From positions 155,026 through 219,025 of the forward strand of contig CAITLU010000013.1 of assembly GCA_903893315.1 (NCBI GenBank): a DNA stretch of 64,000 nt. Reading direction: 5' to 3'. Shown piece by piece: positions 1 through 64,000 of this stretch. The DNA is from an uncultured bacterium (GTDB lineage Bacteria > Desulfobacterota > Binatia > UBA1149 > CAITLU01). A program made the translations under genes and the position numbers. Below the pieces are notes generated by a model that saw nothing but the letters and a program-made list of their open reading frames with translations, was not told the origin of the DNA and did not search any database. Every line of letters starts with the position of its first letter. Positions within the stretch are counted from its first letter, which is position 1.

Positions 1-957
1 GACCTCTTCGTCTCGTACACGTCGCGCGAAGGCCAGGGCTCGTACTTCGACTGCCCGATGATCGTCAACGGCCGCGAAGTCGCTTCGCGCAAACGGTACA
101 TCACCGAAGAAACCACCGGCTACGCTATCGAATTCATAGAGCAGGTAGTCGCACGACCAGCCGCCGAGCGCCGGCCCTTCGTCGTCTACCTTTCGCATCG
201 TCCCGGACACCCGCCCTATCAAGCCCCAGCCGCCATCCACGGGATGTACGACAACATCGACGTGACCAAAGTGTTGCCGCCGAATGTCGATTCGTGGTGG
301 TTCGGTAAGACCGGCGGCAACGTCTTCCAAGGAACGGCGCTGGGCTCGTACTACGATCAGTACCGCGGTTATCTGGAAACACTCACGGCGATGGACCGCG
401 ACATCGGGCGGTTGCTCACCCGCATCGACGAACTCGGCCTCAGAGACAACACCGCCGTCGTCTACATGGCCGACAACGGCATGCAGTGGGGAACTCACGG
501 AATGCACGGCATCCGCGAACCCTACGAAGACAGCGCCAGGCTGCCGTTGATCGTGCGCGCCCCGTGGCTGGTGCCCGACCCTGGCGCACTCAGAGAGCAA
601 CTCGTCGTCAACATCGACATCGCCCCCACGTTTCTCGAAATGGCCGGCGCAGCGCCGCTCGCTCACGCCGACGGCGAGAGCCTGGTGCCGCTCCTGCGCG
701 ACGCGAAGGCCAAGAGCCGCACGGCCTTCTTGATGGAGTTCTGGCGCTACTTTCCCGAAAACACGCCGACCTACCGCGCCGTACGCACGAGCACCCACAA
801 GTACGTGGAGTTCGAGCGGGGCCGCTCTCCGTGGCTTTTCAACGTCGCCGAAGATCCAGGCGAGACGCACAACCTGTACGGAACGCCGCAGGGCAACATG
901 GTGTTGCCGGAGTTACGTGGGATGCTCGAACGGATGAAAGCGGGGAAACGGCCGTAG
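1..957 (+). CDS. Sulfatase (arylsulfatase family), 5'-truncated at the window edge
   Basis: The frame is open from nt 1 in phase with ORF 58..957. The C-terminal sulfatase signature is present: YMADNGMQWGTHGMHG, then ...LFNVAEDPGETHNLYG at the C-terminus. The stop is at 957. Confidence 0.8.
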   Translation, partial: DLFVSYTSREGQGSYFDCPMIVNGREVASRKRYITEETTGYAIEFIEQVVARPAAERRPFVVYLSHRPGHPPYQAPAAIHGMYDNIDVTKVLPPNVDSWWFGKTGGNVFQGTALGSYYDQYRGYLETLTAMDRDIGRLLTRIDELGLRDNTAVVYMADNGMQWGTHGMHGIREPYEDSARLPLIVRAPWLVPDPGALREQLVVNIDIAPTFLEMAGAAPLAHADGESLVPLLRDAKAKSRTAFLMEFWRYFPENTPTYRAVRTSTHKYVEFERGRSPWLFNVAEDPGETHNLYGTPQGNMVLPELRGMLERMKAGKRP

Positions 958-1466
958 GTCGAATAGCCTGGCAACACGGGATGGAATCCGATCCGGCGTT
1001 TTTTGGGTGGAGTCTCAGGCGCCATGATCTGCCGGATAGCGTCGAACACGACCTTGAACTGGCTGTCGTATCGCCGCTCCAACGCGAAGAGCTTTCGCGC
1101 CATTTCCTCTTGGGACAGCAACAGACGACGCAGGCGTACGAACTTTCGCACGATCTCAACGTTGACGGCTACCGCGCGGGCGCCTCGTAGGACACCGGAA
1201 AGCATGGCAACTCCCTGCTCCGTGAACGCGTAAAACGCAGTATGACGTCCGCCCCAACTTGAGATCACAATTTGTGATCTCGAGTTCGTAAACTCAGCGT
1301 CGACAAGCTGGAACATGAAGTCCGCCGGAAATCGTTCGGCGTTCCGCTTCACGGCCTGCACAAGTGCACCGGTCGTTACACCGTACAAGAGGGCGAGATC
1401 GTGATCGAGCATCACCTTCTCAGAGCGGATCAGGTAGATCACGTTCTCGATACGTTCGGACGGCAC
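771..1466 (-). CDS. ORF6N-domain protein (KilA-N/antirepressor-like DNA-binding family); 3' end uncertain
   Basis: The N-terminal 170 aa match the ORF6N family pattern: IYLIRSEKVMLDHDLALLYGV...FMFQL...SQIVISSWGGRHTAFYAFTEQGVAMLSGVLR...VEIVRKFVRLRRLL...KVVFDAIRQIMAP. The ORF runs to 771 and overlaps the sulfatase 3' end convergently by about 187 nt. The tail has odd composition. Confidence 0.6.
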   Translation of the reverse strand: MPSERIENVIYLIRSEKVMLDHDLALLYGVTTGALVQAVKRNAERFPADFMFQLVDAEFTNSRSQIVISSWGGRHTAFYAFTEQGVAMLSGVLRGARAVAVNVEIVRKFVRLRRLLLSQEEMARKLFALERRYDSQFKVVFDAIRQIMAPETPPKKRRIGFHPVLPGYSTYGRFPAFIRSSIPRNSGNTMLPCGVPYRLCVSPGSSATLKSHGERPRSNSTYLWVLVRTAR

Positions 1467-2128
1467 AACGCCTTTTGTCGACTTTCACATTCGCCGTATG
1501 ACGGGAGCCCCAGTTACGGCAACGGCAGCCATGTCATAACCCTGCACTCAATCGGCCGGCCGGCCAGCCGGTCAGGTGGATTTTGGCGACCGCGGCGGCC
1601 GCCGGTTACTTTCGTCGTTAGGCCGATTCCATTTTCCTGGAGCCGCGACCGGGAGGTCCTGCATGGACAGTGACCCAACCGTGTCACGACCTGTGTCTTC
1701 GGGATCAATCGTCGGTGGAATGGCAGGTGCCGGTACGGGTCGATGCTGGCCGCGGTATTCTCGGCGTATCAGGCGGCGCATCTACCGGGCCGTACTCTTC
1801 GATGCAGTGCTTTCGGTAATAGACGCGTTGCCTGCAATCGCAGACTTCGCCAAGAGCGCTTGGGAGGACGTCCTGGGCCCAGTCGCCAACCTCGTTGTTA
1901 TTGTTCCGATGATCTGGATTGGAGTCTCTTGGTGGCGAGTCGGATTGAGATGCCGCTAGTGGGATTTCGTGCAACGGCTGAACATTTCATTCGGAGCAGC
2001 TTCTTGTCACCTTGCGCGGCGCCGACCGTTTCCGCCTTGTATTCCCGGCTAAATGACCGACGTTACCGTTTCGACAGCGAACACCCCTGTCGTACTTTCG
2101 TGCTTTTGTGAATGCCTATGAAACCGGG

Positions 2129-2293
2129 TCAACTCCAAATCGCGTCGAACACGACTCTGATTCGGCGATCGTACCGGCGTTCCCGCACCATAAGTTTACG
2201 GCCGAGTTCCTCTTGGGAGAGCAGCAGACGACGCACTCGCACAAGCGCTCGCACGATTTCGATGTCGACAGCCACGGCACAACCGCTTCGTAG
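2129..2293 (-). pseudogene. Truncated, degenerate second copy of the ORF6N gene (central/C-terminal segment only)
   Basis: The translation AVAVDIEIVRALVRVRRLLLSQEELGRKLMVRERRYDRRIRVVFDAIWS parallels residues about 95-150 of the intact copy. The DNA at 2138..2293 aligns with 1035..1190. Confidence 0.5.
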
Positions 2294-2361
2294 AACGCTC
2301 GAGGCATCGGTCCATGACCTGTTCGACGAAGCCGCACGGCGGGCATCGCCGCAACCTTCTC

Positions 2362-5184
<2,823 letters not shown>

Positions 5185-5203
5185 GGGGCAGACCGGAGGT
5201 TTA

Positions 5204-6577
5204 TCAGACGCTCGCGCACTGCTCGCGCAGCCGCGCCAGTTCGGTCTCGACGATGTTCCGGTACTCCGCCAGCGCGCTCTCGTCGCTGGCTTCGAAACGC
5301 AGCACCAGGATCGGCTGGGTATTGGACGCGCGGATCAAGCCCCAGCCTTTCTCGAACAGGACGCGCACGCCGTCGACGTCGATGATCTGGTAGCCGAGGT
5401 CACGAAAGCGCTGCTGGGCCGCGGCGGCGACCTTGAACTTGAGTTCATCGGGACAGTCGACACGAATTTCGGGGGTAAACACCGCCGGCGGAAGGTCGGC
5501 GAGAATCTCGGCCACGCGCTTGCCGCCGCGTGCCAGCACTTCGATCATGCGCGCGCCGGCGTAGATCCCGTCGTCGAAACCGTAATAGCGATCGGCAAAG
5601 AACAGATGCCCGCTCATCTCGCCGCCCAGCAGTGCGCCGGTCTCGCGCATCTTGGCCTTCAGCAGCGAGTGGCCCGCCTTCCACATGACGGCCGTGCCGC
5701 CGTGAGCCTCGATGTCGTCGTAGAGCCGCTGCGAGCATTTCACTTCTGAAACCACGGTCGCACCGGGATGCTCGGCCAGAACATCGCGCGAGAACACCAC
5801 CAGCATCTCGTCGCCCCAGATCACGCGCCCGTTTTCGTCGATTACCCCTACGCGATCGGCGTCACCGTCGAACGCAACGCCGAGATCGGCGCCGACTTCA
5901 CGAACCTTGGCGATACACTCGGCGATGTTTTCCTCCACCGTCGGGTCGGGGTGATGATTGGGAAAGCTGCCGTCGGGCTCACTGAAAAGCTCTATGACCT
6001 CACAGCCCATCTCGCGGTAAACGTCCGGCGCCACCGGGCCTGCGGTGCCGTTGCCGGAGTCGACCACCACTTTCACGCCCTGTCCGCAGCGCCCGAAATG
6101 TTCGGCCATGAAGCCCTGATACGCCGGAATGATCGGGTAAGTTTCCTGGCCGCCTTCGCCGCTGCAAAACTCCCCCGCCTCGATGAGACGGCGCAGATCC
6201 TGGATCTCGTCGCCGTAGATCGTGGTCTTGCCGACGACGATCTTGAAGCCGTTGTGGTCGGGAGGATTGTGACTGCCGGTCACCTGAATGCCGGCACTCA
6301 GATCGAGGTGATGGACGGCGAAGTACAGCAGCGGAGTCGGGCACATGCCTACGTCGACCACGTCGATGCCGCTCTCGCGCAGCCCCGCCATCAGCGCGGC
6401 GTGATAGCCGGGACCGCTCAGACGGCAATCGCGACCGACGGCGGCGCGAGAAATACCCTGAGCCGACAGCTTGGTCCCGAAGGCGCGTCCGAGCAGGGCC
6501 GCGAATTCGACGTCGTAGTCCTGCTCTGCGATGCCGCGAATGTCGTACTCACGGAATATCTGCGGATTCATTTTCAT
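5204..6577 (-). CDS. Phosphomannomutase/phosphoglucomutase (alpha-D-phosphohexomutase family)
   Basis: The active-site TGSHNPPDHNGFK is present, with the metal-binding DGDADR motif and the GGEMSGH motif. Confidence 0.9.
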   Translation of the reverse strand: MKMNPQIFREYDIRGIAEQDYDVEFAALLGRAFGTKLSAQGISRAAVGRDCRLSGPGYHAALMAGLRESGIDVVDVGMCPTPLLYFAVHHLDLSAGIQVTGSHNPPDHNGFKIVVGKTTIYGDEIQDLRRLIEAGEFCSGEGGQETYPIIPAYQGFMAEHFGRCGQGVKVVVDSGNGTAGPVAPDVYREMGCEVIELFSEPDGSFPNHHPDPTVEENIAECIAKVREVGADLGVAFDGDADRVGVIDENGRVIWGDEMLVVFSRDVLAEHPGATVVSEVKCSQRLYDDIEAHGGTAVMWKAGHSLLKAKMRETGALLGGEMSGHLFFADRYYGFDDGIYAGARMIEVLARGGKRVAEILADLPPAVFTPEIRVDCPDELKFKVAAAAQQRFRDLGYQIIDVDGVRVLFEKGWGLIRASNTQPILVLRFEASDESALAEYRNIVETELARLREQCASV

Positions 6578-6595
6578 GTTTTGCTCAACGCTCGT

Positions 6596-7573
6596 TCAGG
6601 AGGCCTTGGCGACTCGTGCGGAAGCCGTGCGGCTCATGCTCGCGGCCAGCAGGATGGCCGCTTCCATGCTGTCGGCGCTGGCGCGTCCGCTGCCCGCCAG
6701 ATCGTAGGCGGTGCCGTGGTCGGGCGACGTACGCAGAAACGGGAGCCCCATCGAAACATTCACTGCGTGGCGGAAATCGACCAGCTTCAGCGGTATCAAA
6801 GCCTGGTCGTGATACATGCAGAGCGCGGCATCGTAATCGCCGGCTACCACTGCCGCAAACATCGTGTCGGCAGGGAAAGGGCCTTTCGCGTCGATCCCGG
6901 CGCGGCGCAGACGTGCCACCGCTGGCGCTATCACGCGGCCTTCTTCGTCACCGAACAGGCCGCCTTCACCGGCGTGTGGATTCAAAGCCGCCACCGCCAG
7001 ACGCGGGCGTGCCAGGCCGTGATAGAGGCTGAGGTGTTCGGCAGTCACTCGACCGGCCGCGACGATGCGATCGACGCTGAGCAGACGCGGCACCTTGGCA
7101 ACGGCAACGTGGGTAGTCACCAGTACGACACGCAGGCGCGGCCCGGCGAGCATCATCGTTGCCGGACGGCCGGCCAGTTCGGACAGATACTCGGTGTGAC
7201 CGTCGTAGAGATGGCCGGCGCGATTCATCCACAGCTTGCTGAGCGGCGCCGTCGCCAACGCGTCGCATTCGCCCCGCGCAGTGGCCTGCGCCGCCGCTTC
7301 GAAATAGCGAAAAGCCGCTTCGCCGCAGCGTTTTGCCGCACGCGGCAGGGCGGCGTCGAGGCGCAACGCGGTGACCGCCTCGACCCTCTCGATGGCAGTG
7401 GGCGCAGCGGCTTTGATCTTGCGTATCCGGCGCGCGATCTCGAGCACGCCGAGGTCGCCGTAGACGAGCAGCCGACAGGCCCGTCTCACCTTCGCGCGCG
7501 CGGCAGCTTCGACGACGATTTCAGGCCCGATCCCGGCGGGGTCGCCGAGACTTACGGCAATCAGCGGCTTCAC
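6596..7573 (-). CDS. pdxA: 4-hydroxythreonine-4-phosphate dehydrogenase
   Basis: VKPLIAVSLGDPAGIGPEIV and NPHAGEGG motifs are present. The probable GTG start at 7573 overlaps the surA TGA (GTGA). The ORF-track N-terminal extension to 7648 is Arg-rich and probably spurious. Confidence 0.88.
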   Translation of the reverse strand: MKPLIAVSLGDPAGIGPEIVVEAAARAKVRRACRLLVYGDLGVLEIARRIRKIKAAAPTAIERVEAVTALRLDAALPRAAKRCGEAAFRYFEAAAQATARGECDALATAPLSKLWMNRAGHLYDGHTEYLSELAGRPATMMLAGPRLRVVLVTTHVAVAKVPRLLSVDRIVAAGRVTAEHLSLYHGLARPRLAVAALNPHAGEGGLFGDEEGRVIAPAVARLRRAGIDAKGPFPADTMFAAVVAGDYDAALCMYHDQALIPLKLVDFRHAVNVSMGLPFLRTSPDHGTAYDLAGSGRASADSMEAAILLAASMSRTASARVAKAS

Positions 7574-8655
7574 GATCCGGCAACGAGAGCGAGATCGTCG
7601 AGCAGCACTTCGACGCGGTGTTCCTTTCTCAGGTCGTCGTTGACCCACTTCTGGTAGCGCTCTTCGAGACGCGCATCGTAGAGTTTGTCGTGGATCTGCT
7701 GCGAGACTTCTTCGAGCGGGCGGCGTCCCTTCGAGTGAATTTTCAGAACCTTGACGACGTGCAGGCCGCCTCCGCCCTCGACCGGCTGCGAAACGTCGCC
7801 CGCGTCGAGTCCCTTGGCGGCGCGCTCGAAGTACTCAGCCATGGTGCCGCGCTCGAATTCACCGAGGCGCCCTTCGTCCGCGGCGGTGATTCCCTGCGAG
7901 TACTTGCGCGCCGCATCCGCAAAGTTTCGTTTCGCTTCGCGCACGACTTCCGTCGCCTGCGCACGCACGGCCGCGGCGGCTTCGGCATCGGCCGGAAGCG
8001 GCAGGAAGATGTCGGCGAGTTCGAGTCTTTCCGACTGCAAGAAGGCGGGATCGCTCTTCCAGGCTCTCTCCACCTCTTCCGGAGTTACGTTGACGCGGGA
8101 GCGGATCAGCATGTCGACCAGTGCGAGACGCTGAACCTCTTCACGCATGCGGTCGAAGTAGTCCGACCACTTCAGACCGGCGGACGCCAGAGCTTTTTCC
8201 ACCTGCTCGCGGGTCTGCCCTTCCTGCTGCAAGATCCCGTTGATGTAGTGCTCGACCATCTGGTCGTTTATGTGGACGCCGTTCTTCTCGAACTCGCCCA
8301 GCAGCAGACGCCGCTCGATCATGCCTTGCAGCAAGGCCTCGAAGTTGTCGCGCAGTTCGGGACGCAGGAACACCCTCGCCGTTTTCTGATACTCGCGAAG
8401 ATCGCGCAGCGTCAGCGGATCTCCGTCGACCACCGCAACCAGGCCGCCGAGAACCTTGGAATCTTCGCCGGCGGGTGCCTGTGCGGCAGGCGCCGCGACC
8501 ACCGGCGCAGCGGCCACGGGCGCGGCGGACTCTGACGCCATCTCCGCCGGCGCGTCGGCCTTGGCCGCGCAGCCTTGAACCACCGCCGCCAGCAGCGCCG
8601 CCGCAACCGCCACCTGACGGGCGACGACGAACGCCGGGGCCGAACAAGCGTTCAT
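7570..8655 (-). CDS. surA: SurA-like periplasmic chaperone/parvulin-type peptidyl-prolyl isomerase
   Basis: The signal peptide is MNACSAPAFVVARQVAVAAALLAAVVQGCA. A SurA N-terminal chaperone region and a parvulin domain are present. The gene sits in the conserved surA-pdxA linkage. Confidence 0.8.
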   Translation of the reverse strand: MNACSAPAFVVARQVAVAAALLAAVVQGCAAKADAPAEMASESAAPVAAAPVVAAPAAQAPAGEDSKVLGGLVAVVDGDPLTLRDLREYQKTARVFLRPELRDNFEALLQGMIERRLLLGEFEKNGVHINDQMVEHYINGILQQEGQTREQVEKALASAGLKWSDYFDRMREEVQRLALVDMLIRSRVNVTPEEVERAWKSDPAFLQSERLELADIFLPLPADAEAAAAVRAQATEVVREAKRNFADAARKYSQGITAADEGRLGEFERGTMAEYFERAAKGLDAGDVSQPVEGGGGLHVVKVLKIHSKGRRPLEEVSQQIHDKLYDARLEERYQKWVNDDLRKEHRVEVLLDDLALVAGS

Positions 8656-8668
8656 GCGCGGCTCACGC

Positions 8669-11600
8669 TCAGCCCCGCGCTCTTCGGAACGCTGTCGCGC
8701 CGCCGCGGCGCGCGCGGTCCTTGGCGTCTTGTCGACTCGGGTCATCATCTGATCGTCCTCCTTGGGGACCGGCGACGAGTCTGGCCAGCAGCTTCTCGAT
8801 CTCGTCGACCAAACCATTCCAATCCGGGGCGGCCGCCTGCATGGTCAGCACACCTTCGGGTCTTACTCGATAGCGCCTCGGCTGCTCGGTCGCCAACTGC
8901 AGAAGTTGCTGGCGGGAAACACCCGAGCGTTCGTCGAAGCGCAACGCCACCACGTTATCGCTGGCCTTGAGCGACACCACAAGGAGACGCTTGAGAGCGG
9001 GGCGCAAAGCCATGATGCGGACGAAGTTGGCGGCCTGACGCGGCAGCGGGCCGAAACGGTCCCGCAGCTCGTCGCGCAGACCGAGCAGGGCCTCGCCGTC
9101 AGGGGCGTTGGCCAGGCGTTTGTAGAGCAGCAAGCGCTCGCCGATGTCCTCGACGTACGAGCCGGGCAGGAAGGCCTCGGTGCCCAACTCGATCTCCGGC
9201 TCCACCTGGGCCAGGACCGCCCCGTCGCGCATCTCCTGAGTCGCCTCCTCCATCATGCGCAGGAACAGATCGAAGCCCACCGCCGCGATGTGGCCGGACT
9301 GGGCCTTGCCGAGCAGGTTGCCGGCCCCGCGGATTTCCAGATCGTGGGCCGCCAGCCGAAAGCCCGCGCCGAGGTCGTCGAGATCCTGCAACACCGCCAG
9401 ACGCTTGCGCGCGTCGTCGGTGATGCGCTCGCCCGGCACCAGCAGGTAGGCGTAGGCGCGCCGGTGCGAACGGCCGACGCGGCCGCGCATCTGGTAGAGC
9501 TGGGCCAAGCCGAAAGTGTCGGCGCGGTCGATCAGGATGGTGTTGGCGTTGGGGATGTCGAGACCCGACTCGATGATCGACGTACACACCAGCACGTCGA
9601 TCTTGTGGTCGAGGAACTCGACCATCACTTTTTCCAGTGCGCCTTCGTCCAGCTGTCCGTGCCCGACCCCGATGCGAGCGCCGCCGAGCAACTGGCCGAG
9701 GCGGCGCGCGGTTGCGTCGATCGAACTGACACGGTTGTGGACGAAGAAGACCTGCCCTCCGCGTCCCAGTTCGCGCTGCACCGCCTGAAGCACCAGGCCT
9801 TCGTCGTAACGCGCTACGTAGGTTCGGATCGACAGCCGATCCACCGGCGGTGTCTCGATCACGCTGAGGTCGCGCACCCCGCTGAGAGAAAGCTGCAAGG
9901 TGCGCGGGATCGGCGTCGCCGTCATCGTCAGCACGTCGACTTCGCGGCGCAGCGCCTTCATGTGCTCCTTGGCCTTGACGCCGAAGCGGTGCTCTTCGTC
10001 GATCACGATGAGGCCGAGGCGCGCAAAGCGCACGTCGGCCTGCAGCAGCCGGTGGGTTCCGACCACCACGTCCAGGGTTCCGTCGGCCAACCCGCGCACC
10101 ACCGCGGCGTTCTCGGCGTTGGTGGCAAAGCGCGACAGCACGCCCAGGCGCAGCGGGTAGCCTTCCAGCCGCGAGCGCAGCGTCTCGTAGTGCTGCTTGG
10201 CCAGCACCGTGGTCGGAACCAGGAAGGCCACCTGACGGCCCGCCATCGCCACCAGATAGGCCGCGCGAATGGCGACCTCGGTCTTGCCGTAACCGACGTC
10301 GCCGCACACCACCCGATCCATCGGTCTCTCGCGCGCCAGATCGGAAAGAATGTCGGCGATCGCGCCGAGTTGCCCTTCGGTTTCCTCGAACGGAAAGCGC
10401 GCCTCGAATTCCTCGAAATCGCTGCCTGGCGCGGCCCAGGCCGGGCGCGTGTGGACAGCGCGATAGGCCTCGAGGTCGAGCAGTTGGCGGGCCATCTCCA
10501 GGATCGAGTCGCGCGCGCGGCGCTTGGCCCTTTCCCACGAAGTTCCGCCGATCTTGTCGAGCGCGGGCTCGGCGCCGCCGGCACCGCTGTACTTCTCGAC
10601 CAAGTTGATGCGGTCGACCGGCAGGTAGTAGCGGTCACCGCCGGCGTACTCGATGTGCAGGAAGTCGCCTTCGGTGCCGCCCGCCTTCAGGTGACGCAGG
10701 CCATGATAGCGGCCGACTCCGTGATCGACGTGGACGACGTAATCTTCAGGCTTGAGTTCGGCCAGTGCCGACAGCATCCGTGAGCGCGCGGCCTTGCGGC
10801 GGCGCGGCCGCGAACGGCGCTCGCCGAACACCTCTTCGTCGCTGACGACGAGCAGGTGATCAGCCGGCAGGTTGAAGCCTTCGCGCAGGTGGCCCTCGAC
10901 CAGCCAGATCGCCTTCGGATCGGTCGGCGGCAACGGAGGCGGCGCCGCGAGCGCCTGCTCGCCGCCCGCCGCAGTCGCGGCCTTTTCGGCATCAGCCTGG
11001 GCTTTCGCCGCGGCCTTGCCCGCTGTCTTGGAAAGCAACGGCGGCGGCTCCCGGCGTTCCCCGCCCACCGCCCACGCAAACGATCTGGCGCGCCGCACGT
11101 TGTCGGCACCGGCCAGTCCCAGCATGTGCTCGATGCGACCGAGCTGGGTCGAATCCGACGCCATCATCACCACGCGGAAGCCATCGGCCCTGGCCGCGTC
11201 GAGCACCCGACGGACCGGCGCGAGGCCGCTCTCGGCTTTCTTCGCGCTGATGCGCACGCGCGCGGCCGCCAGTTCGGTATTGGTGCGAACCTCCACTCTC
11301 CACGAGCGGTGTCCGGCCTCACCCGCCGACTCGATTGCCTCGGTGGCGTCGAGTTCGACGCAGGGACGACGGCTCGTCAGTGCGCGCAGCTGCGAGCGCG
11401 AAAGGTACAGAAGCTCACGATCGGGAAAGAAACTTCCCGCCGCGGAGGCCGCTGCCGCGGCTTCACCCAGACGCACGTCGAGCGCATCGATGGCACTCTC
11501 GATCGCCGGTGGATCAACCGCCACCACCAGCGCACCCGCGTCGAGAAAATCCGCCAGCGAGCAGCGTTTGCCGTAGGCGTAGGGAGCCAGCAGTTCGACG

Positions 11601-12433
11601 CCGGGAAAGTGGACACCCGAAGCAAGGTACTCGTCCAGACGCCGGCGCTCGGAAGACGGCAGCAGCAGTTCCTCGCAACGCTCAGCGACCGTGCGCCGTA
11701 CATCAGCGGCAGCCATGCGCTCAAGCGCCACCGGCGCCGACGGCAGCACCACCAGATCCTCGCTCGGCTGGAAGGAACGCTGGTCGGAAGGATCGAAGAG
11801 TCGAATCGACTCGATGCTGTCTCCCGACAATTCCACTCTCAGCGGGTACTCGAAGCCCGGCGGCCACAGATCTACTATCCCGCCGCGCACTGCGACTTCG
11901 CCGGCTTCGTCGACAGTGGCCACCTTGCGATAGCCCACGCTCTCCAGACGCGGAACGAAGTCCTCCAGCAGCAGTTCGTCGCCCACCACGAAGTAGAGCG
12001 ACGAGGCGAGCAGCATCTCGCGCGGCATCGTCCACTGGGCCAGCGCTTCAACGGCGGCCACCACGATCGGCGCCTTGCTCTGGCAGAGACGGTGCAGCGC
12101 CGCGGTACGCGCCGCTTCGACCTCGGAAGACGGCGAGAGCATCTCCAACGGCGGCGCTTCACGCGCGGCGAACAGATGCACGCGTCTGGCCAGGAAACTG
12201 TCGTCGCCCGCCTCGCCGACAAAGGCTTGCAGTTCGACCACCATTTCCTCGGCCGCTTTCTCGTCGGCCACGACCACCAGGGCAGCGCGATCCTGGCCGT
12301 CGAGCAGGCGCGACAGAACGTAGGCCGGAGCGCCGCCGCCGAGACCCTGGAGACGCCAGAGCAGATTCGGAAAGTTTGCCAGCTCGGCGCGCAGCCCGGC
12401 TTGCAGTTCCTTGGTGGAGGGCGGCGGCGTCAA
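8669..12433 (-). CDS. mfd: Transcription-repair coupling factor
   Basis: The protein is 1254 aa. It has a UvrB-homology N-terminus, the RNAP-interaction region, superfamily-2 translocase motifs ([19 protein letters not shown]) and the TRG motif region. Confidence 0.95.
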
Positions 12434-12882
12434 GAGCGTTCGAGAACCGATACCAGTGCGCGCAGCCCGAGCAGGTAGCTGGTCGCCCCGAAGCCCATCA
12501 CTTGACCGACCGCCACATCGACGATCAGCGAACGGTGACGGAACTCTTCACGGCGGTGGATGTTGGAGAGGTGACACTCGACCACCGGTAGCGCGCAGGC
12601 GCTCACCGCGTCGCGAATCGCCACGCTGGTGTGGGTGTAGGCACCGGGGTTGATCAGGACTCCGCTGTTGCACGCGGCCGCCTGCTGGATGCGGGTGACT
12701 ATGTCGCCTTCGCCGTTGGACTGGTAAGTCTCCAGCGTCCAGCCGAGTTCGGCGGCCAACGCCGTCAGCGAAGCATCGATGTCGGCAAGCGTCGTGGTGC
12801 CGTAGATCTCAGGCTCGCGGCTGCCGAGCATGTTCAGGTTGGGCCCGTGAACGACGAGTATGGGTTTTCGTTTGCTGGTCAT
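12430..12882 (-). CDS. aroQ: Type II 3-dehydroquinate dehydratase
   Basis: The protein is 150 aa from [28 protein letters not shown]. It carries the AroQ signature. The upstream ORF extension is spurious. Confidence 0.9.
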
Positions 12883-12926
12883 CTGGCTTGGTCCTTCAGG
12901 GGTGTTCGGGTCGGCCGCGCGACCGC

Positions 12927-14639
12927 TCATTCCATCGCCGCGGCGATCTCCGCAACGTCGAGGGTTTCGGCGCGGCAACGGCCGAGGTCTTCGCACAGTA
13001 CGTAAGCCACACCAGCGCGCTCGGCTTTCTTGTCCAGCGCTATCGCCTTGCGAACGGCTTGCCGGTCGAGGCCGGCGGGCACCTGGTGTTCGAGCCCGAG
13101 ACGCACGAGCAATCTCTCGACACGGCGCGCAAGCTCGGACCCACACAGCCCGCGCCGCGCCGAAAGCCGCGCCGCCACTCCCATGCCGATGGCGACAGCC
13201 TCACCGTGCAGGTAGCGGTCGTAGCCGGTCACCTGCTCGACCGCGTGCGCGACGGTGTGGCCGAAGTTGAGAACGCGTCGCAGACCCGTCGTTTCAAACT
13301 CGTCCTTTTCGACGACGTCGGCCTTGATTCGCACGCAGCGGGCGATGATCGGCATCATCACCGCCGGGTCACGGGCCAGCACCGCGTCGGCCTCGGCTTC
13401 GATCCTCTCGAAGAGCGCGCGATCCAGGATGATGCCGTACTTGACCACCTCGGCCAGGCCCGCAAGGTACTCGCGCTGCGGCAGAGTCCCCAACGTGTCC
13501 GGATCGATCAGCACCAGGCTCGGCTGGTGGAAGGCCCCGACCAGGTTCTTGCCGTGGCTGCGGTCGATGCCGGTCTTGCCGCCGACGCTCGAATCCACGT
13601 GCGCCAGCAAAGTGGTAGGGATCATCACGAACCGGACCCCGCGCAGGATGGTAGCAGCGGCAAAACCCGTAAGATCGCCGACCACACCGCCGCCGAGAGC
13701 GACCAGCATCGCCTTACGATCGACACCGGCGTCGAGCACGCGGTCGTAGATCGTTTCGACGGTGGCCATCGTCTTGTAGCGTTCGCCGTCCGGAATCTCG
13801 ACGACATGAACGCGCCCGGCCAGCGTCGCGTCGGCACCGAGCAGAGCCTGTTCGACCGCCGCACCATACAGAGGCCGCACCGTCGAATTGGTGACGACGA
13901 ATATCTTCGAAGGCGCCAGTGCCGCGATGCGCGCAGCACCCGCGCCGAAGCAGCCGCACTCGATCAAGCAGTCATAGCCGCGCGGCCCGAGGTCCACGTG
14001 CACCGTTTCGCCGCCGGCACCGGTCGCGATCCGTTGCGTCATCCCCTGGCCCTGCCCCTGCCCTTGCCGCGTTTCTTGCCGCACCGGCTCGTGTCCCGCC
14101 GCGTCGTGGGTACTTCGAGCGCCGCGTTCGCGCAGACGCGGCGCCAGCACGGTGGCCACGCGCACGACCGCCTGATCCACAGTGAGCCCGTCAGTCTCCA
14201 CCATCACGTCGGCGCCGCGATAATGCGGAAGCCTTTCTTCGAGCAGCTTGCCCAGGCGTGCCGCCGCGTCTTCGCCGGCCGCCAGAGGTCTCTTGTCATT
14301 GCGGCCGACGCGTTCGAGAACGGTTTCAAGCGAAGTGACCAGGCAGACCACCGGCCCGAGGCGGCGCAGTGGCTCGCGGTTCGCCGCCTGTACGAAGGTT
14401 CCGCCGCCGGTCGCAATCACGCTGGCCCGTGCCGGCGCCAGGGTCGTGACCACCTCGTGCTCGACACGCCGGAACTCGATTTCCCCGTGACGCGAAAAAA
14501 ACTCTGCGATCGGCATGCCGATCTTCTCTTCGATGATCTGATCGGTGTCGATGAAGTCGTAGCCCAGACGCCTGGCCAGCCGGCGGCCGACTGCAGTCTT
14601 TCCGCTGGCCATGAAGCCTATGAGCACGACGTGGGACAT
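12927..14639 (-). CDS. aroKB: Bifunctional shikimate kinase / 3-dehydroquinate synthase (fused AroK-AroB)
   Basis: The N-terminus carries the Walker A of shikimate kinase ([22 protein letters not shown]) and the DTD motif. A linker containing QGQGQGQG follows. The C-terminal DHQ synthase carries [14 protein letters not shown] and the metal-binding region. It is a single uninterrupted ORF. Confidence 0.9.
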
Positions 14640-14824
14640 GGATGTCGAAGCCCGATGCGCTCGCCCTTGTTACCCCGCCGTAGCGCAAGCAAGGACGAAC
14701 CGCCGCTGAGCGTCGCGCACGCTATCACAGCAACCCCGCGGAACGCAGGCGTCCACTAGGTACGCCGCAGCGACCGAGTCGTCGCCCAACGCCGCAGATG
14801 GCCCCTTATGGACAGACTGCCTCC

Positions 14825-16351
14825 CTAATCGAGGACGCGTGGAGTAACCATCACTACCAACTCCTCATCCTCGCGCTCACGAGAGTGGCGACCGAAGAGG
14901 TTGCCGAGCAGCGGGACGTCGCGCAGGACCGGGATCCCGGCGCCGCTTCGCTGGCCGGACTCGCGCTGAAGCCCGCCGAGCACTGCGGTCTCGCCGTTGG
15001 CCACCAGTAATTCAGCGTCGACCATGCGGCTGAGTTCCTCGGGAATGTCGTCGGGCGGCAACGGAGCACCGAGGCTGCTCGACTTGGCCTTGATACGCAG
15101 CAGCACGCGGCGCCCGGCCCGCACCGACGGCGTCACTTCGAGACGCACGCCGACCGGAATCTCTTCAGTGGCGCGCTGGCCGTTGTCGACCTCGACGACG
15201 TCGCCGCCGACCACACTGCCGCGACTCGGCAAGCGGATGCGCAGGATGCGCACGCTCTCGACGGAGGCCGGGCTACCTTCGAGCATCACCACGCTCGGAC
15301 GCGAAACCACGTGGACGCGTCCGTCGGCTTCCATCGCCGAGATGCGCGCATCCAACGCTGAAGCACCGCCGGTGGCCAGCACCAGTGCCGCACTGCCGGA
15401 AACGGACGCCGGCGGAGGAAACTTGACGTCGGCGCCTACGTCACCGGCCAGCTTCCAGTCCACGCCGAGATCGAGGCGCGCCGAATGCGTCAACTCGACG
15501 ATCTTGGCTTCGAGCAGGACGCGGCGCCGCGGCCGATCCAATTCGCGCAGCAGGACAAGAGCGCGGTCGATCGCCTCGCGCGTGCCGGAAACCACCAGCG
15601 CGTTCGACGAAAGCTCGGGCACCACCGAAACCTTCAGGGGCTCCGCAGCTTTGGCCATGACTGCGGCCATCTCTTTGGCTGCCGCGTGAGCGAGCGGAAC
15701 GATGCGGGTCTCTATCGACGGCTCGGGTTTCTCGGGCTTTTCTGCCCCCGGCTCGCAGCCGGCCGTAGCCTTTGACCCGCCCGGCATATCAGCAGAAGCA
15801 GTGCCCAAAACCGCTTCGTCGGCGGCCACTGGGGCACCGGGTTCGCGACCACGCGGCTCTCGATTCGACGGCTGAGGACGCGATTGCGGGCGAACTTCGA
15901 TGAGGCCGTCGTCCAACGTGAAGTCGAAGCCGAACACGCGCGCGAACGCAGCCAGTCGCTGCTCCCACGCAAGGTTGCCGCCGTCCGTGGCGGTCAGGTC
16001 GCCGTGGACTTCGGGACTCACGACCAGATCGCGGCCGGCCTCGTGTGCAACTTCCCCGAGCCAGGCAGACAGCGGCCTCGTTTGCACCAGCGGCGTCGCG
16101 CGCGACGAGACGATCGCATCGGGAATGGCCGCTGCGGCTGGGCGGTTCGGCGCATCTGTCGCCTGCGAACGCGCAGCGTCGACCGTCCCGACCACCGTGG
16201 CAGACGGAGGTTGCAGGTACGCGCCCACCGGACCGCGCAATAGCCAGACTGAACAGACCGCCACCACCGCGACTGCGGCGCACCACGCGGCGCTACGGCG
16301 GCGGCCGCGGCGGCGATCGTTCTCCAGCAGATCAGCGTGCACGGCGGGCAC
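14825..16351 (-). CDS. pilQ: Secretin (type IV pilus PilQ / T2SS GspD family) outer-membrane channel
   Basis: The C-terminal secretin domain is present (VLRDVPLLGNLFG, ELVVMVTPRVLD). N0/STN-like and KH-like N domains lie upstream. It sits immediately upstream of aroK-aroB as in canonical pilMNOPQ-aroKB loci. The start may be internal. Confidence 0.8.
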   Translation of the reverse strand: MPAVHADLLENDRRRGRRRSAAWCAAVAVVAVCSVWLLRGPVGAYLQPPSATVVGTVDAARSQATDAPNRPAAAAIPDAIVSSRATPLVQTRPLSAWLGEVAHEAGRDLVVSPEVHGDLTATDGGNLAWEQRLAAFARVFGFDFTLDDGLIEVRPQSRPQPSNREPRGREPGAPVAADEAVLGTASADMPGGSKATAGCEPGAEKPEKPEPSIETRIVPLAHAAAKEMAAVMAKAAEPLKVSVVPELSSNALVVSGTREAIDRALVLLRELDRPRRRVLLEAKIVELTHSARLDLGVDWKLAGDVGADVKFPPPASVSGSAALVLATGGASALDARISAMEADGRVHVVSRPSVVMLEGSPASVESVRILRIRLPSRGSVVGGDVVEVDNGQRATEEIPVGVRLEVTPSVRAGRRVLLRIKAKSSSLGAPLPPDDIPEELSRMVDAELLVANGETAVLGGLQRESGQRSGAGIPVLRDVPLLGNLFGRHSREREDEELVVMVTPRVLD

Positions 16352-17138
16352 CGAACCAGGCCAGCGCCAGGCCTACCGGAACCGCAAGGTCGTCACCCAG
16401 CGCGTGCGCCGCACGCTCGGCCTCGGGACTGACACTCACGGCCGCTAACGGCTGCGGTGACGCGAGCTGCGCGCCGGGAGATTGCCGCAACGACGAATGC
16501 GCCGAAGAACCCGGCGACGGTACCAGCGACGGCGACGAGGCACCCAAGGTGTCGGCCAGCGTCACCAGCGCGCAGGCTTCGCAGTCCAGTGCGAGCAGGC
16601 GAAGACCGGCACGGCGAAACAAACCCTGGGCCTGGCTGACGGCGCGAAGCTGGGCGCGAACCCGCAGCCCCGAATTGGCGGAATCACCGGCTGCCACCTT
16701 GATGTTTGCCACACGCTCGGCGGCCGTCGGCTCCGCACCGTCGGCGACCACCGCACCGCCGTCGGCCACCATCGTTTCGCCGACCGGAGACGCCGCAGCG
16801 CTGCCGCGCCGGACGCGCGTCTCACCTGCCCGGTCGATGGTGCAGAATGGCGCAGCCAGCGCAGCGACGTGGCCGAAACGATCGGCGCCCAGCAACCACG
16901 CCAGTTCGACGATGCCCGGCGCGAACAGCGACGGCGGACCGCCGTGCGCGTAGGAAGCGGCGCAGGCTTCGAGCAACGGCTCATCTGCGGTGCGGACGAT
17001 GACGGCCGCGACCAGTCGATCAGCGGCGAGATACCAGAATGTGGCGCGACCGGCCCTGAGTGATGCGAACATGACCGCGCCACCCTGCCCGCGTCGGTCC
17101 CGCGCGCGCAACGACGGCGATGTAATGGAACGCAGCAA
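16332..17138 (-). CDS. Hypothetical protein (weak PilM/N/O/P-like character at best)
   Basis: A 268 aa ORF sits just upstream of the secretin. No recognisable motifs. A high-GC artefact is possible. Confidence 0.25.
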   Translation of the reverse strand: MLRSITSPSLRARDRRGQGGAVMFASLRAGRATFWYLAADRLVAAVIVRTADEPLLEACAASYAHGGPPSLFAPGIVELAWLLGADRFGHVAALAAPFCTIDRAGETRVRRGSAAASPVGETMVADGGAVVADGAEPTAAERVANIKVAAGDSANSGLRVRAQLRAVSQAQGLFRRAGLRLLALDCEACALVTLADTLGASSPSLVPSPGSSAHSSLRQSPGAQLASPQPLAAVSVSPEAERAAHALGDDLAVPVGLALAWFGARRAR

Positions 17139-17183
17139 ACAGACGCGCTGCGAACGAACCGCCGGCTATCCCCCGCGACGCGA

Positions 17184-18002
17184 TCAGCGCGGCAAGCGCG
17201 ACAGTACTTCCTGGGCGAGAGTCGCGACGTGAGTCCCGTCGGCGGCAAACACGTGGCCGATCGCCAGCCCGCGACCTCCCACGTAGTTGTGGCATGACAT
17301 GTCGTGCAGGTGCCACGCATCGGCACGCAGCGGACGGTGGAACCAGATGGTGTGATCGAGACTCGCGTTGAACATCTTCTCGCCGGCCTCGCTGCGTCGC
17401 CGCGCTTCGGGATGGGAACGGATAACGGTGTCGGTGGGAAGGTCGTCGGACAGGTAGGCGAGCGCGCAGCGCTGCATCAGCTGATCGTCGCCGAGGTCGC
17501 TCGTCACCTTCATCCAGGCGCCCGTGCGGCCTGCGCCGGTGCCGGCGGGTTCGGCCAGGACGCCGTCCGGAAGGAAGCGGCGGTCGAAGAACTCGCTCCA
17601 CGAAGTGGCCGGCAGATCTTCGGGCGCAGGCAGACCTCCGGGCATCGGCACCGTCTGGATGTCGTCGCTGTCCTCGTGACACTGAAACGAAGCTTCGAGG
17701 TTCAAGATGGCGCCTATCGACTGGCGGGCAACGACGCGGCGGGTGGCAAAGCTGTGCCCGTTGCGGATGCGGTCGACCTCGTAGCGCACCGGCTCCTGGT
17801 TGTCACCGCGGCGGATGAAGTAGGCGCGCAGCGAATGCGGCAGCAGACCCGCTTCGACCGTGTTGGCCGCGGCACGAAGCGCCTGGGCGACGATGTGCCC
17901 GCCGTAAAGACCGCCCCACGCGTAGCTGAGCCCTTCACCGACGTAGACGTCGGGGCCGTGAGAAGCGAGGTCGAACAGTTCGCTGAGGTTGCGTGATGCC
18001 AT
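17184..18002 (-). CDS. tesB: Acyl-CoA thioesterase II
   Basis: The protein is 272 aa from MASRNLSELFDL. It has the double hotdog fold pattern of TesB (GGHIVAQALRAA...). Confidence 0.85.
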   Translation of the reverse strand: MASRNLSELFDLASHGPDVYVGEGLSYAWGGLYGGHIVAQALRAAANTVEAGLLPHSLRAYFIRRGDNQEPVRYEVDRIRNGHSFATRRVVARQSIGAILNLEASFQCHEDSDDIQTVPMPGGLPAPEDLPATSWSEFFDRRFLPDGVLAEPAGTGAGRTGAWMKVTSDLGDDQLMQRCALAYLSDDLPTDTVIRSHPEARRRSEAGEKMFNASLDHTIWFHRPLRADAWHLHDMSCHNYVGGRGLAIGHVFAADGTHVATLAQEVLSRLPR

Positions 18003-18257
18003 CCGGTTGCCTTCCTCGAAGCGTGGTCGCGCCGGACTCGCCTGCGGGAACCAACGGCAACGCATCCACGACCCGGCGCGATCGCCGCGCGCACCAGAGC
18101 ACGGCGATCGAAAAGTTGCACACCAGATGATCACAACGGCTGCGACGACCGGCGCGTCGCGACGCGCCGGCCGAAGCTGCGGCTCGGTCTTCCGGTTCCG
18201 CCGACGGTCTGCATCGACAATGCGGCGCCACCGTGCGACACGGCCCTCACTCCTCCA

Positions 18258-20684
18258 GTGATCAGATACGTCCACGTCACGCCGCTTCCTGCCATCGCCG
18301 ACCTCGAGCGACTCACCTACGAACTGCCGGAGGAATTTGCAGCCGACGTGCGCGCCGGCATGCGCGTGCTGGTCCCGCTCGGATCCCGGCGCATCACCGC
18401 GCTGGTCACGCACCTGGCAGACGCGGCTCCCGATGACGTCACCTGTCGAAACGTGCTGGCTGTTCTCGACGATTCGCCGATCGTCACCGAGGGCCTGCTG
18501 CGTCTGCTCGAGTGGATGGCCGAGTATTACCTTGCCGGACTCGGCGAAACGCTTTCGCTGGCGGTAGGTCGCACGCTGACCTCGACGTCACGCCGGGTGG
18601 TCGCGTTGCGCAACCCAGCCGCCGCCCACGGCGATCTCGAAGAACAACTGGTCGCGACCCTGGCGAAGATCGGCAAAGCGACCGATCCGGCGCGTCTGGC
18701 GGCGATGCTCGGCCGCCGCAGCATCGACCGGCTGCTGTTCTCGATGGCCGAGCGCGGCGCGATCGCGATCGAGGATCTGCTGCCGCGGCCCAAGACCACC
18801 ACCAGGTTCGAGACCGTCGTCAGCATCGAACGCATGCCCGACGACGCGGCCAAAGCGGCGCTGTTCGCGAGGGCACCCAAACGCCGCGCGATCTTCGAAC
18901 ACCTCAACGCGCAACCGCACCGGCGCGCGACGCTGGCCGAGCTCACCCAACTCTATCCATCGGCGGGCGACTCGCTGACGGCGCTGGCCGAAGCCGGCAT
19001 CGTCAGGCTGACCCGCAGCGAGGCCTATCGCACGCCCGGCGGTTTCGTCGAAGACTCGGCGCCTCCCACGCTCACCGACCCGCAAAGCCGCGCGGTCGCA
19101 GCGATCGCGGAACAGTCGGCAAAGTTCGCGACCTTTCTCCTGCAGGGCGTCACCGCCAGCGGCAAGACCGAAATCTACCTGCGCAGCATCGAAACCGTGC
19201 TGGCAGCCGGCGCCGGCGCGCTGGTGCTGGTGCCGGAGATCTCGCTCACTCACCAGGTGGTGGCGCGGCTGCGCGGACGCTTCGGCAATCTGGTGGCGGT
19301 GCTTCACAGCGACCTGAGCGCTGGAGAGCGCTGGGACGAGTGGCGGCGTCTGGCACGCTCCGAAGCGAGAATCGCGGTTGGAGCGCGCTCGGCGGTACTC
19401 GCGCCGGTACCGAACCTCGGCCTCATCGTCGTCGACGAAGAACACGACTCGGCCTACAAACAAGACGACGGCGTCCGCTACAACGCCCGCGACGTCGCGG
19501 TGATGCGCGCCCGTATCGAGTCGTGCCCGGTGGTTCTAGGCTCGGCCACGCCGTCGCTGGAAAGCTGGCGCCACGCCCGCGAAGGACGCTACCGTCACCT
19601 GCACATGCCCAACCGCGTGACCGCCAGTCCGCCGCCGCGCATCGAAGCGATCGACCTGCGCGGCCGCGACCTGGAGGCCGGCGGTGGACTCAGTGAACCT
19701 CTCATCGATGCCATGCGCGCCAACTTCGACGCGCGCGGACAGACCCTGCTGTTCCTGAACCGTCGCGGCTACGCACGCAGCCTCCAGTGCTGGTCGTGCG
19801 GTCTGACCCTCGAGTGCAATTCGTGCAGCGTCGCGCTCACGCTGCACCAGAGCGACCGTACCCTGCGCTGTCACCACTGTGATGCCAGACGCCCGGTGCC
19901 GCCTCGCTGCCCCGACTGCAAAGCCGACGCGCTGTTTTCCCAGGGCCTCGGCACCCAGCGGCTGGAGGCAACCGTACGTTCGCTGATGCCGAGCGCACGC
20001 GTGGCGCGTCTGGATCGCGATACCACCGAGCAGCGAGGCCTGCTGGCATCAACCCTGGGAGCGTGGCGACGCGCCGAAGTGGACGTGCTGATCGGTACTC
20101 AGATGATCGCCAAGGGTCACGACGTTCCGGGCGTCACGCTGGTGGGCGTAGTGCAGGCCGATCTGGCTCTCGCGGTGCCGGATTTCCGCGGCGCCGAGCG
20201 CACCTTCCAACTGCTGGCCCAGGTTGCCGGACGGGCCGGGCGCGGCAGTGAGCAAGGCCGCGTGCTGGTGCAGACGTACCAACCCGAGCACCCGGCCATC
20301 GCACTGGCCATCGACAACAACTTCGATGGTTTCGCCGAGGCTGAACTCGCCGAAAGGGCCGAACTCGGCTACCCGCCGATCACGCGCATGGGGCTGCTGC
20401 GTCTGGAGGGAGCCGATCGCGGCGCCACCGAACGCATCGCGGCTCAGGCCGCGCGTGCGATGGCCGAGGCCGGCGCCTCCGACCCGGCTTTCGTCGTGCG
20501 CGGACCGGCGCCGGCGGTGATCGAGAAGGTCAAGGACCGCTATCGCTACCAGGTGCACGCACGCGCGCCCCGCTCCTCGATAGTCCGCCATGCCCTTTCG
20601 CGCGCCCGGTCTGTGGTGAGCGTCGCCGCCCGCGGCGCCGGCGTGCGCGTGCTGGTCGACGTCGATCCGGTCGACATGTTCTGA
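18258..20684 (+). CDS. priA: Primosomal protein N' (replication restart helicase)
   Basis: Walker A GVTASGKTE and DEEHD motifs are present. The Cys-rich zinc-binding insert is present (CWSCGLTLECNSCSVALTLHQSDRTLRCHHCDARRPVPPRCPDC). Confidence 0.95.
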   Translation: MIRYVHVTPLPAIADLERLTYELPEEFAADVRAGMRVLVPLGSRRITALVTHLADAAPDDVTCRNVLAVLDDSPIVTEGLLRLLEWMAEYYLAGLGETLSLAVGRTLTSTSRRVVALRNPAAAHGDLEEQLVATLAKIGKATDPARLAAMLGRRSIDRLLFSMAERGAIAIEDLLPRPKTTTRFETVVSIERMPDDAAKAALFARAPKRRAIFEHLNAQPHRRATLAELTQLYPSAGDSLTALAEAGIVRLTRSEAYRTPGGFVEDSAPPTLTDPQSRAVAAIAEQSAKFATFLLQGVTASGKTEIYLRSIETVLAAGAGALVLVPEISLTHQVVARLRGRFGNLVAVLHSDLSAGERWDEWRRLARSEARIAVGARSAVLAPVPNLGLIVVDEEHDSAYKQDDGVRYNARDVAVMRARIESCPVVLGSATPSLESWRHAREGRYRHLHMPNRVTASPPPRIEAIDLRGRDLEAGGGLSEPLIDAMRANFDARGQTLLFLNRRGYARSLQCWSCGLTLECNSCSVALTLHQSDRTLRCHHCDARRPVPPRCPDCKADALFSQGLGTQRLEATVRSLMPSARVARLDRDTTEQRGLLASTLGAWRRAEVDVLIGTQMIAKGHDVPGVTLVGVVQADLALAVPDFRGAERTFQLLAQVAGRAGRGSEQGRVLVQTYQPEHPAIALAIDNNFDGFAEAELAERAELGYPPITRMGLLRLEGADRGATERIAAQAARAMAEAGASDPAFVVRGPAPAVIEKVKDRYRYQVHARAPRSSIVRHALSRARSVVSVAARGAGVRVLVDVDPVDMF

Positions 20685-20770
20685 CGCAGATGCCGACGGC
20701 TCGGCGCCGGTATCGCGACAAACGCGCACCGAGCCTTGCTCTCCGTCGGCGTTTCCCTTTGATTAGCGGC

Positions 20771-21313
20771 GTGTCGGTACTGTCCATACATCGTTATCCC
20801 AGCCGCGTGCTCACCCAGCACGCGGCCGAAATCACTCAGATCAACGCGCGAGCCGCCAAACTGCTCAACGACATGGTCGACACCATGTACGCCTCCAACG
20901 GCATTGGATTGGCCGCGCCTCAGATCGGCTCGCTTCTGCGCGCGATCGTCATCGATACCGACTCCGAGTCGCGCGGCAAGCAGCTCATCAAGATCATCAA
21001 TCCTGAGATTCTCGAGTCGAGCGGTTCGGTGGTCTGGGAAGAAGGTTGCCTGAGCGTCGTCAATTACACCGCCGACGTGACGCGTGCGCGTCACGTCCTG
21101 ATGCGCGGATGGACGATCGAGCACAAGGAAGTCCAGATCGAAGCCAGTGACCTGTTGGCGGTGTGCATCCAGCACGAGATCGACCATCTTGACGGCCGCC
21201 TCTTCATCGACCGCATCTCGGCGCTGAAACGCAGCCTCTACCGCAAGCGACTGAACAAGCAGGTACGCCAGGACGAAGACGACGCTCCCGCCAAACGGCC
21301 AGGCGCGCTGTGA
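20771..21313 (+). CDS. def: Peptide deformylase
   Basis: The GIGLAAPQ, EGCLS and HEIDHLDG motifs are present. A GTG start at 20771 follows the priA stop. Confidence 0.9.
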   Translation: MSVLSIHRYPSRVLTQHAAEITQINARAAKLLNDMVDTMYASNGIGLAAPQIGSLLRAIVIDTDSESRGKQLIKIINPEILESSGSVVWEEGCLSVVNYTADVTRARHVLMRGWTIEHKEVQIEASDLLAVCIQHEIDHLDGRLFIDRISALKRSLYRKRLNKQVRQDEDDAPAKRPGAL

Positions 21314-21374
21314 CGGGGTTTGCTGACGGCGCACTGCATCCGGCTGTCGTGATCGCGCGCCAGAACGCAACGCC

Positions 21375-22415
21375 GTGACGGCAAAGACCGAGGCCGCCGT
21401 GACCAGATCCCTCGACCTGGTTTTCATGGGCACGCCGCAGTACGCGGCCGTCTCGCTGCGCCGCCTGCTGGCGGGGCCGCATCGCGTGCGAGCGGTCGTC
21501 ACTCGCGCTGACAAGGCCCGCGGCCGCGGGCAGGAATTGAAGCCCTCGCCGGTCAAGGAATTGGCGCTGGAAGCCGGGATCGAAGTTCTCGATCCCGCGT
21601 CACCGCGCACTCCCGAATTCGCCGCGCGCCTTCGTGACATCGCTCCCGACCTCGGCGTCGTCGTCGCCTACGGACGCATCCTGCCTCTGCAGGTACTGAC
21701 TATCCCCCGCTACGGCTGCATCAACGCGCACGGGTCCCTGCTGCCGGCGCTGCGGGGCGCCGCGCCGATCGAGCGCGCCATCCTGGCGGGGCACACCGAA
21801 ACCGGCGTGACGATCATGCAGATGAGCGAAGGACTCGATGAAGGCGACATGATTTCGGCGCGCGCACTGGCGATCGGAGCGCAGACCACCGCCGAGGAAC
21901 TGCGCGAGAAGATGGCGCAGCTCTCGGCACAACTGCTCGTCGAAGCGGTGGGGCGTTTCGCCGCCGGGCCGGTCGCGGCCACGCCACAGGACAATGCCGC
22001 AGCGACGTTCGCGCCTCCCCTTCGCAAGGAAGAAGCGGCGCTCGACTGGAGTGAAGATGCCGAAGCGGTAGTGCGTCGCGTGAGAGCCTTCGCACCGCGC
22101 CCCGGAGCGTTCACGTTCGACGGCAACACCAGACTCAAGGTGCTGGAGGCGAAGGTAGCGGAGGCCGGCGCGTCGCCGGATGCAGCTGGCACCGTCCTTG
22201 CCGACGGCGCGGCACACGGCGGCTTGCTGGTAACCTGCGGACGCGGAGTCGTCGAACTCGTCAGCGTGCAACCCGAGGGCCGCCGCCCGATGAGTGGCAG
22301 CGACTACCGCCGCGGCCGCCGAAACGCCGATACACAGCGCAGACTCGGCAGCTCGCCCTGCGCTGATGCAAGTGGCGCCGCCGAAACCACAGGAAGGCCA
22401 AATGCCAGTCTCTGA
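21375..22415 (+). CDS. fmt: Methionyl-tRNA formyltransferase
   Basis: The formyltransferase N-domain is present (VFMGTP, HGSLLP). This is the classic def-fmt-rsmB arrangement. Confidence 0.9.
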   Translation: MTAKTEAAVTRSLDLVFMGTPQYAAVSLRRLLAGPHRVRAVVTRADKARGRGQELKPSPVKELALEAGIEVLDPASPRTPEFAARLRDIAPDLGVVVAYGRILPLQVLTIPRYGCINAHGSLLPALRGAAPIERAILAGHTETGVTIMQMSEGLDEGDMISARALAIGAQTTAEELREKMAQLSAQLLVEAVGRFAAGPVAATPQDNAAATFAPPLRKEEAALDWSEDAEAVVRRVRAFAPRPGAFTFDGNTRLKVLEAKVAEAGASPDAAGTVLADGAAHGGLLVTCGRGVVELVSVQPEGRRPMSGSDYRRGRRNADTQRRLGSSPCADASGAAETTGRPNASL

Positions 22416-23724
22416 TCCGCGCACGCTGGCGCTCGAGGTGTTGCTTGACGTCGGGCGCGGCGCCTGGGGCGACGAGAGCCTGGCCAAAGCCCTCGACGCC
22501 AGCGCGCTGCAAGGCGCCGACCGCGGCCTGGCAACGCTGCTCGTCTACGGCACGCTGGCCTGGCAACGCACTCTCGATCACACCGTCGAGGCATTCGCTT
22601 CGCGACCGGTGGAGCGTCTCGATCCATGCGTGCTGATCGCGCTTCGCCTGGGCCTGTTCCAACTCGGGATTCTCGACCGCGTTCCGGCCTACGCGGCCAT
22701 TTCGACCAGCGTCGATCTGGTGCGAAGCCGTACCAAGAGTGCGGCTGGTTTCGTCAACGCGCTGTTGCGACGCGCCCAGCGTGAAGGACTGGTGCCACCG
22801 CCATCGTCTCCGACCGACACCAGGCTCGGCATTGCGACGTCGCATCCGGACTGGCTGGTGTCGATGTGGCGCGGCGAACTCGGCGAAGCCGAAACCGAGG
22901 CCTTGCTCGAAGCCGACAATCAAGCCGCGCCAACCGCCTACCGCGCCCTTGGTTCCACGAGTGTCGAAGACGTCGTCGCTGCGCTCAGCGCACGCGGCGT
23001 AACTGCCGAAAAAGGCCGCTTCGGCGCGCGTGCGCTGGTAGTCGCCGGTGCCGTCCAGACGGCAGCCGGACTCACCGTGCTGCAAGGCGAAGCTTCGCAG
23101 CTCGTCGTCGAGATGCTTGATCTCCAGCCCGGCTGGCGTGTACTCGACGCCTGCGCCGCGCCCGGCGGCAAGACCGCATACATCGCGGAACTGGTCGGCG
23201 ATGCGGCCTGCGTCGTCGCCGTCGATCCGGCGCCGCGCGCACGCGAACGCATCGAAGCTTCGCTCGGCGCCGCCGGCATCGCGGCCGGCGTCAACATCCG
23301 CAACCAGGATCTGCGCGCGTTCGCCGCTGCAACCACCGGCGACCCGCTCTTCGATGCAATCCTGGTCGACGCACCTTGCTCCGGCCTCGGCACCCTCAGG
23401 CAGCACCCGGAAATACGCTGGCGGCGTGAGGTCTCCGACATCGAACAACTGGCCGAGCGCCAACGCTCGATCCTGGACGACGCCGCTTCGCTGCTGCGCC
23501 TGGGCGGCCGCCTGGTCTACTCAACCTGTACGATCTCGCAGCGCGAGAATGAAGAAGTGGTAGGCGACTTCCTCGCCTCACACCCCGACTTCCGCTGCGA
23601 TCGTGTCGACGCCCTGCCGCCGCACATCGCCGCGCTGTGCGACGAGGAAGGAGCCTTGCGCACCTTCCCTCACCGTCACGGCCTCGACGGTTTCTTCGCC
23701 GTGCGCCTAGTGCGCCGCGACTGA
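22402..23724 (+). CDS. rsmB: 16S rRNA (cytosine967-C5)-methyltransferase
   Basis: A NusB-like N-domain is followed by a SAM MTase with LDACAAPGGKT and DAPCSG...R motifs. It overlaps the fmt end by 14 nt. Confidence 0.9.
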   Translation: MPVSDPRTLALEVLLDVGRGAWGDESLAKALDASALQGADRGLATLLVYGTLAWQRTLDHTVEAFASRPVERLDPCVLIALRLGLFQLGILDRVPAYAAISTSVDLVRSRTKSAAGFVNALLRRAQREGLVPPPSSPTDTRLGIATSHPDWLVSMWRGELGEAETEALLEADNQAAPTAYRALGSTSVEDVVAALSARGVTAEKGRFGARALVVAGAVQTAAGLTVLQGEASQLVVEMLDLQPGWRVLDACAAPGGKTAYIAELVGDAACVVAVDPAPRARERIEASLGAAGIAAGVNIRNQDLRAFAAATTGDPLFDAILVDAPCSGLGTLRQHPEIRWRREVSDIEQLAERQRSILDDAASLLRLGGRLVYSTCTISQRENEEVVGDFLASHPDFRCDRVDALPPHIAALCDEEGALRTFPHRHGLDGFFAVRLVRRD

Positions 23725-23830
23725 CGGGTCCGCCCTTAAGCCGCGGGCCATCGGCCGCACCGCCAGATTCCGATGGATTCCCCGGCTTCTCCGGCCGTTT
23801 GCCTCACGAGTTTTCCAGGAACGCGAACCC

Positions 23831-24907
23831 ATGGACCCGGACATCCGGCCCATGGCACGCGATTTGCTTCTCACCACTGCCAATGGCGAAACGGAGTGCA
23901 GAATGAGGCGAGCAAGTCCCAAGGTAATCGACGCGGCGTCCGCCTCGCCGACGCGGTCGGTTGCAGCGGGCGACGCGGCTGATGGCGGCGCCGCGACCGA
24001 TTCGCCGCTACCCGACAAGATCCCGCGTTTCCTGAGAACCGAGAGGTTGCTGCACTGGGCACTCGCCTTGCCGTTCCTCGGCTGCCTCTTCAGCGCTGTC
24101 GCGCTGGTCGTCGTCTACAACCCGGATCCGACGCGACCTTACCGCTACGTCTTCGCCTGGGCTCACCGCGGCTGTGGTGCCGCACTGTTCATCCTGCCGA
24201 GCCTCGTCCTGCTCACCAGCGGACGCCACATGCGAGTGCTGCTCTACAACATCCGCCAGGCGTGGGGCTGGAGACTCGACGACATCAAGTGGCTGATGCT
24301 GATGGGCCCGGCCACCGTCTTCAAGCGGATCGTGCTGCCCGACCAGGGCAAGTTCAACGCTGCCGAAAAACTGAATTTCATGATGGTGATGGTCTTTACC
24401 CCGCTTTTCATAGCCAGCGGCATCGCGATCTGGCTGCCCGACTACACTTCGCTCGACCCGTTCGCACCGTGGATGTTTCACTGCGCCCTGGCCGCAACCG
24501 GACTGCCGCTGATTCTCGGCCACATGTTCATGGCCATGATCAACCCCGAAACTCGCGTCGGGCTGAGCGGCATGATCACCGGCTCGGTGAGCCGAACCTG
24601 GGCCCAGCATCACTACGCGCGCTGGTATCGCGAGCAGTTTCCCCACCTGGTCGCTGCCGGCGGCGACCACCACAAATCCGGCGCTGAACCGGCAACTGCG
24701 GCGGCCGTGGATGGGCAAACGTCGCCGGAGGTCACATCGAATGAATTGGAGCAACCGCGCGATGCGACAATGCGGGCCGCTGAGAGTAGGGTGGCGTGCG
24801 AAGACGAATATGAATCGAGCGATCCCGGGGGGGACGAGGCTGGATGTGTCCGCGAGGCGTATTTCGCCAGCGATGCAGGTGCTTCGAGAGACGTGATGGC
24901 GCCCTGA
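23831..24907 (+). CDS. Di-heme b-type cytochrome, membrane subunit (FdnI/HydC Ni/Fe-hydrogenase b-cytochrome family)
   Basis: Four predicted transmembrane helices carry His in TM1 (LHWALALPF), TM2 (AWAHRGCG) and twice on TM4 (FHCALAATGLPLILGH). The NAAEKLNF motif is present. The exact start is uncertain. The C-terminal tail is acidic. Confidence 0.7.
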   Translation: MDPDIRPMARDLLLTTANGETECRMRRASPKVIDAASASPTRSVAAGDAADGGAATDSPLPDKIPRFLRTERLLHWALALPFLGCLFSAVALVVVYNPDPTRPYRYVFAWAHRGCGAALFILPSLVLLTSGRHMRVLLYNIRQAWGWRLDDIKWLMLMGPATVFKRIVLPDQGKFNAAEKLNFMMVMVFTPLFIASGIAIWLPDYTSLDPFAPWMFHCALAATGLPLILGHMFMAMINPETRVGLSGMITGSVSRTWAQHHYARWYREQFPHLVAAGGDHHKSGAEPATAAAVDGQTSPEVTSNELEQPRDATMRAAESRVACEDEYESSDPGGDEAGCVREAYFASDAGASRDVMAP

Positions 24908-24996
24908 TTGCATCACTGCCGCTACCCGCAATTTATTGCGCGCATCCGCGATCCTTTGCGCGATTTTGTGCGCGGATATCGGCAGTGAAAGTTCGG

Positions 24997-26499
24997 ATGG
25001 CCACCCTCATGGCGTTCACGAGCGCGTTGTTGGCCGCGGTGCCTGGGATCGTGCGTAACAAATGGAAAGGCGCCCGTCGAAGCTCCGCACGTCGGTTTCA
25101 CACGAATCTAACGACGACGTGTGGACGATGGCATTCGCCATGTGTTCTGCTGTGCCTGATGCTGCTCACTAGCACACCGATGGTCTTCCGTTCCACACCG
25201 GCACGGGCCTCCTGGGTCGAGTCGCTGGTCATGCCGGGCGAAGTCGCGGCCAAGCACGCCAAGATCGAGCACGAATGCACCAAGTGTCACGCACCGCTCG
25301 ACAAGGTGGCGCAGGAAAAACTTTGCCTGGACTGCCACAAGGAGGTGGCCGCGGATCTGCTCGAAAAGCGCGGGTTCCACGGCCAGTCACCCGATGTCAG
25401 CGGACGGCCGTGCAAGACTTGCCACGCCGAGCACAAGGGACGCACCGCCGACCTGGTGCATCTCGACCGCGACAAGTTCGACCACCGGCTGACCGATCAC
25501 CCGCTGGTCGGCGCCCATCTGCTGGCGAAATGCGACGGCTGCCACAAATCCGACAAGCGCTTTCGCGAAGCGCCTCCGCACTGCAGCGACTGTCACACCG
25601 CCAAAGATCCGCACGAAGGTACCCTCGGGCTCACCTGCAACAACTGCCACGATGAGTCAGCCTGGAAATCAGTGCGCTTCAACCACGACACCGTTGCCTT
25701 TCACCTGGAGGGCCGCCACCGTGAAGCGCACTGCGATGACTGTCACAAGACTCGCCTTTTCAAGTCCACCGCGACGGACTGCTTCTCGTGCCACGAGCGC
25801 AAGGACGATCACCACGGCAGCTTCGGCCGCGACTGTCAGTCCTGTCACACGACGCGCGGGTTTGCCGGCACGACGTTCGACCACGCCCGCAAGACGAAGT
25901 TTCCCCTGGTCGGAAAGCACGCGCACGTCGCGTGCGGGAAATGCCACAAAAACGGGCTTGCCGCAGCACTCACGCCGACCAACTGCCACGACTGCCACGA
26001 GTACGACGCGAGCCGTCACGGACTGTTCGGGAGCAAGTGCGAGAGTTGCCACACGCCGGACGACTGGCGGCGCACGATCTTCGACCACGACCGGGACACT
26101 CACTTTCCGTTGCGCGGCCACCACGTCGGTCGCCGCTGCACCGACTGTCACCGCTCGGACCTGCGCGTGGAACGCCCCGACCAGAAGTGTGTCGGCTGCC
26201 ATCGCGACGACGACGTCCACCACGGTCGCCAGGGCACCGACTGCAAACACTGCCACGACGAACGCGGCTGGAGTCGCGACGTGCTGATCGACCACAACGC
26301 AACCCGCTTTGCGCTGACGGGCGCGCATGCGCGGACAGCCTGCCTGCGCTGCCACCAGTCACCGCAGTTCAAGGAAGTCGCGCTGGAGTGCGTCGGCTGT
26401 CACAAGGAAGACGCCTCCGCGCACCGCTGCGAACGCGGCAGCGATTGCGCTCGCTGTCACGACACCTCCAACTTCCACACGATCAAGGCGGCCCACTGA
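24997..26499 (+). CDS. 18-heme c-type cytochrome made of six tandem tri-heme cytochrome c7-type domains
   Basis: There are 18 CxxCH motifs in a periodic pattern of about 75 aa: F-x-H-x(2-3)-H ... CxxCH ... CxxCH ... CxxCH, repeated six times. The start and signal peptide position are uncertain. Confidence 0.85.
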   Translation: MATLMAFTSALLAAVPGIVRNKWKGARRSSARRFHTNLTTTCGRWHSPCVLLCLMLLTSTPMVFRSTPARASWVESLVMPGEVAAKHAKIEHECTKCHAPLDKVAQEKLCLDCHKEVAADLLEKRGFHGQSPDVSGRPCKTCHAEHKGRTADLVHLDRDKFDHRLTDHPLVGAHLLAKCDGCHKSDKRFREAPPHCSDCHTAKDPHEGTLGLTCNNCHDESAWKSVRFNHDTVAFHLEGRHREAHCDDCHKTRLFKSTATDCFSCHERKDDHHGSFGRDCQSCHTTRGFAGTTFDHARKTKFPLVGKHAHVACGKCHKNGLAAALTPTNCHDCHEYDASRHGLFGSKCESCHTPDDWRRTIFDHDRDTHFPLRGHHVGRRCTDCHRSDLRVERPDQKCVGCHRDDDVHHGRQGTDCKHCHDERGWSRDVLIDHNATRFALTGAHARTACLRCHQSPQFKEVALECVGCHKEDASAHRCERGSDCARCHDTSNFHTIKAAH

Positions 26500-29183
26500 T
26501 GGCAACGCCGAAGCACATCGCTCTGTGGATCAGTGTTCTGCTTGCCGCTTTGTCGGCGGCGCCGCTGCATGCCGCCTGCACGGGCGGAGGAACTTCGGGC
26601 CTGGCCCCGCCGGCAGTTTCTTTCCTGCGCAGTTACCGCGCCCCGTTCGGTGCGCCGACTCGCATGGCGGTCGATGCTTCCGGAAAGATCTATGTGACCG
26701 ATCCCTCGCAGGGACAGGTCGTCGTGCGCGAAGCGAGCGGGCGGATCATCTCGCGTGCGACCGTCGCAACGCGCCCGGTGAGCGTCGCGGTCAACGCTGC
26801 CGGCCGCGTCTATGTTGGCGATTCAACTTCGGGCAGCGTCACCGCCTACGACTCAGAGTGGAACGCGGTGCTGCGATTCGGCCGGGGCGACGGCGAATTC
26901 CAGCAACCGAGCGATCTGTCGTTGGAAGCCGCCACCGGCGACGTCTACGTCGCCGACAGCGCGGCCCAACTGGTGAAGGTCTACAGCGCCGACGGCATTT
27001 TCCTGCGTTCATTCGGCGGGCAGGGTAACGGCGACGGCGAATTCAACTACCCGGTAGGCGTATTCGTCGACGCGCCTGCGCGCCGTGTGCTGGTAGCCGA
27101 CCAGCTCAACTATCGAATCCAGGTCTTCGATCTGAGCGGCACTTTCGTCAGTTGCTTCGGCGGGCACGGCAGCGGCGCGGGGAATTTCAACATGCCGCAG
27201 GGCGTGACGGTCGACGGCCTGGGCCGCGTGTACGTCGCCGATGCCGTCGAAGGACGCGTCCAGGTGCTCGACCGCAGCGGCGACTTCGTCGGCTTCATCG
27301 GTGACTTCGGCGACGACGCCGCGCAACTGCGCATTCCCATCGGCATGGTCATCGATCCGTCCAACAGGTTGTTCGTCGCCGCTTCCAACAACGCGCGTCT
27401 CGAAGTGTTCGGGCTCGACACCTTCGCCGATCCGGAAACCATCCTGCCCGCCGTGGTTCGGGTGGAGCCGGAAATGATCGAGCGGGCCACGCCGGGAAAC
27501 TCGATCGGCGCGTACCTGGAAGTGCCGGGATACATGCTCGACCGCATCGACGCCGCCAGCATTGTCGCGAACGGCGTTCCCGCGCTGCCGGGTACGAACT
27601 CGATCGGCGATGGGAATGGTGACGGCGTTGCCGACCTGCGCGTCGAGTTCGCTCCCACGGCTTTGCTGGCCACTCTTCCCGCCGGCGGCATCGGCGGCAT
27701 CGCCATCTCCGGAACTTTGTCCGGCATTCGCTTCGAGGGATCGACGACGGTTCGTGTGAGCACCTGCGGGCCCACCACGGTGTGCCCGCTCGGTGCAGCC
27801 GACCCTCAGTGCAACGAAGCCGTGTGCGACGCGGCAACCGGTTGCACCGTGCGGCCGAAAAACGACGGCGCCGGTTGCGAAGACGGCAGTGCCTGCACGA
27901 TGGACGACGTCTGCGCCGCTGGCATATGCACCGGTGCGACGCTGGCCTGCAACGACGTCAACGTCTGCACCGACGACGGCTGCGACACCGCTGCCGGTTG
28001 CGTCTTCGCCGCCAATACCGCGCCGTGCGACGACGCGAACGCCTGCACCACCGACGACACCTGTGCAGCACAAACCTGTTCGGGCGCGGCGATAACGTGC
28101 AACGACGGCAATGCCTGCACCGACGACGGCTGCGACACCGTGACCGGCTGCGTATTCGCCGCCAATAACGCACCGTGTGACGACGCGAGCATCTGCACCA
28201 CGGACGACACATGCGTGGACGGCGTCTGCACGGGAACGCGGATTTCCTGCAATGACGGCAACCTATGCACCGACGATGTCTGTGATCCGCTGGCCGGCTG
28301 CACGCACGCCGATAATCGCGGACCTTGTGACGACGGCGATCCGGGAACGGTAGCCGACACCTGCGACGGCAACGGTCTGTGCCGTGGCCAGACCGCGACA
28401 GGCCAATACGCGATCCTGCAGTGGCCCCCGGAATCGTCCGGGCGCCGGACGGTGACGATTGCGGCTCGTGGCCTGGTCGGCGGCAACGTGTGCGCCGAAA
28501 ACATCAGCATCGGCCGATCGGTCGAGGTGAACGGCGACGTTCTGGCCTGGTCGCCCGTCGATCGCGCGCTCAGCTTGCGTTCCGGCGTCTGGATCGACGG
28601 CAACGTCGTGAGCGGCGGCGGAGCGATTACCGGCCTCGAATTCGCAACCATCGGCGGCCTGGTCGATTCGGCCGGCGGCACCGCCGAATTCGAAGACTGC
28701 TTCGCTGCACGCTACCAAGCCGCGCAGCGCCGCGCCGAGTTCGTGACGTTGCTCCCCACGCCCGGAATGACCACGGGATCGCTGCGGCTCGGCGTGTTGG
28801 AAGAACGGCGAATTCCCGAGACGGGAGACGTCGGCAGCGGCCTGATCGTGATCGACGCCGACAGCATCAACCTGGCGACCTCGAGTCGGCTGACGATCGT
28901 CGGCGACGCATCAACCGAACAGGTCGTGGTCCGCGTTCGCGGCCGGCTTATCCTGGAACGCGGCGCGAGCATCGTCGTCGAAGGATTTCCGGCAGAGCGA
29001 CTGATCTTCGTGGTGGACGGAACAATCAACCTGCGGTTGCAGACGCGCGTCGATGGTTCGCTGTTCGGAGCCGGGACGGTCCGGATCGGCAGCGGCGGCG
29101 CGGTCAGCGGCGCGGTCATCGGCCGCACCGTCGACCTGGCTCATTCGGCAAGTATCAATCTGCAACCGTTCGTGGGGTGGTGA
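26499..29183 (+). CDS. Secreted NHL-repeat beta-propeller protein with cysteine-rich tandem repeats and a C-terminal beta-helix-like region
   Basis: The ATG overlaps the upstream TGA (ATGA). The signal peptide is MATPKHIALWISVLLAALSAAPLHAAC. NHL blades are present (YVADsxnxRVqVfD-like, about 6). Four repeats of about 51 aa follow, of the form CNDGNxCTDDGCDtxxGCvfaaNxxPCDDxxxCTTDDTC. A G/V/I-rich repetitive tail ends the protein. Confidence 0.8.
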   Translation: MATPKHIALWISVLLAALSAAPLHAACTGGGTSGLAPPAVSFLRSYRAPFGAPTRMAVDASGKIYVTDPSQGQVVVREASGRIISRATVATRPVSVAVNAAGRVYVGDSTSGSVTAYDSEWNAVLRFGRGDGEFQQPSDLSLEAATGDVYVADSAAQLVKVYSADGIFLRSFGGQGNGDGEFNYPVGVFVDAPARRVLVADQLNYRIQVFDLSGTFVSCFGGHGSGAGNFNMPQGVTVDGLGRVYVADAVEGRVQVLDRSGDFVGFIGDFGDDAAQLRIPIGMVIDPSNRLFVAASNNARLEVFGLDTFADPETILPAVVRVEPEMIERATPGNSIGAYLEVPGYMLDRIDAASIVANGVPALPGTNSIGDGNGDGVADLRVEFAPTALLATLPAGGIGGIAISGTLSGIRFEGSTTVRVSTCGPTTVCPLGAADPQCNEAVCDAATGCTVRPKNDGAGCEDGSACTMDDVCAAGICTGATLACNDVNVCTDDGCDTAAGCVFAANTAPCDDANACTTDDTCAAQTCSGAAITCNDGNACTDDGCDTVTGCVFAANNAPCDDASICTTDDTCVDGVCTGTRISCNDGNLCTDDVCDPLAGCTHADNRGPCDDGDPGTVADTCDGNGLCRGQTATGQYAILQWPPESSGRRTVTIAARGLVGGNVCAENISIGRSVEVNGDVLAWSPVDRALSLRSGVWIDGNVVSGGGAITGLEFATIGGLVDSAGGTAEFEDCFAARYQAAQRRAEFVTLLPTPGMTTGSLRLGVLEERRIPETGDVGSGLIVIDADSINLATSSRLTIVGDASTEQVVVRVRGRLILERGASIVVEGFPAERLIFVVDGTINLRLQTRVDGSLFGAGTVRIGSGGAVSGAVIGRTVDLAHSASINLQPFVGW
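27948..28390 (+). repeat. Intragenic tandem DNA repeat (about 150 bp unit, about 3 copies) encoding the cysteine-rich modules
   Basis: Units beginning tgcaacgacg...ctgcaccgacgacggctgcgacacc recur at 27948, 28098 and 28248, with decreasing identity. Confidence 0.6.
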
Positions 29184-29191
29184 AGACGTCG

Positions 29192-30580
29192 ATGGCATCG
29201 AAGCTGACAGCGTTCTCGTGGCTGCTCCTGACGTGGGCGGCGTACGCGTCGGGGCCGGCATACGCGCTCGACCCGCCGCACGACGTCAGTCGGTCGATCG
29301 ACTGCGCCAGTTGCCACATCTCGCACCATGCGGCGGGCGGCTCGATCACCCGGATCAGCGGTAACTCCAACCTGTGCGCGAGTTGCCACTCGGCCGGCGG
29401 CGTTGCGGCCACAAGCGCGCTCGCCAACAGCGACCAGGCGATCCCCGGCGTGAGCGGCACTTCACACCGCTGGGATTCCGGCGCGTCCGGCTGGGTGAAG
29501 AAGAATCCCGCCAACACCTCGACCGGAACGGTGCGCTCCACCGGCGTCTTCACCGGGCGCTATCGCAAGACCTACACGATCACCATCACCGCCGACGGTG
29601 TCGGCAACGCCGGTGGTGCCCAGTTCGCGTGGACCACGTCCACGCCGCAGCGCAATACGTACCTCGATGCGTTCCCAGCGCTGGCATACAACGGCAGCAG
29701 CGGCACGCAGGATTGGAGCGCAACCGCATGGCAGGAGAGCGGCGAGGCCGACGGCGTTGCCGCCGGCGTCGTGCGCGTCGTGACCAACGCCGCGTGCGCC
29801 GCCGGCAACTGCCTTCGCGTGGGCGGCGTAATCATCAACGGCATCAGCGTGGCGCGTGCGGCCGATCTTCACGCGGGCACGGCCGCCATGCTGACGTTCA
29901 GCTACCGCCGCCAGCTTGCTGCCTGTCCAAATACGAACACCGACGGGGTGGCGCTTCAGGTAAGCGCGGACGCTGTTTCGTGGACGACGCTGGCTACTTA
30001 CGTGCTGAACGCGTGCGATGCAGCGCAGGTGGAACAGGCCTTCGACGTCACGGCCTACATCGCGGCGACAACCGCGATTCGCTTCCTCGGTACCGGAACC
30101 AGCGCAGCCACCGACTTCATCTACGTCGACGACGTGCAGATTGAGAACCTCGTTGCCGGCGGCGGCGCCGCCGGCGTTTCGGCTGCCGGCACCGTAGCCC
30201 TCGACGAGGGCATCAGCGTGACGTTCGGCAACGGGACATCATCGCCCTACTTCAAGCTCGGCAGCCAGTGGACCGTCTACGCCAACCCGGACATCAACCA
30301 GCCGACGTCCTTCGCTCTTGCCGCGCGCCTGGCTAATGAAAAGGTCACCTGCTCCACCTGCCACAACGAGCACAGCCAGTTGGCTGAGCCGTTCGATCTG
30401 GCGGCGCCGGCCTACCCGTTGACGGGGAACGGCGGGGAGGGACGACACAACCAGCGTCTCGACAACGACATCAACCAGATATGCGTCGACTGCCACAGTG
30501 CGCGCAACGTCACCGCGGCGCAGAGTTCACATCCGGTGGGAATCGTCATCCCCGCCACCGGCTCGTACAAGAACCCATAG
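29192..30580 (+). CDS. Tetra-heme c-type cytochrome with a large non-heme central domain, secreted
   Basis: The signal peptide is MASKLTAFSWLLLTWAAYASGPAYA. Two CASCH motifs lie near the N-terminus, and CSTCH and CVDCH lie near the C-terminus. They flank about 300 aa of beta-rich sequence with no heme motif. Confidence 0.8.
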   Translation: MASKLTAFSWLLLTWAAYASGPAYALDPPHDVSRSIDCASCHISHHAAGGSITRISGNSNLCASCHSAGGVAATSALANSDQAIPGVSGTSHRWDSGASGWVKKNPANTSTGTVRSTGVFTGRYRKTYTITITADGVGNAGGAQFAWTTSTPQRNTYLDAFPALAYNGSSGTQDWSATAWQESGEADGVAAGVVRVVTNAACAAGNCLRVGGVIINGISVARAADLHAGTAAMLTFSYRRQLAACPNTNTDGVALQVSADAVSWTTLATYVLNACDAAQVEQAFDVTAYIAATTAIRFLGTGTSAATDFIYVDDVQIENLVAGGGAAGVSAAGTVALDEGISVTFGNGTSSPYFKLGSQWTVYANPDINQPTSFALAARLANEKVTCSTCHNEHSQLAEPFDLAAPAYPLTGNGGEGRHNQRLDNDINQICVDCHSARNVTAAQSSHPVGIVIPATGSYKNP

Positions 30581-30588
30581 GATCCACC

Positions 30589-31971
30589 ATGACGCGGCTC
30601 AACCGATTTCTCAGCGCGGCCTGCATTCTCCTGGCGTCATCGCTCGCCGGAATCGCCGCGGCCCAGACCCCGGCGCCGTTGCCTGCCGCTGCCTTTCCTC
30701 TGCCGCTCGACAAGAAGATGAACATGGTGCGCTGCACCACGTGTCACGACGCGCACTTCCAGAGCGGCGGCAACGGCATGCTGCTGCGCAGCGGCGACAT
30801 CAACGCTCTGTGCACCGATTGTCACACTCTGGCCGACACCGCTTCTCCGGCCGCGCACCTCGATCCCTCCACCGGCGTGCTGTGGCCCGGCCCGCAGTAC
30901 GGCACACTTTTCCCGCGCGTAACCGACACGTCACAGCGCGGCTTCTGCAGCAACTGTCACCAGGCGCACGGCTGGCCCGACGAGGCCAACGCGGGGCAGG
31001 ACTACCCATCGCTGCTGGTCAATCGCGAAGAGAACCTATGTTTCGCCTGTCACGACGGAAGCCCCGCGGCCAAGAACGTCATTGCCTCGTTCGCCAAGAG
31101 TTACCGCCACCCCACTACCGACTACAGCAACCGTCACACCACCACCGAGGACGGCGTAGCGGCAAACTTCGGCACGTCCAATCGTCACGCCGAATGCACG
31201 GACTGTCACGACGCCCACGTCGCCCGCGCCGACGCTACCGCACCGGTTGCGCCGGCGGCTTGGAACAGCATCCGCGGAGTCAGTCGAATCGCGGTCACCA
31301 ACGGCGCCGCCGGTACCGCGCCGGCGTACACATACCGCGGACCCACCGACACAACCGCGCCCGTGGCCGAATATCAGCTGTGTTTCAAGTGTCATTCGTC
31401 GTGGACCACCCGGCCCGCGGGCCAGTCGGACCTGGCCGTGCGTTTCAACACCAACAACCCCTCCTTCCACCCGGTGGAAGGTCAGGGCAAGAACCTCAAC
31501 ATCAACGTCAACTCCTTCGTGCCAGGCTGGAATGCGCTGCGCACGACATACTGCAGCGACTGTCACGCAGACAACGACGCGAGCGTGCGTGGCCCGCACG
31601 GCTCTCAGTACCGCTACCTGCTCAAACGGCCCTATGTGGCGAGCGGCGCGTCGCGCACGACCGCCGCAACCGAGGCGTGCTTCGACTGCCACACCTTTGC
31701 CACCTACGCTAGCACCGTGTCCAGCGACACCGTGCTTGGCTACAGCCGCTTCAACCGGCCCGGTTTTGAAGAAGGCCACTCTTTCCACGTCGTCAAAAAG
31801 GGGGCTCCCTGCTACGCCTGCCACGACTCGCACGCTTCCAGCACCAAGCCGCATCTGATCGTCACCGGCCGGGTTCCGGGTCTGAACAGCTACACCGAAA
31901 CGGCAACCGGCGGCAGTTGCTCCCCTACGTGCCATGGCACACAAACCTACAGGATAAACTATGCGCGCTGA
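30589..31971 (+). CDS. Deca-heme c-type cytochrome (paired-CXXCH, Geobacter-type), secreted
   Basis: The signal peptide is MTRLNRFLSAACILLASSLAGIAAA. There are nine CxxCH motifs plus one CxxxCH (CSPTCH). Confidence 0.85.
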   Translation: MTRLNRFLSAACILLASSLAGIAAAQTPAPLPAAAFPLPLDKKMNMVRCTTCHDAHFQSGGNGMLLRSGDINALCTDCHTLADTASPAAHLDPSTGVLWPGPQYGTLFPRVTDTSQRGFCSNCHQAHGWPDEANAGQDYPSLLVNREENLCFACHDGSPAAKNVIASFAKSYRHPTTDYSNRHTTTEDGVAANFGTSNRHAECTDCHDAHVARADATAPVAPAAWNSIRGVSRIAVTNGAAGTAPAYTYRGPTDTTAPVAEYQLCFKCHSSWTTRPAGQSDLAVRFNTNNPSFHPVEGQGKNLNINVNSFVPGWNALRTTYCSDCHADNDASVRGPHGSQYRYLLKRPYVASGASRTTAATEACFDCHTFATYASTVSSDTVLGYSRFNRPGFEEGHSFHVVKKGAPCYACHDSHASSTKPHLIVTGRVPGLNSYTETATGGSCSPTCHGTQTYRINYAR

Positions 31972-32394
31972 TCCACGCACCGCGGTCTCACTCGCCACGT
32001 CGAATACGTGCGCCGCGCGTTTACGCGCTCCGTGCGCCGCCGGCCCTGAGCACCTTTTGGCGAATCGTCGAGCATCCGAAGACTACCGTGCGATCCTGCA
32101 AGTACGGCGCGTTAGCGCGCAAACAATTGCTCGGTTCGGGGCTCGCGCATCAGGACGGTTCGTTGACTTCGCGTCGGCTGCGGCCGGATTGGGTTGGCCC
32201 GCGATACCTGAAATCACCAGGGCACCGGAAATGCGCGCCGACGATGCTGCGTCCTGGAACAGGCAGAATGCGGCGAAAAACAACGCGAAGACTCCATGAA
32301 CGCTTCGGACAGGCTCTCGTCCGCCATCGTCTCGATTTTGCCGAAAGCATCCGGCAGCGGGTTGGCTCGCGTGTTGCTTATCAAACGACCTCTC

Positions 32395-33486
32395 ATGAAT
32401 GTGGCGTTTCGCACAAGGTGGACGAGGGACGCACGTTTTGCGGTGAACACTGCGGCGCTCGCGTGGTGCATGGGCATGGTCGCGGGCTGCGCGGCACAGC
32501 AAAAGCCGCAGGACATGTTCTGGCCCGACCCTCCGGACAAGCCGCGCATCAGGTTCGTGCGCAACCTCCAATCCAAGAGCGATCTCGGCGCCCCGGCCTT
32601 GCTCGAAACGCTGGTCGGACGCGACAAGGAGCAGGCCCTTTACCAGCCGATGGGCCTTGCGCTTTCCGATGACTGCCAGCGCCTCTACGTAGCCGATCGG
32701 GTCTGGAACTCCGTTTTCGTTTTCGATTTCCAATCCAAGGCCGTGCGCACCATCGGAGGCGACGAGCGTTATCCGCTGACAATGCCGGTCGGCGTAGCCC
32801 TGGACGGGGACGAGAACGTCTACGTCGCCGATACCGGCACACGCACGGTCCGCGTCTACGACAAGACCGGAAAGTTTCTGCGCGGCATCGGCAAGGACCA
32901 GCTCGTGCGGCCGACGGGAATCACCATCGACGCAACGCGCGGGCGGCTCTACGTCGTCGACACCGGACAGAACGACACTCCCGAAGCGCACCGGGTGAAA
33001 GTATTCGACCTCGCGGGCGGCCTGATACGAGAGATCGGACGGCGCGGCGAAAGCGACGGCGAATTCAATTTCCCGACCTTCGCCAACCTCGACGCGCAAG
33101 GCCGGCTCTACGTCGTCGACTCCGTGAACAGCCGTATCCAGGTCTTCGATCCGGATGGGAAGTTCTTGTGGAAGTTCGGCAGTTCCGGCGACCACATCGG
33201 GAATTTCGCGCGCCCCAAGGGCGTGGCGGTCGACAGCTTCGGCAACATCTACGTGGTCGATTCGCGCTGGGGCAACGTGCAGATCTTCAACCAGCAGGGG
33301 CAGCTGCTGATGCTTTTCGCCGGAGTCGGAGAGTACCCCGGACTGATGATCAACCCCGGCGCCATCGTCATCGACCGCCACAATCGAATCTACGTCTCCG
33401 ACACGCTGGGGAGACGCGTGAGCATCTACGAACTCATCGGCACATCTGCCGAAGACAGCCTCGAGTCACGGGGCACAGCGCCATAA
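32395..33486 (+). CDS. NHL-repeat beta-propeller lipoprotein
   Basis: The lipobox is MVAGC. Six NHL-like blades are present (LYVADrvwNsVfVFD, VYVADTGTRTVRVYD, LYVVDTGQ..., LYVVDSVNSRIQVFD, IYVVDSRWGNVQIF, IYVSDTLGRRVSIYE). Confidence 0.8.
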   Translation: MNVAFRTRWTRDARFAVNTAALAWCMGMVAGCAAQQKPQDMFWPDPPDKPRIRFVRNLQSKSDLGAPALLETLVGRDKEQALYQPMGLALSDDCQRLYVADRVWNSVFVFDFQSKAVRTIGGDERYPLTMPVGVALDGDENVYVADTGTRTVRVYDKTGKFLRGIGKDQLVRPTGITIDATRGRLYVVDTGQNDTPEAHRVKVFDLAGGLIREIGRRGESDGEFNFPTFANLDAQGRLYVVDSVNSRIQVFDPDGKFLWKFGSSGDHIGNFARPKGVAVDSFGNIYVVDSRWGNVQIFNQQGQLLMLFAGVGEYPGLMINPGAIVIDRHNRIYVSDTLGRRVSIYELIGTSAEDSLESRGTAP

Positions 33487-33604
33487 GCCGCTGGGGGAGG
33501 GGCGTATTCCGGCGAATGATGCGCGAAGTCGGACATCGAGAAATACAAACGAAGCTAGAGAGCGTGAAACGAACAGACGGAAAGGAACGATAGGAGGTTC
33601 CATC

Positions 33605-34255
33605 ATGAAAAGAGGAAGATCATTATTAATCGCCGCATCCTTGCTGGTGCCAACCATGGCGTCGGCGGGGACCATCGCCAACACGAAGCACGACTTGAGC
33701 GCGACCTCGACCGCGGTGATCAAGTCGGGGACTCAAACCGACACCTGCGTGTTCTGCCACGTATCGCACAGCAGCGCTCCGGGCGTGGCGCGGCCGTTGT
33801 GGAGCCACACGATGACCACCCAGAACCTGACCTGGGCGCCGACCACGACGGTGCGCGGGACGGTACTGCCGACCGCGATCACCAGCGCAGCGCTGACCGG
33901 CTCACGTTCATGCATGAGTTGTCACGACGGGACAGTCGCGCTCGGCGATCTGCTCAACGGAACCGGCGGCACCGTCAGCGGAACCAACGTCACGGCCGGC
34001 AAGCTGACCGGTGGCATCAACCTGCTCAACCCGGCATCGATGCAGAGCAACCATCCGATCGGTGTTGCCAAGCCGGCGGCGGCCACCGGCTTCACGGCCT
34101 TCAAGACCGTCGCGGCCAGCAGCCCCGTCAACTACGATTCGTCCGGTTTCGTACAGTGCGACTCGTGCCACAACCCGCATGACAACACCTTCGTGCCGTT
34201 CCTGAGGATCAGTCCGGCGGGCGGTGCGATCTGCACCTCCTGCCACGACATCTGA
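33605..34255 (+). CDS. Tetra-heme c-type cytochrome, small secreted (216 aa)
   Basis: A strong RBS (taggagg) sits 8 nt upstream of ATG 33605. The signal peptide is MKRGRSLLIAASLLVPTMASA. CVFCH, CMSCH, CDSCH and CTSCH are present. The N-terminal motif TKHDLS...CxxCHxSH...PLW is shared with the 39045 cytochrome. Confidence 0.85.
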   Translation: MKRGRSLLIAASLLVPTMASAGTIANTKHDLSATSTAVIKSGTQTDTCVFCHVSHSSAPGVARPLWSHTMTTQNLTWAPTTTVRGTVLPTAITSAALTGSRSCMSCHDGTVALGDLLNGTGGTVSGTNVTAGKLTGGINLLNPASMQSNHPIGVAKPAAATGFTAFKTVAASSPVNYDSSGFVQCDSCHNPHDNTFVPFLRISPAGGAICTSCHDI

Positions 34256-34352
34256 CCACGGTGCCAATGCGGCGGAGAATGCCCTCTAGTGATTGGGATT
34301 CCCCGCCGCAACGGTCTAGTAGTTGACCCCTGGAGTTCGGACCCGGGGGGGC

Positions 34353-34682
34353 ATGGTGACGAGTAGAAACTTCTGCGGAATCCTTTCGCTCGTCGTTCTG
34401 TGCGTGTCGCTCGTTGCAGCGCCGGGATCGGCAACCACGCTCGGCGACATCATCTACTCGCGCAAAGCCGGCCCGGGAGATTGGGCCCCGGCCTACTTCC
34501 CGCACTGGGTCCATCGCATCAAGTACAAGTGCTACGCGTGCCACGACACGCTGTTCCCCATGCGGCGCGGCGGTAATCCGACAATGGCGGGGATGTCGAC
34601 CGGCGCTTCGTGCGGCGCGTGTCACAACGGCAAGACTGCCTTCGGGCTGGACACCTGCCAGCGATGCCACGTTTCGCAATGA
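34353..34682 (+). CDS. Tri-heme cytochrome c7 (PpcA-like periplasmic carrier)
   Basis: A signal peptide is followed by FPHWVHRIKYKCYACH...CGACHNGKTAFGLDTCQRCH. The three CxxCH motifs have c7 spacing. The mature protein is about 80 aa. Confidence 0.85.
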   Translation: MVTSRNFCGILSLVVLCVSLVAAPGSATTLGDIIYSRKAGPGDWAPAYFPHWVHRIKYKCYACHDTLFPMRRGGNPTMAGMSTGASCGACHNGKTAFGLDTCQRCHVSQ

Positions 34683-35938
34683 GGCACCGCGCGACGATCT
34701 GCATGATCGTCGCGCTCGTCGCGGCTGCCGGAGGCTGCAGCCGCGAAACGCGCTACCGCGCGCTCGACGTTTTGTTCGAGGGCGTCCCGCCACCCGGCCA
34801 GGTCGTCAGCAACGAACCGGTCACGCATCGTCCTCGTCGTTCGCCTCCACCTCCTCCGATTCCGCCTCCCGTCGCGTTCACGCCGCTGCCGCCCAACGCA
34901 GGCCTCGCGTCGCTGCAAACCTGGGACGACGTCGTGCGACTGCTGCCCAAAGACCAGGCCGGCAATCCGGACTGGACTGCGGCGGTCGACGAAAAAATGA
35001 TCGCCCCGCGTTCCGTACTGGACCCCGACTCCGCGGAGTCGGAAGCGATCACTCTTGACGCCCTCGATGCTTCGTCGGTCGCTCCGGATGTCGAACTCGC
35101 CGCCAAGTCGGATCCGGCTTTCGATGTCTCCTTCTCACACCGGAAGCACGGGACCTGGCTGAGCTGCGGGAACTGCCACCCTGCCCCCTTCGAGAAGAAA
35201 GCCGGGCAGACGCCGATGACCCCGGCCAGCGTGCACGCACAAGAGTACTGCGCTGCCTGTCACGGCAAGGTCGCGTTCGACATCGGACCCAATTGCCTGT
35301 CGTGCCACCTTCGCACCATGCCGCGCGACGCGGCCGGACAGGTAGATTGGAATCGCGCACTGGATGAGCAGCGCATCGCGCCGCGCCCTGGACCGGGATC
35401 TAAAACCGTCGATCAGGAGGTTCTCAAACTCGATATAGAAATGACGCCGCCGGCCCAGCCCGCGTTTGCGTCGGTATTTTCACACGGCACACACACGCGG
35501 TTGATAGCTTGCGCCAGTTGCCATCCGAGTCCCTACTCGGCCAAGGTTCGCACGGCGATGACCGACACCGCCGAACTGCATTCGTCCCGCTATTGCGGTT
35601 CCTGCCACGGCACGGTGTCGTTTGGAATCACCGGATTCTGTCAGCGCTGCCACCCGGCTCTCGAAAAAGCGCGTCAGCACCAGGAAACTCTGGACCTCGA
35701 TGTGGCGGTGACGCCCAAGGCGCAGACCGGCGGCGCCACGACGTTCTCGCACAAGCAGCACCGCTGGGTGGAGTGTGCCACCTGTCACAGCAACCTCTTC
35801 ACCAACACGCCGGGGGCAACCACCATGCCGAAGGCCGATATCTACGGCGGCAAGTACTGCGCCCCCTGCCACGGCAAGGTGACCGACGATCTCACCGTCA
35901 GTTGCCGGCGCTGTCATTCGGGCGGTGACGCCCGATGA
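34679..35938 (+). CDS. Nona-heme lipoprotein cytochrome (three tandem c7-type domains behind a Pro-rich linker)
   Basis: The ATGA overlap is with the c7 gene. The lipobox-like sequence is VALVAAAGGCS, followed by a PPPPPIPPP linker. The module FSH(x)xH...CxxCH...YCxxCHG...CxxCH is repeated three times. Confidence 0.85.
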   Translation: MRHRATICMIVALVAAAGGCSRETRYRALDVLFEGVPPPGQVVSNEPVTHRPRRSPPPPPIPPPVAFTPLPPNAGLASLQTWDDVVRLLPKDQAGNPDWTAAVDEKMIAPRSVLDPDSAESEAITLDALDASSVAPDVELAAKSDPAFDVSFSHRKHGTWLSCGNCHPAPFEKKAGQTPMTPASVHAQEYCAACHGKVAFDIGPNCLSCHLRTMPRDAAGQVDWNRALDEQRIAPRPGPGSKTVDQEVLKLDIEMTPPAQPAFASVFSHGTHTRLIACASCHPSPYSAKVRTAMTDTAELHSSRYCGSCHGTVSFGITGFCQRCHPALEKARQHQETLDLDVAVTPKAQTGGATTFSHKQHRWVECATCHSNLFTNTPGATTMPKADIYGGKYCAPCHGKVTDDLTVSCRRCHSGGDAR

Positions 35939-35963
35939 CCGGCAGCACACTTGCGGCATCGTG

Positions 35964-37979
35964 ATGAAGCGCGCCGCACGGCCAGCGATCGCGTGCGGCG
36001 TTCTCGCGTGCATGGTGCTCACCATCACGCCTGCGGCCGAGGCCGGACTGAACTGGGGGCTGGGTCGCTGGGAAGGCGACACCACGCTTCTCGTGAACTG
36101 GGAAACCCAGCACGACAAACGGACTCAGGACCGTTACGACACGCTTCTCTTCGAAGAGCGCCTGCGTCTGCGCAACACCGGCGCCTTCATCTTCGATCCG
36201 CGCTTGCTGACGCTCAATCTCAGCGGATCGTTCGGAGCGCCTCAGGAAATGGCGCTGGGGCACACCGACACGTCGCTGCGGGTGGGCAACGGAACTCTGT
36301 TCGACTATGCCTTCGAGGGCCTGGTCCTGGCGGATACGGCTTACCCGACCACTCTGTTCGCCACCCGCAGCCAGACCATGCTTACGCAGGGCTTCGGCGG
36401 TCGCTCTGATCTGACCTTCCAGAGCTTCGGCGGCACCTTCGATCTGCACGAAAACAATTTCCTCGAGGCCCGCGGGTGGCGCGGATTGACCGCGACGCTG
36501 GACGCCCGCGAGGAGTCGCTCCTCGAAAATTCGTCGTATTTCGGCAGTCCGTTCAAACGCGACGAGACCCGACAGATAGTCAACGCGCAGGCGCACCGCT
36601 CCGGCGAGAACTCGGACCTCGATCTGCACTACGAACTCAACTCCGTAAGCGACCCGCTCAACCCGTCGAACGTATTCGACAGCCACACATTTCGTGCGAC
36701 TCACAGTCTCGACTTCGGTCCCACGCTCAACCGGCGCCTCGACTCGGGACTCTATTCCTTCATCCGCAGCGGCGCATCGAACGGCAGTTACGTGTCGGCG
36801 AGCGAGGCTCTGCACGTCGACCACCATCGCGACTTCTCGACCAACTATCGCTACGACTTTTCCCAGAGCGATTCGGAATCCGGCACCACCACTACCAATA
36901 CCGCCAACGCCACGCTGCTGAGGCGGTTCTATCGCAACCTCTCGACCACGCTCGGCGCGCGCGGATCACTGCAGAATTTCCCGAACGGCGACAAGTACCT
37001 TTACGGAGGCGAGGCCGGCGCCGACTACCGGCGCGCGATTCCCGGCCAGGGGCAACTGTTCGCGGACACCCACCTCGGTTACGAGGTTGACAACAACAAC
37101 TTCACCTCGTCGTTCGTCGATGAACCCGACGAAAGGCAGACGGTTCCAATCGATGTCGGCACCGGCGCCGGGTTCACCCTGACTCATCCATTCGTGGTCA
37201 TCGGATCGATCGTGGTGGTCGACCTCGGTCCCGACGGCAACTCGCGCTTCGACACCATCGTCAACCGGGACTACCTCGTCGTCGCGGAAGGCAGCCGCAC
37301 CCGGATCGTGCCGTTGCCCGACAGCCCCGTGCTTCGCGCCGGCGATCAGTTGTCGGTGAGCTACACCTACACCATCGCGCCCAGTCTCGAGTATTCAACC
37401 TTCGACACGAGCATACGCACCGGTCTGGAATTCCCGTGGCTTTCGCTATCCTACGAACACATGATGAGCGATCAGACGCGTCTGTCCGGGACTTCCGCCC
37501 CGCAATTCCTGATCGATCAGAACGCGGACCGGTTTCAACTCGAGCTGAGGAGCCGGTGGAAACGCCTGCTCGCGCAATCGGCGGTCGATTACGAAATTCT
37601 CAAATCGTCGATCGTCGACTCCAACGGATTGCGCTTCGGCCAACTTCTCGTCTACCAAATCAACGCCGGCCTGGTCGCGGAGTTGACCGCTGACGAGAAC
37701 TTCGTCGACTACCCGAAAGAAAATCGCAGTTCCGAGTCCTACCTGGCGCGGGCTTCGATCGACTGGACGGCCTTCGAAGGGCTTTCCGCTTCGCCTTTCA
37801 TCGACTACCGTAGTTTTCACGACTCGACCGTCATGAGCGACGTTGTCGTCGAGGCCGGAATGCGCCTGCACTGGACCTATCGAAGCGTGGACATCTTCCC
37901 AACTGTCACCTGGACCGACTATCGCAACAGGATGGATGGCGTTCATGCCGAACTGCGCATCACCCGACGTTTCTTCTGA
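35964..37979 (+). CDS. Outer-membrane beta-barrel protein (putative porin of a porin-cytochrome conduit)
   Basis: The signal peptide is MKRAARPAIACGVLACMVLTITPAAEA. The protein is about 670 aa with Y/T/S/G/N-rich alternating beta-strand texture. The C-terminal ...ELRITRRFF ends in an aromatic Phe, the OMP sorting signature. Confidence 0.7.
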   Translation: MKRAARPAIACGVLACMVLTITPAAEAGLNWGLGRWEGDTTLLVNWETQHDKRTQDRYDTLLFEERLRLRNTGAFIFDPRLLTLNLSGSFGAPQEMALGHTDTSLRVGNGTLFDYAFEGLVLADTAYPTTLFATRSQTMLTQGFGGRSDLTFQSFGGTFDLHENNFLEARGWRGLTATLDAREESLLENSSYFGSPFKRDETRQIVNAQAHRSGENSDLDLHYELNSVSDPLNPSNVFDSHTFRATHSLDFGPTLNRRLDSGLYSFIRSGASNGSYVSASEALHVDHHRDFSTNYRYDFSQSDSESGTTTTNTANATLLRRFYRNLSTTLGARGSLQNFPNGDKYLYGGEAGADYRRAIPGQGQLFADTHLGYEVDNNNFTSSFVDEPDERQTVPIDVGTGAGFTLTHPFVVIGSIVVVDLGPDGNSRFDTIVNRDYLVVAEGSRTRIVPLPDSPVLRAGDQLSVSYTYTIAPSLEYSTFDTSIRTGLEFPWLSLSYEHMMSDQTRLSGTSAPQFLIDQNADRFQLELRSRWKRLLAQSAVDYEILKSSIVDSNGLRFGQLLVYQINAGLVAELTADENFVDYPKENRSSESYLARASIDWTAFEGLSASPFIDYRSFHDSTVMSDVVVEAGMRLHWTYRSVDIFPTVTWTDYRNRMDGVHAELRITRRFF

Positions 37980-38001
37980 TCCGCCTTGCGGCACCCGGCC
38001 G

Positions 38002-39048
38002 GTGGCTGCGGCCGGCCGGCGCTGGGCGCGCGGACTGGCGTTGGCGGCGCCGGCCCTGCTCGCTGCGGCCGCGGCTGCCTGCTCGTCGGGTTGGCCGACC
38101 CACGGCCAGCCCGCGGAGCCCGCGCGGATGGTGTGGCCCGAAGCGCCGGACGCGCCTCGCATAGAACTGGTTTCCACGTTCAGCGCCGGCTCCGATCTCG
38201 GCATCGAACTCTCCATATGGTCGCGTATTGCCAACGTCATTTCAGGCGGCGGCGAAACGCGGATGGTACGCCCCAGCGGCGTGAGTGCCGCCGGCGGACG
38301 CATCGCGGTGGCCGATCCGGGAGCCGGACTCGTTCACCTCTACGATCCGGCCCGCCGCCGCGCTCTGGCGCTGCGCGAGTGTGGTGACACGGCGCTCGCA
38401 GAGCCGGTCAGCGCAATTCTGCTCGGCGAGCGCCTGTACGTGGCCGACGCGAGCGCGGCGCGCATTTTCGTATTCGATCTCGACGGCGCCTGCATAGCCG
38501 GCTGGCCGCTTGAAGAGGGATCGCGTCCGGCCGGGTTGGCGGCCGACCCCGCGCGGTCGAGAATCTACGTGGCGGAAGCCGCATTACATCGCGTCGTCGT
38601 CTACGATCCACAGGGCAACAGAGTTCTGGAAATCGGCCGCCGCGGCGCCGCGCCCGGCCAGTTCAATTATCCAACTTGGCTGGCAGTAGACGACGCCGGT
38701 AACATATACGTAACGGACGCGCTCAACTTCCGGGTGCAGATCTTCGATCCGGAGGGCCGGCCGACCGGCGTCTTCGGTGAGCAAGGCGACGCCTCCGGAG
38801 CGCTGTCGCGACCAAAGGGCATAGGTATCGATCGTCATGGGCACATCTATCTGGTCGATGCTCTTTTCGACGCCGTGCAGATGTTCGATCGCGAGGGCCA
38901 CTACCTGATGGTCTTCGGCGGCAGCGGCCGCGAGCCGGGGCTTTTCTGGCTTCCTTCCGGCCTCGCCGTCGATGGCGACCGCATCTACGTTTCGGACTCG
39001 TACAATCAGCGGGTGCAGGTGTTCCGCTTCCTGGCAGACGAGTCATGA
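38002..39048 (+). CDS. NHL-repeat beta-propeller protein (probable lipoprotein)
   Basis: The GTG start gives MAAAGRRWARGLALAAPALLAAAAAAC-SSG. The NHL blades are LYVADASAARIFVFD, IYVAEAALHRVVVYD, IYVTDALNFRVQIFD, IYLVDALFDAVQMFD and IYVSDSYNQRVQVF. Confidence 0.75.
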   Translation: MAAAGRRWARGLALAAPALLAAAAAACSSGWPTHGQPAEPARMVWPEAPDAPRIELVSTFSAGSDLGIELSIWSRIANVISGGGETRMVRPSGVSAAGGRIAVADPGAGLVHLYDPARRRALALRECGDTALAEPVSAILLGERLYVADASAARIFVFDLDGACIAGWPLEEGSRPAGLAADPARSRIYVAEAALHRVVVYDPQGNRVLEIGRRGAAPGQFNYPTWLAVDDAGNIYVTDALNFRVQIFDPEGRPTGVFGEQGDASGALSRPKGIGIDRHGHIYLVDALFDAVQMFDREGHYLMVFGGSGREPGLFWLPSGLAVDGDRIYVSDSYNQRVQVFRFLADES

Positions 39049-40754
39049 CGCTGCGCCTGTTCGCCTGTCTCGCCGTTCTCTTGATGCTGGCCGCGGCCGG
39101 CGCGGCCCAAGCCGGCCTGCGTGAGACCGCGCACAACCTGAGCCCGAGTGCAGTCGGAGGCCGCTCCTCAGCTTCCGCAGCCGTGGCTCCATCTATCGAC
39201 GGTACCGACAGCGACCTCTGCGCGTATTGCCACACGCCACACTCGGCAAAGACCCAGCGCGGTCTGTGGAGCCGCGCTCTGGCGCCCGCGCGCTACAAGC
39301 TCTACGAGAGCAGCACCACCGAAGCGAAACTGCAGCAACCGAACGGAAGCTCGCGTCTGTGTCTGTCCTGCCACGACGGCACCATGGCCGCCGGATCGAC
39401 GTCGCGTCAGGGTGGAGCGGCGGTCAGCAAGTTGACCGGTCGCAGCGTGCTCGGCACCGATCTTTCCGACGACCACCCCATCTCGTTCGTCTACGATCAA
39501 TCACTGGTCACCCGGCGACGGGATCTCGCCAACCCGGCGTCCCTGATCGGCGGTGTCCGCCTCGACTCGAGCGCGCAGGTCCAGTGCACCTCGTGTCACG
39601 ACGCGCACGCAGACCGTCATCCGCAATTCCTCGTCGCCGATCCCGCGTTTTCGCGACTGTGCCTGACCTGCCACCGGCCGCAGCACTGGCAGGAATCGGC
39701 ACACGCGACTTCACCGACCAGTGCTCTCGGCGCCGGATCGTTGCCCGGGCTGGGCTACGCGACCGTCGGCGAAAATGGCTGCTCGAGCTGCCATCGCTCC
39801 CACGGCGCCGAGCACCCTCAGCGCCTGCTCACATCAGCAACGGAAGAAGGGGTCTGCTTCAATTGTCACGACGGCCGCATCGCCGAGAAGGATATGCGGC
39901 GCGAATCGCGCAAGTTCAGCGCGCATCGAGTCGACGTGTACACCGATGTCCACGACCCGACCGAAAACCCCAACCACATGCCGATGCACGTCGAGTGCAT
40001 CGACTGCCACAACGCTCACGCAGCGCGCGCCGACTCCGGCGGCGGACCGATGCCCGGCCCTCTCACCGGTGTATCGGGCGTGACCGTCTCCGGCGGTTTC
40101 GTGCGCGAGGCGACTTTCGAGTACGAAGTCTGTCTGAAGTGCCACGGAATAAGCGAAGCGCGCGACCCAGTGGTGTTCCGCAACGACAGCCCGAGCAATC
40201 TGCGGATGAAGATCAACCCGCAGAACGTCTCGTTTCACCCCATCGCCGACGTCGGCCGCAACCCCACCATCGCGGGCCTGGTCTCGCCGTGGACTCCGGC
40301 CAGCCGTACGTCGTGCACCGCGTGTCACGACAACAACTCCGCCGACCGCAGCGCACCGCGCGGACCGCATGGTTCCAATTACCGACCTATCCTCGCTGCC
40401 GAGTATCACCTCGACGCGACGCCGGGCAGGGAGTCATATCAACTCTATGCCCTGTGTTATCGCTGCCATGACCGCAATACGCTGCTCGACCGCCACGAAG
40501 GCTTCCCGCACCGGTCGCACGTCGTCGACGACGGCGCGAGCTGCGCCGTCTGTCACGACGCTCACGGTTCGCCCCACAACGCGCACCTGATCAATTTCAT
40601 GCGCCGCGACCTTACCGGCAAGGAGGTCGTGCTGCCGTCCGTCAAGACCGGCCGCCTCGAATACATATCGAATGCGCCGGGGTCAGGTCAGTGCTCGCTC
40701 AGTTGCCACGGATACGATCACAACGACGCGAAGTATCCTTCACAAGGCAGGTAG
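39045..40754 (+). CDS. Dodeca-heme c-type cytochrome, secreted
   Basis: The ATGA overlap is with the upstream NHL gene. The signal peptide is MTLRLFACLAVLLMLAAAGAAQA. There are eleven CxxCH motifs plus CSLSCH. The N-terminal TAHNLS...CAYCHTPH...LW motif is present. Confidence 0.85.
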   Translation: MTLRLFACLAVLLMLAAAGAAQAGLRETAHNLSPSAVGGRSSASAAVAPSIDGTDSDLCAYCHTPHSAKTQRGLWSRALAPARYKLYESSTTEAKLQQPNGSSRLCLSCHDGTMAAGSTSRQGGAAVSKLTGRSVLGTDLSDDHPISFVYDQSLVTRRRDLANPASLIGGVRLDSSAQVQCTSCHDAHADRHPQFLVADPAFSRLCLTCHRPQHWQESAHATSPTSALGAGSLPGLGYATVGENGCSSCHRSHGAEHPQRLLTSATEEGVCFNCHDGRIAEKDMRRESRKFSAHRVDVYTDVHDPTENPNHMPMHVECIDCHNAHAARADSGGGPMPGPLTGVSGVTVSGGFVREATFEYEVCLKCHGISEARDPVVFRNDSPSNLRMKINPQNVSFHPIADVGRNPTIAGLVSPWTPASRTSCTACHDNNSADRSAPRGPHGSNYRPILAAEYHLDATPGRESYQLYALCYRCHDRNTLLDRHEGFPHRSHVVDDGASCAVCHDAHGSPHNAHLINFMRRDLTGKEVVLPSVKTGRLEYISNAPGSGQCSLSCHGYDHNDAKYPSQGR

Positions 40755-40847
40755 TCACCGCGGACATGGCCGCAGCGCGGGCGTGATCGGCGCGGTTGCG
40801 GACACAGGGACGGTTGCCCGCCTGCCGCCCGGTCCGTATAAGACGCC

Positions 40848-41558
40848 GTGCCGCTGATCGCTCCCTCTATTCTTTCCGCCGATTTCGGTCGTCTCGGTGA
40901 CGAAGTGAAGGCCGTTGCCACCGCCGGCGCCGACTGGATCCACATCGACGTGATGGACGGACATTTCGTCGACAACCTGACCATCGGTCCGGTGGTGGTC
41001 GCCGGCATCCGCGATCTGACCACGCTGCCGCTCGACGTGCACCTGATGATCGAGGATCCCGAGAAGTACGCACCGCGCTTTCTCGAAGCCCTGCAACGCA
41101 GCGATCGCGCCGGCGGCGAACGCTACGTTTCGGTGCACTGGGAAGTGGTCGGCGACATTGCCGGCGCCGAGCGCGCGTTCCGAATCATCGAAGCGCACGG
41201 CGCCAAGGCCGGTATCGTGATCAACCCCGGCACTTCGGTCGACGGCATCCTGCCGCTGGTCGAACGTGCGGCGCTGATCCTGGTGATGAGCGTGGAGCCG
41301 GGTTGGGGAGGACAGGCCTTCGACGAACGCGCCCTTCCCAAACTGCGCGCGCTCAGGGAAGCCAGGGAACGCTGCGGCGCTTCGTGCCTGCTCGAGATCG
41401 ACGGCGGCATCAGCGCCGAGACGACGACGCAGCGCCCGGTGTCCACCGCGAGCATGGCCGCCGAGGCCGGGGCCGACGTACTGGTGGCAGGCTCGGCGGT
41501 GTTTCGCAGCAAGGACTACGCGGCGACCATGTCAGCGCTGCGAGGTCGCCCGGTTTAG
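40848..41558 (+). CDS. rpe: Ribulose-phosphate 3-epimerase
   Basis: IAPSILSADF, HIDVMDGHFV and MSVEPGWGGQAF motifs are present. Confidence 0.9.
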   Translation: MPLIAPSILSADFGRLGDEVKAVATAGADWIHIDVMDGHFVDNLTIGPVVVAGIRDLTTLPLDVHLMIEDPEKYAPRFLEALQRSDRAGGERYVSVHWEVVGDIAGAERAFRIIEAHGAKAGIVINPGTSVDGILPLVERAALILVMSVEPGWGGQAFDERALPKLRALREARERCGASCLLEIDGGISAETTTQRPVSTASMAAEAGADVLVAGSAVFRSKDYAATMSALRGRPV

Positions 41559-41656
41559 CACTCCGCCGAGCCCCCGGCCTGTTTGATTCACGGCTTGTGG
41601 GCTTCGCTTTCCGCCCCCGCCGTGTTATTCGGTCCGGTCTTTCAGGGATCCCGAAT

Positions 41657-41733
41657 CGGGGTGTAGCTCAGCCTGGTAGAGCACTGCGTTCGGGACGCAG
41701 GAGCCGGAGGTTCAAATCCTCTCACCCCGACCA
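41657..41733 (+). tRNA. tRNA-Pro (anticodon CGG)
   Basis: A cloverleaf was folded by hand. The acceptor stem CGGGGTG/CACCCCG is present, with D-stem GCTC/GAGC and anticodon stem CTGCG/CGCAG. The loop TTCGGGA has CGG at positions 34-36. The T-arm is GGAGG-TTCAAAT-CCTCT, with discriminator A and an encoded CCA. Confidence 0.9.
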
Positions 41734-41759
41734 CTTCCTTTCCCTGCCCGCGTTACCGC

Positions 41760-42569
41760 GTGATTTACGGCTCCAACCTCGGCTGCCTGCTTGTCCTGCT
41801 ACTGCTGGCGGCGGTCGGAGGCGGCCCGCTCATCGGTCTGGCCCGTCTGGCGCTGTTCTTCACTGTCTTCACGATGGCCGCCGCCGCCATCGGCAGCTGG
41901 TGGCTGCGCCGCCACGCCGTGCGGCTCTACACCAGCAGCCAGTCCGAGCGTCACAACCGTTACGTCGAGACGTTGGTGACGCTGCTGGTGCGTCTGGCTC
42001 AGGTAGACGGCCCGCTCGATCGCCGCGAAGTGACGGTGATCCGCCACTTCTTCGAGCGCGACCTCGGCTACCAGGGCGAGCGCCTGTTGTGGGTTCGCGA
42101 CCTCATCAAGGAAGCCCAGGACTCCACCGAATCGGTCGCTGACCTCTGTGAGAGGCTGGTCGGCGACTTTGAGTTTCAAGCCCGACTGATCGCCATCGAG
42201 GTACTGACACGCGTGGCCCAGGCCGACGGCAACGTAAGCCCTGCCGAGGCCGGCTTTCTCGAAGAGGTCGCACGACACCTGGGCCTGGCCCCGTTCATGG
42301 GTGGCTTCCACTGGCAGAGCCGCTTCGAGGAAGCGCGCGGCTTCGGCACCCCACGCCGCGAAGCGACCACCGAAGCTCTCGCCGAGCTCGGGCTCGCGCC
42401 GGGGGCCGACGCGGACGAGATCAAGCAGGCGTGGAGAAAGCTCTCGATGGAGAACCACCCGGATCGCGTGACCCACCTCGGGGAAGAGTTCCGGCGCGTG
42501 GCCGAACAACGGATGCGCCGCATCAACGCGGCCTACGATGTGCTGAAGTCGGCCGGAATGGTCTCCTGA
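41760..42569 (+). CDS. djlA: Co-chaperone DjlA-like (N-terminal TM, TerB-like domain, C-terminal J domain)
   Basis: The N-terminus is hydrophobic. A TerB-like middle region follows. The C-terminal J-domain carries the HPD motif (KLSMENHPDRV...AYDVLK). Confidence 0.75.
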   Translation: MIYGSNLGCLLVLLLLAAVGGGPLIGLARLALFFTVFTMAAAAIGSWWLRRHAVRLYTSSQSERHNRYVETLVTLLVRLAQVDGPLDRREVTVIRHFFERDLGYQGERLLWVRDLIKEAQDSTESVADLCERLVGDFEFQARLIAIEVLTRVAQADGNVSPAEAGFLEEVARHLGLAPFMGGFHWQSRFEEARGFGTPRREATTEALAELGLAPGADADEIKQAWRKLSMENHPDRVTHLGEEFRRVAEQRMRRINAAYDVLKSAGMVS

Positions 42570-42661
42570 CGAATCTGCCCAAGTGCCGTGCAGTGCCGGG
42601 TTTAGAGGCAGGTCGACACTTGGTTAGCTGTTGGAATTGTTAAGAAAATGCCTGTCTACGC

Positions 42662-42677
42662 TGGCACCGTGATTGCA
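42662..42677 (+). promoter_or_regulatory. Sigma-54 (-24/-12) promoter upstream of glnB-glnA
   Basis: TGGCAC-cgtga-TTGCA is a perfect match to TGGCAC-N5-TTGCW. It lies about 145 nt upstream of the glnB ATG and is preceded by an AT-rich tract. Confidence 0.6.
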
Positions 42678-42769
42678 GTAAGCATATCCAGGCAAGACCG
42701 TAAGTCGCCCCTGTTGCCTCCGCGCTCTGCTGGTCCCGCGCCAGTTCGGGAAAGCGGGATGGGATCTGA

Positions 42770-43159
<390 letters not shown>

Positions 43160-43285
43160 CGAGCAGTACCGTTTCAGGGTCGGCGGATGATCGGCGCCCG
43201 CGTCGAACGAATCCACCGCAAATTTTCAATCGCAGCGCAGCCGTCGCGACGTAGACGGCACATCGCACTAGGAGGACCGCAACCA

Positions 43286-44698
43286 ATGACAGCGAAGGAA
43301 GCCCTGAAGTTCGCCAAAGACAACCACGCAGAAGTGGTGGACTTCAAATTTTGTGATCTGCTGGGAACCTGGCAGCACTTCAGCACGCCCATCAGCGAGT
43401 TCGAAGAGGAGATCTTCGAGGAAGGACTCGGATTCGACGGCTCGTCAATCCGAGGTTGGAAGTCGATCGACTCCTCCGACATGCTCGTGATCCCAGAGGC
43501 GAAAACCGCACGCATGGACCCGTTCATGGAGAGGCCGACCCTTTCCCTGATCTGTGACATCGAAGATCCGCTGACCCGCGAGCGTTACTCGCGCGACCCG
43601 CGCAACATCGCGCGCAAAGCCGCCGAGTTCCTGCGCTCGACAGGCTTGGCCGATACCGCCTTCTTCGGCCCCGAACCCGAATTCTTCGTGTTCGACTCGG
43701 CCCGCTTCCAGACCAGCGCGAACATGGGCTACTACGAGCTCGACTCGATCGAAGGCTGCTGGAACTCCGCCGACGACGGCGGCCAGAACCTCGGCTACAA
43801 GATACGCTACAAGGAAGGCTACTTCCCGGTGGCGCCCACCGACCACTTCCAGGACATGCGCACCGAAATGTGCCAGCTCATGGAACAGGTCGGCATTCGC
43901 GTCGAGCGTCAGCACCACGAAGTCGCCACCGCCGGCCAGGCCGAAATCGACGTGCGGTTCTCGCCTCTCGTCGAGATGGGCGACATCCTCATGTGGTACA
44001 AGTACATCGTGAAGAACGTGGCGCGTCGCCACGGTCGCACCGCCACCTTCATGCCGAAGCCTCTGTTCGGCGACAACGGCTCTGGCATGCACTGTCACCA
44101 GTCGCTGTGGAAGGACGGCAAGCCCCTGTTCGCCGGTGACAAATACGGCGGCATGTCGCAGATGGCTCTGCACTACACCGCCGGCATCCTGCACCACGCC
44201 AAGGCGCTGTGCGCGATCACCAACCCGACGATGAACTCCTACCACCGTCTGGTCCCCGGCTTCGAAGCGCCGGTGAACCTCGCTTACTCGAGCCGCAACC
44301 GTTCGGCTTCGGTACGCATTCCGATGTACTCGCCTTCGCCCAAGTCGAAGCGCATCGAAGTGCGCTTCCCGGATCCGGCCGCCAACGGCTATCTGGCGTT
44401 CTCGGCCATGCTGATGGCCGGTCTCGACGGCATCGAGCGCAAACTCGATCCCGGCCAGCCTCTCGACAAGGACATCTACTCGCTGTCCAAGGCCGAGTTG
44501 AAGGACGTCCCGAGCGTTCCGGGTTCACTGGCCGAAGCGTTGTCCGCGCTGGAGAAGGATCACGCCTTCCTGCTCAAGGGCGACGTGTTCACCGAGGACT
44601 TCCTCTCGACCTGGATCGAGTTCAAGCACTCGCGTGAAATCGACCCGATCCGGCTGCGGCCGCATCCCCATGAGTTCGAGATGTACTACGACTGCTGA
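43286..44698 (+). CDS. glnA: Glutamine synthetase type I
   Basis: The protein is 470 aa from [11 protein letters not shown] catalytic motifs are present ([18 protein letters not shown]). The adenylylation-loop region is present. The RBS is ggagga. Confidence 0.95.
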
Positions 44699-44722
44699 AG
44701 TCGCAGGACTCCGGCCTTAAGA

Positions 44723-44762
44723 AAACGGCCCGTCCCCTTCACCGGGGGCGGGCCGTTTTACG
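44723..44762. terminator. Rho-independent terminator (likely bidirectional) after glnA
   Basis: The hairpin is aaaacggcccgtcccc-ttcacc-gggggcgggccgtttt. The stem is about 15 bp, GC-rich, with U/A tracts on both flanks. Confidence 0.7.
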
Positions 44763-44793
44763 TCGAAAGCTCAGCCCACACGGGCTGCTTTCA

Positions 44794-45351
44794 TCAATGC
44801 GCGGGCATCGCCGCCTGCGAAGCCCACTGCGCGATTGCCGCCTTGTTCTCGACACTCAGACCGACGCTCGGGTGCATCACCTTGTAGTCCCAGGGAGGCA
44901 TGTCGCCGGCGCTCACCGTCTTGGCGATGGCCGTGAGTTTCGTCGATCGCTGTTGCGCGTCGTACTTGTCCCAGTTCGAGAAGTTCAGCACCTCACGCGC
45001 CGAGCCTGCAAACCAGTACGAGGGAGCGAGTTTGGCGTGCCACGGAGCAACGTGCAGGTCGGAATGGCATTCGTAGCAGGAGGTGACCAGGGCTGCTCCT
45101 ACGCGCGCGTCGGAGACGACGGCGGCACTTGCCGACGGCGAGAGCGAACCGGCGCCGGCAGCCGAGCAGCCCAGCGCAATGACAGCTGCAAGAAGGCAAG
45201 GGATGCCGCGCAGCGCAAGCGCGGCGCCGCGGCCGCCATGCCGAGTTATCGTACTCGAGTAAAAAAGCCGTGCCGGGAACGAACCGCTTGTCGAATTCAA
45301 GACCCTGTCCTCCTTGGCCGTTACGGTTTCGCAGCGGTCTGCTGTCTTCAT
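44794..45351 (-). CDS. Small heme-binding-domain protein with single CxxCH (Haem_bd-like), probable lipoprotein/secreted
   Basis: CYECHS is followed by W-rich spacing (APWHAKLAPSYWF...NWDKYD...DMPPWDY). The hydrophobic leader is LLAAVIALGC. The start is uncertain. The ORF-track extension to 45789 is Arg-rich and spurious. Confidence 0.5.
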   Translation of the reverse strand: MKTADRCETVTAKEDRVLNSTSGSFPARLFYSSTITRHGGRGAALALRGIPCLLAAVIALGCSAAGAGSLSPSASAAVVSDARVGAALVTSCYECHSDLHVAPWHAKLAPSYWFAGSAREVLNFSNWDKYDAQQRSTKLTAIAKTVSAGDMPPWDYKVMHPSVGLSVENKAAIAQWASQAAMPAH

Positions 45352-45395
45352 CGTTGGTGCGCCTGCTGTGGCCGAAAAGCAACCCGGCTCGCAGT

Positions 45396-46577
45396 TCACA
45401 GACATGAGTACAGTGCGTCGATCAGACCGCGATTGGTAGGGTTGTGCCAGCGCGGTCCCATGCGGTTCATGACGTAACCGAACGCGACCCCGGCTACCGG
45501 ATCCGCGAAACCTACCGAACCGCCAGCGCCGAAGTGTCCGAATACGCCCGGATTCGGGCCGATCGCCCGCTCCGGTCTGGGGAGTTGGAACCCAAGCCCG
45601 AAACGGCTCGGCCGGTCGAGCACCGCGTCCAATCCGTCGGAGTGCACGGTCGCCGCTTCGCGCAGCACGTCGCGGCCTGCGATCTCGACACCGTCCAGCG
45701 TACCGCCGGCGCACAGCGCGCTGTAAACGCGTGCCACGCCGCGGGCAGTGGCGTGCGCGTTGGCGGAAGGAATTTCGGCGCGACGCCACTCCGAGGTGTT
45801 CACCACGTCGTGGCCCGAGAGTCCGCGCGGATTGAAGTAGGTGTTGTAGGCCATCCGTTGCGCGTCGGTGAGCGGCTGCGTGACAAGCCCCGGAGGAACC
45901 ACTCCTAGTTCGGGAAGCCAGACGAATTCAGCCACGCGGGCCTCGTCGCTTGCCGCGAGGCCGATGTGGACATCCGCTGCCAGCGGACCGGTGATCTCGT
46001 CGCGCAGGAACGTTCCAAGAGAGCGAGAACCGCCTGGAGCACCCGTCGAAACGCGGCGCACGACCTCGCCGACCAGGAAGCCGAACGTGTTGACGTGATA
46101 GCCGTGCCTCGTTCCAGGCTGCCACCATGGCCGTTCGACCGCCAGTGCCTCGGTCATCACCCGCCAGTCGAACATCGCGTTGTCGGCAAGTTGGCGGCGA
46201 ACCGCGGGAAGTCCGGCCTGATGACACAGGAGCTGCCTGACGGTGATCGCTTCCTTGCCGGCCTCAGCAAACTCGCGCCAGTAACGCGCCACCGAAGCGT
46301 CGAGATCGAGGAGGCCCCGGTGCACCAGCAGCAGAGCACACAGAGTAGTGAAGGCCTTGCCTACCGAGAAGACGTCGACCAGCGTGTCGCGTTGCCACGG
46401 TGAACTTCGCGCGGCGTCGACGTGACCGCCCCACAGATCGACGACGGTGCGTCCGTCGAGCACTATCGTAACCGCGGCGCCGAATTCACCGTGTTCGGCA
46501 AAGTTGGCGGCGAATCCGTCGCGGATCGCGGTAAAGCGAGCGTCGCAGGTTCCTTCGATCAGCGCGACGGCGGCCAC
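45396..46577 (-). CDS. Serine hydrolase, beta-lactamase/esterase (class C-like) family
   Basis: The S-x-x-K active-site motif is SVGKAFT. The Y-x-N-like and HxG regions are present. The protein is 393 aa. Confidence 0.8.
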   Translation of the reverse strand: MAAVALIEGTCDARFTAIRDGFAANFAEHGEFGAAVTIVLDGRTVVDLWGGHVDAARSSPWQRDTLVDVFSVGKAFTTLCALLLVHRGLLDLDASVARYWREFAEAGKEAITVRQLLCHQAGLPAVRRQLADNAMFDWRVMTEALAVERPWWQPGTRHGYHVNTFGFLVGEVVRRVSTGAPGGSRSLGTFLRDEITGPLAADVHIGLAASDEARVAEFVWLPELGVVPPGLVTQPLTDAQRMAYNTYFNPRGLSGHDVVNTSEWRRAEIPSANAHATARGVARVYSALCAGGTLDGVEIAGRDVLREAATVHSDGLDAVLDRPSRFGLGFQLPRPERAIGPNPGVFGHFGAGGSVGFADPVAGVAFGYVMNRMGPRWHNPTNRGLIDALYSCL

Positions 46578-46584
46578 CCCGGAT

Positions 46585-47073
46585 CTACCCGTTAGTCTCG
46601 CGCGACCGCAGCGTAGCGATCACGAGCAGCGCCACACCGACCGTGATCGCACTGTCGGCAACGTTGAAGGCCGGCCAGTGCCAACTGCGGTAGTAGACAT
46701 CGAGAAAGTCAATGACCTCGCCGTAACGGATGCGGTCGTAGAGATTTCCCGCCGCTCCGCCGATCACCAAGGTCAGCGCCAGACGCTGAACCAGATCCTC
46801 TACCGGTGTGTTGCGCAGCATCCACGCCAGCAGCGCGACGGTCCCGAGCGCGAACACGACGAAAAACAGCTGCCCCCAGATCCCCGGCAGATCCGCCAGC
46901 AACCCGAAAGCTCCGCCGCGGTTGCGTACGTAGGTCAGCGAGAAAAAACCCGGGATGACAGCCCTTGATCCACCGACTCCGGCGCCGTTGAAGAAATCCA
47001 GTATCAGGCCTTTGGTCACCTGATCAGCGACGAATACCAACACTGCAACCAGAACTGCGCTACGACCCTTCAA
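46585..47073 (-). CDS. lspA: Lipoprotein signal peptidase (signal peptidase II)
   Basis: The conserved LspA blocks are present (FFSLTYVRNRGGAFG, FNVADSAI). I propose a TTG start at 47073 with GGGAG 8 nt upstream. It sits downstream of ileS as in many bacteria. Confidence 0.8.
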   Translation of the reverse strand: MKGRSAVLVAVLVFVADQVTKGLILDFFNGAGVGGSRAVIPGFFSLTYVRNRGGAFGLLADLPGIWGQLFFVVFALGTVALLAWMLRNTPVEDLVQRLALTLVIGGAAGNLYDRIRYGEVIDFLDVYYRSWHWPAFNVADSAITVGVALLVIATLRSRETNG

Positions 47074-47093
47074 CGCTTCAACTCCCGGACCCG

Positions 47094-49868
47094 CTACAGC
47101 GCGGCTGCCGCCACGACCGGATAACAGCGGCCGCAAAGTTCGGGGTGATCGGCGTGGCTGCCGACGGCCTCCGAGAAATTCCAGCAACGGCCACACTTGG
47201 CACCACGCGCCTTCTCGACCGTAACCGTCAGTTCACCGTCACCGCCGGCAACTTCGACTTGAGAGACGATGAACACTTCGCAAAGCGCGACCTCACCGAG
47301 AGTCGCCAGGACCGCCGCGTCGGCGGCGCCGGCTTCGATCTTCACCCGCGCCTCCAACGAATGTCCAATGCGCCCATCGCGGCGCCACTCCTCCAGAGCC
47401 TTGGTCACGACCTGCCGGATCTCCCACAGGCGTGCCCAGCGCGCCGACAGTTCGGCATCGCGCCAGGCGGCGTCGGGCTCGGGGAAATCCGCGACAAAAA
47501 CGCAGTCTGTCTCGACCCCACGACCCTTGCGCTGCGCGGCAGGGACCGCCCGCCAGATCTCGTCGGCGGTGAAACAAAGTACCGGCGCTATCACCCGCGC
47601 CAGCGCCAGCAGGATCGCGTGCATCGCCGTCTGCGCGCTGCGCCGCGCCTTGGAGTCGACCGCCGACGTGTAAAGACGGTCCTTCACGATGTCGAAATAC
47701 AGAGAGCTGAGATCGACGCTGCAGAAGTTGTTGAGAGCGTGGAAGACGAGATGGAACTGGTAATCCTCGTAAGCCCTCCGGCAGCGCGTGACGAATTCGT
47801 CCAGACGCGACAGCACCCAGCGGTCCAGATCGGCCAGGTCGCCGACGTCCACCGCGTGCAGAGCCGGATCGAAGTCGGCAAGGTTGGCCAGCAGGTTACG
47901 CGAAGTGTTGCGGATGCGCCGGTACGAATCGGCCAGGCGCTTCAAGATCTCGTCGGAGATACGAACGTCTTCGCTGTAATCTTCGGATGCCACCCACAGG
48001 CGCAGGATGTCGGCGCCGTAGTTTTTCAAGATGTCCTGAGGGGCCACCACGTTGCCGAGCGACTTCGACATCTTGCGACCGTCGCCGTCGAGCACGAAGC
48101 CGTGGGTGAGCACCGCTTTGTAGGGAGCGCGGCCACGTGTGGCCACCGACGCGAGCAGCGCCGAGTGGAACCAGCCGCGGTGCTGGTCGCTGCCCTCCAG
48201 ATAAAGATCGGCGATGGCGTCCTTGCCAAACTCGGCCTCGATCACCGCCGCAAAACTGACGCCCGAATCGAACCAGACGTCGAGAATGTCGGTCTCCCTC
48301 TCGAAGCCGCTGCCGCCGCAGCCCTTGCAGCGCATTCCCGTCGGCAGGAAGTCTTCAACCGGCCGGGCGAACCACGCATCGGCACCCTCGACGGCGAACA
48401 TCTCCGCCGCCTTGCGCGCCATTTCCGGGTTGGCCTCGACCTCGCCGCACGCCGTGCAATGCACCGCAACGATCGGAACTCCCCAGGCGCGTTGGCGCGA
48501 CAGACACCAGTCGGGACGATTGGCCACCATCCCGTAGATGCGCTCGCGGCCCCACGACGGAATCCAGCGCACGCCGTCGATGGCGGCCAGCGCCCGCTTG
48601 CGAAGGTGCGTTTCTTCCATTGACAGAAACCACTGATCGGTAGCTCGAAAGATGATCGGCTTCTTGCAGCGCCAGCAGTGCGGGTAGCTGTGCTCGATCG
48701 GCTCCTCGCCCAGCAGCGCGCCGATTTCACCCAGCATATCGATGATCGAACGGTCGGCATCGAACACGAAGCGGCCCTGAAATTCCGGCACCTCGGCAGT
48801 GAAGCAGCCGCCCGCGTCCACCGGGGCGTAGGCCTCGAGGCCGTGGCGACGGCCGATGACGTAGTCGTCGTGACCGTGGCCGGGCGCCGTGTGAACGCAG
48901 CCGGTGCCGGTATCGAGCGCAACGTGCTCACCCGTCAAGACGACCGAGTCGCGATCGATCCAGGGATGGCGCGCCTTCAAACCCTCGATATCAACACCCC
49001 GGAAGGTGGCCAGGGTAGCACCGAGTGCGAAGCGTTTGGTCAGCGAGTCCAGCAGATCGGTGGCCACCACCAGCGCGCGGTCGCCGGCTTCGACGAGCGA
49101 ATAGGAGAAGTCGGGACCAACCGCCACGGCCAGGTTGGCCGGCAGCGTCCACGGGGTCGTCGTCCAGATCGCGATCGCAAGCTTGCGATCGGCAAACGGT
49201 GCCAACGGTCCCTTGGCCTCGATCGGAAAGGCGACGTAGATCGAGGTCGTCTTCTTGTTGTCGTGATCGACTTCGGCTTCGGCCAGGGCCGTGCGGCACG
49301 ACGCGCACCAGTGCACCGGCTTGCGGCTGCGAAACATCCCGCCGGTACCCAGGATATCGGCGAGTTCGCGGGCCTCCTGGGCCTCGAAGTCGAAGTCCTT
49401 GGTCAGGTAGGGACGCTGCCACTCGCCGAAGATGCCGAGACGCTGAAAGTCCGTGCGCTGCACACCGACGAAGCGGTCGGCGTATTCGCGACACAGGCGG
49501 CGCACTTCGACCAGACCCATCTCGGCTTTGGCCTTGCGGCCGACTTTCTTCTCGACCTCGAGTTCGATCGGCAGGCCGTGGCAATCCCAGCCCGGCCGGT
49601 ACGGCGCGCGCAGGCCGGACAGGGTCTTGTACTTGAGGATGATGTCCTTGAGGACTTTGTTCAGGGCGTGGCCGAGGTGGATGTTGCCGTTGGCGTAGGG
49701 GGGACCGTCATGCAGCACGAAGAGCGGCGCCGAGGCGCGCGCGTCCAGCATGCGCTGGTAGACGTTCTCGTTCGCCCAGGTCTCGAGCATCACGGGCTCG
49801 CGCTGGGGCAGGTTGGCCCGCATCGGGAAATCGGTACTCGGAAGCTGCAACGTGTGCTTGTAGTCCAT
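47094..49868 (-). CDS. ileS: Isoleucine--tRNA ligase
   Basis: The HIGH motif is PYANGNIHLGHA. The KMSKS motif is KMSKS. The C-terminal zinc-binding cysteines are present. The start is MDYKHTLQLPSTDFPMRANL. Confidence 0.95.
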   Translation of the reverse strand: MDYKHTLQLPSTDFPMRANLPQREPVMLETWANENVYQRMLDARASAPLFVLHDGPPYANGNIHLGHALNKVLKDIILKYKTLSGLRAPYRPGWDCHGLPIELEVEKKVGRKAKAEMGLVEVRRLCREYADRFVGVQRTDFQRLGIFGEWQRPYLTKDFDFEAQEARELADILGTGGMFRSRKPVHWCASCRTALAEAEVDHDNKKTTSIYVAFPIEAKGPLAPFADRKLAIAIWTTTPWTLPANLAVAVGPDFSYSLVEAGDRALVVATDLLDSLTKRFALGATLATFRGVDIEGLKARHPWIDRDSVVLTGEHVALDTGTGCVHTAPGHGHDDYVIGRRHGLEAYAPVDAGGCFTAEVPEFQGRFVFDADRSIIDMLGEIGALLGEEPIEHSYPHCWRCKKPIIFRATDQWFLSMEETHLRKRALAAIDGVRWIPSWGRERIYGMVANRPDWCLSRQRAWGVPIVAVHCTACGEVEANPEMARKAAEMFAVEGADAWFARPVEDFLPTGMRCKGCGGSGFERETDILDVWFDSGVSFAAVIEAEFGKDAIADLYLEGSDQHRGWFHSALLASVATRGRAPYKAVLTHGFVLDGDGRKMSKSLGNVVAPQDILKNYGADILRLWVASEDYSEDVRISDEILKRLADSYRRIRNTSRNLLANLADFDPALHAVDVGDLADLDRWVLSRLDEFVTRCRRAYEDYQFHLVFHALNNFCSVDLSSLYFDIVKDRLYTSAVDSKARRSAQTAMHAILLALARVIAPVLCFTADEIWRAVPAAQRKGRGVETDCVFVADFPEPDAAWRDAELSARWARLWEIRQVVTKALEEWRRDGRIGHSLEARVKIEAGAADAAVLATLGEVALCEVFIVSQVEVAGGDGELTVTVEKARGAKCGRCWNFSEAVGSHADHPELCGRCYPVVAAAAL

Positions 49869-50007
49869 TGGTGAGGGGCTCTCGGCGCGGGCTCGAACGG
49901 CCAGCGAAAACATCAAGTTCACCGGCGTCTTGGAAGGGGTGCCCGGCTAATACCAACGCCGCCCCGGGCTGGCAACCCTCAACGGTCCACGCTAAGGAGG
50001 GTCCGCT

Positions 50008-50247
50008 ATGGCAAAGCGACTCCAGCTCAACTTCCACCACACCGGACCAACCATGGTAGACGAGAATGGGCAGGCCCGTCCTTGCGCGATGGGAGTTCCC
50101 TGGGTGAACGAACACACGCTCGCGACGTTGCGCAAGGTATTCATCCCGCGCACCGACGCCAAGGGCCAGGTCATTCAACCTGCCGACGGCGGAACCAGCG
50201 CGGGCGACGCTTCCCTCAAAGAAGACTCTCCCTATCGCAAGGCCTGA
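50008..50247 (+). CDS. Hypothetical small protein (79 aa)
   Basis: A strong RBS aaggaggg sits 7 nt upstream of the ATG. It is divergent from ileS. No recognisable motif. Confidence 0.4.
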   Translation: MAKRLQLNFHHTGPTMVDENGQARPCAMGVPWVNEHTLATLRKVFIPRTDAKGQVIQPADGGTSAGDASLKEDSPYRKA

Positions 50248-50298
50248 TTTACTTTTCAGTTGTCCGCCGGTCGCGTGACGAGGTCCGTTCGCGGCCTG

Positions 50299-50589
50299 TC
50301 AGTCCCGGGAATTCGCCAGTCGCGACCGCGACCGCACCGGTACCTTTTCCATCTTGTCCCAGTCGAAGGTCATCTCGCGGCGCAGACCCATGAAGTAGCA
50401 ACACATCTCGTGGTCGAGATCGTTGTGAAAGGTCCGCTGAATGCCGTCTTCGAACATTATGCGGACCAGGCAGGTACCGCCGGTGATGGTGGAGGTCATC
50501 TCTTCGACGACCGTCCCCGAGCCCCAACTCTCGCGCTCCTGGTGATGAACCCGGTCTCCGAGTCTGAGGTATAGACGCTTCCCGTCCAT
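50299..50589 (-). CDS. DUF3553-like small protein
   Basis: The N-terminal L-x-x-GDRVHH...WGSGTV pattern is typical of DUF3553 family proteins. Confidence 0.45.
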   Translation of the reverse strand: MDGKRLYLRLGDRVHHQERESWGSGTVVEEMTSTITGGTCLVRIMFEDGIQRTFHNDLDHEMCCYFMGLRREMTFDWDKMEKVPVRSRSRLANSRD

Positions 50590-50769
50590 GCGGCGCCAAC
50601 ATACACGGCGCTCCGGCTGGTAGCCAGAATCTTTCTCGCTCTACTGAACGATCAACATCAAGCTCGTCGAGACCATCAAGAGCGTACCGGCCTCGCAGGA
50701 CGCTTCGCAAAGAAGCCACCCTAACAGGCTCGCCGTCCCGACACGGGTCCGCGCCTTATTCTCCGCCTT

Positions 50770-50988
50770 TCAAACCTCGCTCCCGCCGTCCACCGCGATT
50801 TCGATCCGCACGCCGTCGATCAGCACCGGAACGACACGCCGACCGCGCGTCACCTTTAGCAGTTCGGGAATGACTTCGGGGTGTTCGCCGACGTCTATTT
50901 CGGTGAAGCGCGTGCCGGTCGCGTTCAGGCGATCGCGCACTACGCGGCTGAACGGACAGTCCTTGGTGGCGTAGAGAGTGGTGGCCAC
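50770..50988 (-). CDS. Glutaredoxin-like small redox protein (monothiol CPFS motif)
   Basis: The protein is 72 aa. The sequence is TLYATKDCPFSRV...VPVL with thioredoxin-fold spacing. CPFS stands in place of CPYC. Confidence 0.6.
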   Translation of the reverse strand: MATTLYATKDCPFSRVVRDRLNATGTRFTEIDVGEHPEVIPELLKVTRGRRVVPVLIDGVRIEIAVDGGSEV

Positions 50989-50997
50989 AGCGCCGTG

Positions 50998-51186
50998 TCA
51001 GATGCGTTCGCCGTCGCCTTCGACCTTGCGGACCGAGGTGTCGAGTACGCGCATCTCCAGTCCGCCCTTGGAGCGGATCGTCAGGATGTTGCTGTAGACG
51101 TTCATGCTCGGAGGCGGCTCGACCTTGGTGACGGTAAAACGGCCTGGGTTGCTCTGGTGTACGACCTGGTCACCGACTTTCATCAT
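50998..51186 (-). CDS. Hypothetical small protein (62 aa), DUF3553-like N-terminus
   Basis: The MMKVGDQVVHQSNPGRFTV pattern resembles the 50299 ORF. It is tightly packed between plsC-like and grx-like genes. Confidence 0.35.
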   Translation of the reverse strand: MMKVGDQVVHQSNPGRFTVTKVEPPPSMNVYSNILTIRSKGGLEMRVLDTSVRKVEGDGERI

Positions 51187-51220
51187 CGTCTCTCCCGTCC
51201 GCGCCGCCCGTCGCCGCGAA

Positions 51221-52075
51221 CTATCCGAAGAACACCGAACTCCGCCCGGCCAACTCGCGCTGGATCAGCAACGCGACGCTGCGCCGCAACCGCTCCGTCA
51301 TCGCTGCGAAATCCGGGTCGCGGATGAAGCGCTGCTCGCGGCGAAGGTAGATACGACGCCCGAAGGCCAAGGTCCACTTGCTCGGCAACGGCAGTACTCC
51401 GAGCGGGCCGAGCAGCGGGAAGAACGGCGTGATCGGCACATACGGAGCCCCGAGAGCGAGGCCGGCGCTCTCGCTGCGGCCGATCACCGGGTAAGCCTCT
51501 TCGGCACCGACGAACGCGAACGGAATGATCGGCACGCGATGTTTCCACGACAGCCGCGCAGCCGATGTCGCGAAAGGCTGCAGCCGGTAGCGCTGATCGA
51601 AGAGCTTGGCGATACCGCCGACGCCTTCGGGAAAAATCACCACCAACTCACCACGCGCCAGCATCGCATCGGCCACCGCGTAGCGGGCCGGTACCGCGCC
51701 GCTGCGGCGATAGAGGTCCGCCACCGCCGGCATCCCGTCGATGAAACGATCATAGAGAATCCGCGCGATACGGCCTGGCGAAGCCGGGTTCCCGCGGTTT
51801 TCGAGCGCGTAGCCGAGCATCGCGGCGTCGAATGGAATGCCGCCCGAATGATTGCCGACCAGAATCGCGCCGCCGCGGCGCGGAACGTGCTCCATCCCGC
51901 GCACCGCCACGCGCCAGTAGGTATCGAACAGAAATCGCAGCAGAGGCAGCGCGCGCTCGCGAAGTTCGTAATCGATCGGATAGGCGCTGGTCGCGCGCGC
52001 AGAGGCAGAGTCCGGCGTCGGCTTCGATCGTGGTTGCGTGTAATCGCCCATCGGCTTGCCGCTCGGGCTTACCAC
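51221..52075 (-). CDS. Lysophospholipid (1-acyl-glycerol-3-phosphate) acyltransferase, PlsC family
   Basis: The HX4D motif is NHSGGIPFD. The FPEG motif is present. Confidence 0.8.
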   Translation of the reverse strand: MVSPSGKPMGDYTQPRSKPTPDSASARATSAYPIDYELRERALPLLRFLFDTYWRVAVRGMEHVPRRGGAILVGNHSGGIPFDAAMLGYALENRGNPASPGRIARILYDRFIDGMPAVADLYRRSGAVPARYAVADAMLARGELVVIFPEGVGGIAKLFDQRYRLQPFATSAARLSWKHRVPIIPFAFVGAEEAYPVIGRSESAGLALGAPYVPITPFFPLLGPLGVLPLPSKWTLAFGRRIYLRREQRFIRDPDFAAMTERLRRSVALLIQRELAGRSSVFFG

Positions 52076-52126
52076 AAATCGCAGACGGACGTCTGCGACC
52101 TAGACGAAAAGCGCTGCCTCGCGCGT

Positions 52127-53683
52127 CTACTCCTGCCCGCCGCTCGGAGAAGCGCCGCCCTCACCACCGCTTCCGGCTTCGCCGCGACCTCCGCCGCCGC
52201 GTCGGCGTCTGCGTCGCTTGCGCGGAGTTGCTGCGCCGGCCGCGTCGGTACCAGTCGCCGCGGTGGCCGGCGGCGGCGCGCCGCCAGCCGTCGCACTCTC
52301 GTGCCGCGGACGCGGCGGCGCCGTCCCTTCCGGCGACGGCGAGCGGCGCTCACGGCTCACCGTGCCCGTGCGCCGCGGTGGCACACGCTGTTGTCCCCGC
52401 CCGCCGGGTCCCGACCTCTGCCCCCTGTTCTTAGGCAGGTCGTTCTCGTCGAAGTCGAGCAACGACACGGCCGACCGCGGTGGCACCGGCGGCGCCACCA
52501 ACAACTCCGCATCGGGAAAGCAGTGCGGGATCCGTATCCCGATGAACTCTTCGATGGCCTCGAGCGAATAGACGTAGTGTTCACAGGCCAGCGACAGCGC
52601 CTTGCCCGAAGCGCCCGCCCGCGCCGTACGGCCGATACGGTGAACGTAATCTTCGGGATCCTGCGGCAGATCGTAGTTGAATACGTGGGTGACCGCGTCG
52701 ATGTGCAACCCGCGCGATGCGACATCGGTGGCAACCAGGACTTCGAGGTCGCGGTCCTTGAAACCCTTGAGCATGCGGATACGCTTTTTCTGGTCCAGAT
52801 CTCCCATCAGCACACCGCAGCGATAGCCGTAGCGCTCGAGTTTGAGCGCTATGTGACGGGCGCCGCTCTTGGTGTTGACGAAGACCAGCGTGCGTTCGGG
52901 TTTCTCGCGGGCCATCAGCGTCAACAGCACGGTCGACTTCTCGTGCACGCCGACGTGGTAGACCATCTGCTCGACACGCTCGACGGTCACCTGTTCCTCG
53001 TCAATGGCCACCCGGTGCACGTCGTTCATGTGCTCGTAGGCGAGTTCGAGAACGCGGTACGACAGCGTCGCCGAGTACAGGAAGGACGAACGTTCTTCCG
53101 GGGGAGGCAGGCGCTTTACCAGGTAGCGCAGGTCGTCGATGAACCCCATGTCGAACATGCGGTCGGCTTCATCGACGATCAGCACCTCGGTATCCTTGAG
53201 GCTGAATACCCGCTGTTTGAAGTAGTCGATCAGACGCCCAGGCGTCCCGATCAAGATGTCGACTCCGTCGCGCAGGCGATCGAGCTGCTTGTGGTAGTCG
53301 ACGCCTCCGTAGACAGCGTGAAAGGTCAGCCCTGTGTGCTTACCGAGCAGTTCGGCTTCCTCGCGGATCTGCATGGCCAGTTCGCGGGTAGGCGCGATGA
53401 TCAGCACGCGAGGACAGGACTCCTCACCTTTGTGGCGACGGGGATTTCGCAGCAGCAGCGTGAACGCCGCGATCAGAAAGGCAGCCGTCTTGCCGGTCCC
53501 GGTCTGGGCTTGCCCCGCGATGTCGTGACCGTCGAGTGCCAGCGGCAGCGTCTCGGCCTGGATCGGCGTGCAGAACTCGAAGCCGGCGTCCTCGATGCCG
53601 CGCCGCACCGGCTCGGGCAGGTCGAGTTCGGCGAACGCTATGATTCGTTGTTCGTTGACGTGCTCGGTGTGCGAAGATGCCAT
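52127..53683 (-). CDS. DEAD-box ATP-dependent RNA helicase with C-terminal Arg/Gly-rich tail
   Basis: The Q-motif region, AQTGTGKT, PTRELA, DEAD, SAT and HRIGRTARAG motifs are present. An RG-rich tail of about 110 aa follows. The start is at MASSHTEHVNEQ. Confidence 0.9.
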   Translation of the reverse strand: MASSHTEHVNEQRIIAFAELDLPEPVRRGIEDAGFEFCTPIQAETLPLALDGHDIAGQAQTGTGKTAAFLIAAFTLLLRNPRRHKGEESCPRVLIIAPTRELAMQIREEAELLGKHTGLTFHAVYGGVDYHKQLDRLRDGVDILIGTPGRLIDYFKQRVFSLKDTEVLIVDEADRMFDMGFIDDLRYLVKRLPPPEERSSFLYSATLSYRVLELAYEHMNDVHRVAIDEEQVTVERVEQMVYHVGVHEKSTVLLTLMAREKPERTLVFVNTKSGARHIALKLERYGYRCGVLMGDLDQKKRIRMLKGFKDRDLEVLVATDVASRGLHIDAVTHVFNYDLPQDPEDYVHRIGRTARAGASGKALSLACEHYVYSLEAIEEFIGIRIPHCFPDAELLVAPPVPPRSAVSLLDFDENDLPKNRGQRSGPGGRGQQRVPPRRTGTVSRERRSPSPEGTAPPRPRHESATAGGAPPPATAATGTDAAGAATPRKRRRRRRGGGGRGEAGSGGEGGASPSGGQE

Positions 53684-53697
53684 ATGAGACCGTCCGG

Positions 53698-54234
53698 CTA
53701 GCTTTTCTTTTCGGACTTCCAACTCTCGCGCAGCAACCGGGCGTACTCGTCGGGAGGAATGAAGCCGATGCGGCGCTGCCACTCTTTGCCGTCGGGGCCG
53801 AAAAAGATCGTGGTAGGAGCGCCGAACACCTTGAAACTCTTGAGAACCAGCTTGAGGTAGTGATCGCTGTGGGTCATGTCGACCGACAGGAAACGAAGTC
53901 CGGAAGACGCCTCGACCACCGCGCTGTCGGTGTAGGTCCTCGTCTTCATTTCTTCGCAGGGGCCGCACCACTGGGCGCCGAACGACAAGACGAACGGCGC
54001 CTTGCTGCGCTGAGTCAGCGTGAACTCATCTGCTGAAAACGGCGTCCAGACAAGCGGGCGGCCTGGCGCTTCTTCGGCGAGCGCAGCCACCGGCATCGTG
54101 ACCTGGCAGAGCGCAGAAAAGAGCGCCAACATCACCGCCGCGACAACGCTCAAGGAGCCGGTAAGACGTGCAGCCGTACCGGCACCGAGCCTGGGCAGGC
54201 CGGTAGTCATCGAGTCGTTCCGGAAGCCGGACAT
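53698..54234 (-). CDS. Periplasmic thioredoxin-like thiol:disulfide oxidoreductase (TlpA/ResA family)
   Basis: The signal/TM segment is followed by the WCGPC active site. Confidence 0.8.
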   Translation of the reverse strand: MSGFRNDSMTTGLPRLGAGTAARLTGSLSVVAAVMLALFSALCQVTMPVAALAEEAPGRPLVWTPFSADEFTLTQRSKAPFVLSFGAQWCGPCEEMKTRTYTDSAVVEASSGLRFLSVDMTHSDHYLKLVLKSFKVFGAPTTIFFGPDGKEWQRRIGFIPPDEYARLLRESWKSEKKS

Positions 54235-54304
54235 GAGGAGATTCTCACCGTAGCCGACCGCTCCCCGATTTGCGAGTCGGAAGGCGCGAGGTTAAGGGAG
54301 GTCC

Positions 54305-54892
54305 ATGCTGAGCAACCGCATTCCGTTTATGTTTCTGGCTGCCGCGCTGAACGTCGCGGTTCTCGTCCTGCCGTCTGTTCGCGCCGAGGCGCAAAACATC
54401 TCCAACGGCCCATTCATGGTCGGCGGATACTCCGGCGACCAGGACGCCTCAGGTAACAACGACGCGCTGGGGTTTGCCGGGCTTGGCTGGCGCTGGCACC
54501 GCGACGGTGCCGACTTTCTCGATAATTTCTTCGAGAAAGGCCACACCGACTTTTCGTGGACCATCGAGCCGATGGCGGCCGCGGTCGTCGGCAACGAGAA
54601 TACCTTCGAGGCCTCGCTGGTCCCGTTCGTGCGCTTGCAGCCTCTTGGTTGGAAGGAGTACGCGCCGTACTTCGAAGCCGGCATCGGCCTGATCTACACG
54701 GGCCTGGACGGTTACGGCCTCGGCTCCCACGTACAGTTCAGCGACAACGTCGGACTCGGGATGGCCTTCGGTAGCCAGGATGGCATGCGCTGCACCATCG
54801 GGTACCGATTCCGACACATCTCCAACGCGAACATCTGGGGAAATGACAACCAGGGGCTCAACGCCCACTTCCTGGTGTTTGCGGTCGAATAG
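54305..54892 (+). CDS. Lipid A 3-O-deacylase (PagL)-like outer-membrane protein
   Basis: The signal peptide is followed by a small 8-strand-like OMP. The C-terminal catalytic-type motif is FRHISNANIWG. The protein ends in aromatic-rich FLVFAVE. Confidence 0.65.
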   Translation: MLSNRIPFMFLAAALNVAVLVLPSVRAEAQNISNGPFMVGGYSGDQDASGNNDALGFAGLGWRWHRDGADFLDNFFEKGHTDFSWTIEPMAAAVVGNENTFEASLVPFVRLQPLGWKEYAPYFEAGIGLIYTGLDGYGLGSHVQFSDNVGLGMAFGSQDGMRCTIGYRFRHISNANIWGNDNQGLNAHFLVFAVE

Positions 54893-54901
54893 AAATCGCA
54901 C

Positions 54902-56551
54902 TCAAGGCAGCGCCCCGGCTGCGGCGAACTGCGAATCGTAGTAGCTCCACCACATTTCGCAGCGCTCGCGCCGAAAGCCCCTCAGCACGTTGGACTGGAG
55001 ATTGAGGCGCAGGAGCCTGTCGCTCCTGGCGTTGTAACGCGGCCAACCGACGGCCTGCCTGGCTTTCGGCTTGCCGCGCTCGGCAAAACGCGACCAGTAC
55101 TCGCGCATGCGCCGGCCGAGTCCGGCATCGGACGGCGTCGGCGGATCCAGGGTACCGAACACGTACGGGATGTCGGCGCCGTGAAAGGCTCCCAGCTTCA
55201 GCACCACGGCGATCGGAATCGGGATCTCCCTGGCGAAGTTGTAAAGATAGGTGCGGGCGCGGCCGGCGGCCGCGCGCCGGGCCGTGTCGTAGGTGGGACA
55301 CACCAGAAACGAATCACCGACCACGCGTGCCAGCGCATCCTGCGGCGACGCGAAATCACTGACCGGATAGGCGGCAATGACCTCGGCCGCGAAGTCTCCG
55401 AGGCGGCCTTGCAGCGTTGCCACGTACTCGGCCTCGGTCGTCACCGGCGGTGTGTTCAGCAGGAAGACGGTCCCTTCATCCGAGTTGAATCCCAGAACAT
55501 ATGGAACCTTCGCGTAGTCTCCGGAGTCGAACAGTGCTCGCGGCTGGTCGGGCAGGAAACCGCCGTCGACCACGATGCCTAGTTGGCTCGCACCCGCCGT
55601 GGCCACCAGAGGCTCGGCATCGGCAAGCACCGTTGCCGCCGGAAGCCCACGCAGACACGCGAGTTCGTCGGGACCGTTGCAGCCTTCGGCGGCAGCAAAC
55701 CCCAGCGCCGTTGCAGCACCTTCTGCCGCCGTTCGCTGCAGCGTCGTGCACCCGCCGCTCTGACTTATGGCGCGATGGAAGAGTCCGCGACTGAGCGGCG
55801 ACACCACGTGCGCGCACACGTCGATCGAACCGGCCGATTCGCCGAAGATCGTCACGTTGCCGGGGTCGCCGTCGAACGCCGCGATGTTGTCGCGCATCCA
55901 CTCCAGCGCCGCGGTCTGATCGAGCAGACCTTGGTTGCCGCCGTACGGATAGGCGGCGTCTTCGCCGGCCAACGCCGCATGCGCGAAGAAACCGAACACT
56001 CCGAGTCTGTAGTTGACGGTAACGACGACGACGTTGCGTTCCTGGGCCAACAGGTGACCGTCGTAGAAATGACCCGGATAGCCGGGGAACGGGATCCCCG
56101 CGCCGGTGGAACCGGTAACGTTGCCGCCGCCGTGAAACCACACCATCACCGGACGCGGCGTGGTCGCGGCAGGCTCCGGCGTCCATACGTTCAGGTACAG
56201 ACAGTCCTCGTTGTCGCTCGACGCGCCGCTGTTACCAGCCCGCTGAGGGCAGGCTGAGGAGAACGTCGTCGCGTCGAGTACGCCGCTCCACGGCGTCACC
56301 GGCGCCGGCGGCCTCCATCGAAGTTCGCCAACCGGCGGCGCGGCAAACGGGACACCGAGGAATTCGCGGGTCGCGCCGTTGAGCTGCCCCTGCACGTTAC
56401 CGTCCGAAAGCTGGATCAAGGTTGCGTCGTCGGCCGCAGCGCGCGAGGCCGAGACAGCGATGCCAAGAGATGCGATCACGAGCGACACGACGATGCCGCG
56501 CACGGAGGCGCGGGCGGTGCGGCGGTTACCGAGGCTTCGCCTTTCGCTCAT
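54902..56551 (-). CDS. Carboxylesterase type B (para-nitrobenzyl esterase-like), secreted
   Basis: EDCLYLNVWTP, the HGGG oxyanion-hole motif and the GESAG nucleophile elbow are present. Confidence 0.85.
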   Translation of the reverse strand: MSERRSLGNRRTARASVRGIVVSLVIASLGIAVSASRAAADDATLIQLSDGNVQGQLNGATREFLGVPFAAPPVGELRWRPPAPVTPWSGVLDATTFSSACPQRAGNSGASSDNEDCLYLNVWTPEPAATTPRPVMVWFHGGGNVTGSTGAGIPFPGYPGHFYDGHLLAQERNVVVVTVNYRLGVFGFFAHAALAGEDAAYPYGGNQGLLDQTAALEWMRDNIAAFDGDPGNVTIFGESAGSIDVCAHVVSPLSRGLFHRAISQSGGCTTLQRTAAEGAATALGFAAAEGCNGPDELACLRGLPAATVLADAEPLVATAGASQLGIVVDGGFLPDQPRALFDSGDYAKVPYVLGFNSDEGTVFLLNTPPVTTEAEYVATLQGRLGDFAAEVIAAYPVSDFASPQDALARVVGDSFLVCPTYDTARRAAAGRARTYLYNFAREIPIPIAVVLKLGAFHGADIPYVFGTLDPPTPSDAGLGRRMREYWSRFAERGKPKARQAVGWPRYNARSDRLLRLNLQSNVLRGFRRERCEMWWSYYDSQFAAAGALP

Positions 56552-56687
56552 GCGCGTACCCTCCGACTTCGCACATCGTCGGCGACGGCCGACGGCAGGC
56601 AGACCTCCGTCGAAAAAACAGAGCCCTTTCCGGACAGCAACACGGCGAACCTCCGCGCTTCGTGCTCCGTGGGGACGGAGTCTGCCG

Positions 56688-57830
<1,143 letters not shown>

Positions 57831-57887
57831 GCCCGCGGCTTATACCCCTGCGGAGCGCTGGACAAAACTGCGAGCCGAGACCGGCAC

Positions 57888-59297
57888 CTATGCCCGGCCC
57901 GGCCTTCTCTTCACCCTGGCCTGGGTCCTTTCTTCGGCTTTTCTCTTGAAGATCGGGACGATGGTGAGGGTGTACGCGGTGGTGAAAAGGAAGAAGCCGG
58001 CCATCGCCAGAGCCACCCAGTAATTCTGGAAGAGCACCTTGCCTTCGTAGTCCCGCGTCGCGTCCGAGAACAGGCCGATCAGCAGGCCAGCGAACACCAC
58101 GATGGTGACAATGGGGATCGTGTAGCCGAGCGGGACCTTGAACGACCTCTCCTTGTCGGGGAACTTCATCCTCAGCCGGATCACGCACACCGCCGCCACG
58201 ATGTAGATGAAGCACTCGAGCGCCGCGGCCATCACGATCAGGAAGAAGTACTGCCCCGTAAGCAGGGTCAGCAAAGACACCACGGCGGAGAGCAGCGACA
58301 GGAAGAGGATCGACACCCACGGACTCGCATGCACGGGGTGGAGCTTGCTGAAGACCCGCGGCAGCACGTTGTCGCGCGCCATCGCATAGGAGAAACGTGA
58401 AGTGTTGAGAAGACCGGAGTTGAAGGACGTGACCGACGCAAGAATGCTCATCAGCACGAAGAAAAGGCCCCCGACCGGACCGAAGAGGTTGCGACCGAAC
58501 ACGATGTGCGGAATCGGAGTCGGCGAGGAGAGCTGTTCCCTGATCTGCTCCTGAGTAAGTCCGACGTACAACCCCACCGTAAACAACGAATAGGTGCAGG
58601 TCAGGATGCCGATGGCCCAGAGCATCCCTCTGCCGATCAGTTTGTAGTCCGTAGTTTCCTCGGCGAGGGGCGCGACCCACTCGAAGCCGACGAACAGGAA
58701 CACGCCCACCGCAGCCGCCTGGATGATGTTACTGAGCGTGAATCTGTCGCTGTGGGTCGCCGCGACGACGTCCACACCGTTCTTCGAAATCGAATAGATC
58801 GACACCCCGACCAAGAAGGCGATCATCACGTAGGTCATTATGTCCTGCGCGATGCCGGTGATGAGTACGCCGCGGTAGTTTATGTAAGCGACGAAGAAGA
58901 CGAAGAAGAACAACCAGAAATACCGATCGAAGACCGGCCCGACGAGCCTGATCGTACTGGTCAGCACGCTGGAGAGCAGGTAACTTTCCGCTCCCACCAT
59001 CGCGATCCCGAGCACCACGTAGAACATCCCGATGATGATCGCCACCCTCTCGCTGAAGGCGTGCTGTATGAAGAGCTTGATGCCCGCCGCGCTCGGATAC
59101 AGCGCCGTCAGTTCCGAAAAGCACATCGCGGACAGCAGGCAGAAAAAGCCCGCTACCAGCACGGAAATCCACGCCAGTTCTCCGACCAGGACGGTGGCGA
59201 TCTGGAGCCCCGCCAGGTAACACGAGGTGGCGATCGCCATTCCCGCGGACGTCGAAATCACCGTCCGCAGCTTCAGCACTTTGCGCAGCTCTGTCAT
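57888..59297 (-). CDS. APC-family amino acid/polyamine permease
   Basis: The protein is 469 aa with about 12 predicted TM helices. The N-terminal TVISTSAGMAIAT motif is typical of the APC superfamily. Confidence 0.85.
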   Translation of the reverse strand: MTELRKVLKLRTVISTSAGMAIATSCYLAGLQIATVLVGELAWISVLVAGFFCLLSAMCFSELTALYPSAAGIKLFIQHAFSERVAIIIGMFYVVLGIAMVGAESYLLSSVLTSTIRLVGPVFDRYFWLFFFVFFVAYINYRGVLITGIAQDIMTYVMIAFLVGVSIYSISKNGVDVVAATHSDRFTLSNIIQAAAVGVFLFVGFEWVAPLAEETTDYKLIGRGMLWAIGILTCTYSLFTVGLYVGLTQEQIREQLSSPTPIPHIVFGRNLFGPVGGLFFVLMSILASVTSFNSGLLNTSRFSYAMARDNVLPRVFSKLHPVHASPWVSILFLSLLSAVVSLLTLLTGQYFFLIVMAAALECFIYIVAAVCVIRLRMKFPDKERSFKVPLGYTIPIVTIVVFAGLLIGLFSDATRDYEGKVLFQNYWVALAMAGFFLFTTAYTLTIVPIFKRKAEERTQARVKRRPGRA

Positions 59298-59309
59298 CGC
59301 CGGATTCCT

Positions 59310-59669
59310 CTAAGCGTCGGGCCAGATGATCATCGTGATCGCGTCGAGCCGCATGACGTCTTCCTGGCTGGCCTTGACCCGGATCTCTCCCTGAAGGTAC
59401 TTCTGCGAAGGATTGAGATCGCCCCAGAACATGTCGCACAGATACTCACTGCGCGAGGTGACCACGATGTCGGGCGTTCCCGACGCCCCCGACTCGAAGG
59501 ACACGATCTCTCCCTTGACGACGTTCATCGTAAAACGATCGTCGTTGTCGTCGGCGATGAAATGCAGCAGCTTGGTCCAGTCTCTCTGCATCTTGCGCAG
59601 GCGTTTGTTGTCGTTGCACTGCACCTGGTAGTCGGCGAGCGCTTCCAGAATTTCCTGACTCGTTGCCAT
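59310..59669 (-). CDS. SCP2 sterol-carrier-like domain protein
   Basis: The protein is 119 aa with SCP2-like C-terminal pattern ...LQGEIRVKASQEDVMRLDAI. Confidence 0.65.
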   Translation of the reverse strand: MATSQEILEALADYQVQCNDNKRLRKMQRDWTKLLHFIADDNDDRFTMNVVKGEIVSFESGASGTPDIVVTSRSEYLCDMFWGDLNPSQKYLQGEIRVKASQEDVMRLDAITMIIWPDA

Positions 59670-59701
59670 CGGTCCTCCCTTGTGTCGCCGGTTCTCGCGA
59701 C

Positions 59702-60973
59702 TCAGTCGTTCTTGCCGAGGCCGGCTTCTTTCGAAAGTTCTTTCATCGAATCCTCGAGAGCACCGAGCACGAGGTCGACTTCGTCCGGGGTGATCACGAG
59801 CGGCGGCATCAGACGGCAGATGCTTGGATCGTTGCCGGTATAGACCGCGATGACACCGCGGTCAGCCATTTTCCTGGTCATCCGCGGCCCGATCGATTCG
59901 TTGGTGTACTGAAGTCCCATCATCAGCCCTTTCTGGCGCACTTCCAGCAACAGATCCGGGGACTCCTTCAGCAGACGATCGAATCCCGTCCGGAACCGTT
60001 TGCCCATCTTCTCGGCGTGGTCGGCCAGGTTGTTCTTTTCGATGTACTCAATCACCGCCAGACCGACCAGGCAGCCCAGATCCGAGCCTCCGAAGGTCGA
60101 AAGATGGATGAACGGATGCGGCACGAAAAAGTCCTGGATCTCTTCCTTGAAGATCGTCGCCGAAATCGGATAAAGACCGCCGCCGAGCGACTTCGCCACG
60201 GTCATGATGTCGGGGACGACGCCCCAGTGTTCGCTCGCAAACATCTTTCCGGTTCGAGCCATGCCCGTCTGGATCTCGTCGAGGATCAGCAGGATTTCCC
60301 TCTCGTCGCACAGCTTGCGGATCGCCGGCAGGTAGTCGTCCGGCGGAATATGGATGCCGCCCTCGCCCTGTATCGGCTCCAGGATGATCGCTGCGGTGTC
60401 GTCGGTGACAGCGCCCCGCATCGCTTCGATGTCGCCGAACGGCACCGTCTTGAATCCGGGCATCAGCGGCTCGAAAGGCTCCTTGTAGGCTGCCCGGCCG
60501 ATCGCCGACAGCGCAAAACCGGTATGCCCGTGGTAGGCCCGCTCGGTCGAAATGATCTCGGTCTTCATCGTGTAGCCGCGGGCGATCTTGATCGCGGCGT
60601 CGTTGGCTTCACCTCCGCCGACGCCGAAGATCGTGCAGGCGAGATCTCCCGGAGTGATCTCCGCGAGCTTTTTGGCCAGATCCGCTTTCTGCTTGGAACA
60701 CAGCAGAAATACGCCGATATCGTAGGTGTCGAGAGCTTCCTTGAGCTTCCGCACGATCTCCGGGTTGTGCCTGCCCACGTTCATGATCCCGGAACCGGTC
60801 TGGCAGTCGATGTACTTCTTGCCGGTGATGTCCCAGACGCAAGCGCCTTCGCGCCTGCCTTCGATGATGCCCAATTGCGCGGCCTTCATCGTCCGCACTT
60901 TCATCGGGTTGACGAACTTCGCGAAGTCGGCCAGCGCCTGCTCTTTGATCTTGGTCGGGTCAGCGTCCATCAA
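59702..60973 (-). CDS. Class-III PLP-dependent aminotransferase (acetylornithine/GABA/putrescine aminotransferase family)
   Basis: The [15 protein letters not shown]-lysine region and the GGG...N.A motif are present. The protein is 423 aa. Confidence 0.85.
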
Positions 60974-61234
60974 GCGGTCTCCTCATAAGTCGAACCAGGT
61001 CCGTGTTGCCTTCCTAAATGCTGGGCGCAGGAAATCCAAGCCCTTCGACTACCTGGCGGCATCTCGCGCAAACTGCTGACCGGCTGCGCCTCTCTCCACA
61101 CGCTCGCGGTCGGCCGCCGGCAGATCGGTCACGGAAAGCTAGTGCAGCGAAAGAGTGTGGTGGTGAGCGTCAATGCGATGCAGCGATGTCGCGATCGAGA
61201 ACTTCCCGCGCGACTTTGGAGCCACCGACGCTGC

Positions 61235-61774
61235 TTACTTCGGCCCGCTCCACTTTCCGGAACGGTACTCCTGTGACAGTTCCAGATACCTCTCACAGGC
61301 GATGCGATGCTGCTCGCGCTCCCACGGCTGGAGCGGCCGGATAAGCCGGGCCGGCGCTCCGTAGATCATCGAATCGGGCGGAAACTGTGCTCGATACGGC
61401 ACGAAGCTGGCGGCACCGACGATCGAGCCTTCGCCGATCACCGCCCCGCTCATGACGGTGGCGTTCATGCCGACCAGGACACGGTCACCGATCCGTGCCC
61501 CGCGAACGACCGCACCGTGCCCGATCGTCACCCACGCGCCTATCTCCACTGCCGCTCCCAGATCCGAGTGCAGCACGCAGCAGTCCTGCACGTTTGAGCA
61601 CTCTCCGATCCGTATCGGTCCCTCGTCGCCGCGCAGCACCGCGTTGAACCAGATACTGGCGCGCTCGCCGACGACCACGTCGCCGCGAATTGCCGCGCCC
61701 TCGGCAACGTAGGCCGAAGCGCTGATGACGGGTCTGACTTCGGCCATCGCTACCTTTTCCGGGCTTTTCGGCAT
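61235..61774 (-). CDS. Gamma-class carbonic anhydrase / hexapeptide-repeat (YrdA/PaaY/CaiE) family protein
   Basis: Left-handed beta-helix hexapeptide repeats are present. Conserved His residues are at HSD and HGAVV positions. Confidence 0.8.
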   Translation of the reverse strand: MPKSPEKVAMAEVRPVISASAYVAEGAAIRGDVVVGERASIWFNAVLRGDEGPIRIGECSNVQDCCVLHSDLGAAVEIGAWVTIGHGAVVRGARIGDRVLVGMNATVMSGAVIGEGSIVGAASFVPYRAQFPPDSMIYGAPARLIRPLQPWEREQHRIACERYLELSQEYRSGKWSGPK

Positions 61775-61828
61775 CCAGTTACGCGCGGCCTGAAATATCC
61801 GCCGGGGCTGAAACGCCGTCCGTCCGCG

Positions 61829-63658
61829 TTACTCGACCGTGACGCTCTTGGCCAAGTTGCGCGGCTGATCCACGTCACTGCCGCGCTCGACCGCGACGTA
61901 GTAGGCGAGCAATTGCAGCGGGATCGCCAGGATCACCGGCATCAGCAGACTGTCGGTTCGCGGCACCGCCACCACCCACTCCGAAATCCGCTTGAGTTCC
62001 GTGTCGGCGTCGTCGGTCACCGACAGGATGCGTCCTCCGCGCGACTCGACTTCCTTGAGGTTGCTCAGGGTCTTCTCGTAGACCTCGTCCTTGGGGATGA
62101 TCACCACCACCGGCATCTGTTCGTCGATGAGTGCGATCGGACCGTGTTTCATCTCGCCCGAGGGATAGCCCTCTGCGTGAATGTAGGAAATCTCCTTGAG
62201 CTTGAGCGCCCCTTCGAGCGCGACCGGGAAGTTCACGCCGCGCCCAAGATAGAGCACGTCGGAGACCGTCGACAGTTGGCGTGCCACGCGGGCGATCGTC
62301 TCTTCTTCCTTGAGCGCGCCTTCGACCAGCAACGGCAACTCGACCAGAGCCTGCACGTAGCGGGCTTCTTCGGCGGCAGTGAGCACGCCGCGACGCCGCC
62401 CCAGCCAGACCGCGAGCAGGTAGAAGGCAGAAAGCTGCGTGGTGAAGGCCTTGGTGCTGGCCACGCTGATCTCGGGACCGGCGTGGGTGTACAACACGAA
62501 GTCGGACTTGCGGGCGATAGAAGAGTCGAGAACGTTGCAGATCGCCAGCACCTTGGCGCCGCGTTCGTGGGCAGCCTCGACCGCGGCCAGCGTGTCGGCG
62601 GTCTCGCCCGACTGAGAGACCACTATCATCAACGTGCGCGAATCGATGATCGGATCGCGGTAGCGGTACTCGCTGCCGTAGTCGACGTCGACCGACAGAC
62701 GCGCCAGACGTTCGATGGCGTAGCGTCCGATCAAGCCGGCGTGCCAGGCAGTGCCGCAGGCCACGATAGCAATGCGCTTGAGGCCGGCGATGTCCTTCTC
62801 CAGACCTCCGAGTTCTCCCAGGACGACGCTGGCGGTTTCCTGGTCGAGGCGTCCGCGCAGGGTATCGATGATGGCGGTGGGCTGTTCGTGTATTTCCTTG
62901 AGCAGGAAATGCTTGTAGCCGCCTTTCTGGGCGGTGACCGGATCCCAGGTGATGCGCCGCGCCGCGCGCTTTATCTCGCGGCCGTCGAAAGTCGACAGAC
63001 GCACCGAGTCGGCGGTGAGTTCGGCCATCTCGCCGTCTTCCAGGAACAGGACGTCGCGTGTGTAGTCGAGCAGGGCCGGAACATCGGAGGCCACCAGGTT
63101 CTCGCCTTGCCCGAGACCCAGGACCACCGGCGTCGCGTTCTTGGCGGCGATCAAACGATCCGGCTCGCTGGCCGACAACACCACGATCGCGAACGAGCCG
63201 CGCAACCTGGCGATGGCGGCGCGCGTCGCGTCGGCCAGCGACTTTCCGCTCTGGCGGCCGAGCTCGATCAGGTGGCCGATCACTTCGGTATCGGTTTCTG
63301 ACTTCAGTTCGCAACCGGCTGCGGCCAGTTCCTCACGAAGCTGGACGTAGTTCTCGATGATGCCGTTATGGATGACGACAACGTCGCCGGCACGATGCGG
63401 GTGGGCGTTGCGCTGCGAAGGACGGCCGTGGGTAGCCCAGCGCGTGTGGCCCATGCCGACAGTCCCGGCCAGCGGCTCGGCGTCGAGCAGCGTCTGGAGG
63501 TTGTCGAGCTTGCCGACCGCGCGCCGCACTTCGACTCGCCCATCGTTGATCGTGGCCAGACCGGCCGAGTCGTAGCCTCGGTATTCGAGCTTGCGAAGAC
63601 CGCCGAACAAGACGCGCTCGGCTTGTCGATGACCCACGTATCCGACGATCCCGCACAT
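61829..63658 (-). CDS. glmS: Glutamine--fructose-6-phosphate aminotransferase
   Basis: It starts MCGIVGYVG (Cys2 nucleophile), with two SIS domains. The protein is 609 aa. The ORF-track N-extension is spurious. Confidence 0.95.
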   Translation of the reverse strand: MCGIVGYVGHRQAERVLFGGLRKLEYRGYDSAGLATINDGRVEVRRAVGKLDNLQTLLDAEPLAGTVGMGHTRWATHGRPSQRNAHPHRAGDVVVIHNGIIENYVQLREELAAAGCELKSETDTEVIGHLIELGRQSGKSLADATRAAIARLRGSFAIVVLSASEPDRLIAAKNATPVVLGLGQGENLVASDVPALLDYTRDVLFLEDGEMAELTADSVRLSTFDGREIKRAARRITWDPVTAQKGGYKHFLLKEIHEQPTAIIDTLRGRLDQETASVVLGELGGLEKDIAGLKRIAIVACGTAWHAGLIGRYAIERLARLSVDVDYGSEYRYRDPIIDSRTLMIVVSQSGETADTLAAVEAAHERGAKVLAICNVLDSSIARKSDFVLYTHAGPEISVASTKAFTTQLSAFYLLAVWLGRRRGVLTAAEEARYVQALVELPLLVEGALKEEETIARVARQLSTVSDVLYLGRGVNFPVALEGALKLKEISYIHAEGYPSGEMKHGPIALIDEQMPVVVIIPKDEVYEKTLSNLKEVESRGGRILSVTDDADTELKRISEWVVAVPRTDSLLMPVILAIPLQLLAYYVAVERGSDVDQPRNLAKSVTVE

Positions 63659-63662
63659 GATC

Positions 63663-64000
63663 CTAACCCTTCTTCTTGCCGCGATTCCTGGCCGCGTCGC
63701 CGCGTACCTTTGCAACCTGCGAACGCGCGCGGAAACTTTCGACCCACCCCACGCGCCCGCATTGAGGCTTGTCGTTGTAGGCCAGCGAGCCGGATTCGAC
63801 GTCCTTGGTGATGGTCGAACCCGCGGCAACGTAGCTGTCGTCACCTACTTTCACCGGCGCGACCAGTTGTGTGTCGCTGCCGATCTGCACGCGATTGCCG
63901 ATCACCGTGCGATGCTTCTGCACGCCGTCGTAGTTGCAGGTGATGAGCCCGGCCCCCAGGTTGCTGTCCTCGCCCACCTCGGCGTCGCCGATGTAGCTGA
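63663..64000 (-). CDS. glmU: Bifunctional GlmU (C-terminal acetyltransferase hexapeptide region), 5' part lies beyond the window edge
   Basis: The sequence [50 protein letters not shown] is a left-handed beta-helix ending 4 nt before glmS. This is the classic glmU-glmS pair. Confidence 0.85.

Follow-up and report, generated by a model that had tools for sequence, protein, structure and literature searches.

The gap of about 1.4 kb that separates the sulfatase gene from the convergently oriented uvrA gene in the window (the whole 64-kb stretch of DNA that was analysed) is most probably, at roughly 80%, the debris of integron gene cassettes stranded from any integron (SALIN/CALIN type). The features of this segment and its flanks are as follows.

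58..957, plus strand: 3' part of a sulfatase gene (Pfam SGSH_C and Sulfatase), left boundary of the segment
771..977, minus strand: ORF6N read-through tail of about 68 codons, antisense to the 3' end of the sulfatase gene, no homology to any relative
978..1466, minus strand: ORF6N gene core, 163 codons from the GTG at 1466 (from PF10543, relatives and PADLOC PDC-S05)
1256..1286, minus strand: palindrome reading AACTCGAGATCACAA A TTGTGATCTCAAGTT on the sense strand, its arms of 15 nt showing compensatory changes throughout the ORF6N family
1485..1490, minus strand: usual ATG of the family (1490..1488) followed by TGA (1487..1485), from the alignment with the relative locus L002 and the N-termini of relatives
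1494..1522, minus strand: putative cassette-gene promoter (TTGCCG, 17 nt, ATACGG), weakened by a 4-nt deletion relative to L002
1534..1623, plus strand: predicted attC recombination site of 90 nt, R'' TCATAAC at 1534–1540 and R' GTTAGGC at 1617–1623
1618..2138, no strand assigned: 520-nt stretch opening with TTAGGC, as cassettes usually do, and containing a 98-aa ORF and an attC-like motif
2139..2351, minus strand: second ORF6N cassette-gene fragment, approximately codons 68–150, frameshifted and cut at both ends (from the repeat and family homology)
2362..5184, minus strand: uvrA, right boundary, stop codon at 2362–2364

Boundaries and composition of the segment

The C-terminus of the sulfatase is complete, since its relatives align through residues 297–299 of 299. 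To the right of the segment, uvrA and pmm were assigned by translation and pdxA, surA and mfd by collinearity with annotated relatives. Two relatives with UvrA proteins 92% and 82% identical share the gene order of the window from approximately position 13,000 down to 2362–2369, where it stops. Downstream of uvrA the 82% relative carries neither ORF6N nor a sulfatase. The shared gene order thus ends exactly at the uvrA stop codon and the segment is not conserved in relatives. On the sulfatase side, none of 17 loci has uvrA or ORF6N nearby, and the five closest sulfatase loci and L018 have nothing in common with the window beyond the sulfatase gene itself.

With a GC content of 58.3%, positions 977–2351 fall into the lowest 0.6% of 1375-nt windows and form the lowest-GC part of the 64 kb. 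The patch of low GC that had been placed at 1470..2110 is real (58.8%, with a mean of 64.8% for the window; it ranks in the lowest 3% among equally sized windows), but it is really this whole segment. The view of the earlier note, an eroded insertion derived from a mobile element, holds in outline: the segment is foreign DNA that has been eroded.

The kind of element proposed there, a phage or an ICE, did not hold up. In favour of a prophage or ICE remnant with an antirepressor-type gene, more distant members of the ORF6N family carry an anti-repressor annotation (PHROG 4792, E 1.5e-21); they are found beside integrases, transposases and ArdA, both on plasmids and on conjugative elements, and in viral contigs too. 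The segment itself, however, has no nucleotide match among 50,697 phage and 72,556 plasmid DNA records and just four weak matches among phage proteins. No tRNA or tmRNA that could serve as integration target lies at the segment (the sole tRNA in the window is a tRNA-Pro at 41.6 kb), and a search for flanking direct or inverted repeats and att sites returned nothing besides the ORF6N repeat itself. A crude scan found no integrase motif at the locus. Instead, the segment has the anatomy of a cassette with an attC site, and the close ORF6N subfamily likewise has attC sites and sits in cassette arrays. We regard a phage or ICE origin as very improbable.

The attC site

The stretch between the two ORF6N copies is not featureless: positions 1534–1623 hold an attC site, with the expected crossover between G1617 and T1618. 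The covariance model R1, which we built from 11 sites beside unrelated, non-ORF6N cassettes in loci L195–L197 and which represents one attC type only, matched this region over its full length with 60.8 bits (E 4.8e-15). This is the sole significant match in the 64 kb (next best 11.8 bits). The model gave no match in 647 kb of viral ORF6N loci, a result that also speaks against the phage origin. Its matches in more distant ORF6N loci (378 kb) were just one site of the close subfamily and a weak one in L098 (24.3 bits, E 0.00098). Every match sits on the strand opposite ORF6N, in agreement with the side of the bulged base described below.

An attC site is recognised by pairing RYYYAAC and GTTRRRY boxes, an L stem, spacers and a bulged base (PMC5027507). 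The R' box fits GTTRRRY exactly; the R'' box keeps AAC and is off consensus at two other positions. Among 24 distinct sites, the TAAC/GTTA pairs are kept in 98.9% of the cells. For the structure as a whole, pairing holds in 97.6% of the cells, with compensatory changes at 7 of the 14 pairs, which none of 500 shuffles equalled; slid controls gave 11–58% pairing. The L stem comprises 10 pairs (97.1% paired, five with compensatory change), the spacers of 9 nt are unpaired and the centre is variable. The bulged base occurs in one arm only, 5' on the top strand and hence 3' on the bottom strand. Folding the hairpin region as a single strand gave energies no better than those of shuffled sequences, so that the structure had to be judged by comparative evidence. 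Known attC sites are 57–141 nt long. By its boxes, structure and length, and by its score with our home-made model of one attC type, 1534–1623 is predicted to be an integron attC site.

Homology between individual loci has the same limits. The window and L002 are 88% identical over 977–1621 and unrelated outside, so the homology ends at the attC box. This bears on the idea that the 90-nt hairpin is an RNA leader, a terminator or an operator of ORF6N rather than a recombination site. Such a role would suit its position approximately 70 nt upstream of the start codon and the fact that 8 of 10 subfamily loci conserve it together with the gene. The same element, however, separates unrelated genes in arrays, and it lies upstream of a conserved promoter-like layout with no T run after it. 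The homology of the copies ends exactly at the outer box, and no Rfam match (E ≤ 1) was obtained for positions 1–8000. A purely regulatory hairpin is extremely improbable.

The ORF6N gene

An ORF6N gene had been reported at 771..1466 on the minus strand, and this was confirmed: the 231-aa ORF matches Pfam ORF6N (PF10543) with 104.8 bits (gathering cut-off 27.8, E 2.9e-30) over residues 9–92, corresponding to profile positions 2–86 of 86. Relatives of the protein are typically 172–175 aa long, end in RRIGFRPxES and match just the first ~71% of the ORF. The homology to L002 stops near 977–983. The convergent overlap with the sulfatase, given earlier as about 190 nt, measures 187 nt, but it is due to a read-through tail, because the stop codon of the family is lost and homology ends near 978. 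The high third-position GC of the tail frame is consistent with its being antisense to the sulfatase frame.

The core of the gene is well kept. It is 90% identical to P0002 and 70–86% identical to dozens of other proteins, with a dN/dS of 0.17 relative to L002, and it shows 3 deviations at conserved columns, where family members average 2.1; pseudogene status of the core is therefore unsupported. An AF2 model (pLDDT 79.5) predicts an α/β domain of DNA-binding type, one long helix and a basic tail. Neither a PDB sequence search nor Foldseek gave a significant match; the best weak fold match was the Ski/Dachshund domain (E 0.2).

The description of the gene as intact thus applies to the core; its ends are altered. 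At the 5' end, the window reads ATG TGA AAG where L002 reads ATG GGG AAA. With the TGA directly after the family ATG, translation can restart only at the GTG at 1466. A deletion of 4 nt relative to L002 lies just upstream of the family ATG, and at the other end the stop codon is gone. Of 10 subfamily members, 9 keep the layout GTTATGAC, 10 nt, TTGnnn, 17 nt, GTAnnn, 7 to 10 nt, start codon. Generic scans for sigma-70 promoters and terminators found nothing, so that the promoter is inferred from this conserved layout, with a poor -10 hexamer.

A conserved palindrome in the coding sequence

The palindrome at 1256..1286 lies within the ORF6N coding sequence and is conserved and covarying across the family. 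Residue changes in one arm go together with changes in the other, which preserves the pairing: K/I with GAAAT/ATTTC, R/T with GAGGT/ACCTC, C/G with TGCC/GGCA and F-H/E with TTTCA/TGAAA. Tentatively, and with the chances slightly below even, we suggest that ORF6N genes generally hold a 12–15-bp hairpin in the sequence coding for the DNA-binding domain, selected at the nucleotide level as a cis-acting element. A very common candidate defence gene would then contain a cis-acting RNA or single-stranded-DNA element that could serve regulation, processing or breakage. No description of an intragenic ORF6N hairpin was found in the literature searched. The conserved hairpin offers a testable handle on the control of these genes.

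The second ORF6N copy in the window ends at or beside the palindrome.

The second ORF6N fragment and the interval between the copies

Apart from the gene itself, tblastn detects just one ORF6N-like stretch in the window (E 1.6e-12); it lies next to uvrA, beginning approximately 11 nt past its stop codon. A second fragment had been placed at 2129..2293; it is present, in the same orientation and about 1.1 kb away from the gene, but it extends over 2139–2351 and is frameshifted. Its similarity to the neighbouring ORF6N protein is significant (37 of 55 residues identical, 67%, E 2e-16). As previously proposed, it lacks the N-terminal half: codons 1 to ~67, most of the N-terminal domain, are missing. 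At the DNA level, 1036–1193 and 2139–2296 form a direct repeat of 158 nt with 71.5% identity at a spacing of 1103 nt.

Identity, common orientation and spacing could be explained by tandem duplication of a resident host gene followed by decay of one copy; the earlier note had called the fragment a decayed partial tandem copy. The fragment is closer, however, to the relative L005 (77.1% over 214 nt, 2139–2351, with a 1-nt insertion that shifts the frame) than to its neighbour, which argues against a local tandem copy. The segment is also absent from the nearest relatives with data, and its low GC is not host-like. Tandem duplication is consequently quite improbable; judged by these sequence comparisons, the fragment comes from a different branch of the ORF6N family than its neighbour.

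In the interval between attC and the fragment, the best ORF (1663–1959, plus strand, 98 aa) is preceded by GGAGG. It has no family match, no real homologue among 1.84 billion representative proteins and no codon-position GC of the coding type. We rejected it as a gene, in line with the earlier statement that there is no confident gene between the copies.

A 12-nt attC-like motif, AACATTTCATTC, occurs at 1981–1992 on the plus strand. It is unique in the window (0.12 occurrences expected with one mismatch allowed) and is non-scoring with the attC model (5.5 bits). The best score of that model in 1900–2450 was 6.7 bits, so no second attC was detected there, and 1950–2145 contains no hairpins. An attempt to read 1993–2138 as a point-mutated attC plus the 3' end of an ORF6N gene was abandoned, as the alignments scored no better than those of shuffled sequences.

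Related cassettes in integron arrays

Relatives of the ORF6N protein at 71–82% identity are encoded within arrays whose other members are small, unrelated genes read from the opposite strand, among them genes for ParE, Barstar, GNAT, SnoaL, SUKH, RraB, BrnT/MqsA and TIR proteins. In L195–L198 and L003 these genes are separated by the same type of attC as in the window. At the head of the L201 array stands an integron integrase, divergent and degraded (TIGR02249 pieces 1–88, 234–287 and 289–314), and the attC sites of this array are of other types that model R1 does not score. In L196 the attC before the ORF6N cassette ends in G|TTATGA, the reverse complement of the ORF6N stop box. This relation between stop box and upstream box is absent in more distant ORF6N loci.

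None of the three parts of a complete integron (intI, attI, cassette array) was found in the window, which covers 1.5 kb to the left of the attC site. A six-frame scan for the tyrosine-recombinase motif H.LRH in the window and the array loci was negative, a weak result because this crude expression also missed the degraded intI of L201.

Proposed origin of the segment

Based on these findings we propose the following origin for the segment. Positions ~978–1617 would represent a nearly complete cassette in which the ORF6N gene is inverted relative to the usual cassette orientation, followed by a short promoter region of its own and then by the attC site on the plus strand. In complete cassettes of this kind the gene ends in GAG TCA TAA. 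The terminal box GTCATAA|C would have its counterpart in the GTTATGAC box of attC; once the cassette is excised as a circle, both boxes would form a perfect R box, cut by the integron integrase at AA|C. The window lacks the terminal box, which leaves visible just one of the two junctions that define a cassette. With this box the stop codon is gone, and the ORF therefore runs 68 codons into the sulfatase antisense. A second ORF6N cassette gene, from the other family branch, would survive as the frameshifted 213-nt piece abutting the uvrA stop. The cassettes probably owe their position to an integron integrase, having either arrived as a small cluster or been inserted at a genomic site, and later deletions may have removed DNA up to the two flanking genes.

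The two ORF6N pieces could also have arrived separately, as single cassettes inserted by an integrase at an ordinary site (attC x attG). The different family branches of the copies and the single scoring attC would fit separate arrival, and isolated cassettes (SALINs) are common, with insertion into the genome demonstrated experimentally (bioRxiv 10.1101/2022.09.11.507474). On the other hand, the attC site ends in G|TTAGGC, the commonest cassette-to-cassette junction in arrays and not an arbitrary target. The unique attC-like motif between the copies has the same orientation, and the expected intact left end TTATGAC is absent. We consider separate arrival unlikely, though still a serious prospect.

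For the host genome, this small, partly dead intergenic relic is of minor importance, though its sulfatase overlap can easily mislead annotation. Relics of this sort are ordinary, yet this one indicates where a very common ORF6N family travels. Under the cassette reading, an ORF6N clade that is both very abundant and highly conserved belongs to integron cassettes, which are inverted and apparently self-expressed. At least 8000 relatives exist; the best 120 are 66–90% identical, some of them in MAGs labelled as different candidate phyla. A link between ORF6N and integron cassettes was not found in the searched literature that mentions ORF6N.

Comparison with known systems

With no integron integrase nearby, one attC makes a SALIN and two or more a CALIN. 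The 64 kb hold one scoring attC plus the 12-nt relic motif. Like described SALIN and CALIN elements (PMC4889954; bioRxiv 10.1101/2022.09.11.507474), the window cassette combines one CDS and one attC with no integrase seen nearby; it lies between housekeeping genes and shares its attC type with true arrays elsewhere. It differs in that it has lost its terminal box and gene stop and is accompanied by a second cassette-gene fragment and a possible attC relic, which gives it the look of an eroded small cluster rather than of a clean single insertion.

With phage anti-repressor, Rha and KilA-N regulators the ORF6N protein shares an N-terminal domain of the same broad kind (Pfam ORF6N, PHROG 4792 and a weak Phage_pRha match). 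The Phage_pRha profile scores 18.2, below its cut-off of 29.9, the window gene has no phage context, and its close subfamily is cassette-borne.

There is also a likeness to PDC-S05, a group of ORF6N/RhuM-type single-gene defence candidates. PADLOC PDC-S05 HMMs match the window protein strongly: PDLC04869 at E 6.8e-49, PDLC04856 at E 4.1e-47 over profile positions 9–170 of 177, and a third at E 1.2e-29. One PDC-S05 representative caused a ~1000-fold drop in T7 and T5 plating (bioRxiv 10.1101/2024.09.26.614923). The member that protects E. coli B carries a Virulence_RhuM domain, whereas the window protein has only ORF6N in Pfam. The ORF6N product may thus be regarded as an anti-phage candidate, its defence role being suggested by the HMM match to a candidate family.

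Self-expressed cassettes of sedentary integrons have been described for toxin-antitoxin systems (PMC13108822) and for defence (bioRxiv 10.1101/2024.07.02.601686). The ORF6N cassette differs from these in being a single gene and not a toxin-antitoxin pair, and in being inverted in every case seen. It resembles them in its apparent own promoter, in being kept in many arrays and in matching a candidate defence family. The latter match accords with the idea, put forward recently, that chromosomal integrons store defence genes.

The ORF6N gene and its altered ends

The features between the sulfatase and uvrA genes and at their borders are the following.
58..957, plus strand: sulfatase gene
771..1466, minus strand: ORF6N open reading frame (231 aa; Pfam ORF6N, PF10543, E 2.9e-30)
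1256–1286, minus strand: palindrome with 15-nt arms inside the ORF6N coding sequence (codons for N-L-K/R-S-Q-I-V-I/T-S-S-W)
2139–2351, minus strand: second ORF6N fragment
2362..5184, minus strand: uvrA

As claimed in the earlier note, an ORF6N frame overlaps the sulfatase gene, by 187 nt. The 231-aa product scored below the Pfam threshold for Phage_pRha. It has at least 8000 relatives; the best 120 (66–90% identity, typically 172–175 aa) cover only the first ~71% of the frame, and the C-termini of relatives read ...RRIGFRPxES*. For comparison of the ORF6N unit we used L002, the closest contig with a different context. From 977 to 1621 the window is 88% identical to it; outside these limits there is no relation. 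The final few codons and the stop of the gene are replaced in the window, so that the frame runs on antisense to the sulfatase gene. Judged from this alignment, the apparent overlap is a lost stop codon.

The other end is altered as well. The ATG of the relatives sits at 1490..1488 (minus strand), directly followed by TGA (1487..1485), and a 4-nt deletion lies immediately upstream of this usual ATG; the sole possible start in the window is GTG 1466. Among columns conserved in at least 90% of sequences the core departs at 3 (57 relatives: mean 2.1, maximum 6), and its dN/dS against L002 is 0.17. By both measures the core is well kept despite the damage at its ends. Public assemblies contain the 231-aa form on 15 contigs or more.

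An attC site on the opposite strand

An alignment of the regions upstream of close ORF6N relatives revealed a YTAAC box, a long imperfect hairpin and a box GTTATGAC, each separated from the next by a spacer, with the start codon ~70 nt beyond this layout. The stem sequence in the related locus L005 can be completely different from that of other relatives, with the pairing still kept. The 3' end of the relatives, GAG TCA TAA|C, is the reverse complement of GTTATGAC. Intergenic sites in cassette arrays are 90 nt long and read RYYTAAC-ATTTCACTCAACCGG...CCGCCGGTTACTTCAGTC-GTTAGGC; the window hairpin is a member of this family. At the related locus L196 the site preceding the ORF6N cassette terminates in G|TTATGA, so that the stop box of ORF6N contains the cassette boundary.

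We built a covariance model of attC, the integron cassette recombination site, from 11 sites flanking non-ORF6N cassettes and searched the window with filters off. A single full-length match was obtained at 1534–1623 (plus strand; 60.8 bits, E 4.8e-15), the next best score being 11.8 bits. Control searches were clean: 378 kb of more distant ORF6N loci yielded only the one close-subfamily member and a weak match in locus L098 (24.3 bits, E 0.00098), and 647 kb of viral ORF6N loci had no match at all. In a set of 24 distinct sites, pairing holds in 97.6% of cells (11–58% with the partner columns slid). Compensatory changes occur in 7 of the 14 pairs, a number reached by 0 of 500 shuffles.

All attC sites found lie on the strand opposite ORF6N, and the bulge sits on the arm predicted for an ORF6N sense strand that serves as the recombining bottom strand (criteria from PMC5027507). 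Strand and bulge together identify the gene as an inverted cassette. Start-ward of attC the layout GTTATGAC - 10 nt - TTGnnn - 17 nt - GTAnnn - 7–10 nt - start codon is conserved, which suggests that ORF6N may be expressed from a promoter of its own, with a leaderless-type start. A generic promoter scan returned nothing.

A palindrome within the coding sequence

In 152 unique ORF6N coding sequences from loci L002–L200, the codons equivalent to the intragenic palindrome form a 12–15 bp palindrome or hairpin. The mean number of paired positions is 11.3 of 15, compared with 5.3 when the peptides are re-encoded with the codon usage of their own gene, and the pairing is individually significant in 84% of sequences. 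In a same-register subset (n = 105), 12.97 of 15 positions pair, against 10.15 in column shuffles and 2.4–4.4 with the partner slid. Two to four Watson-Crick pair types occur at each of 9 of the 12 core pairs, and amino acids on both arms change together such that pairing is kept. The codons end in A or T in genes with a third-position GC of 0.7–0.8. Among non-Watson-Crick pairs on the sense strand, A.C (60) exceeds G.T (23); these raw counts, uncorrected for relatedness, hint that the antisense strand is the one that folds. We found no description of an intragenic ORF6N hairpin in the literature searched.

The second fragment and the 520-nt gap

A second ORF6N piece in the same orientation had been reported, and the direct repeat 1036–1193/2139–2296 confirms it (72% nucleotide identity; 37 of 55 residues identical, E 2e-16). 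The 64 kb hold no other ORF6N-like stretch. Its reading as a tandem copy decayed from the adjacent gene had to be abandoned: the fragment (2351–2139) aligns best with L005 (77.1% over 214 nt) and less well with its neighbor (71.5% over 158 nt), and is thus a second family member. A 1-nt insertion puts it out of frame. It begins at most ~11 nt from the uvrA stop codon.

At 2351–2364 the fragment abuts the uvrA stop, and its 5' end reaches the right arm of the ORF6N palindrome or lies inside it. The junction reads TGA GAGAAGGTTG in the window and GTGACCTCAAGTTG in L005. The break may have happened at the palindrome; so short a match leaves this uncertain.

The 520-nt gap between attC and the fragment opens with TTAGGC, the usual cassette start. 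AACATTTCAYTC, the attC R''-plus-spacer consensus, occurs at 1981–1992 on the same strand as attC, as the sole copy in the window (0.12 expected with one mismatch allowed). Within the gap, the attC model gave no scoring match, hairpin prediction gave none, and no residual similarity to attC or to the ORF6N 3' end was detected. A 98-aa ORF has no real homologues, in agreement with the earlier view that this stretch holds no confident gene. The lower GC noted there was recovered for 977–2351 (58.3% vs a window mean of 64.8%; lowest 0.6% of equally long windows). No Rfam match was found in 1–8000 and no tRNA near the segment. In its descriptive points the earlier note was correct. The second-lowest GC in the window, at 58400–60100, belongs to an amino-acid permease gene beside a class-III aminotransferase and is ordinary.

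A break in gene order

The nearest named relatives of UvrA are from Candidatus Binatia (~80% identity). The order aroQ-mfd-surA-pdxA-pmm-uvrA is common to the window and two relatives (UvrA 92% and 82% identical) and stops, in both comparisons, exactly at the uvrA stop codon. Downstream of uvrA the 82% relative has different genes, without ORF6N. Sulfatase relatives come from Polyangiales and Myxococcales MAGs (73–82% identity), and neither the five closest sulfatase loci nor locus L018 share anything with the window beyond that gene. The segment therefore lies at a break in gene order. It sits between two complete convergent genes, a position that fits neutral DNA having been trimmed back as far as functional genes.

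The contig of the 92% relative (L202 10851–11010) ends 160 nt past uvrA, in sequence unrelated to the window; repeats or variable DNA at this same junction might explain why the assembly breaks there. Another UvrA, 79% identical (P0129), is encoded on a JGI contig of 274,372 nt. The flanks differ in affinity: the sulfatase of the left flank (1–957) is closest to Polyangiales/Myxococcales, UvrA and its operon neighbors (2362–13000) to Candidatus Binatia. It is possible that the sulfatase flank itself was acquired or rearranged.

Cassette arrays in relatives

Further ORF6N relatives sit within arrays of unrelated small genes, every one of them encoded on the other strand; among these are ParE, Barstar, GNAT, DUF4267, SnoaL, SUKH, RraB, Cupin, BrnT/MqsA, PIN and TIR. 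One array, L201 (NCBI GCA_029262375.1, JAJCZM010000044.1), contains:
19661–20320, plus strand: degraded integron integrase heading the array, in divergent orientation
7430–19577, minus strand: ~20 small cassettes following it

The integrase matches positions 1–88, 234–287 and 289–314 of the TIGR02249 profile and carries an internal deletion and a frameshift. The locus is a chromosomal integron in decay, with attC sites that differ in type from the 90-nt one.

At locus L195, one short 60-nt attC (2115–2174, minus strand; TCTAACTATTCGTCCAAGCCGACGCCGCTTCGCGGCTCGGCTTAACTCAGTCGTTAGCC) lies within an array of 90-nt sites. It is probably near-identical to the attC of the clinical aadA7 cassette. On a 274-kb contig with a close ORF6N relative (L003 6191–8004), three consecutive attC sites are separated by DUF433, a DDE transposase fragment and ORF6N; the group forms a small cluster, lacking an integrase, amid ordinary genes. 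In one population a HigB/HigA pair precedes the ORF6N cassette (L008 66–640, L006 1704–1988), some variants lacking a called higB gene. The pair could be a neighboring toxin-antitoxin cassette.

Protein fold and possible role

The AF2 model of the ORF6N protein (pLDDT 79.5) comprises an alpha/beta domain (residues 1–95), a long helix (96–148) and a disordered basic tail. Model confidence within the domain is lowest for the palindrome-encoded residues. No solved structure was significantly similar. Among PADLOC candidate families the protein matches PDC-S05 (E 4e-47 to 7e-49). In E. coli B, one representative of this family, with a RhuM domain, lowered T7 and T5 plating by a factor of ~1000 (bioRxiv 10.1101/2024.09.26.614923). 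Chromosomal integrons have been reported as stores of defence cassettes (bioRxiv 10.1101/2024.07.02.601686). A defence role is a plausible candidate function of the short ORF6N form.

Comparison with known cassette remnants

The searchable literature that mentions ORF6N contained no link to integron cassettes. Isolated cassettes (SALIN), clusters without integrase (CALIN) and the insertion of cassettes at genomic sites have already been described (PMC4889954; bioRxiv 10.1101/2022.09.11.507474), so that the window locus belongs to a known kind.

Follow-up and report, generated by a model that had tools for sequence, protein, structure and literature searches.

A candidate two-gene PilM-like–secretin module with a PilN-like secretin N-terminus in the uncultured class Binatia

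Within the window, the whole 64-kb stretch of DNA that was analysed, a secretin gene directly precedes a single open reading frame (ORF) for a 570-aa AroK–AroB protein and is itself preceded by one small ORF and a tesB-like gene, exactly where the preliminary description had placed them (Table 1). An identical 508-aa secretin has been recorded on a contig of 393,664 bp. On the 3' side of aroKB, aroQ follows directly and then mfd; a second possible aroQ ATG, at 12930, would share the letters ATGA with the aroKB stop. On the other side, priA lies upstream of tesB in divergent orientation. The tesB-like product scores below the cutoff of TIGR00189 (184 bits, cutoff 293), and the gene stands between priA and the pilM-like gene in the present genome only, being absent at the corresponding position in loci L001–L021. 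The window also carries genes for PagL, SurA and LspA, an indication of a diderm envelope. The window contains no genes for pilins, a platform protein or a pilus or secretion ATPase, and neither pilN, pilO, pilP nor any other pilus gene. Misassembly of the region was considered and rejected, as identical synteny recurs in over 20 metagenome assemblies of independent origin.

Table 1. Features of the secretin locus, in window coordinates (all on the reverse strand)
Feature	Position	Strand	Remarks
aroQ	12430..12882	−	type II 3-dehydroquinate dehydratase, 150 aa; TIGR01088 189.9 bits (above cutoff 169.85)
AroK–AroB fusion ORF	12927..14639	−	570 aa, single frame
AroB (3-dehydroquinate synthase) domain	12927..14042	−	from Met200, with stop; TIGR01357 362.6 bits (above cutoff 305); Pfam DHQ_synthase, DHQS_C
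Fusion linker	14043..14129	−	aa 171-199, ending (QG)4; lies where relatives have the aroK–aroB intergenic spacer
AroK (shikimate kinase) domain	14130..14639	−	aa 1-170; PF01202 E 4e-41; SKI aa 10-159
Secretin ORF	14825..16351	−	508 aa
C-terminal secretin pore domain	14825..15337	−	aa 339-508, with stop; Secretin PF00263 at aa 339-507, E 6.5e-36; family motif AKSSSLGAPLPPDDIPEELSR
N1 (Secretin_N) domain, single	15524..15715	−	aa 213-276; PF03958 at aa 215-276, E 1.4e-10; pLDDT 93-97
Linker 2	15716..15886	−	aa 156-212; variable, Pro/Ala/Glu-rich, predicted disordered
N0 domain, PilQ (STN-like) type	15887..16090	−	aa 88-155; AF2 βαββαββ, pLDDT 83-96
Linker 1	16091..16237	−	aa 39-87; variable, Ala/Pro-rich, predicted disordered, pLDDT < 50
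Hydrophobic helix SAAWCAAVAVVAVCSVWLL	16238..16294	−	aa 20-38; signal anchor or signal-peptide h-region
Predicted cytoplasmic tail MPAVHADLLENDRRRGRRR	16295..16351	−	aa 1-19; family-conserved [D/E/N]-[L/F]-L motif and Arg cluster (alignments)
pilM-like gene	16332..17072	−	246 aa; shortened actin-fold protein, PilM / cytoplasmic GspL / FtsA group (predicted); no recognisable sequence family
tesB-like gene	17184..18002	−	acyl-CoA thioesterase II, 272 aa; Pfam 4HBT_3C, Acyl_CoA_thio, 4HBT_3

The linkage of the secretin to aroK and aroB, described earlier as ancestral, is kept in 20 of the 24 loci that reach past the secretin stop and is also seen in the hofMNOPQ–aroK–aroB cluster of E. coli. The fusion of the two shikimate genes is of minor interest in itself and of an already known type, for which the NCBIfam 'bifunctional shikimate kinase/3-dehydroquinate synthase' models NF010627 and NF010556 exist; these have the same AroK-then-AroB order in one polypeptide. 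The 570-aa ORF carries SKI, DHQ_synthase and DHQS_C together, as a bifunctional AroK/AroB protein should, and the fusion already noted in the window is genuine, since two further independent assemblies also carry it; it is continuous in all three, with a linker that differs from one fused homologue to the next. It is confined to the sub-lineage of the window genome. Because close relatives keep separate genes (70 nt apart in locus L002) and the scores against the two models fall below their cutoffs (283 versus 565 and 229 versus 560 bits), the fusion appears to be independent and recent and to run through the intergenic spacer. Loss of the aroK stop codon would have let translation read through the spacer.

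The secretin is PilQ/HofQ-like, in agreement with the PilQ-type assignment of the preliminary description. Its best score among nine NCBIfam secretin models is with PilQ (TIGR02515, 158.3 bits, cutoff 284.35), all nine scores lying below the models' own cutoffs, and its best Foldseek match is the V. cholerae competence PilQ (6w6m, E 1.5e-16). An hhalign comparison of the N0 region (aa 85-160) with the N0 domains of six PilQ-type proteins gave a probability of 96.7% (E 3.4e-10). A GspD-type N0 was rejected (hhalign probability 5%), as was GspD itself (TIGR02517, 149.1 bits versus a cutoff of 351.35), the protein having one Secretin_N domain instead of N1–N3; Pfam STN itself gave no match on the secretin. 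The HofQ models NF010083 and NF007851 reach 93.7 and 84 bits, respectively, against cutoffs of 554 and 598, and the locus combines a HofQ-type N0–N1–secretin architecture with aroK and aroB downstream. AMIN domains are absent in the HofQ/ComE subgroup, and here too PF11741 is not matched, aa 1-87 consisting of a tail, a helix and a disordered linker. The AF2 model contains a helix at aa 9-45 (pLDDT 81-92 for aa 11-40), followed by the disordered linkers, N0, N1 and the secretin domain. Linker 1 is not conserved in the family alignment (A2) and varies from 23 to 87 aa in length.

Upstream, the 832 bp from the secretin start to the tesB stop hold one ORF and thus, as was pointed out earlier, leave no space for four assembly genes; in all loci one gene, after tesB or priA, stands where a pilM, pilN, pilO, pilP set would be. 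The dismissal of this frame as a weak 268-aa ORF does not stand. The ORF spans 16332..17138, its real start is the ATG at 17072, and the resulting 246-aa product, identical to the called protein P0121, belongs to a conserved family with homologues at the same position in every related locus with upstream sequence. The gene lies immediately 5' of the secretin in 23/23 such loci. Its third-position GC content (0.755) is slightly below that of its neighbours. Members of the family are about 190-280 aa long, with an ordered core of about 160 residues and two disordered loops, and the family amounts to 56 representatives among 1.84 billion proteins, a profile search of which reached no proteins of PilM length.

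The identity of this protein is suggested by its predicted structure. The model, of moderate confidence (pLDDT 69.5), has an actin-like fold of the PilM/FtsA/GspL subgroup: by two methods PilM, cytoplasmic GspL and FtsA rank above all other actin-like folds, at low TM-scores of 0.36-0.42. No Pfam family, PF11104 included, matches any of 27 members scanned at E ≤ 10, and NCBIfam likewise gives no match to the protein. Only the C-terminal 13-36 columns align in hhalign comparisons with HofM and with a canonical PilM profile, without significance (36 columns, E 0.088 and probability 0.65% for the latter). The protein is not a full four-subdomain, ATP-binding PilM of about 350 aa, and its strand 1, ATFWYLAADR, read directly from the sequence, has no DxG phosphate-1 motif. 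Judged from the model, subdomains 1A and 1C, the N-terminal half of the fold, appear to be retained and the nucleotide-binding half to be missing.

The secretin start overlaps the pilM-like stop by 8-20 nt in 22 of 24 loci, the window included, where the first 20 nt of the secretin gene are shared; the secretin is probably translationally coupled to the pilM-like gene. Across the family, the secretin N-terminus follows the pattern M-x(1-5)-[D/E/N]-[L/F]-L, a basic cluster and a helix of about 19 aa, with a median uncharged run of 19 aa after an n-region of median length 18.5 aa carrying 5 K/R. The motif, the Arg cluster and the hydrophobic run of about 19 aa persist down to 41% identity. Some members begin MNLLPYAS or MDLLPYAS, close to INFLPW of E. 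coli HofN, and the PilN proteins of L024 and L030–L045 begin MIKINLLG. The eight N-terminal residues of PilN bind PilM between two of its subdomains (PMC6325625). At the level of pattern only, the secretin N-terminus resembles this PilM-binding tail. Pfam PilN (PF05137) does not match the N-terminal 50 aa of the secretin, and an HMM built on PilN N-termini did not tell those of the secretins apart from 13,275 N-termini used as controls (13/97 scored above the 99th percentile; a motif-only model gave nothing). After the helix comes a disordered linker and then N0, in place of the periplasmic coiled coil and ferredoxin-like domain of PilN.

The arrangement is most readily compared with the pilM–pilN–pilO–pilP–pilQ operons of type IVa pili (P. 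aeruginosa, M. xanthus, T. thermophilus), in which an actin-fold gene likewise comes first and the secretin last, the pilM-type gene is likewise followed by a short N-terminal tail and one transmembrane helix, and PilQ likewise combines N0 of the PilQ type with N1 and the secretin domain. Unlike these, the Binatia locus is without pilO, pilP, the periplasmic domain of PilN and AMIN domains; the PilN-like tail and helix belong to the secretin chain itself, and the PilM-like protein (about 200-250 aa, versus about 355 aa for PilM) has no DxG and no detectable similarity to PF11104. The E. coli hofMNOPQ–aroK–aroB cluster, of the DNA utilisation or competence type, likewise encodes a short, AMIN-less N0–N1–secretin protein (HofQ), with aroK and aroB directly after it. 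HofM is also short (259 aa), and its C-terminal motif GGDFAIALGLALG resembles GDDLAVPVGLALA of the PilM-like protein, whereas hofN, hofO and hofP, as well as aroK and aroB, are separate genes in E. coli. In type II secretion, GspL joins a PilM-like domain, a transmembrane helix and a PilN-like periplasmic domain, whereas the Binatia locus encodes the PilM-like protein on its own and the helix as part of the secretin; the GspC–GspD pair differs too, the Binatia N0 not being of GspD type and being followed by one N domain rather than N1–N3.

We propose, with a probability of roughly one half for the reading as a whole, that these genes form a two-gene envelope module derived from a type IVa pilus, consisting of a shortened PilM/GspL-like protein and a PilQ/HofQ-type secretin with a PilN-like N-terminus, and that this module is conserved throughout Binatia. 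A five-gene pilus scaffold may thereby have been reduced to two genes. In a Bdellovibrionales genome, priA is divergent from a canonical pilM–pilN–pilO..pilQ operon at the same position. This suggests that the module descends from pilMNOPQ by reduction, and a deletion inside such an ancestral priA-adjacent operon is its probable origin.

More tentatively, and at somewhat less than even odds, we suggest that the two proteins act as a trans-envelope scaffold, in which the PilN-derived helix anchors the secretin in the inner membrane and the tail recruits a PilM without domain 2, so that PilN, PilO and PilP are replaced. At the start of the secretin, a PilN-like layout would stand in for both AMIN domains and a signal peptide of the ordinary kind. 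The secretin's helix would stay in the inner membrane with the N-terminus in the cytoplasm, where the tail would dock the PilM-like protein in the way known for PilN and PilM. Flexible linkers, totalling 56 to > 200 aa and of lengths compatible with a span of the periplasm, would enable the C-terminal domains to extend as far as the outer membrane and form oligomers there. One polypeptide plus PilM would then take the place of the non-covalent PilM–PilN–PilO–PilP–PilQ chain, and a motor ATPase, platform protein, pilins or substrate would have to be encoded elsewhere. We found no earlier description of a secretin anchored in the inner membrane.

The secretin could instead be exported in the ordinary way by a cleavable signal peptide of unusual length (Sec or Tat-like), becoming a free HofQ-like outer-membrane pore after cleavage, while the PilM-like protein would work with a PilN encoded elsewhere or have another cytoplasmic role. 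All well-studied secretins known to us use cleaved signal peptides or lipoboxes for export. The RRR cluster directly before an Ala/Val/Gly-rich h-region, often with a further basic residue (Arg) after it, is typical of Tat signals, yet no TAT_signal family was returned when 20 N-termini were compared with Pfam at E ≤ 10, nor by an NCBIfam scan, and the alignment shows no AxA site conserved behind the helix. In most members the n-region measures 15-22 aa, versus 0-17 aa (mostly ≤10) in canonical secretins found in the same search. On this alternative the motif would be conserved mainly through the gene overlap, and part of its conservation may indeed come from there: in 17/24 loci the D codon shares nucleotides with the TGA stop of the pilM-like gene, and an N codon accompanies TAA in L006, so that residue and stop co-vary in 18/24. 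The LL residues, however, are not part of the overlap, and D/E persists at six loci in which it is clear of the stop codon; in two of these six the genes do not overlap. The non-significant PilN-profile test and the missing PilN Pfam match also favour cleavage, but this alternative leaves unexplained why the secretin gene is strictly paired with, and overlaps, a gene of PilM fold just where pilN follows pilM, and we regard a long signal peptide as rather unlikely.

We consider it improbable that the secretin is, as the preliminary description held, an orphan whose alignment-complex genes were lost from the locus or which serves an unrelated secretion system, with a spurious or unrelated ORF upstream. 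The lack of Pfam or NCBIfam annotation for that ORF, the absence of further pilus genes from the window and the sub-cutoff scores of the secretin would fit such an account; against it, the ORF is conserved in place in every locus with upstream sequence, overlaps the secretin start and has a predicted PilM/GspL/FtsA-type fold, and the secretin N-terminus is PilN-like in layout, so the locus does not look devoid of all alignment-complex genes. Less probable still is a decaying pilMNOPQ remnant without current function. The truncated and highly diverged PilM-like protein, the long low-complexity linkers and the slightly lowered third-position GC of its gene might suggest decay, but both ORFs are intact in > 20 independent genomes at 40-74% identity, with invariant residues and domains predicted at high confidence.

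The alignment of an outer-membrane secretin with an inner-membrane motor is a central problem in work on type IV pili, type II secretion and DNA uptake. To our knowledge, the link consists of several separate proteins (PilN/O/P or GspC/L/M) in all systems studied. The two-gene module proposed here offers a first functional lead for an unannotated family of PilM-like proteins, and its setting extends the pilQ–aroK–aroB neighbourhood well beyond Proteobacteria. If the proposal is true, a PilM-like protein and a self-anchored secretin would show what alignment minimally requires and would provide a simple structural target.

The secretin of the window, which is PilQ/HofQ-like, is identical to one database protein in a protein search, and its homologues (41–74% identity, 450–535 aa) share both of its Pfam domains and, where a source is named, come mostly from Candidatus Binatia. 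We mapped gene order by local HMM and BLAST across related loci, 21 found by scanning a single genome for each GTDB species and six by exact protein look-up. A stable order was found: priA, divergent, then a small ORF, the secretin, (a gene of ~1.1 kb), aroK, aroB, aroQ, mfd and surA. The ~1.1-kb gene is aroC in L003, the sole locus with an annotation for it. The window shows linkage of secretin, aroK and aroB, as do 20 of the 24 Binatia loci reaching past the secretin stop; L001, L007 and L008 are without it, and L010 has its aro genes ~7 kb off. The same linkage closes the hofM-N-O-P-Q-aroK-aroB row of E. coli K-12, and the premise of a pilQ-aroK-aroB linkage in the preliminary description was sound, as were its feature coordinates, at which every claimed feature was found. 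Because no aro genes follow the secretin of L001, the linkage is common and not obligatory; that stretch (11613–13398) holds two small ORFs, one of them DUF2283, and then a histidine-kinase-like gene. Misassembly, a concern raised at that earlier stage, is excluded because the same order recurs in more than 20 independent assemblies.

Features of the window (nucleotide positions) and segments of the secretin AlphaFold2 model (residues)
Feature	Position	Strand	Remarks
tesB-like gene	18002..17184	−	
Small ORF (PilM-like)	17072..16332	−	
Secretin	16351..14825	−	508 aa; Secretin_N aa 215–276, Secretin aa 339–507
AroK–AroB	14639..12927	−	one 570-aa ORF; shikimate kinase domain, then 3-dehydroquinate synthase domain
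aroQ	12882..12430	−	
mfd, then SurA-like gene	beyond aroQ	−	
priA, def, fmt, rsmB	from 18258	+	divergent from the secretin row
Multiheme cytochrome cluster	23831–40754	+	~17 kb
684-aa ORF in cytochrome cluster	35925–37979		no Pfam match
Sulfatase C-terminal fragment-like ORF	58–957	+	overlaps next feature
ORF6N-domain ORF	771–1466	−	
Secretin, long helix	aa 9–45		pLDDT 81–92 for aa 11–40
Secretin, disordered stretch	aa 46–87		
Secretin, βαββαββ domain	aa 89–155		pLDDT 83–96
Secretin, second disordered stretch	aa 161–204		
Secretin, N1	aa 213–271		followed by secretin domain

The small ORF immediately upstream of the secretin had been described as a weak reading frame of 268 aa. It is instead a conserved gene: read from the ATG at 17072, it encodes 246 aa and is identical to a called protein. 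A word-index search gave 60 homologues at E ≤ 1e-3, and a search of 1.84 billion cluster representatives yielded only 56 at the same threshold, almost all of them ~120–280 aa long and none of PilM length. Their alignment has three conserved blocks with variable loops between them. Sequence comparisons returned little. The protein had no match in Pfam or NCBIfam, Pfam at E ≤ 10 on 27 members gave nothing relevant and no PilM_2, and the family profile produced a chance match only (E 1.6) against PDB sequences. With hhalign, only the C-terminus lined up with a profile of 30 canonical PilM sequences, and only a C-terminal motif with E. coli HofM (GDDLAVPVGLALA versus GGDFAIALGLALG in HofM), neither significantly.

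In the AlphaFold2 model built from 27 sequences (pLDDT 69.5, pTM 0.68), a β-β-β-α-β-β core is accompanied by a second α/β subdomain and a pair of C-terminal helices, with disordered loops at 89–113 and 181–210. In a Foldseek search of the PDB, this model matched PilM of P. aeruginosa and T. thermophilus on top (E 1.3e-4 to 3.9e-4, probability 1.00, TM 0.36–0.42), followed by FtsA and by the cytoplasmic domain of GspL/EpsL/PulL. By this ranking, the modelled protein belongs structurally to the PilM/GspL/FtsA subgroup. Its small size, the ~160 aligned residues and the lack of DxG in the first strand suggest a shortened version in which the 1A and 1C half is retained and ATP binding is unlikely, as in cytoplasmic GspL. 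Four cysteines, C37, C77, C164 and C167, are invariant in the 27-sequence core alignment and include the C-x2-C of LDCEPCAL; the set is incomplete in deeper branches, with some missing from L003 and L016. They may form a metal site or a disulfide.

The secretin scored best against the PilQ model of NCBIfam (158 bits), then GspD (149), SctC, MshL and HofQ, all far under the cutoffs. Foldseek with its AlphaFold2 model, built from 31 sequences, placed the competence-pilus PilQ of V. cholerae (6w6m, E 1.5e-16) first, with PulD and InvG just behind. Residues 85–160 match the PilQ-type N0/STN domain in hhalign (probability 96.7%, E 3.4e-10, 66 columns), whereas the GspD-type N0 gave no match (probability 5%). 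Given the PilQ-type N0 and the top-ranking PilQ matches, the body of this secretin is that of a PilQ lacking AMIN domains, like HofQ. The combined length of its two disordered linkers has a family median of 101 aa and never falls below 56 aa, which is ~20 nm or more when extended.

Conservation at the N-terminus was unexpected. Alignments across the family show M-x(1-5)-[D/E/N]-[L/F]-L, an arginine-rich stretch and, after it, a hydrophobic run rich in Ala and Val. Median lengths are 18.5 aa for the n-region, with 5 K/R, and 19 aa for the run, which usually has an Arg next. In contrast, canonical secretins from the same search have n-regions of 0–17 aa (mostly ≤10) and ordinary or lipoprotein signal peptides. 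The layout resembles that of PilN: some family members start MNLLPYAS or MDLLPYAS, E. coli HofN starts MNPPINFLPWRQQRR ahead of its TM helix, and PilN beside canonical PilM (in 13 metagenome loci and in L024, a locus labelled Bdellovibrionales) starts MIKINLLG[D/E]E, again before a TM helix. We used HMMs of 11–12 PilN N-termini to score the N-termini of 97 secretins, with 13,275 N-termini as controls. With the 12-sequence HMM, the secretin median was 0.7 bits versus −2.1 for controls, and 13 of the 97 exceeded the control 99th percentile and three the 99.9th, a weak enrichment that is not significant; the motif-only model found nothing among the 97. Pfam at E ≤ 10 on 20 secretin N-termini yielded no PilN and no TAT_signal. 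The PilN likeness is thus one of layout and position, not demonstrated homology.

The main competing explanation, which we regard as less likely than the scaffold proposed below, holds that this N-terminus works as a long Sec or Tat-like signal peptide that is cleaved off, and that its motif arises from gene overlap. The overlap itself is clear. The secretin start codon precedes the end of the PilM-like stop codon by 8–20 nt in 22 of 24 loci (16332–16351 in the window), with lengths in steps of three (8, 11, 14, 17 or 20 nt) and the stop always just before LL. In 17 loci two bases of the D codon (GAY) also belong to a TGA stop, and L006 pairs an N codon (AAC) with a TAA stop; D/N conservation could partly be a by-product of this arrangement. 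Two observations speak against overlap as the full explanation: LL always falls outside it, and D/E is kept in L001, L012, L014, L015, L020 and L021, the six loci where it stands clear of the stop. The same overlap, together with the conserved upstream gene and its PilM-type fold, contradicts the original reading of an orphan secretin lacking pilMNOP, which we now consider improbable. A decaying relic is more improbable still, as the ORFs are intact and residues are invariant across the class.

The best explanation, to which we assign a probability of about 0.5, is a compacted scaffold derived from a type IVa pilus. We propose that the N-terminal helix of the secretin would stay in the inner membrane, with the Arg cluster predicting an N-in orientation, and that its tail would dock the PilM-like protein in a putative interaction. 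The two disordered linkers would allow N0, N1 and the pore to reach the outer membrane, such that one polypeptide and PilM would take the place of the PilM-N-O-P-Q chain. Support for this proposal comes from similarity of fold, from conserved synteny and from the pattern in the sequences. Genes for PagL, SurA and LspA in the window fit a diderm envelope. The 64 kb contain no gene for an ATPase, a platform protein or a pilin; a partner motor is assumed to be encoded elsewhere in the genome, and candidate substrates would be a pilus, a pseudopilus, DNA or protein.

A single transcription unit may extend from tesB to mfd. A scan of 12300–18400 found no minus-strand promoter or terminator sites. 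An ATGA start/stop overlap joins aroKB to a possible long form of aroQ (12927–12930), and the aroQ stop overlaps the TTG start of mfd by 4 nt (12430–12433). The tesB-like thioesterase gene between priA and the PilM-like gene is seen in the window only; L026, a relative from another metagenome, has no called priA ahead of its PilM-like gene and instead shows cytochrome and ferredoxin/FAD oxidoreductase genes there. This makes the upstream edge of the module a hotspot of rearrangement. Elsewhere in the window, the cytochrome cluster encodes multiheme c-type cytochromes with 18, 4, 9, 4, 9 and 11 CXXCH motifs and MtrC/MtrF-like domains, three NHL/β-propeller proteins and a cytochrome b561-like protein, and may serve extracellular electron transfer. 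Its flanking genes, rsmB and rpe, are directly adjacent in L001, L002 and L003, and so the cluster looks like an insertion. An MtrC-like cytochrome is also encoded close to the secretin locus of L026.

The single aroK–aroB ORF of the preliminary description was borne out, with no stop splitting it. The two genes are separate reading frames in every locus of the Binatia order mapping (70 nt apart in L002). They are fused in the window, in L026 (570 aa) and in L027 (563 aa); the last two are relatives recovered from different metagenomes, and their secretins are 67% and 64% identical, respectively, to that of the window. These two relatives rule out a sequencing error. The three proteins align end to end around a variable linker of ~30–40 residues, which in the window spans aa 171–199 and ends in QGQGQGQG, a (QG)4 run specific to the window among the three. 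The simplest history is that the aroK stop was lost and the spacer read through to the old aroB start, Met200. The fusion is real, recent and limited to the sub-lineage of the window. The window protein falls below both bifunctional AroK/AroB models of NCBIfam (283 versus a cutoff of 565, and 229 versus 560) and above the aroB model (362.6 versus 305); it is an independent case of an already known kind of fusion.

A literature search returned no relevant account of pili or secretion systems in Binatota, and nothing on inner-membrane-anchored secretins or a PilM-like–secretin module; neither the main Binatota genome paper nor its supplements refer to pili. The components, a secretin and a PilM-fold protein, are of known kinds, and their arrangement is new. 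Its origin may be read from L024, the sole non-Binatia locus recovered, where priA is divergent from a canonical pilM-pilN-pilO-(gap)-pilQ row (3785–9041) with a pilM of 384 aa (PF11104) and a pilQ of 878 aa. The L024 PilQ has an N0 domain and a secretin-domain motif, AKSSTLGPPLGGDAIPAEIER, similar to that of Binatia. The priA–pilM adjacency is therefore common to this genome and to Binatia, and the Binatia pair occupies the same priA-adjacent slot, with the PilM-fold gene at the place of pilM and the tail and helix at that of the pilN start. We infer that a deletion from within pilN to a point before the N0 of pilQ would give exactly the Binatia architecture.

Follow-up and report, generated by a model that had tools for sequence, protein, structure and literature searches.

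A probable OmcE/Uet-type cytochrome cluster

The region between positions 23831 and 40754 of the window, by which we mean the entire 64,000-nucleotide stretch of DNA analyzed here, probably encodes a trans-envelope multiheme cytochrome system of the OmcE/Uet type. From sequence comparisons we estimate the probability of this reading at roughly 0.7. It is supported by homologies, predicted folds, predicted export signals and conserved gene order. The order of the carriers, the placement of a cytochrome in the outer-membrane barrel, the polymerization of g7 and the direction of electron flow (outward or inward) may be as proposed below.

The system would consist of three parts. A conserved core (g6 through g12) would comprise g7, the NHL proteins g6 and g11, two periplasmic c7-type cytochromes (soluble g8 and lipid-anchored g9), the barrel g10, and g12. 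The products of g1 and g2 would tie this module to the quinone pool, and those of g3 through g5 would form an accessory surface unit. The carriers would be arranged from the quinone pool through g1, g2 and g8/g9 to a cytochrome held in the g10 barrel (g12 and/or g9), and on to g7, which would sit outside the cell and may polymerize in the manner of OmcE. For the NHL lipoproteins we propose a part in assembly or scaffolding and no redox role.

The initial annotation had described twelve co-directional genes with about 60 c-type hemes, and the counts agree: the 17-kb region carries twelve genes on the + strand, and g2, g4, g5, g7, g8, g9 and g12 together carry 60 heme-binding motifs (58 CXXCH and two CXXXCH). 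Six-frame translation places every one of these 58 CXXCH motifs on the + strand; the - strand of the region has none, and the remaining 47 kb of the window contain four. This concentration is far beyond chance. The families anticipated from the open reading frames (Ni_hydr_CYTB, Cytochrome_C7, Paired_CXXCH_1 and NHL) were all matched in searches with Pfam and TIGRFAM/NCBIfam models, with Cytochrome_C7 or nanowire_3heme domains in g2, g8 and g9, and Paired_CXXCH_1 domains (Pfam) in g4, g5, g7 and g12. The N-termini of g2 through g12 resemble signal peptides by inspection, and lipoboxes occur in g6, g9 and g11. The proposed set of exported 4-, 4-, 10- and 12-heme cytochromes is consistent with both the motif counts and these N-termini. 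Start codons are uncertain for g1, g2, g6 and g11. Three ATGA overlaps had been proposed; those at 34679 and 39045 are present, but at 26499 the g2 stop and g3 start share a single nucleotide (TGATG).

Homology to the filament cytochrome OmcE

By sequence comparison, g7 is assigned to the OmcE family and g12 carries an OmcE-like N-terminus, a homology that the initial annotation overlooked. The g7 product (33605..34255, + strand; 216 aa) is a tetraheme cytochrome and candidate filament subunit that matches both solved OmcE proteins over its full length in phmmer searches of the PDB (9yuq_N, 3.8e-23; 7tfs_A, 5.5e-22). Its four CXXCH motifs and four further histidines (29, 55, 150 and 192) align with both structures, and all eight heme-ligand histidines of OmcE are conserved. 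In OmcE itself, one heme takes its histidine from the neighboring subunit. The g12 product (39045..40754, + strand) is a 12-heme cytochrome (11 CXXCH and one CXXXCH) in which an OmcE-like tetraheme unit (residues 8-206) is followed by an eight-heme extension, as evident by matches of the family profile over positions 8-206 to 7tfs_A (6.1e-41) and 9yuq_N (1.9e-32). We found 4,731 homologs of g12 and at least 597 genome loci.

This homology bears on an alternative in which the cluster encodes a classical Mtr/Pcc porin-cytochrome conduit that forms no filament, with g12 or g9 inside the g10 barrel, g7 acting as a monomeric surface or periplasmic tetraheme protein, and the NHL proteins only stabilizing the complex. 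A ninth histidine (position 68) is found in 72% of g7-type homologs at a site occupied by arginine in the proven filament formers, and filaments have been seen only for the OmcE proteins of Geobacter and Desulfuromonas (bioRxiv 10.1101/2025.10.22.684050). The arrangement also matches the published Uet model, which combines a barrel with an undecaheme cytochrome and places UetA outside the cell as a tetraheme protein. Moreover, MtrB is the solved barrel most like g10 by aligned length and TM-score. However, we consider a conduit of this kind unlikely. Every heme ligand of OmcE is retained along the full length of g7, and the parts list is the one by which nanowire-competent OmcE homologs have been selected (bioRxiv 10.1101/2025.10.22.684050). 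In addition, the MtrB_PioB family found no match in the cluster at the threshold used, and g12 scores only 63.9 bits against the DmsE/MtrA family model, for which the cut-off is 192.2 bits.

A large barrel from an unannotated family

The outer-membrane barrel suggested earlier, for which a topology prediction had been advised, is borne out by a confident AlphaFold2 model (pLDDT 86.9) of g10 (35964..37979, + strand), which predicts a large beta-barrel of about 28-30 strands with a conserved insert of ~80 aa (residues 394-470). Searches of g10 against Pfam, NCBIfam and PDB sequences gave no match, and the family, whose profile recovers 2,047 representative clusters, is unannotated in that it has neither a Pfam nor an NCBIfam model. 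Structural comparison with Foldseek returned outer-membrane barrels only, with MtrB giving the longest alignment and the best TM-score (0.42). MtrB has 26 strands, compared with about 28-30 in g10.

The analogy drawn earlier to the Mtr and Pcc conduits needs to be divided. The cluster has in common with MtrCAB/MtoAB and the Geobacter Pcc systems (OmaB-OmbB-OmcB, Ext) the logic of an envelope-spanning multiheme system in which a large barrel holds a cytochrome. Membership in the Mtr families by sequence was rejected from the MtrB_PioB search at the threshold used and from the DmsE/MtrA score.

It is also conceivable, though doubtful, that the barrel and the NHL lipoproteins act mainly as an usher-like secretion or assembly machine, such that electrons cross the outer membrane solely via the base of a secreted polymer. 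The NHL propellers carry no redox motif, and Foldseek matches the barrel to the pilus ushers FimD and PapC. The barrel of OmcE clusters is itself described as ‘putatively’ serving secretion or anchoring (bioRxiv 10.1101/2025.10.22.684050), and roles in secretion (OscE, OscF and OscG) and in filament morphology (OscD) have been proposed for proteins encoded with OmcS (Shen et al., 2025). However, the ushers (TM 0.25-0.30) match no better than other large barrels and fall below MtrB, and the roles of machine and conduit are not exclusive. The conserved 12-heme gene beside the barrel suggests a resident cytochrome. Against our preferred explanation, the AlphaFold2 model of g12 (pLDDT 37) is unusable and gives threading through the barrel no structural support.

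NHL and c7 proteins of the core

Two core genes encode six-blade NHL propeller lipoproteins. These are g6 (32395..33486, + strand, with an alternative start at 32296; Pfam NHL 3.9e-25; lipobox VAGC) and g11 (38002..39048, + strand; Pfam NHL 1.9e-28; lipobox AAAC). The c7-type proteins proposed previously, an 18-heme wire, a free tri-heme c7 and a nona-heme tri-c7 lipoprotein, are recovered as g2, g8 and g9 by motif counts and by Cytochrome_C7 and TIGR04257 matches. PpcA-like g8 (34353..34682, + strand; TIGR04257 6.1e-22; Pfam Cytochrome_C7 1.3e-15) has a family profile that recovers PpcA of G. sulfurreducens (1.8e-9). Overlapping g8 by ATGA, g9 (34679..35938, + strand) encodes a lipoprotein (lipobox AGGC) with a proline-rich tether and three c7 units (TIGR04257 2.9e-41, in three stretches). 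It matches PDB 3ov0 (1.9e-20), which is GSU1996, a 12-heme c7 polymer.

Relationship to known systems

Pairing of cytochromes with NHL proteins, initially set apart from the described Pcc/Mtr/Ext architectures, has already been published for OmcE, Uet and Desulfovibrio ferrophilus DFE clusters. OmcE clusters encode two beta-propeller lipoproteins, a large barrel and multiheme cytochromes (bioRxiv 10.1101/2025.10.22.684050), and the clusters of G. sulfurreducens and Desulfuromonas soudanensis (PDB 7TFS, 9YUQ) have the same parts list as g6 through g12. The NHL lipoprotein of the G. sulfurreducens OmcE locus matches the g6 profile (8e-100) and has in common with g6 an N-terminal FWPxxPxxPRI motif. 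An 11-heme protein at that locus is homologous to the C-terminal regions of g5 and g12 (8e-40) but, unlike g12, has no fused OmcE-like domain. A 752-aa protein lacking a Pfam match adjoins omcE; comparison with g10 gave no hmmsearch match and an hhalign probability of 0.3%, a result that weighs against our preferred explanation. The cluster described here also differs from that of Geobacter in gene order, in having c7-type cytochromes within the module and a cytochrome b linked in cis, and in having no glycosylation genes.

The Uet system of Ca. Tenderia electrophaga and some Gallionella, compared by description only, has similar types of parts: tetraheme UetA, a barrel (UetC, 28 strands predicted), tri-heme c7 proteins (UetD/E/G), NHL proteins (UetH/I), and UetJ, an 11-12 heme cytochrome with doubled CXXCH motifs. 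In our cluster the PPIase (UetB) and cupredoxin (UetF) are absent and gene order differs from that of both Tenderia and Geobacter, which we also weigh against our preferred explanation; the c7 units here form a single nona-heme lipoprotein. Likewise by description, D. ferrophilus IS5 interleaves cytochrome and NHL beta-propeller genes (DFE_0448-0451 and DFE_0461-0465). The NHL proteins were noted there in 2018 (as DFE_448-451 and DFE_461-465), and homologs of these clusters are reported to be widely distributed. They are described as having no apparent porin, in contrast to the g10 barrel here. Deletion of related cytochrome genes in D. ferrophilus left Fe(III) oxide reduction in place, which we weigh against our preferred explanation.

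The fold of OscD is reportedly beta-propeller-like. The osc cluster, likened here by description as an idea, encodes a filament cytochrome together with channel-like and morphology or assembly proteins; OmcS is a hexaheme protein unrelated to OmcE in sequence.

Recurrence of the core

Co-occurrence was assessed in a survey of loci from 80 species of many phyla, among which 52 loci were informative (those whose sequence extends 7.5 kb or further upstream). A g11-like NHL gene adjoins the homolog of 12-heme g12 in 79 of the 80 species. Among the informative loci, the barrel is present in 49, an OmcE-like small cytochrome in 48, and the full set (the six-part core, that is, all four parts with two NHL genes) in 42. 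In the comparative check advised earlier, the core recurs and the inner-membrane component differs among relatives. We conclude that g6 through g12 represent a widespread, already described kind of module. Particular to this window are the in-cluster cytochrome b with its 18-heme wire, the NHL/cysteine-repeat/cytochrome unit g3 through g5, and the barrel family that lacks a Pfam or NCBIfam model.

A proposed inner-membrane link and the possible directions of electron flow

The g1 product (23903..24907, + strand, with an alternative start at 23831) had been proposed as an FdnI/HydC-type cytochrome b with two hemes. This assignment agrees with a match to Pfam Ni_hydr_CYTB (3.6e-13), four hydrophobic segments, and a 1+1+2 pattern of histidines (51, 88, 193 and 207) that by sequence corresponds to that of FdnI. 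The match to TIGR01583 (formate dehydrogenase gamma; 1.7e-22) reaches 80 bits, below the 116-bit cut-off. Downstream, g2 (25051..26499, + strand, with a start between 24844 and 25159) encodes a c7-type polymer with 18 CXXCH motifs, a predicted periplasmic wire (Pfam Cytochrome_C7 2.5e-18, in four stretches). It has no match among PDB sequences; g9, rather than this 18-heme protein, is the match to GSU1996. Cbc complexes likewise combine a b-type membrane protein with a multiheme c partner, and g1 and g2 may in this respect be likened to Geobacter CbcBA. Homologs of g2 with 18-23 hemes adjoin membrane proteins in L002, L027, L005, L032 and L048. The partner is of the FdnI type in this window and L027, of the b/b6 type in L005, and an unassigned four-helix protein in L002 and L032. 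The inner-membrane partner is therefore not conserved among relatives, which counts against our preferred explanation.

Flow from quinol to the outside, as first proposed, is an assumption; by analogy with Uet systems, which are thought to run inward, the opposite may hold. The cluster would then draw on Fe(II), reduced minerals, cathodes or partner cells as electron donors and feed the quinone pool or periplasmic acceptors, and would not respire extracellular acceptors. We regard this as a serious possibility, at somewhat less than even odds. Uet is proposed to oxidize extracellular donors in Tenderiales and is also present in iron-oxidizing Gallionella, DFE clusters have been linked to electron uptake, and many carriers of the module belong to Burkholderiales, Rhodocyclaceae, Sulfurifustaceae, Methylomirabilis and Nitrospiraceae. 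Against it, FdnI-type cytochromes b work in either direction and heme potentials are not fixed by sequence. Geobacter OmcE serves outward transfer (bioRxiv 10.1101/2025.10.22.684050).

The accessory unit

Three NHL proteins had been claimed, one with cysteine-rich repeats, and NHL domains are indeed found in g3, g6 and g11. The g3 product (26499..29183, + strand; 894 aa) is predicted to be an exported propeller (Pfam NHL 6e-27) with cysteine-rich tandem repeats resembling Dicty_CTDC (6.5e-9) and a DUF7305 tail (1.9e-5).

Because g5 and g6 lie 423 nt apart, two independent transcription units are possible, which counts against our preferred explanation. A further alternative is that g1 through g5 and g6 through g12 are unrelated neighbors, the g3 propeller being an adhesin-like surface protein beside a 14-heme cytochrome. 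Consistent with such a separation, an opposite-strand gene parts the g4-g5 homolog from the core in L002, where g3 is absent, and homologs of g1 and g2 lie downstream rather than upstream of g12 in L027. However, we find it improbable that the units are unrelated. In at least five further loci, a g2-like polymer and a membrane partner lie no more than 10 kb from the module, all 12 genes here occupy one strand, and a terminator search gave no signal above background. Moreover, g5 and residues 178-556 of g12 are paralogous (BLASTP, 31% identity, E 3e-42).

This g5 product (30589..31971, + strand) is a 10-heme cytochrome (nine CXXCH and one CXXXCH) with its own signal peptide and Pfam matches to Paired_CXXCH_1 and MtrC/MtrF II/IV. 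The neighboring g4 (29192..30580, + strand) encodes a 4-heme cytochrome in which two paired-CXXCH units flank a non-heme insert of ~300 aa, with no significant match among PDB sequences. We describe g4 and g5 as a split 14-heme cytochrome; their homologs form a single fused open reading frame of ~900 aa in L002, L004, L063 and L065.

Gene content and heme motifs

The region between window positions 23831 and 40754 is filled by twelve genes (g1 to g12), co-directional as described in the initial annotation and all located on the + strand, and the annotation's estimate of about 60 c-type hemes agrees with the 58 CXXCH and two CXXXCH motifs carried by their products. Six-frame translation reveals that all CXXCH motifs within these limits are on the + strand, and that the other 47 kb of the window contain only four more. 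Searches with Pfam and NCBIfam models likewise return the domain calls made initially. The g1 product is a Ni_hydr_CYTB or FdnI-like protein; g2, g8 and g9 carry c7-type tri-heme domains; g3, g6 and g11 carry NHL repeats, to which g3 adds cysteine-rich repeats and a DUF7305 domain; and g4, g5, g7 and g12 are composed of doubled-CXXCH units. The c7 domains score above cut-off in g8 (TIGR04257 / PF14522, 77.6 bits), g9 (139.5 bits across three domains) and g2 (Pfam C7, 66.1 bits), and g2 yields no sequence match in the PDB.

Signal-peptide-like N termini, as judged by a heuristic rather than by a SignalP result, are found on g2 through g12, as had been claimed for the cytochromes, and heuristic searches also place lipoboxes on g6, g9 and g11. 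Lipobox-like signals recur by the same heuristic among homologs of g6 (27 of 41), g9 (14 of 19) and g11 (67 of 92). Two of the three ATGA start/stop overlaps reported earlier are present (34679 and 39045), but at 26499 the genes overlap by 1 nt only, as TGATG.

OmcE-like units in g7 and g12

The 216-amino-acid tetraheme cytochrome g7 aligns through residues 6-215 with residues 4-217 of the solved D. soudanensis OmcE (9yuq_N, E 3.8e-23), and through residues 7-214 with residues 9-230 of the solved G. sulfurreducens OmcE (7tfs_A, E 5.5e-22). Its four CXXCH motifs and histidines 29, 55, 150 and 192 align with counterparts in both solved proteins. Judged by sequence, g7 is thus homologous to the OmcE nanowire subunit over its full length.

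Positions 8-206 of a g12 family profile match OmcE (E 6e-41), and the OmcE-like cysteines and histidines of this head are invariant in 32 diverse homologs. Because of the profile match and these invariant residues, we consider g12 to consist of an OmcE-like unit with eight further hemes behind it. Within OmcE filaments, a histidine from the neighbouring subunit serves as ligand to one heme. Proteins of the g12 type might form the membrane-embedded base of OmcE-type filaments, with the eight-heme tail seated in the barrel and the OmcE-like head presenting the histidine-heme interface at which free OmcE-like subunits (g7) polymerise, although we give this reading only slightly better than one chance in five. 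If it is true, the g12/barrel module would be a pan-bacterial nanowire machine, and here a single cluster would hard-wire it to a cytochrome b of the quinone pool. An AlphaFold2 model of g12, made from a 32-sequence alignment and without hemes, was unusable (pLDDT 37, pTM 0.22), as expected for a protein modelled without its hemes.

A ninth histidine, within a PLWSH motif (g7 His68, window positions 33806-33808), is present in 72% of the OmcE-like homologs gathered from the loci of other genomes described below, and this position is occupied by arginine in proven filament formers and in the g12 head. It has been speculated that a nine-histidine, four-heme OmcE-like protein could cap filaments (Bond/Wang 2025, bioRxiv 10.1101/2025.10.22.684050).

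The barrel protein g10

The g10 product has no Pfam or NCBIfam match at E values up to 0.01 and no sequence match in the PDB. Its AlphaFold2 model, built from 45 homologs, is confident, with a mean pLDDT of 86.9, and is all-beta with approximately 28-30 long strands, giving the barrel topology that the initial annotation had proposed; the predicted terminal phenylalanine is likewise present (...RRFF). The highest Foldseek TM-score is with MtrB (0.42), and this likeness is one of fold only, as g10 matches no MtrB/PioB porin family model.

When 1.84 billion representative proteins are searched with a g10 profile, 2,047 clusters match at E values up to 1e-3, of which 639 score at up to 1e-30, and the closely related ones are encoded in Binatia and 'Deltaproteobacteria' metagenome-assembled genomes. 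The family is thus large (some 2,000 clusters at the 50% identity level), with neither a model in Pfam or NCBIfam nor a sequence match to a solved structure.

A conserved mini-domain of some 80 residues is inserted into g10 behind approximately strand 18 (residues 394-470, window positions 37143-37373), and it holds many family-invariant residues (L406, D436, Y437, G443, D461 and Y467). Strand parity in the model suggests that the insert would face the periplasm, where it could act as a plug or docking site.

Distribution of the conserved core

The g12 family comprises 4,731 matches, and a scan of one genome per species places its members in at least 597 loci from many phyla. The best 80 of these loci come from Binatia, Methylomirabilis, Beta- and Gammaproteobacteria, Nitrospirota, Myxococcota, Verrucomicrobiota, Kiritimatiellia, Planctomycetota, Desulfobacterota-type orders, Calditrichota, Zixibacteria, KSB1, Hydrogenedentes and Bacteroidetes. 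By profile searches, an NHL gene adjoins the g12 homolog in 79 of the 80.

Upstream gene content was counted in the 52 informative loci, each of which offers at least 7.5 kb of upstream sequence. A member of the barrel family is present in 49 of the 52, a small OmcE-like cytochrome with four or five hemes in 48, and two NHL genes in 42; the barrel, OmcE-like cytochrome and two NHL genes occur together in 42. The c7-type cytochromes corresponding to g8 and g9 are found in 16 of the 52, mainly in Binatia, Proteobacteria and Methylomirabilis. These loci were picked by similarity to g12, such that the counts describe what travels with g12 rather than an unbiased census. OmcE homologs had been listed from five phyla, and the comparative data point to a much wider spread of the core than this.

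Many remote loci (including L039, L045, L064 and L079) carry two or three OmcE-like paralogs, some of which have five CXXCH motifs. These five-motif paralogs match a '5-heme OmcE-like' group that has been proposed as a possible new nanowire family (10.1101/2025.10.22.684050). The barrel, NHL and 12-heme module is also present in the complete genome of a cultured isolate, Planctomycetales bacterium ZRK34 (CP050848.1, 318612-340270), where several further multiheme cytochromes lie nearby. This organism is a possible experimental host.

Relationship to known outer-membrane cytochrome systems

An OmcE cluster has been defined as one in which genes for an OmcE subunit, a large beta-barrel and two each of multiheme cytochromes and beta-propeller lipoproteins lie together (10.1101/2025.10.22.684050), and the same list of parts is supplied here by g8, g9 and g12, by the lipobox-bearing NHL proteins g6 and g11, by g7 and by g10. 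The barrel and propeller lipoprotein have also been used to pick nanowire-competent OmcE homologs (10.1101/2025.10.22.684050). The omcE locus of G. sulfurreducens is arranged as purHDE, ppcA, resB, ccsB, an 11-heme cytochrome gene, an 8-heme cytochrome gene, an NHL gene, omcE, a gene for a 752-amino-acid protein and glycosyltransferase genes. The NHL lipoprotein of this locus scores 8e-100 against the g6 profile and shares an FWPxxPxxPRI motif after the lipobox, and the OmcE encoded there is homologous to the corresponding component of the window at 1e-53. The 11-heme protein matches the C-terminal part of g5/g12 (8e-40), but it has no OmcE-like head. The 752-amino-acid protein beside omcE has no Pfam matches, and it is not recognizably related to g10, as evident by the lack of an hmmsearch match and an hhalign probability of 0.3%.

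The Uet cluster of Ca. Tenderia electrophaga contains the tetraheme UetA, the barrel UetC (28 strands predicted), the c7 proteins UetD/E/G, the NHL proteins UetH/I and the undecaheme UetJ. The window has the same types of parts, likened by description and not by sequence. Neither a peptidyl-prolyl isomerase (UetB) nor a cupredoxin (UetF) domain is present among its 12 products. Gallionella homologs of the Uet system have 11-12 hemes and doubled CXXCH motifs. Cytochromes are also paired with NHL propellers in the DFE clusters of D. ferrophilus, and the companion cluster of OmcS is built on the same principle. The NHL pairing that was initially regarded as undescribed is therefore not new.

Membership in the Mtr family is not supported, as there is no MtrB_PioB match at E values up to 0.01 and the TIGR03508 model for MtrA/DmsE decaheme cytochromes falls far under its cut-off of 192.2 bits, with g12 as its best match (63.9 bits) and all others at 33 bits or less. 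The window cluster is an outer-membrane cytochrome system of the OmcE/Uet kind with some variant features. The interpretation given in the initial annotation, a complete quinol-to-extracellular pathway, is supported in part; its view of the NHL pairing does not stand, and the OmcE homology of g7 and g12 had been overlooked.

Proposed electron path

Homologies, predicted folds, predicted export signals and conserved gene order are direct results of this analysis, and from these we infer a path for electrons. The g1 protein would exchange electrons with the quinone pool, and the 18-heme g2 would ferry them over the periplasm. The 12-heme protein GSU1996 is approximately 12 nm long, and so the 18 hemes of g2 could span much of the periplasm. 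Relay would then proceed by g8 and the outer-membrane-tethered g9, and the outer membrane would be crossed via a cytochrome, with g12 the likeliest, seated inside the g10 barrel. The g7 protein would be the external element, possibly a filament, and the NHL lipoproteins would serve as assembly factors or scaffolds.

Electron flow is outward for OmcE in Geobacter (10.1101/2025.10.22.684050), and inward flow has been proposed for the Uet and DFE systems. Nanowire export, anchoring and electron feeding are stated to be open questions (10.1101/2025.10.22.684050). The cluster offers a 17 kb natural example that encodes inner-membrane entry, periplasmic wires, a barrel and propeller lipoproteins, together with one OmcE-like subunit and the 12-heme protein with its OmcE-like head, and it suggests a capacity for extracellular electron exchange in a lineage that, judged from its named relatives, is probably Binatia-related.

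A variable inner-membrane partner

Assignment of g1 as an FdnI/HydC-type cytochrome b holds, as evident by a PF01292 score of 50.1 bits against a gathering cut-off of 30.1. The protein has four hydrophobic segments and histidines at positions 51, 88, 193 and 207, which is the 1+1+2 pattern of FdnI in the E. coli Fdn-N structure. It falls short of the equivalog model for formate dehydrogenase gamma subunits (TIGR01583, 80.4 bits against a curated cut-off of 115.85), and no formate dehydrogenase alpha or beta genes are present near it.

The membrane partner encoded beside the g2-like c7 polymer is not conserved between loci. It is an FdnI-type cytochrome b in the window and in L027 (11583-13496), and a cytochrome b/b6-type protein in L005 (4499-5704). 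In L002, a near relative, genes for an 18-heme protein like g2 and for a His-rich, four-helix membrane protein of 303 amino acids (4060-4971) come before the core; the membrane protein has no similarity to g1 and belongs to no Pfam or NCBIfam family; g3-g5 do not intervene between this pair and the core. The partner in L032 (2447-3976) is also a four-helix protein outside these families, and is not similar to that of L002. The stop-to-stop open reading frame with the g1 homolog in L027 (11583-13496) also matches, further upstream and in frame, the adenylation domain of an NAD-dependent DNA ligase, which is probably a ligA fragment or an artefact of merged reading frames.

The g3-g5 unit

Genes g3-g5 look like an accessory surface branch. 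The g5 protein is paralogous to g12, with which it aligns over g12 residues 178-556 (31% identity, E 3e-42). In four other loci, the counterpart of g4 plus g5 is one open reading frame of about 900 amino acids with 13-14 hemes (L002:1-2439, L004:3-2411, L063:13675-16629 and L065:5255-7960), and relatives with this fusion include Verrucomicrobiota and Kiritimatiellia. In the window (29192-31971), g4 and g5 are separate genes lying 8 nt apart, and a complete signal peptide of its own has been gained by g5; the split is a clean gene fission and not a frameshift error. That g4 is an OmcE homolog with an insert is a suggestion; its matches to g7 are short and motif-level (E ~1e-3), and it has none in the PDB.

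Genomic setting

The cluster is flanked by rsmB and rpe, with priA, def and fmt also upstream and genes for a DnaJ/TerB protein and P-II, as well as glnA, also downstream. These flanking genes place it in the core chromosome. It occupies other positions in relatives, and its G+C content is slightly lower than that of its flanks.

The sole long gap in the cluster is a 423-nt non-coding stretch between g5 and g6 (window positions 31972-32394), where the promoter for the conserved core (g6-g12) may lie; neither an Rfam match nor a sigma-70-like site is present in it. The search for promoter-like sites gave none, and that for terminator-like sites gave 11 against 12.5 expected, which is uninformative. 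The only Rfam match is to a tRNA outside the cluster, and a tRNA gene lies directly downstream of rpe (41657-41730).

One of the four CXXCH motifs outside the cluster belongs to a small Haem_bd (PF14376) protein encoded on the - strand (44794-45351). Approximately 7.5 kb upstream of the cluster, also on the - strand (12927-16351), a gene for a PilQ-type secretin precedes one for a shikimate kinase / dehydroquinate synthase fusion. This is the classic pilQ-aroKB arrangement and is probably part of a type IV pilus locus.

Follow-up and report, generated by a model that had tools for sequence, protein, structure and literature searches.

A putative 18-haem member of the PCC3 periplasmic cytochrome family encoded beside an FdnI-type cytochrome b in a Binatia-type lineage

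We examined a 64,000-nucleotide stretch of DNA (the window) from a Binatia-type lineage, in which a forward-strand open reading frame at 24844..26499 encloses the stretch 24997..26499 that a first-pass annotation had read as a polymer of six c7-type cytochrome units. The reading frame holds exactly 18 CxxCH motifs, and a motif scan of it found no CxxxCH, CxxxxCH or CxxCK variants. Consecutive motif starts are separated by 16, 29, 40, 17, 18, 32, 16, 18, 33, 17, 18, 33, 17, 18, 33, 16 and 19 residues, and the motifs fall into six triheme groups of 66–75 residues each. Shuffling the 500 residues (n = 20,000) gave a mean of 0.33 CxxCH motifs and a maximum of 4; the number and periodicity of the motifs are far beyond chance, and the count of 18 motifs in six triheme repeats stands as first given. 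The regularity claimed for all six modules holds for modules 2–6 (34–38% identity to module 4) and fails for module 1, which is irregular and lacks the F-x-H element. The mature protein comprises about 429 residues, or about 24 residues per haem.

All six modules lie on the forward strand. Module 1 (haems 1–3; 25210..25425) is divergent, haems 2 and 3 being separated by a long insert; it is matched by Pfam Cytochrom_c3_2 (E = 4e-10) and by Cytochrom_CIII, and by these profile matches is the more c3-like module. Modules 2 (haems 4–6; 25426..25650) and 3 (haems 7–9; 25651..25848) are delimited by motif spacing and ortholog conservation, as is module 5 (haems 13–15; 26053..26256), which is also covered by an AlphaFold2 model. 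In module 4 (haems 10–12; 25849..26052) the third distal His is shifted by one residue (SRHG, not H-x-G), and module 6 (haems 16–18; 26257..26460) carries A-H-R-C-E-R-G in place of the canonical D-x-H-x-G. The AlphaFold2 model, of two modules (it includes modules 4 and 5), has a mean pLDDT of 86, which supports a defined fold for the repeat. Full-length AlphaFold2 modeling with 27 orthologs in the alignment gave an unusable prediction (pLDDT 40). NCBIfam has no model for the protein, and a Pfam search found no non-cytochrome domains in it. The C-terminal tail and stop codon occupy 26461..26499 (+), the stop sharing one base with the ATG of the next gene.

The gene upstream, at 23831..24907 (+), encodes an FdnI/HydC-type dihaem cytochrome b, the candidate membrane partner. 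It matches Pfam PF01292 (Ni_hydr_CYTB; E = 4.4e-13) and Escherichia coli FdnI (1kqf_C; E = 1.9e-13) with both TM4 histidines aligned, so that the 18-haem gene does lie directly after a cytochrome b, as first stated. Its H-x13-H pair, within FHCALAATGLPLILGH, falls opposite the two histidines of 1kqf_C that we take to be the FdnI haem ligands H155 and H169. Against TIGR01583 (formate dehydrogenase gamma subunit) the protein scores 80 bits, under the equivalog cutoff, and is therefore no formate dehydrogenase subunit proper. Its start is uncertain, with in-frame ATGs at 23831, 23852 and 23903, and its C-terminal ~95 residues form an acidic tail. Over the core, identity is 83% with its positional counterpart in the nearest ortholog locus (L005/L007).

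The cytochrome b gene ends at 24907. Only the longest start of the 18-haem frame, ATG 24844, overlaps it; the start chosen in the first-pass annotation (24997) and all other plausible starts (24985–25051) lie downstream of the cytochrome b stop, which contradicts the overlap described there. The most likely start is GTG 25051, and it could instead fall between 24985 and 25039. With this choice a spacer of 24908..25050 (+) separates the two genes, containing in-frame alternative starts at GTG 24985, ATG 24997, ATG 25009, TTG 25027/25030 and GTG 25039. The two reading frames lie at least 77 nt apart, and with a gap of 90–143 nt translational coupling of the genes is no more than possible. A scan of the spacer for promoters and terminators returned nothing convincing; one weak 5-bp stem (24947–24960) is within chance expectation.

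The segment 25051..25209 (+) reads as a Sec-type signal peptide, with a basic n-region, the hydrophobic core CVLLCLMLLTSTPMVF and an A-R-A cleavage motif, predicted to be cleaved at ARA|SW. Here the presence of a signal peptide, left ambiguous before, is borne out by the orthologs, which have classical signal peptides ending in A-x-A directly before a conserved S/T-W-x-E-S-L-V-M-P-G. The public gene call (P0001) takes ATG 25159 as its start, a position within the hydrophobic core, which leaves the signal peptide truncated. Tat export was considered for the n-region sequence SARRF and dropped, since orthologs lack the motif and c-type cytochromes mature after Sec export. The protein has no lipobox or membrane anchor.

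Across 27 orthologs (52–78% identity) all 18 CxxCH motifs and 17 additional His residues are invariant, in agreement with the expectation that the ligand histidines would be conserved. The layout of those histidines is not the expected F-x-H-x2-H: it is F-x-H-x11-H, with the second His 12 positions on, in a G-x-H, and the third distal His sits between haem motifs 2 and 3, not between motifs 1 and 2 as in c7. In a set of 98 diverse repeats, conservation at repeat positions H12, H24 and H56 is complete or no lower than 90%, and module 1 has its own invariant distal His residues (H33, H74 and H92 in P0001 numbering). The only Met of the mature protein, at residue 8, lies outside the repeats; no conserved Met, and no His-Met haem, was found across the 98 repeats. 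The conservation pattern suggests that 17 haems are bis-His ligated and that the remaining one, close to the C-terminus, may have His/Cys ligation. The sole non-motif Cys of the mature protein (26428..26430, +) occupies the position of the distal His in relatives and is the candidate ligand. A Cys is present here in 16/27 of the 18-haem orthologs (6 of these 16 have no His in the stretch), whereas the ordinary His is kept in the other 11, and 92/93 relatives with more than 18 haem motifs have a His and no Cys at the site. Its distribution thus suggests a clade-specific tuning, not a function of the family.

The protein is related to c7 cytochromes, as had been proposed. Pfam Cytochrome_C7 (PF14522) scores 65.3 bits against the whole protein (gathering cutoff 24.8) over four stretches, and a profile of the repeat searched against PDB sequences gave GSU1996 (3ov0_A) as its best match (E = 7.3e-8), all matches being partial. 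This single-repeat profile was needed to reach GSU1996: phmmer with the whole protein against the PDB returned only chance matches to PilB zinc-ribbon regions. Structure searches gave no solved match. Between a repeat pair and the window's own c7 domains, hhalign aligned 15 columns only, with 82% probability. By these comparisons the repeat belongs, as a distant relative, to the c3/c7 superfamily; it is not a canonical c7.

The description of a clean series of six c7 units with c7 spacing does not fit. Single units score 20.9–25.7 bits against PF14522 in a register shifted by one haem and 12.7–16.9 bits in the register used previously, and the hhalign register agrees with the shifted one. A c7-like unit in the shifted register consists of the last haem of one repeat and the first two of the next; PF14522 spans a complete unit in no other register, and on this reading the protein comprises 2 + 5x3 + 1 haems, with a more c3-like module 1. 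F-x-H plus three motifs as the c7-equivalent unit was rejected after Pfam scoring of both registers. Motif spacing in the repeats is 16–17 then 18 in the earlier register and 32–33 then 16–17 in the shifted one, whereas two canonical c7 genes 8 kb downstream in the window have F-x-H-x2-H and a spacing of 27–28 then 15. Like the PpcA family (PF14522), the 18-haem protein has three CxxCH motifs per unit of ~70 residues and, by its predicted ligands, three bis-His haems per unit; unlike PpcA-type c7 (spacing ~24–28 then 14–15), it differs in spacing in either register, lacks F-x-H-x2-H and places its third distal His after the second motif.

GSU1996 of Geobacter sulfurreducens (dodecahaem, 4 x c7-type, PDB 3OV0; relatives GSU0592 and GSU2210) is likewise a single-chain polymer of triheme units, with the same ~24–26 residues per haem and a periplasmic location. 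The two differ in motif spacing and His layout, and their similarity remains remote and local. Each GSU1996 domain includes one His-Met haem (PMC10138318); the 18-haem protein has none. A protein of the GSU1996-domain type does occur in the window as a separate gene at ~34679–35938 (F-S-H-x2-H, spacing 28/15).

CbcL of Geobacter joins, in one fusion protein, a dihaem b-type membrane domain and a periplasmic domain whose nine haems are all bis-His; it has been described as a quinone oxidoreductase of the inner membrane (PMC9129911). The present locus follows the same logic, with a b-type membrane cytochrome directly coupled to a periplasmic c-type module of many bis-His haems, except that the window has two reading frames at least 77 nt apart, no fusion, and 18 haems instead of nine. 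The b domain of CbcL is presumably of the FdnI/HydC type.

The closest comparison lies outside Geobacter. A search for relatives of the 18-haem protein gave 2241 matches at E ≤ 1e-5, and a second search 4550 cluster representatives at E ≤ 1e-3, with 935 at E ≤ 1e-30. Haem number in the family as sampled ranges from 13 to 94, with 18–36 common, and it is a multiple of three (18, 21, 24, 27, 30, 33 or 36) in 116 of the best 120 relatives. Homology is full-length (38–46% identity, E to ~1e-190) with 24–27-haem proteins of Rubrivivax, Rhizobacter and Methylotenera, and identity is 39–43% to Roseateles and Nitrosomonadales loci that show the gene order of PCC3. Porin-cytochrome clusters of type PCC3 (He et al., 2017; PMC5566968) include a "periplasmic multihaem cytochrome", of which the protein is, on this homology, a short homologue; "Cluster 20" of Gallionellaceae is another such cluster (PMC9900912). 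The PCC3 periplasmic cytochromes have 21–27 haem motifs and may span the periplasm (PMC9900912). Papers call PCC3 "functionally unverified", and none of the PCC3-type proteins has yet been studied biochemically. The repeat family is thus very large and already described as part of PCC3, and a comparison framed on Geobacter misses both points.

The membrane partner links the locus to PCC3 as well. The PCC3 inner-membrane protein is recognized by two W-x3-H-x13-H motifs and SGxxG (PMC5566968). In 51/80 related loci the gene ending just upstream encodes two W-x3-H-x13-H motifs, and among the upstream proteins listed with this double motif all but one also have SGxxG. This protein has ~300 residues and five helices, and the usual PCC3 inner-membrane module pairs it, a NOX/ferric-reductase-like dihaem protein, with a membrane-anchored 2x[4Fe-4S]/FAD/NAD(P) neighbor. 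The full PCC3 order (inner-membrane protein, 21–24-haem protein, 16–46-haem protein) is present in L017, L023 and L026 (Roseateles and gammaproteobacterial loci), ending in L017 with a large haem-free protein with a C-terminal Phe. The window shares with PCC3 the triheme repeat, the position of its gene right after a His-rich membrane protein and the presence of a porin candidate and other large cytochromes nearby. It differs in having 18 haems instead of 21–27, in its host (PCC3 is from Proteobacteria), in its downstream genes (NHL proteins and several mid-size cytochromes where PCC3 has one giant extracellular cytochrome) and in its membrane partner, an FdnI-type cytochrome b standing in place of the inner-membrane protein and its Fer4/FAD neighbor.

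A tblastn search of the window with four PCC3 inner-membrane proteins as queries found no such protein. The FdnI-like cytochrome b is upstream of the 18-haem gene in the window and in its nearest relatives (L007, L009 and L010), whereas the more distant 18-haem orthologs (L002–L004, L006, L008 and L011–L014) do carry the PCC3 inner-membrane protein; L008 has both. We considered whether the membrane proteins upstream of the distant orthologs are the same cytochrome b and rejected this: a forced alignment gave 25–29% identity, and the proteins share no Pfam family.

Tightly packed genes of the same operon follow at 26499..31971 (+): an 894-residue protein (26499–29183) that combines a lipoprotein-type signal (L-H-A-A-C) with an NHL beta-propeller and repeats rich in Cys, a 4-haem protein (29192–30580) and a 9(+1)-haem protein (30589–31971). 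An NHL protein of 880–990 residues and then multihaem cytochromes also follow the 18-haem gene in L002, L004, L005 and L006. Further cytochrome, NHL and porin genes at 32296..40754 (+) likely represent the outer-membrane end of the pathway: an NHL protein (32296–33486), a tetrahaem protein (33605–34255), a canonical c7 (~34353–34682), the 3 x c7 protein with nine haems noted above, a 671-residue porin candidate (~35964–37979), an NHL protein ending at 39048 and an 11(+1)-haem protein (39045–40754). The porin candidate matches no Pfam family; it carries a signal peptide, ends in RRFF and shows alternating hydrophobicity in 60 windows. Six more cytochrome genes accompany the 18-haem gene in the window, adding ~40 haem motifs for ~58 in the gene set overall. 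In gene content 32296..40754 is similar to the Tenderiales Uet cluster (bioRxiv 10.1101/2022.05.06.490989).

The features observed here (motifs, repeats, ligand conservation, signal peptide, family, pairing with a His-rich membrane protein and operon context) lead us to regard it as reasonably probable that the protein is a Sec-exported, soluble 18-haem wire of the PCC3 family connecting the quinone pool with the downstream-encoded outer-membrane cytochromes. The 18 haems would form one continuous chain. At one end it would dock, from the periplasmic side, on the FdnI-type cytochrome b, a dihaem protein in electron exchange with the quinone pool; at the other it would meet the downstream-encoded cytochromes, NHL propellers and porin. 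Electrons would pass between inner membrane and cell surface with no need for diffusible carriers. These statements on haem occupancy, on the geometry and length of the wire, on its physical contact with the cytochrome b and on electron flow (outward reduction or inward uptake) are inferences. The adjacency of the two genes is no proof that their products touch, and that the window has no PCC3 inner-membrane protein speaks against the PCC3-type reading. With GSU1996 as the analogue, the length would be ~1 nm per haem; 18 haems are fewer than the published 21–27, and the chain may be too short to cross a 20–30 nm periplasm alone. The periplasmic wire role first suggested remains plausible, and it matches proposals for the homologous PCC3 periplasmic cytochromes (PMC5566968, PMC9900912).

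It seems unlikely, though compatible with several features, that the protein is instead an electron store floating in the periplasm, which would accept as many as 18 electrons from the cytochrome b and later release them to various partners. Capacitor-type release when acceptors appear has been proposed for GSU1996, the best solved relative, which is described as a periplasmic capacitor (PMC10138318). The 18-haem protein is soluble, with a cleavable signal peptide and no anchor, and its chain is perhaps too short to span the periplasm. Against this, its position beside a membrane haem protein is strictly conserved across phyla, together with porin and extracellular cytochrome genes, and this conserved neighborhood suggests a fixed component of a pathway; storage and a fixed bridge are, moreover, not mutually exclusive roles.

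We find it distinctly doubtful that the 18-haem chain threads the 671-residue beta-barrel candidate, as MtrA threads MtrB, leaving the periplasm to the smaller c7 proteins. The low residue-to-haem ratio does resemble that of MtrA-type wires (PMC5566968), the cluster includes a porin candidate that begins with a signal peptide, ends in Phe and alternates strongly in hydrophobicity, and the small c7 and 3 x c7 cytochromes are possible periplasmic carriers. However, the 18-haem gene adjoins its inner-membrane partner and lies 9.4 kb from the porin gene, whose direct neighbors are other cytochromes and NHL proteins in a Uet-like arrangement, and in PCC3 loci the porin adjoins a second, larger cytochrome. 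Haems with His/Cys ligation or an open site are a hallmark of cytochromes that are catalytic or handle sulfur, such as TsdA, SoxXA and DsrJ, and the Cys conserved in the window's clade would suit an enzyme that reduces or oxidizes a soluble substrate, its active site being the unusual C-terminal haem, but such an enzyme is very improbable given 17 haems with conserved bis-His ligands, no CxxCK or extended motif, no non-cytochrome domain and the ordinary His in 11/27 of the 18-haem orthologs and 92/93 longer relatives.

Within the favored wire reading, we tentatively put forward, as possible and no stronger, that a PCC3-type wire was rewired in the Binatia-type lineage and that one distal His close to its C-terminus became Cys in 16/27 of the 18-haem orthologs. 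The FdnI-type cytochrome b would first have been added (L008, with both partners) and would then have replaced the older partner (the window, L007, L009 and L010); the Cys would give a very low-potential His/Cys haem that could gate electron flow or bias its direction. If so, the locus would be a natural experiment in which one wire is plugged into different cellular electron pools, and it would for the first time hint that Binatia exchange electrons extracellularly; a partner swap with a both-gene intermediate gives a handle on which electron pool the wire serves. We found almost nothing in the literature on multihaem cytochromes in Binatia, where a large extracellular-electron-transfer gene set, with its ~58 haem motifs, porin candidate and NHL propellers, can now be placed. 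The 18-haem gene leaves the current view of how such systems work unchanged. Long single-chain haem wires are candidate electron routes linking the inner membrane with minerals, electrodes or partner cells, and the 18-haem version, as the shortest regular family member among those sampled and with only one irregular module, is perhaps the most tractable to express and solve.

The 18-haem protein is encoded on the + strand by an ORF at 24844..26499, which contains the 24997..26499 segment of the first-pass annotation. In a motif scan, CxxCH occurs exactly 18 times in this ORF and variant haem motifs are absent, bearing out the earlier count of 18 in six triheme modules. Successive motif starts are separated by 16, 29, 40 / 17, 18, 32 / 16, 18, 33 / 17, 18, 33 / 17, 18, 33 / 16, 19 residues, so that the motifs fall into six triplets: an irregular first one, followed by five regular units of 66-75 residues. 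By comparison, 20,000 shuffles of the 500 residues gave a mean of 0.33 CxxCH and a maximum of 4. The mature protein comprises 429 residues (23.8 per haem), with a single Met (mature residue 8) and a single Cys outside the motifs. An identical protein is present in public metagenome assemblies, where the longest contig carrying it measures 394 kb.

In the public gene call (P0001, 446 aa), translation begins at ATG 25159, midway through a hydrophobic stretch. The signal peptides of orthologs are of the usual kind, ending in A-x-A directly before a conserved S/T-W-x-E-S-L-V-M-P-G, which places the mature N-terminus at 25210, between ...CVLLCLMLLTSTPMVFRSTPARA and SWVESLVMPGE; a lipobox is absent from the protein. 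Because no start codon occurs between 25051 and 25159, the true start is predicted to be GTG 25051 or a candidate within 24985-25039. All of these candidates (24985-25051) lie downstream of the cytochrome b stop at 24907, and the overlap with the 3' end of that gene proposed earlier applies only to the longest ORF start, 24844. A sequence scan of the stretch between the two genes revealed no promoter or terminator above chance. The gene call of ortholog P0002 is shorter still than P0001, and those of relatives P0050, P0065 and P0097 lack any signal peptide; deposited sequences with such short start calls would give wrong localisation predictions.

The Pfam Cytochrome_C7 model matches four stretches of the protein (65.3 bits), the N-terminal module additionally matches Cytochrom_c3_2 and Cytochrom_CIII, and NCBIfam has no model for it. 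A profile of the repeat, searched against solved structures, finds GSU1996 as the best relative (3ov0; E=7e-8), followed by the nine-haem and 16-haem cytochromes of sulfate reducers, ActA, and cytochromes c3; these matches place the repeat in the class III (c3/c7) superfamily. Every one of 27 aligned orthologs (52-78% identity) keeps all 18 motifs and another 17 histidines. The consensus of 98 diverse repeats drawn from 120 relatives is W-x4-F-D-H-x3-T-x-F-P-L-x-G-x-H-x4-CxxCH-x12-CxxCH-x2-D-D-x-H-x-G-x-L-G-x2-CxxCH, in which each of the three histidines outside the motifs is either invariant or conserved to at least 90%. This supplies every haem with one distal histidine, which argues for bis-His coordination. 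In module 4 (25849-26052) the third distal histidine of the window protein is displaced by one residue (A-S-R-H-G); this column reads H-x-G in 26 of 26 orthologs.

The first-pass annotation described a clean 6 x c7 polymer with c7 spacing and F-x-H-x2-H ligands. The conservation of the ligand histidines and the relationship to c7 stand, but the repeat does not appear to be a canonical c7. The canonical c7 genes of the window, encoding a single domain (about 34353-34682) and a nine-haem 3 x c7 protein with long linkers between domains (about 34679-35938), share F-x-H-x2-H, and their motifs are 27-28 and 15 residues apart. In the 18-haem repeat the corresponding distances are 16-17 and 18, the second histidine follows the first after 12 positions, and the third lies between motifs 2 and 3 rather than between motifs 1 and 2. 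The register also differs: single units in the first-pass register score 12.7-16.9 bits against the Pfam c7 profile, mostly as partial matches, and units composed of the last haem of one repeat and the first two of the next score 20.9-25.7 bits over the whole profile. Alignment to the window's c7 domains with hhalign pairs repeat haem 1 with c7 haem III, the same shifted register, in which the protein would read as 2 + 5x3 + 1 haems. GSU1996 has one His-Met haem in each domain (PMC10138318), whereas the 18-haem protein has none. The single c7 of the window has a Met-rich loop preceding its second haem motif, like GSU1996-type domains.

The Cys outside the motifs (26428-26430, in ASAHRCERG) lies between haem motifs 17 and 18. 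At this site the window protein and 15 other 18-haem orthologs carry x-[HQRK]-R-C-x-R-G, in which the Cys is conserved, in place of the canonical distal-His motif D-x-H-x-G, and 6 of these 16 proteins have no His there; among the 93 relatives whose haem motifs number more than 18, 92 retain the His and lack the Cys. The Cys is a candidate ligand of a His/Cys, very low-potential haem. This clade-specific change and the exchange of membrane partner described below are the two features worth following.

Among the candidates scored in a protein search, 2241 are relatives at E<=1e-5, and an exhaustive search of cluster representatives found 4550 at E<=1e-3, 935 of them at E<=1e-30. Haem counts are multiples of three (18, 21, 24, 27, 30, 33, 36) in 116 of the 120 best relatives, and a wider set has 13 to 94 CxxCH motifs. 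Cluster representatives P0121-P0141 carry the same triheme repeat, with up to 94 CxxCH in one 2321-aa polypeptide and 81, 79, 78 and 70 in other large ones. The 18-haem form occurs only in MAGs labelled Candidatus Binatia or 'Deltaproteobacteria bacterium', and longer forms occur in Burkholderiales (Roseateles, Rubrivivax), Rhodocyclaceae, Nitrosomonadales, Nitrospira, Myxococcota, Acidobacteriota, Planctomycetota and others. By homology, the window protein is a new, short member of a known, very large family.

In 51 of 80 related loci the directly upstream same-strand gene encodes two W-x3-H-x13-H motifs, accompanied by SGxxG in all listed but one. According to He et al. (2017; PMC5566968), this combination characterises the conserved inner-membrane protein of the porin-cytochrome cluster type PCC3, proposed to bind two b haems like ferric reductase/NOX domains. 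Roseateles loci have the order inner-membrane protein, 24-haem protein, 46-haem protein, and a gammaproteobacterial locus has inner-membrane protein, 21-haem protein, 16-haem protein, and an 896-aa haem-free protein with a C-terminal Phe, orders that match the PCC3 organisation. Since relatives share the upstream signature and these orders, the window protein is a homologue, with a shorter chain, of the periplasmic cytochrome of PCC3. Hoover et al. (PMC9900912) describe PCC3 periplasmic subunits with 21, 24 or 27 haems, which in their view could span the periplasm; PCC3 function is described as still 'functionally unverified'. Among L008 and L011-L086, the wire gene (match at about 5001) follows the PCC3 inner-membrane protein in loci from many phyla. 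Most loci have a nearby Fer4/FAD gene encoding an N-terminal hydrophobic helix, two 4Fe-4S motifs and a Pyr_redox_3 FAD/NAD(P) domain; a gene of this type, with two 4Fe-4S motifs and Pyr_redox_3, lies at 5261-6568 (- strand) in the related locus L002. Together, the inner-membrane and Fer4/FAD proteins resemble a transmembrane electron module of the NOX/ferric-reductase type split over two polypeptides; the passages on PCC3 covered by the analysis do not mention the Fer4/FAD partner.

The 64-kb window encodes no PCC3 inner-membrane protein. The upstream gene at 23831..24907 instead encodes an FdnI/HydC-type cytochrome b (PF01292; FdnI 1kqf_C, E=1.9e-13, both TM4 histidines aligned), also found upstream of the 18-haem gene in the closest relatives L005 and L007 (83% identity), L009 and L010. 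The C-terminal ~95 aa of the window cytochrome b (24620-24907) form a long acidic low-complexity tail after the FdnI-like core, not conserved in sequence in the 83%-identical L005 ortholog. At the loci of more distant 18-haem orthologs the inner-membrane protein is the sole membrane partner, accompanied by a divergent gene for a 2x[4Fe-4S]/FAD-NAD(P) protein with a hydrophobic N-terminal stretch. L008 (Candidatus Binatia MAG JBIOJG010000059.1, 664-6332) has the Fer4/FAD gene (- strand), FdnI-like cytochrome b, inner-membrane protein and 18-haem gene in succession, and appears to be intermediate between the window's gene order and the common one. Because cytochrome b, inner-membrane protein or both precede 18-haem genes, the conserved feature is a histidine-rich membrane haem protein followed by the wire, the identity of the membrane protein having probably changed in the window lineage. 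The arrangement resembles CbcL of Geobacter, a fusion of a dihaem b domain with a periplasmic domain of nine haems, all of them bis-His (PMC9129911).

Direct observations cover the motifs and their ligands, the signal for export, the family to which the protein belongs and its gene context, and the best-supported reading of the 18-haem protein, in keeping with the role first proposed for it, is a periplasmic haem wire. It would link the quinone-reactive cytochrome b to outer-membrane and extracellular cytochromes, with electrons flowing outward, to reduce external acceptors, or inward, as in the uptake proposed for PCC3; direction, haem loading, geometry and contacts are what we infer. A freely diffusing electron store and an outer-membrane insert are the rivals to this wire; a catalytic enzyme is unlikely because of the 17 conserved bis-His sites.

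The stop codon of the 18-haem gene overlaps the ATG of a gene for an 894-aa protein (26499-29183, + strand) with a lipoprotein-type signal (LHAAC), an NHL beta-propeller, at least four Cys-rich 'Dicty_CTDC'-like repeats and a DUF7305 end. An NHL gene of this type also follows the 18-haem gene in L002, L004, L005 and L006. Genes for a 4-haem and then a 9(+1)-haem protein come next. A second block encodes, in order, NHL, tetrahaem, c7, 3 x c7, a 671-aa porin candidate (no Pfam match; signal peptide present, hydrophobicity that alternates strongly, and C-terminal RRFF), NHL and 11(+1)-haem proteins. By gene content (tetrahaem, c7 proteins, porin candidate, NHL propellers and 11(+1)-haem protein), 33605-40754 resembles the Uet extracellular-electron-uptake cluster of Tenderiales. 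From 25 to 41 kb, the + strand encodes 58 CxxCH motifs.
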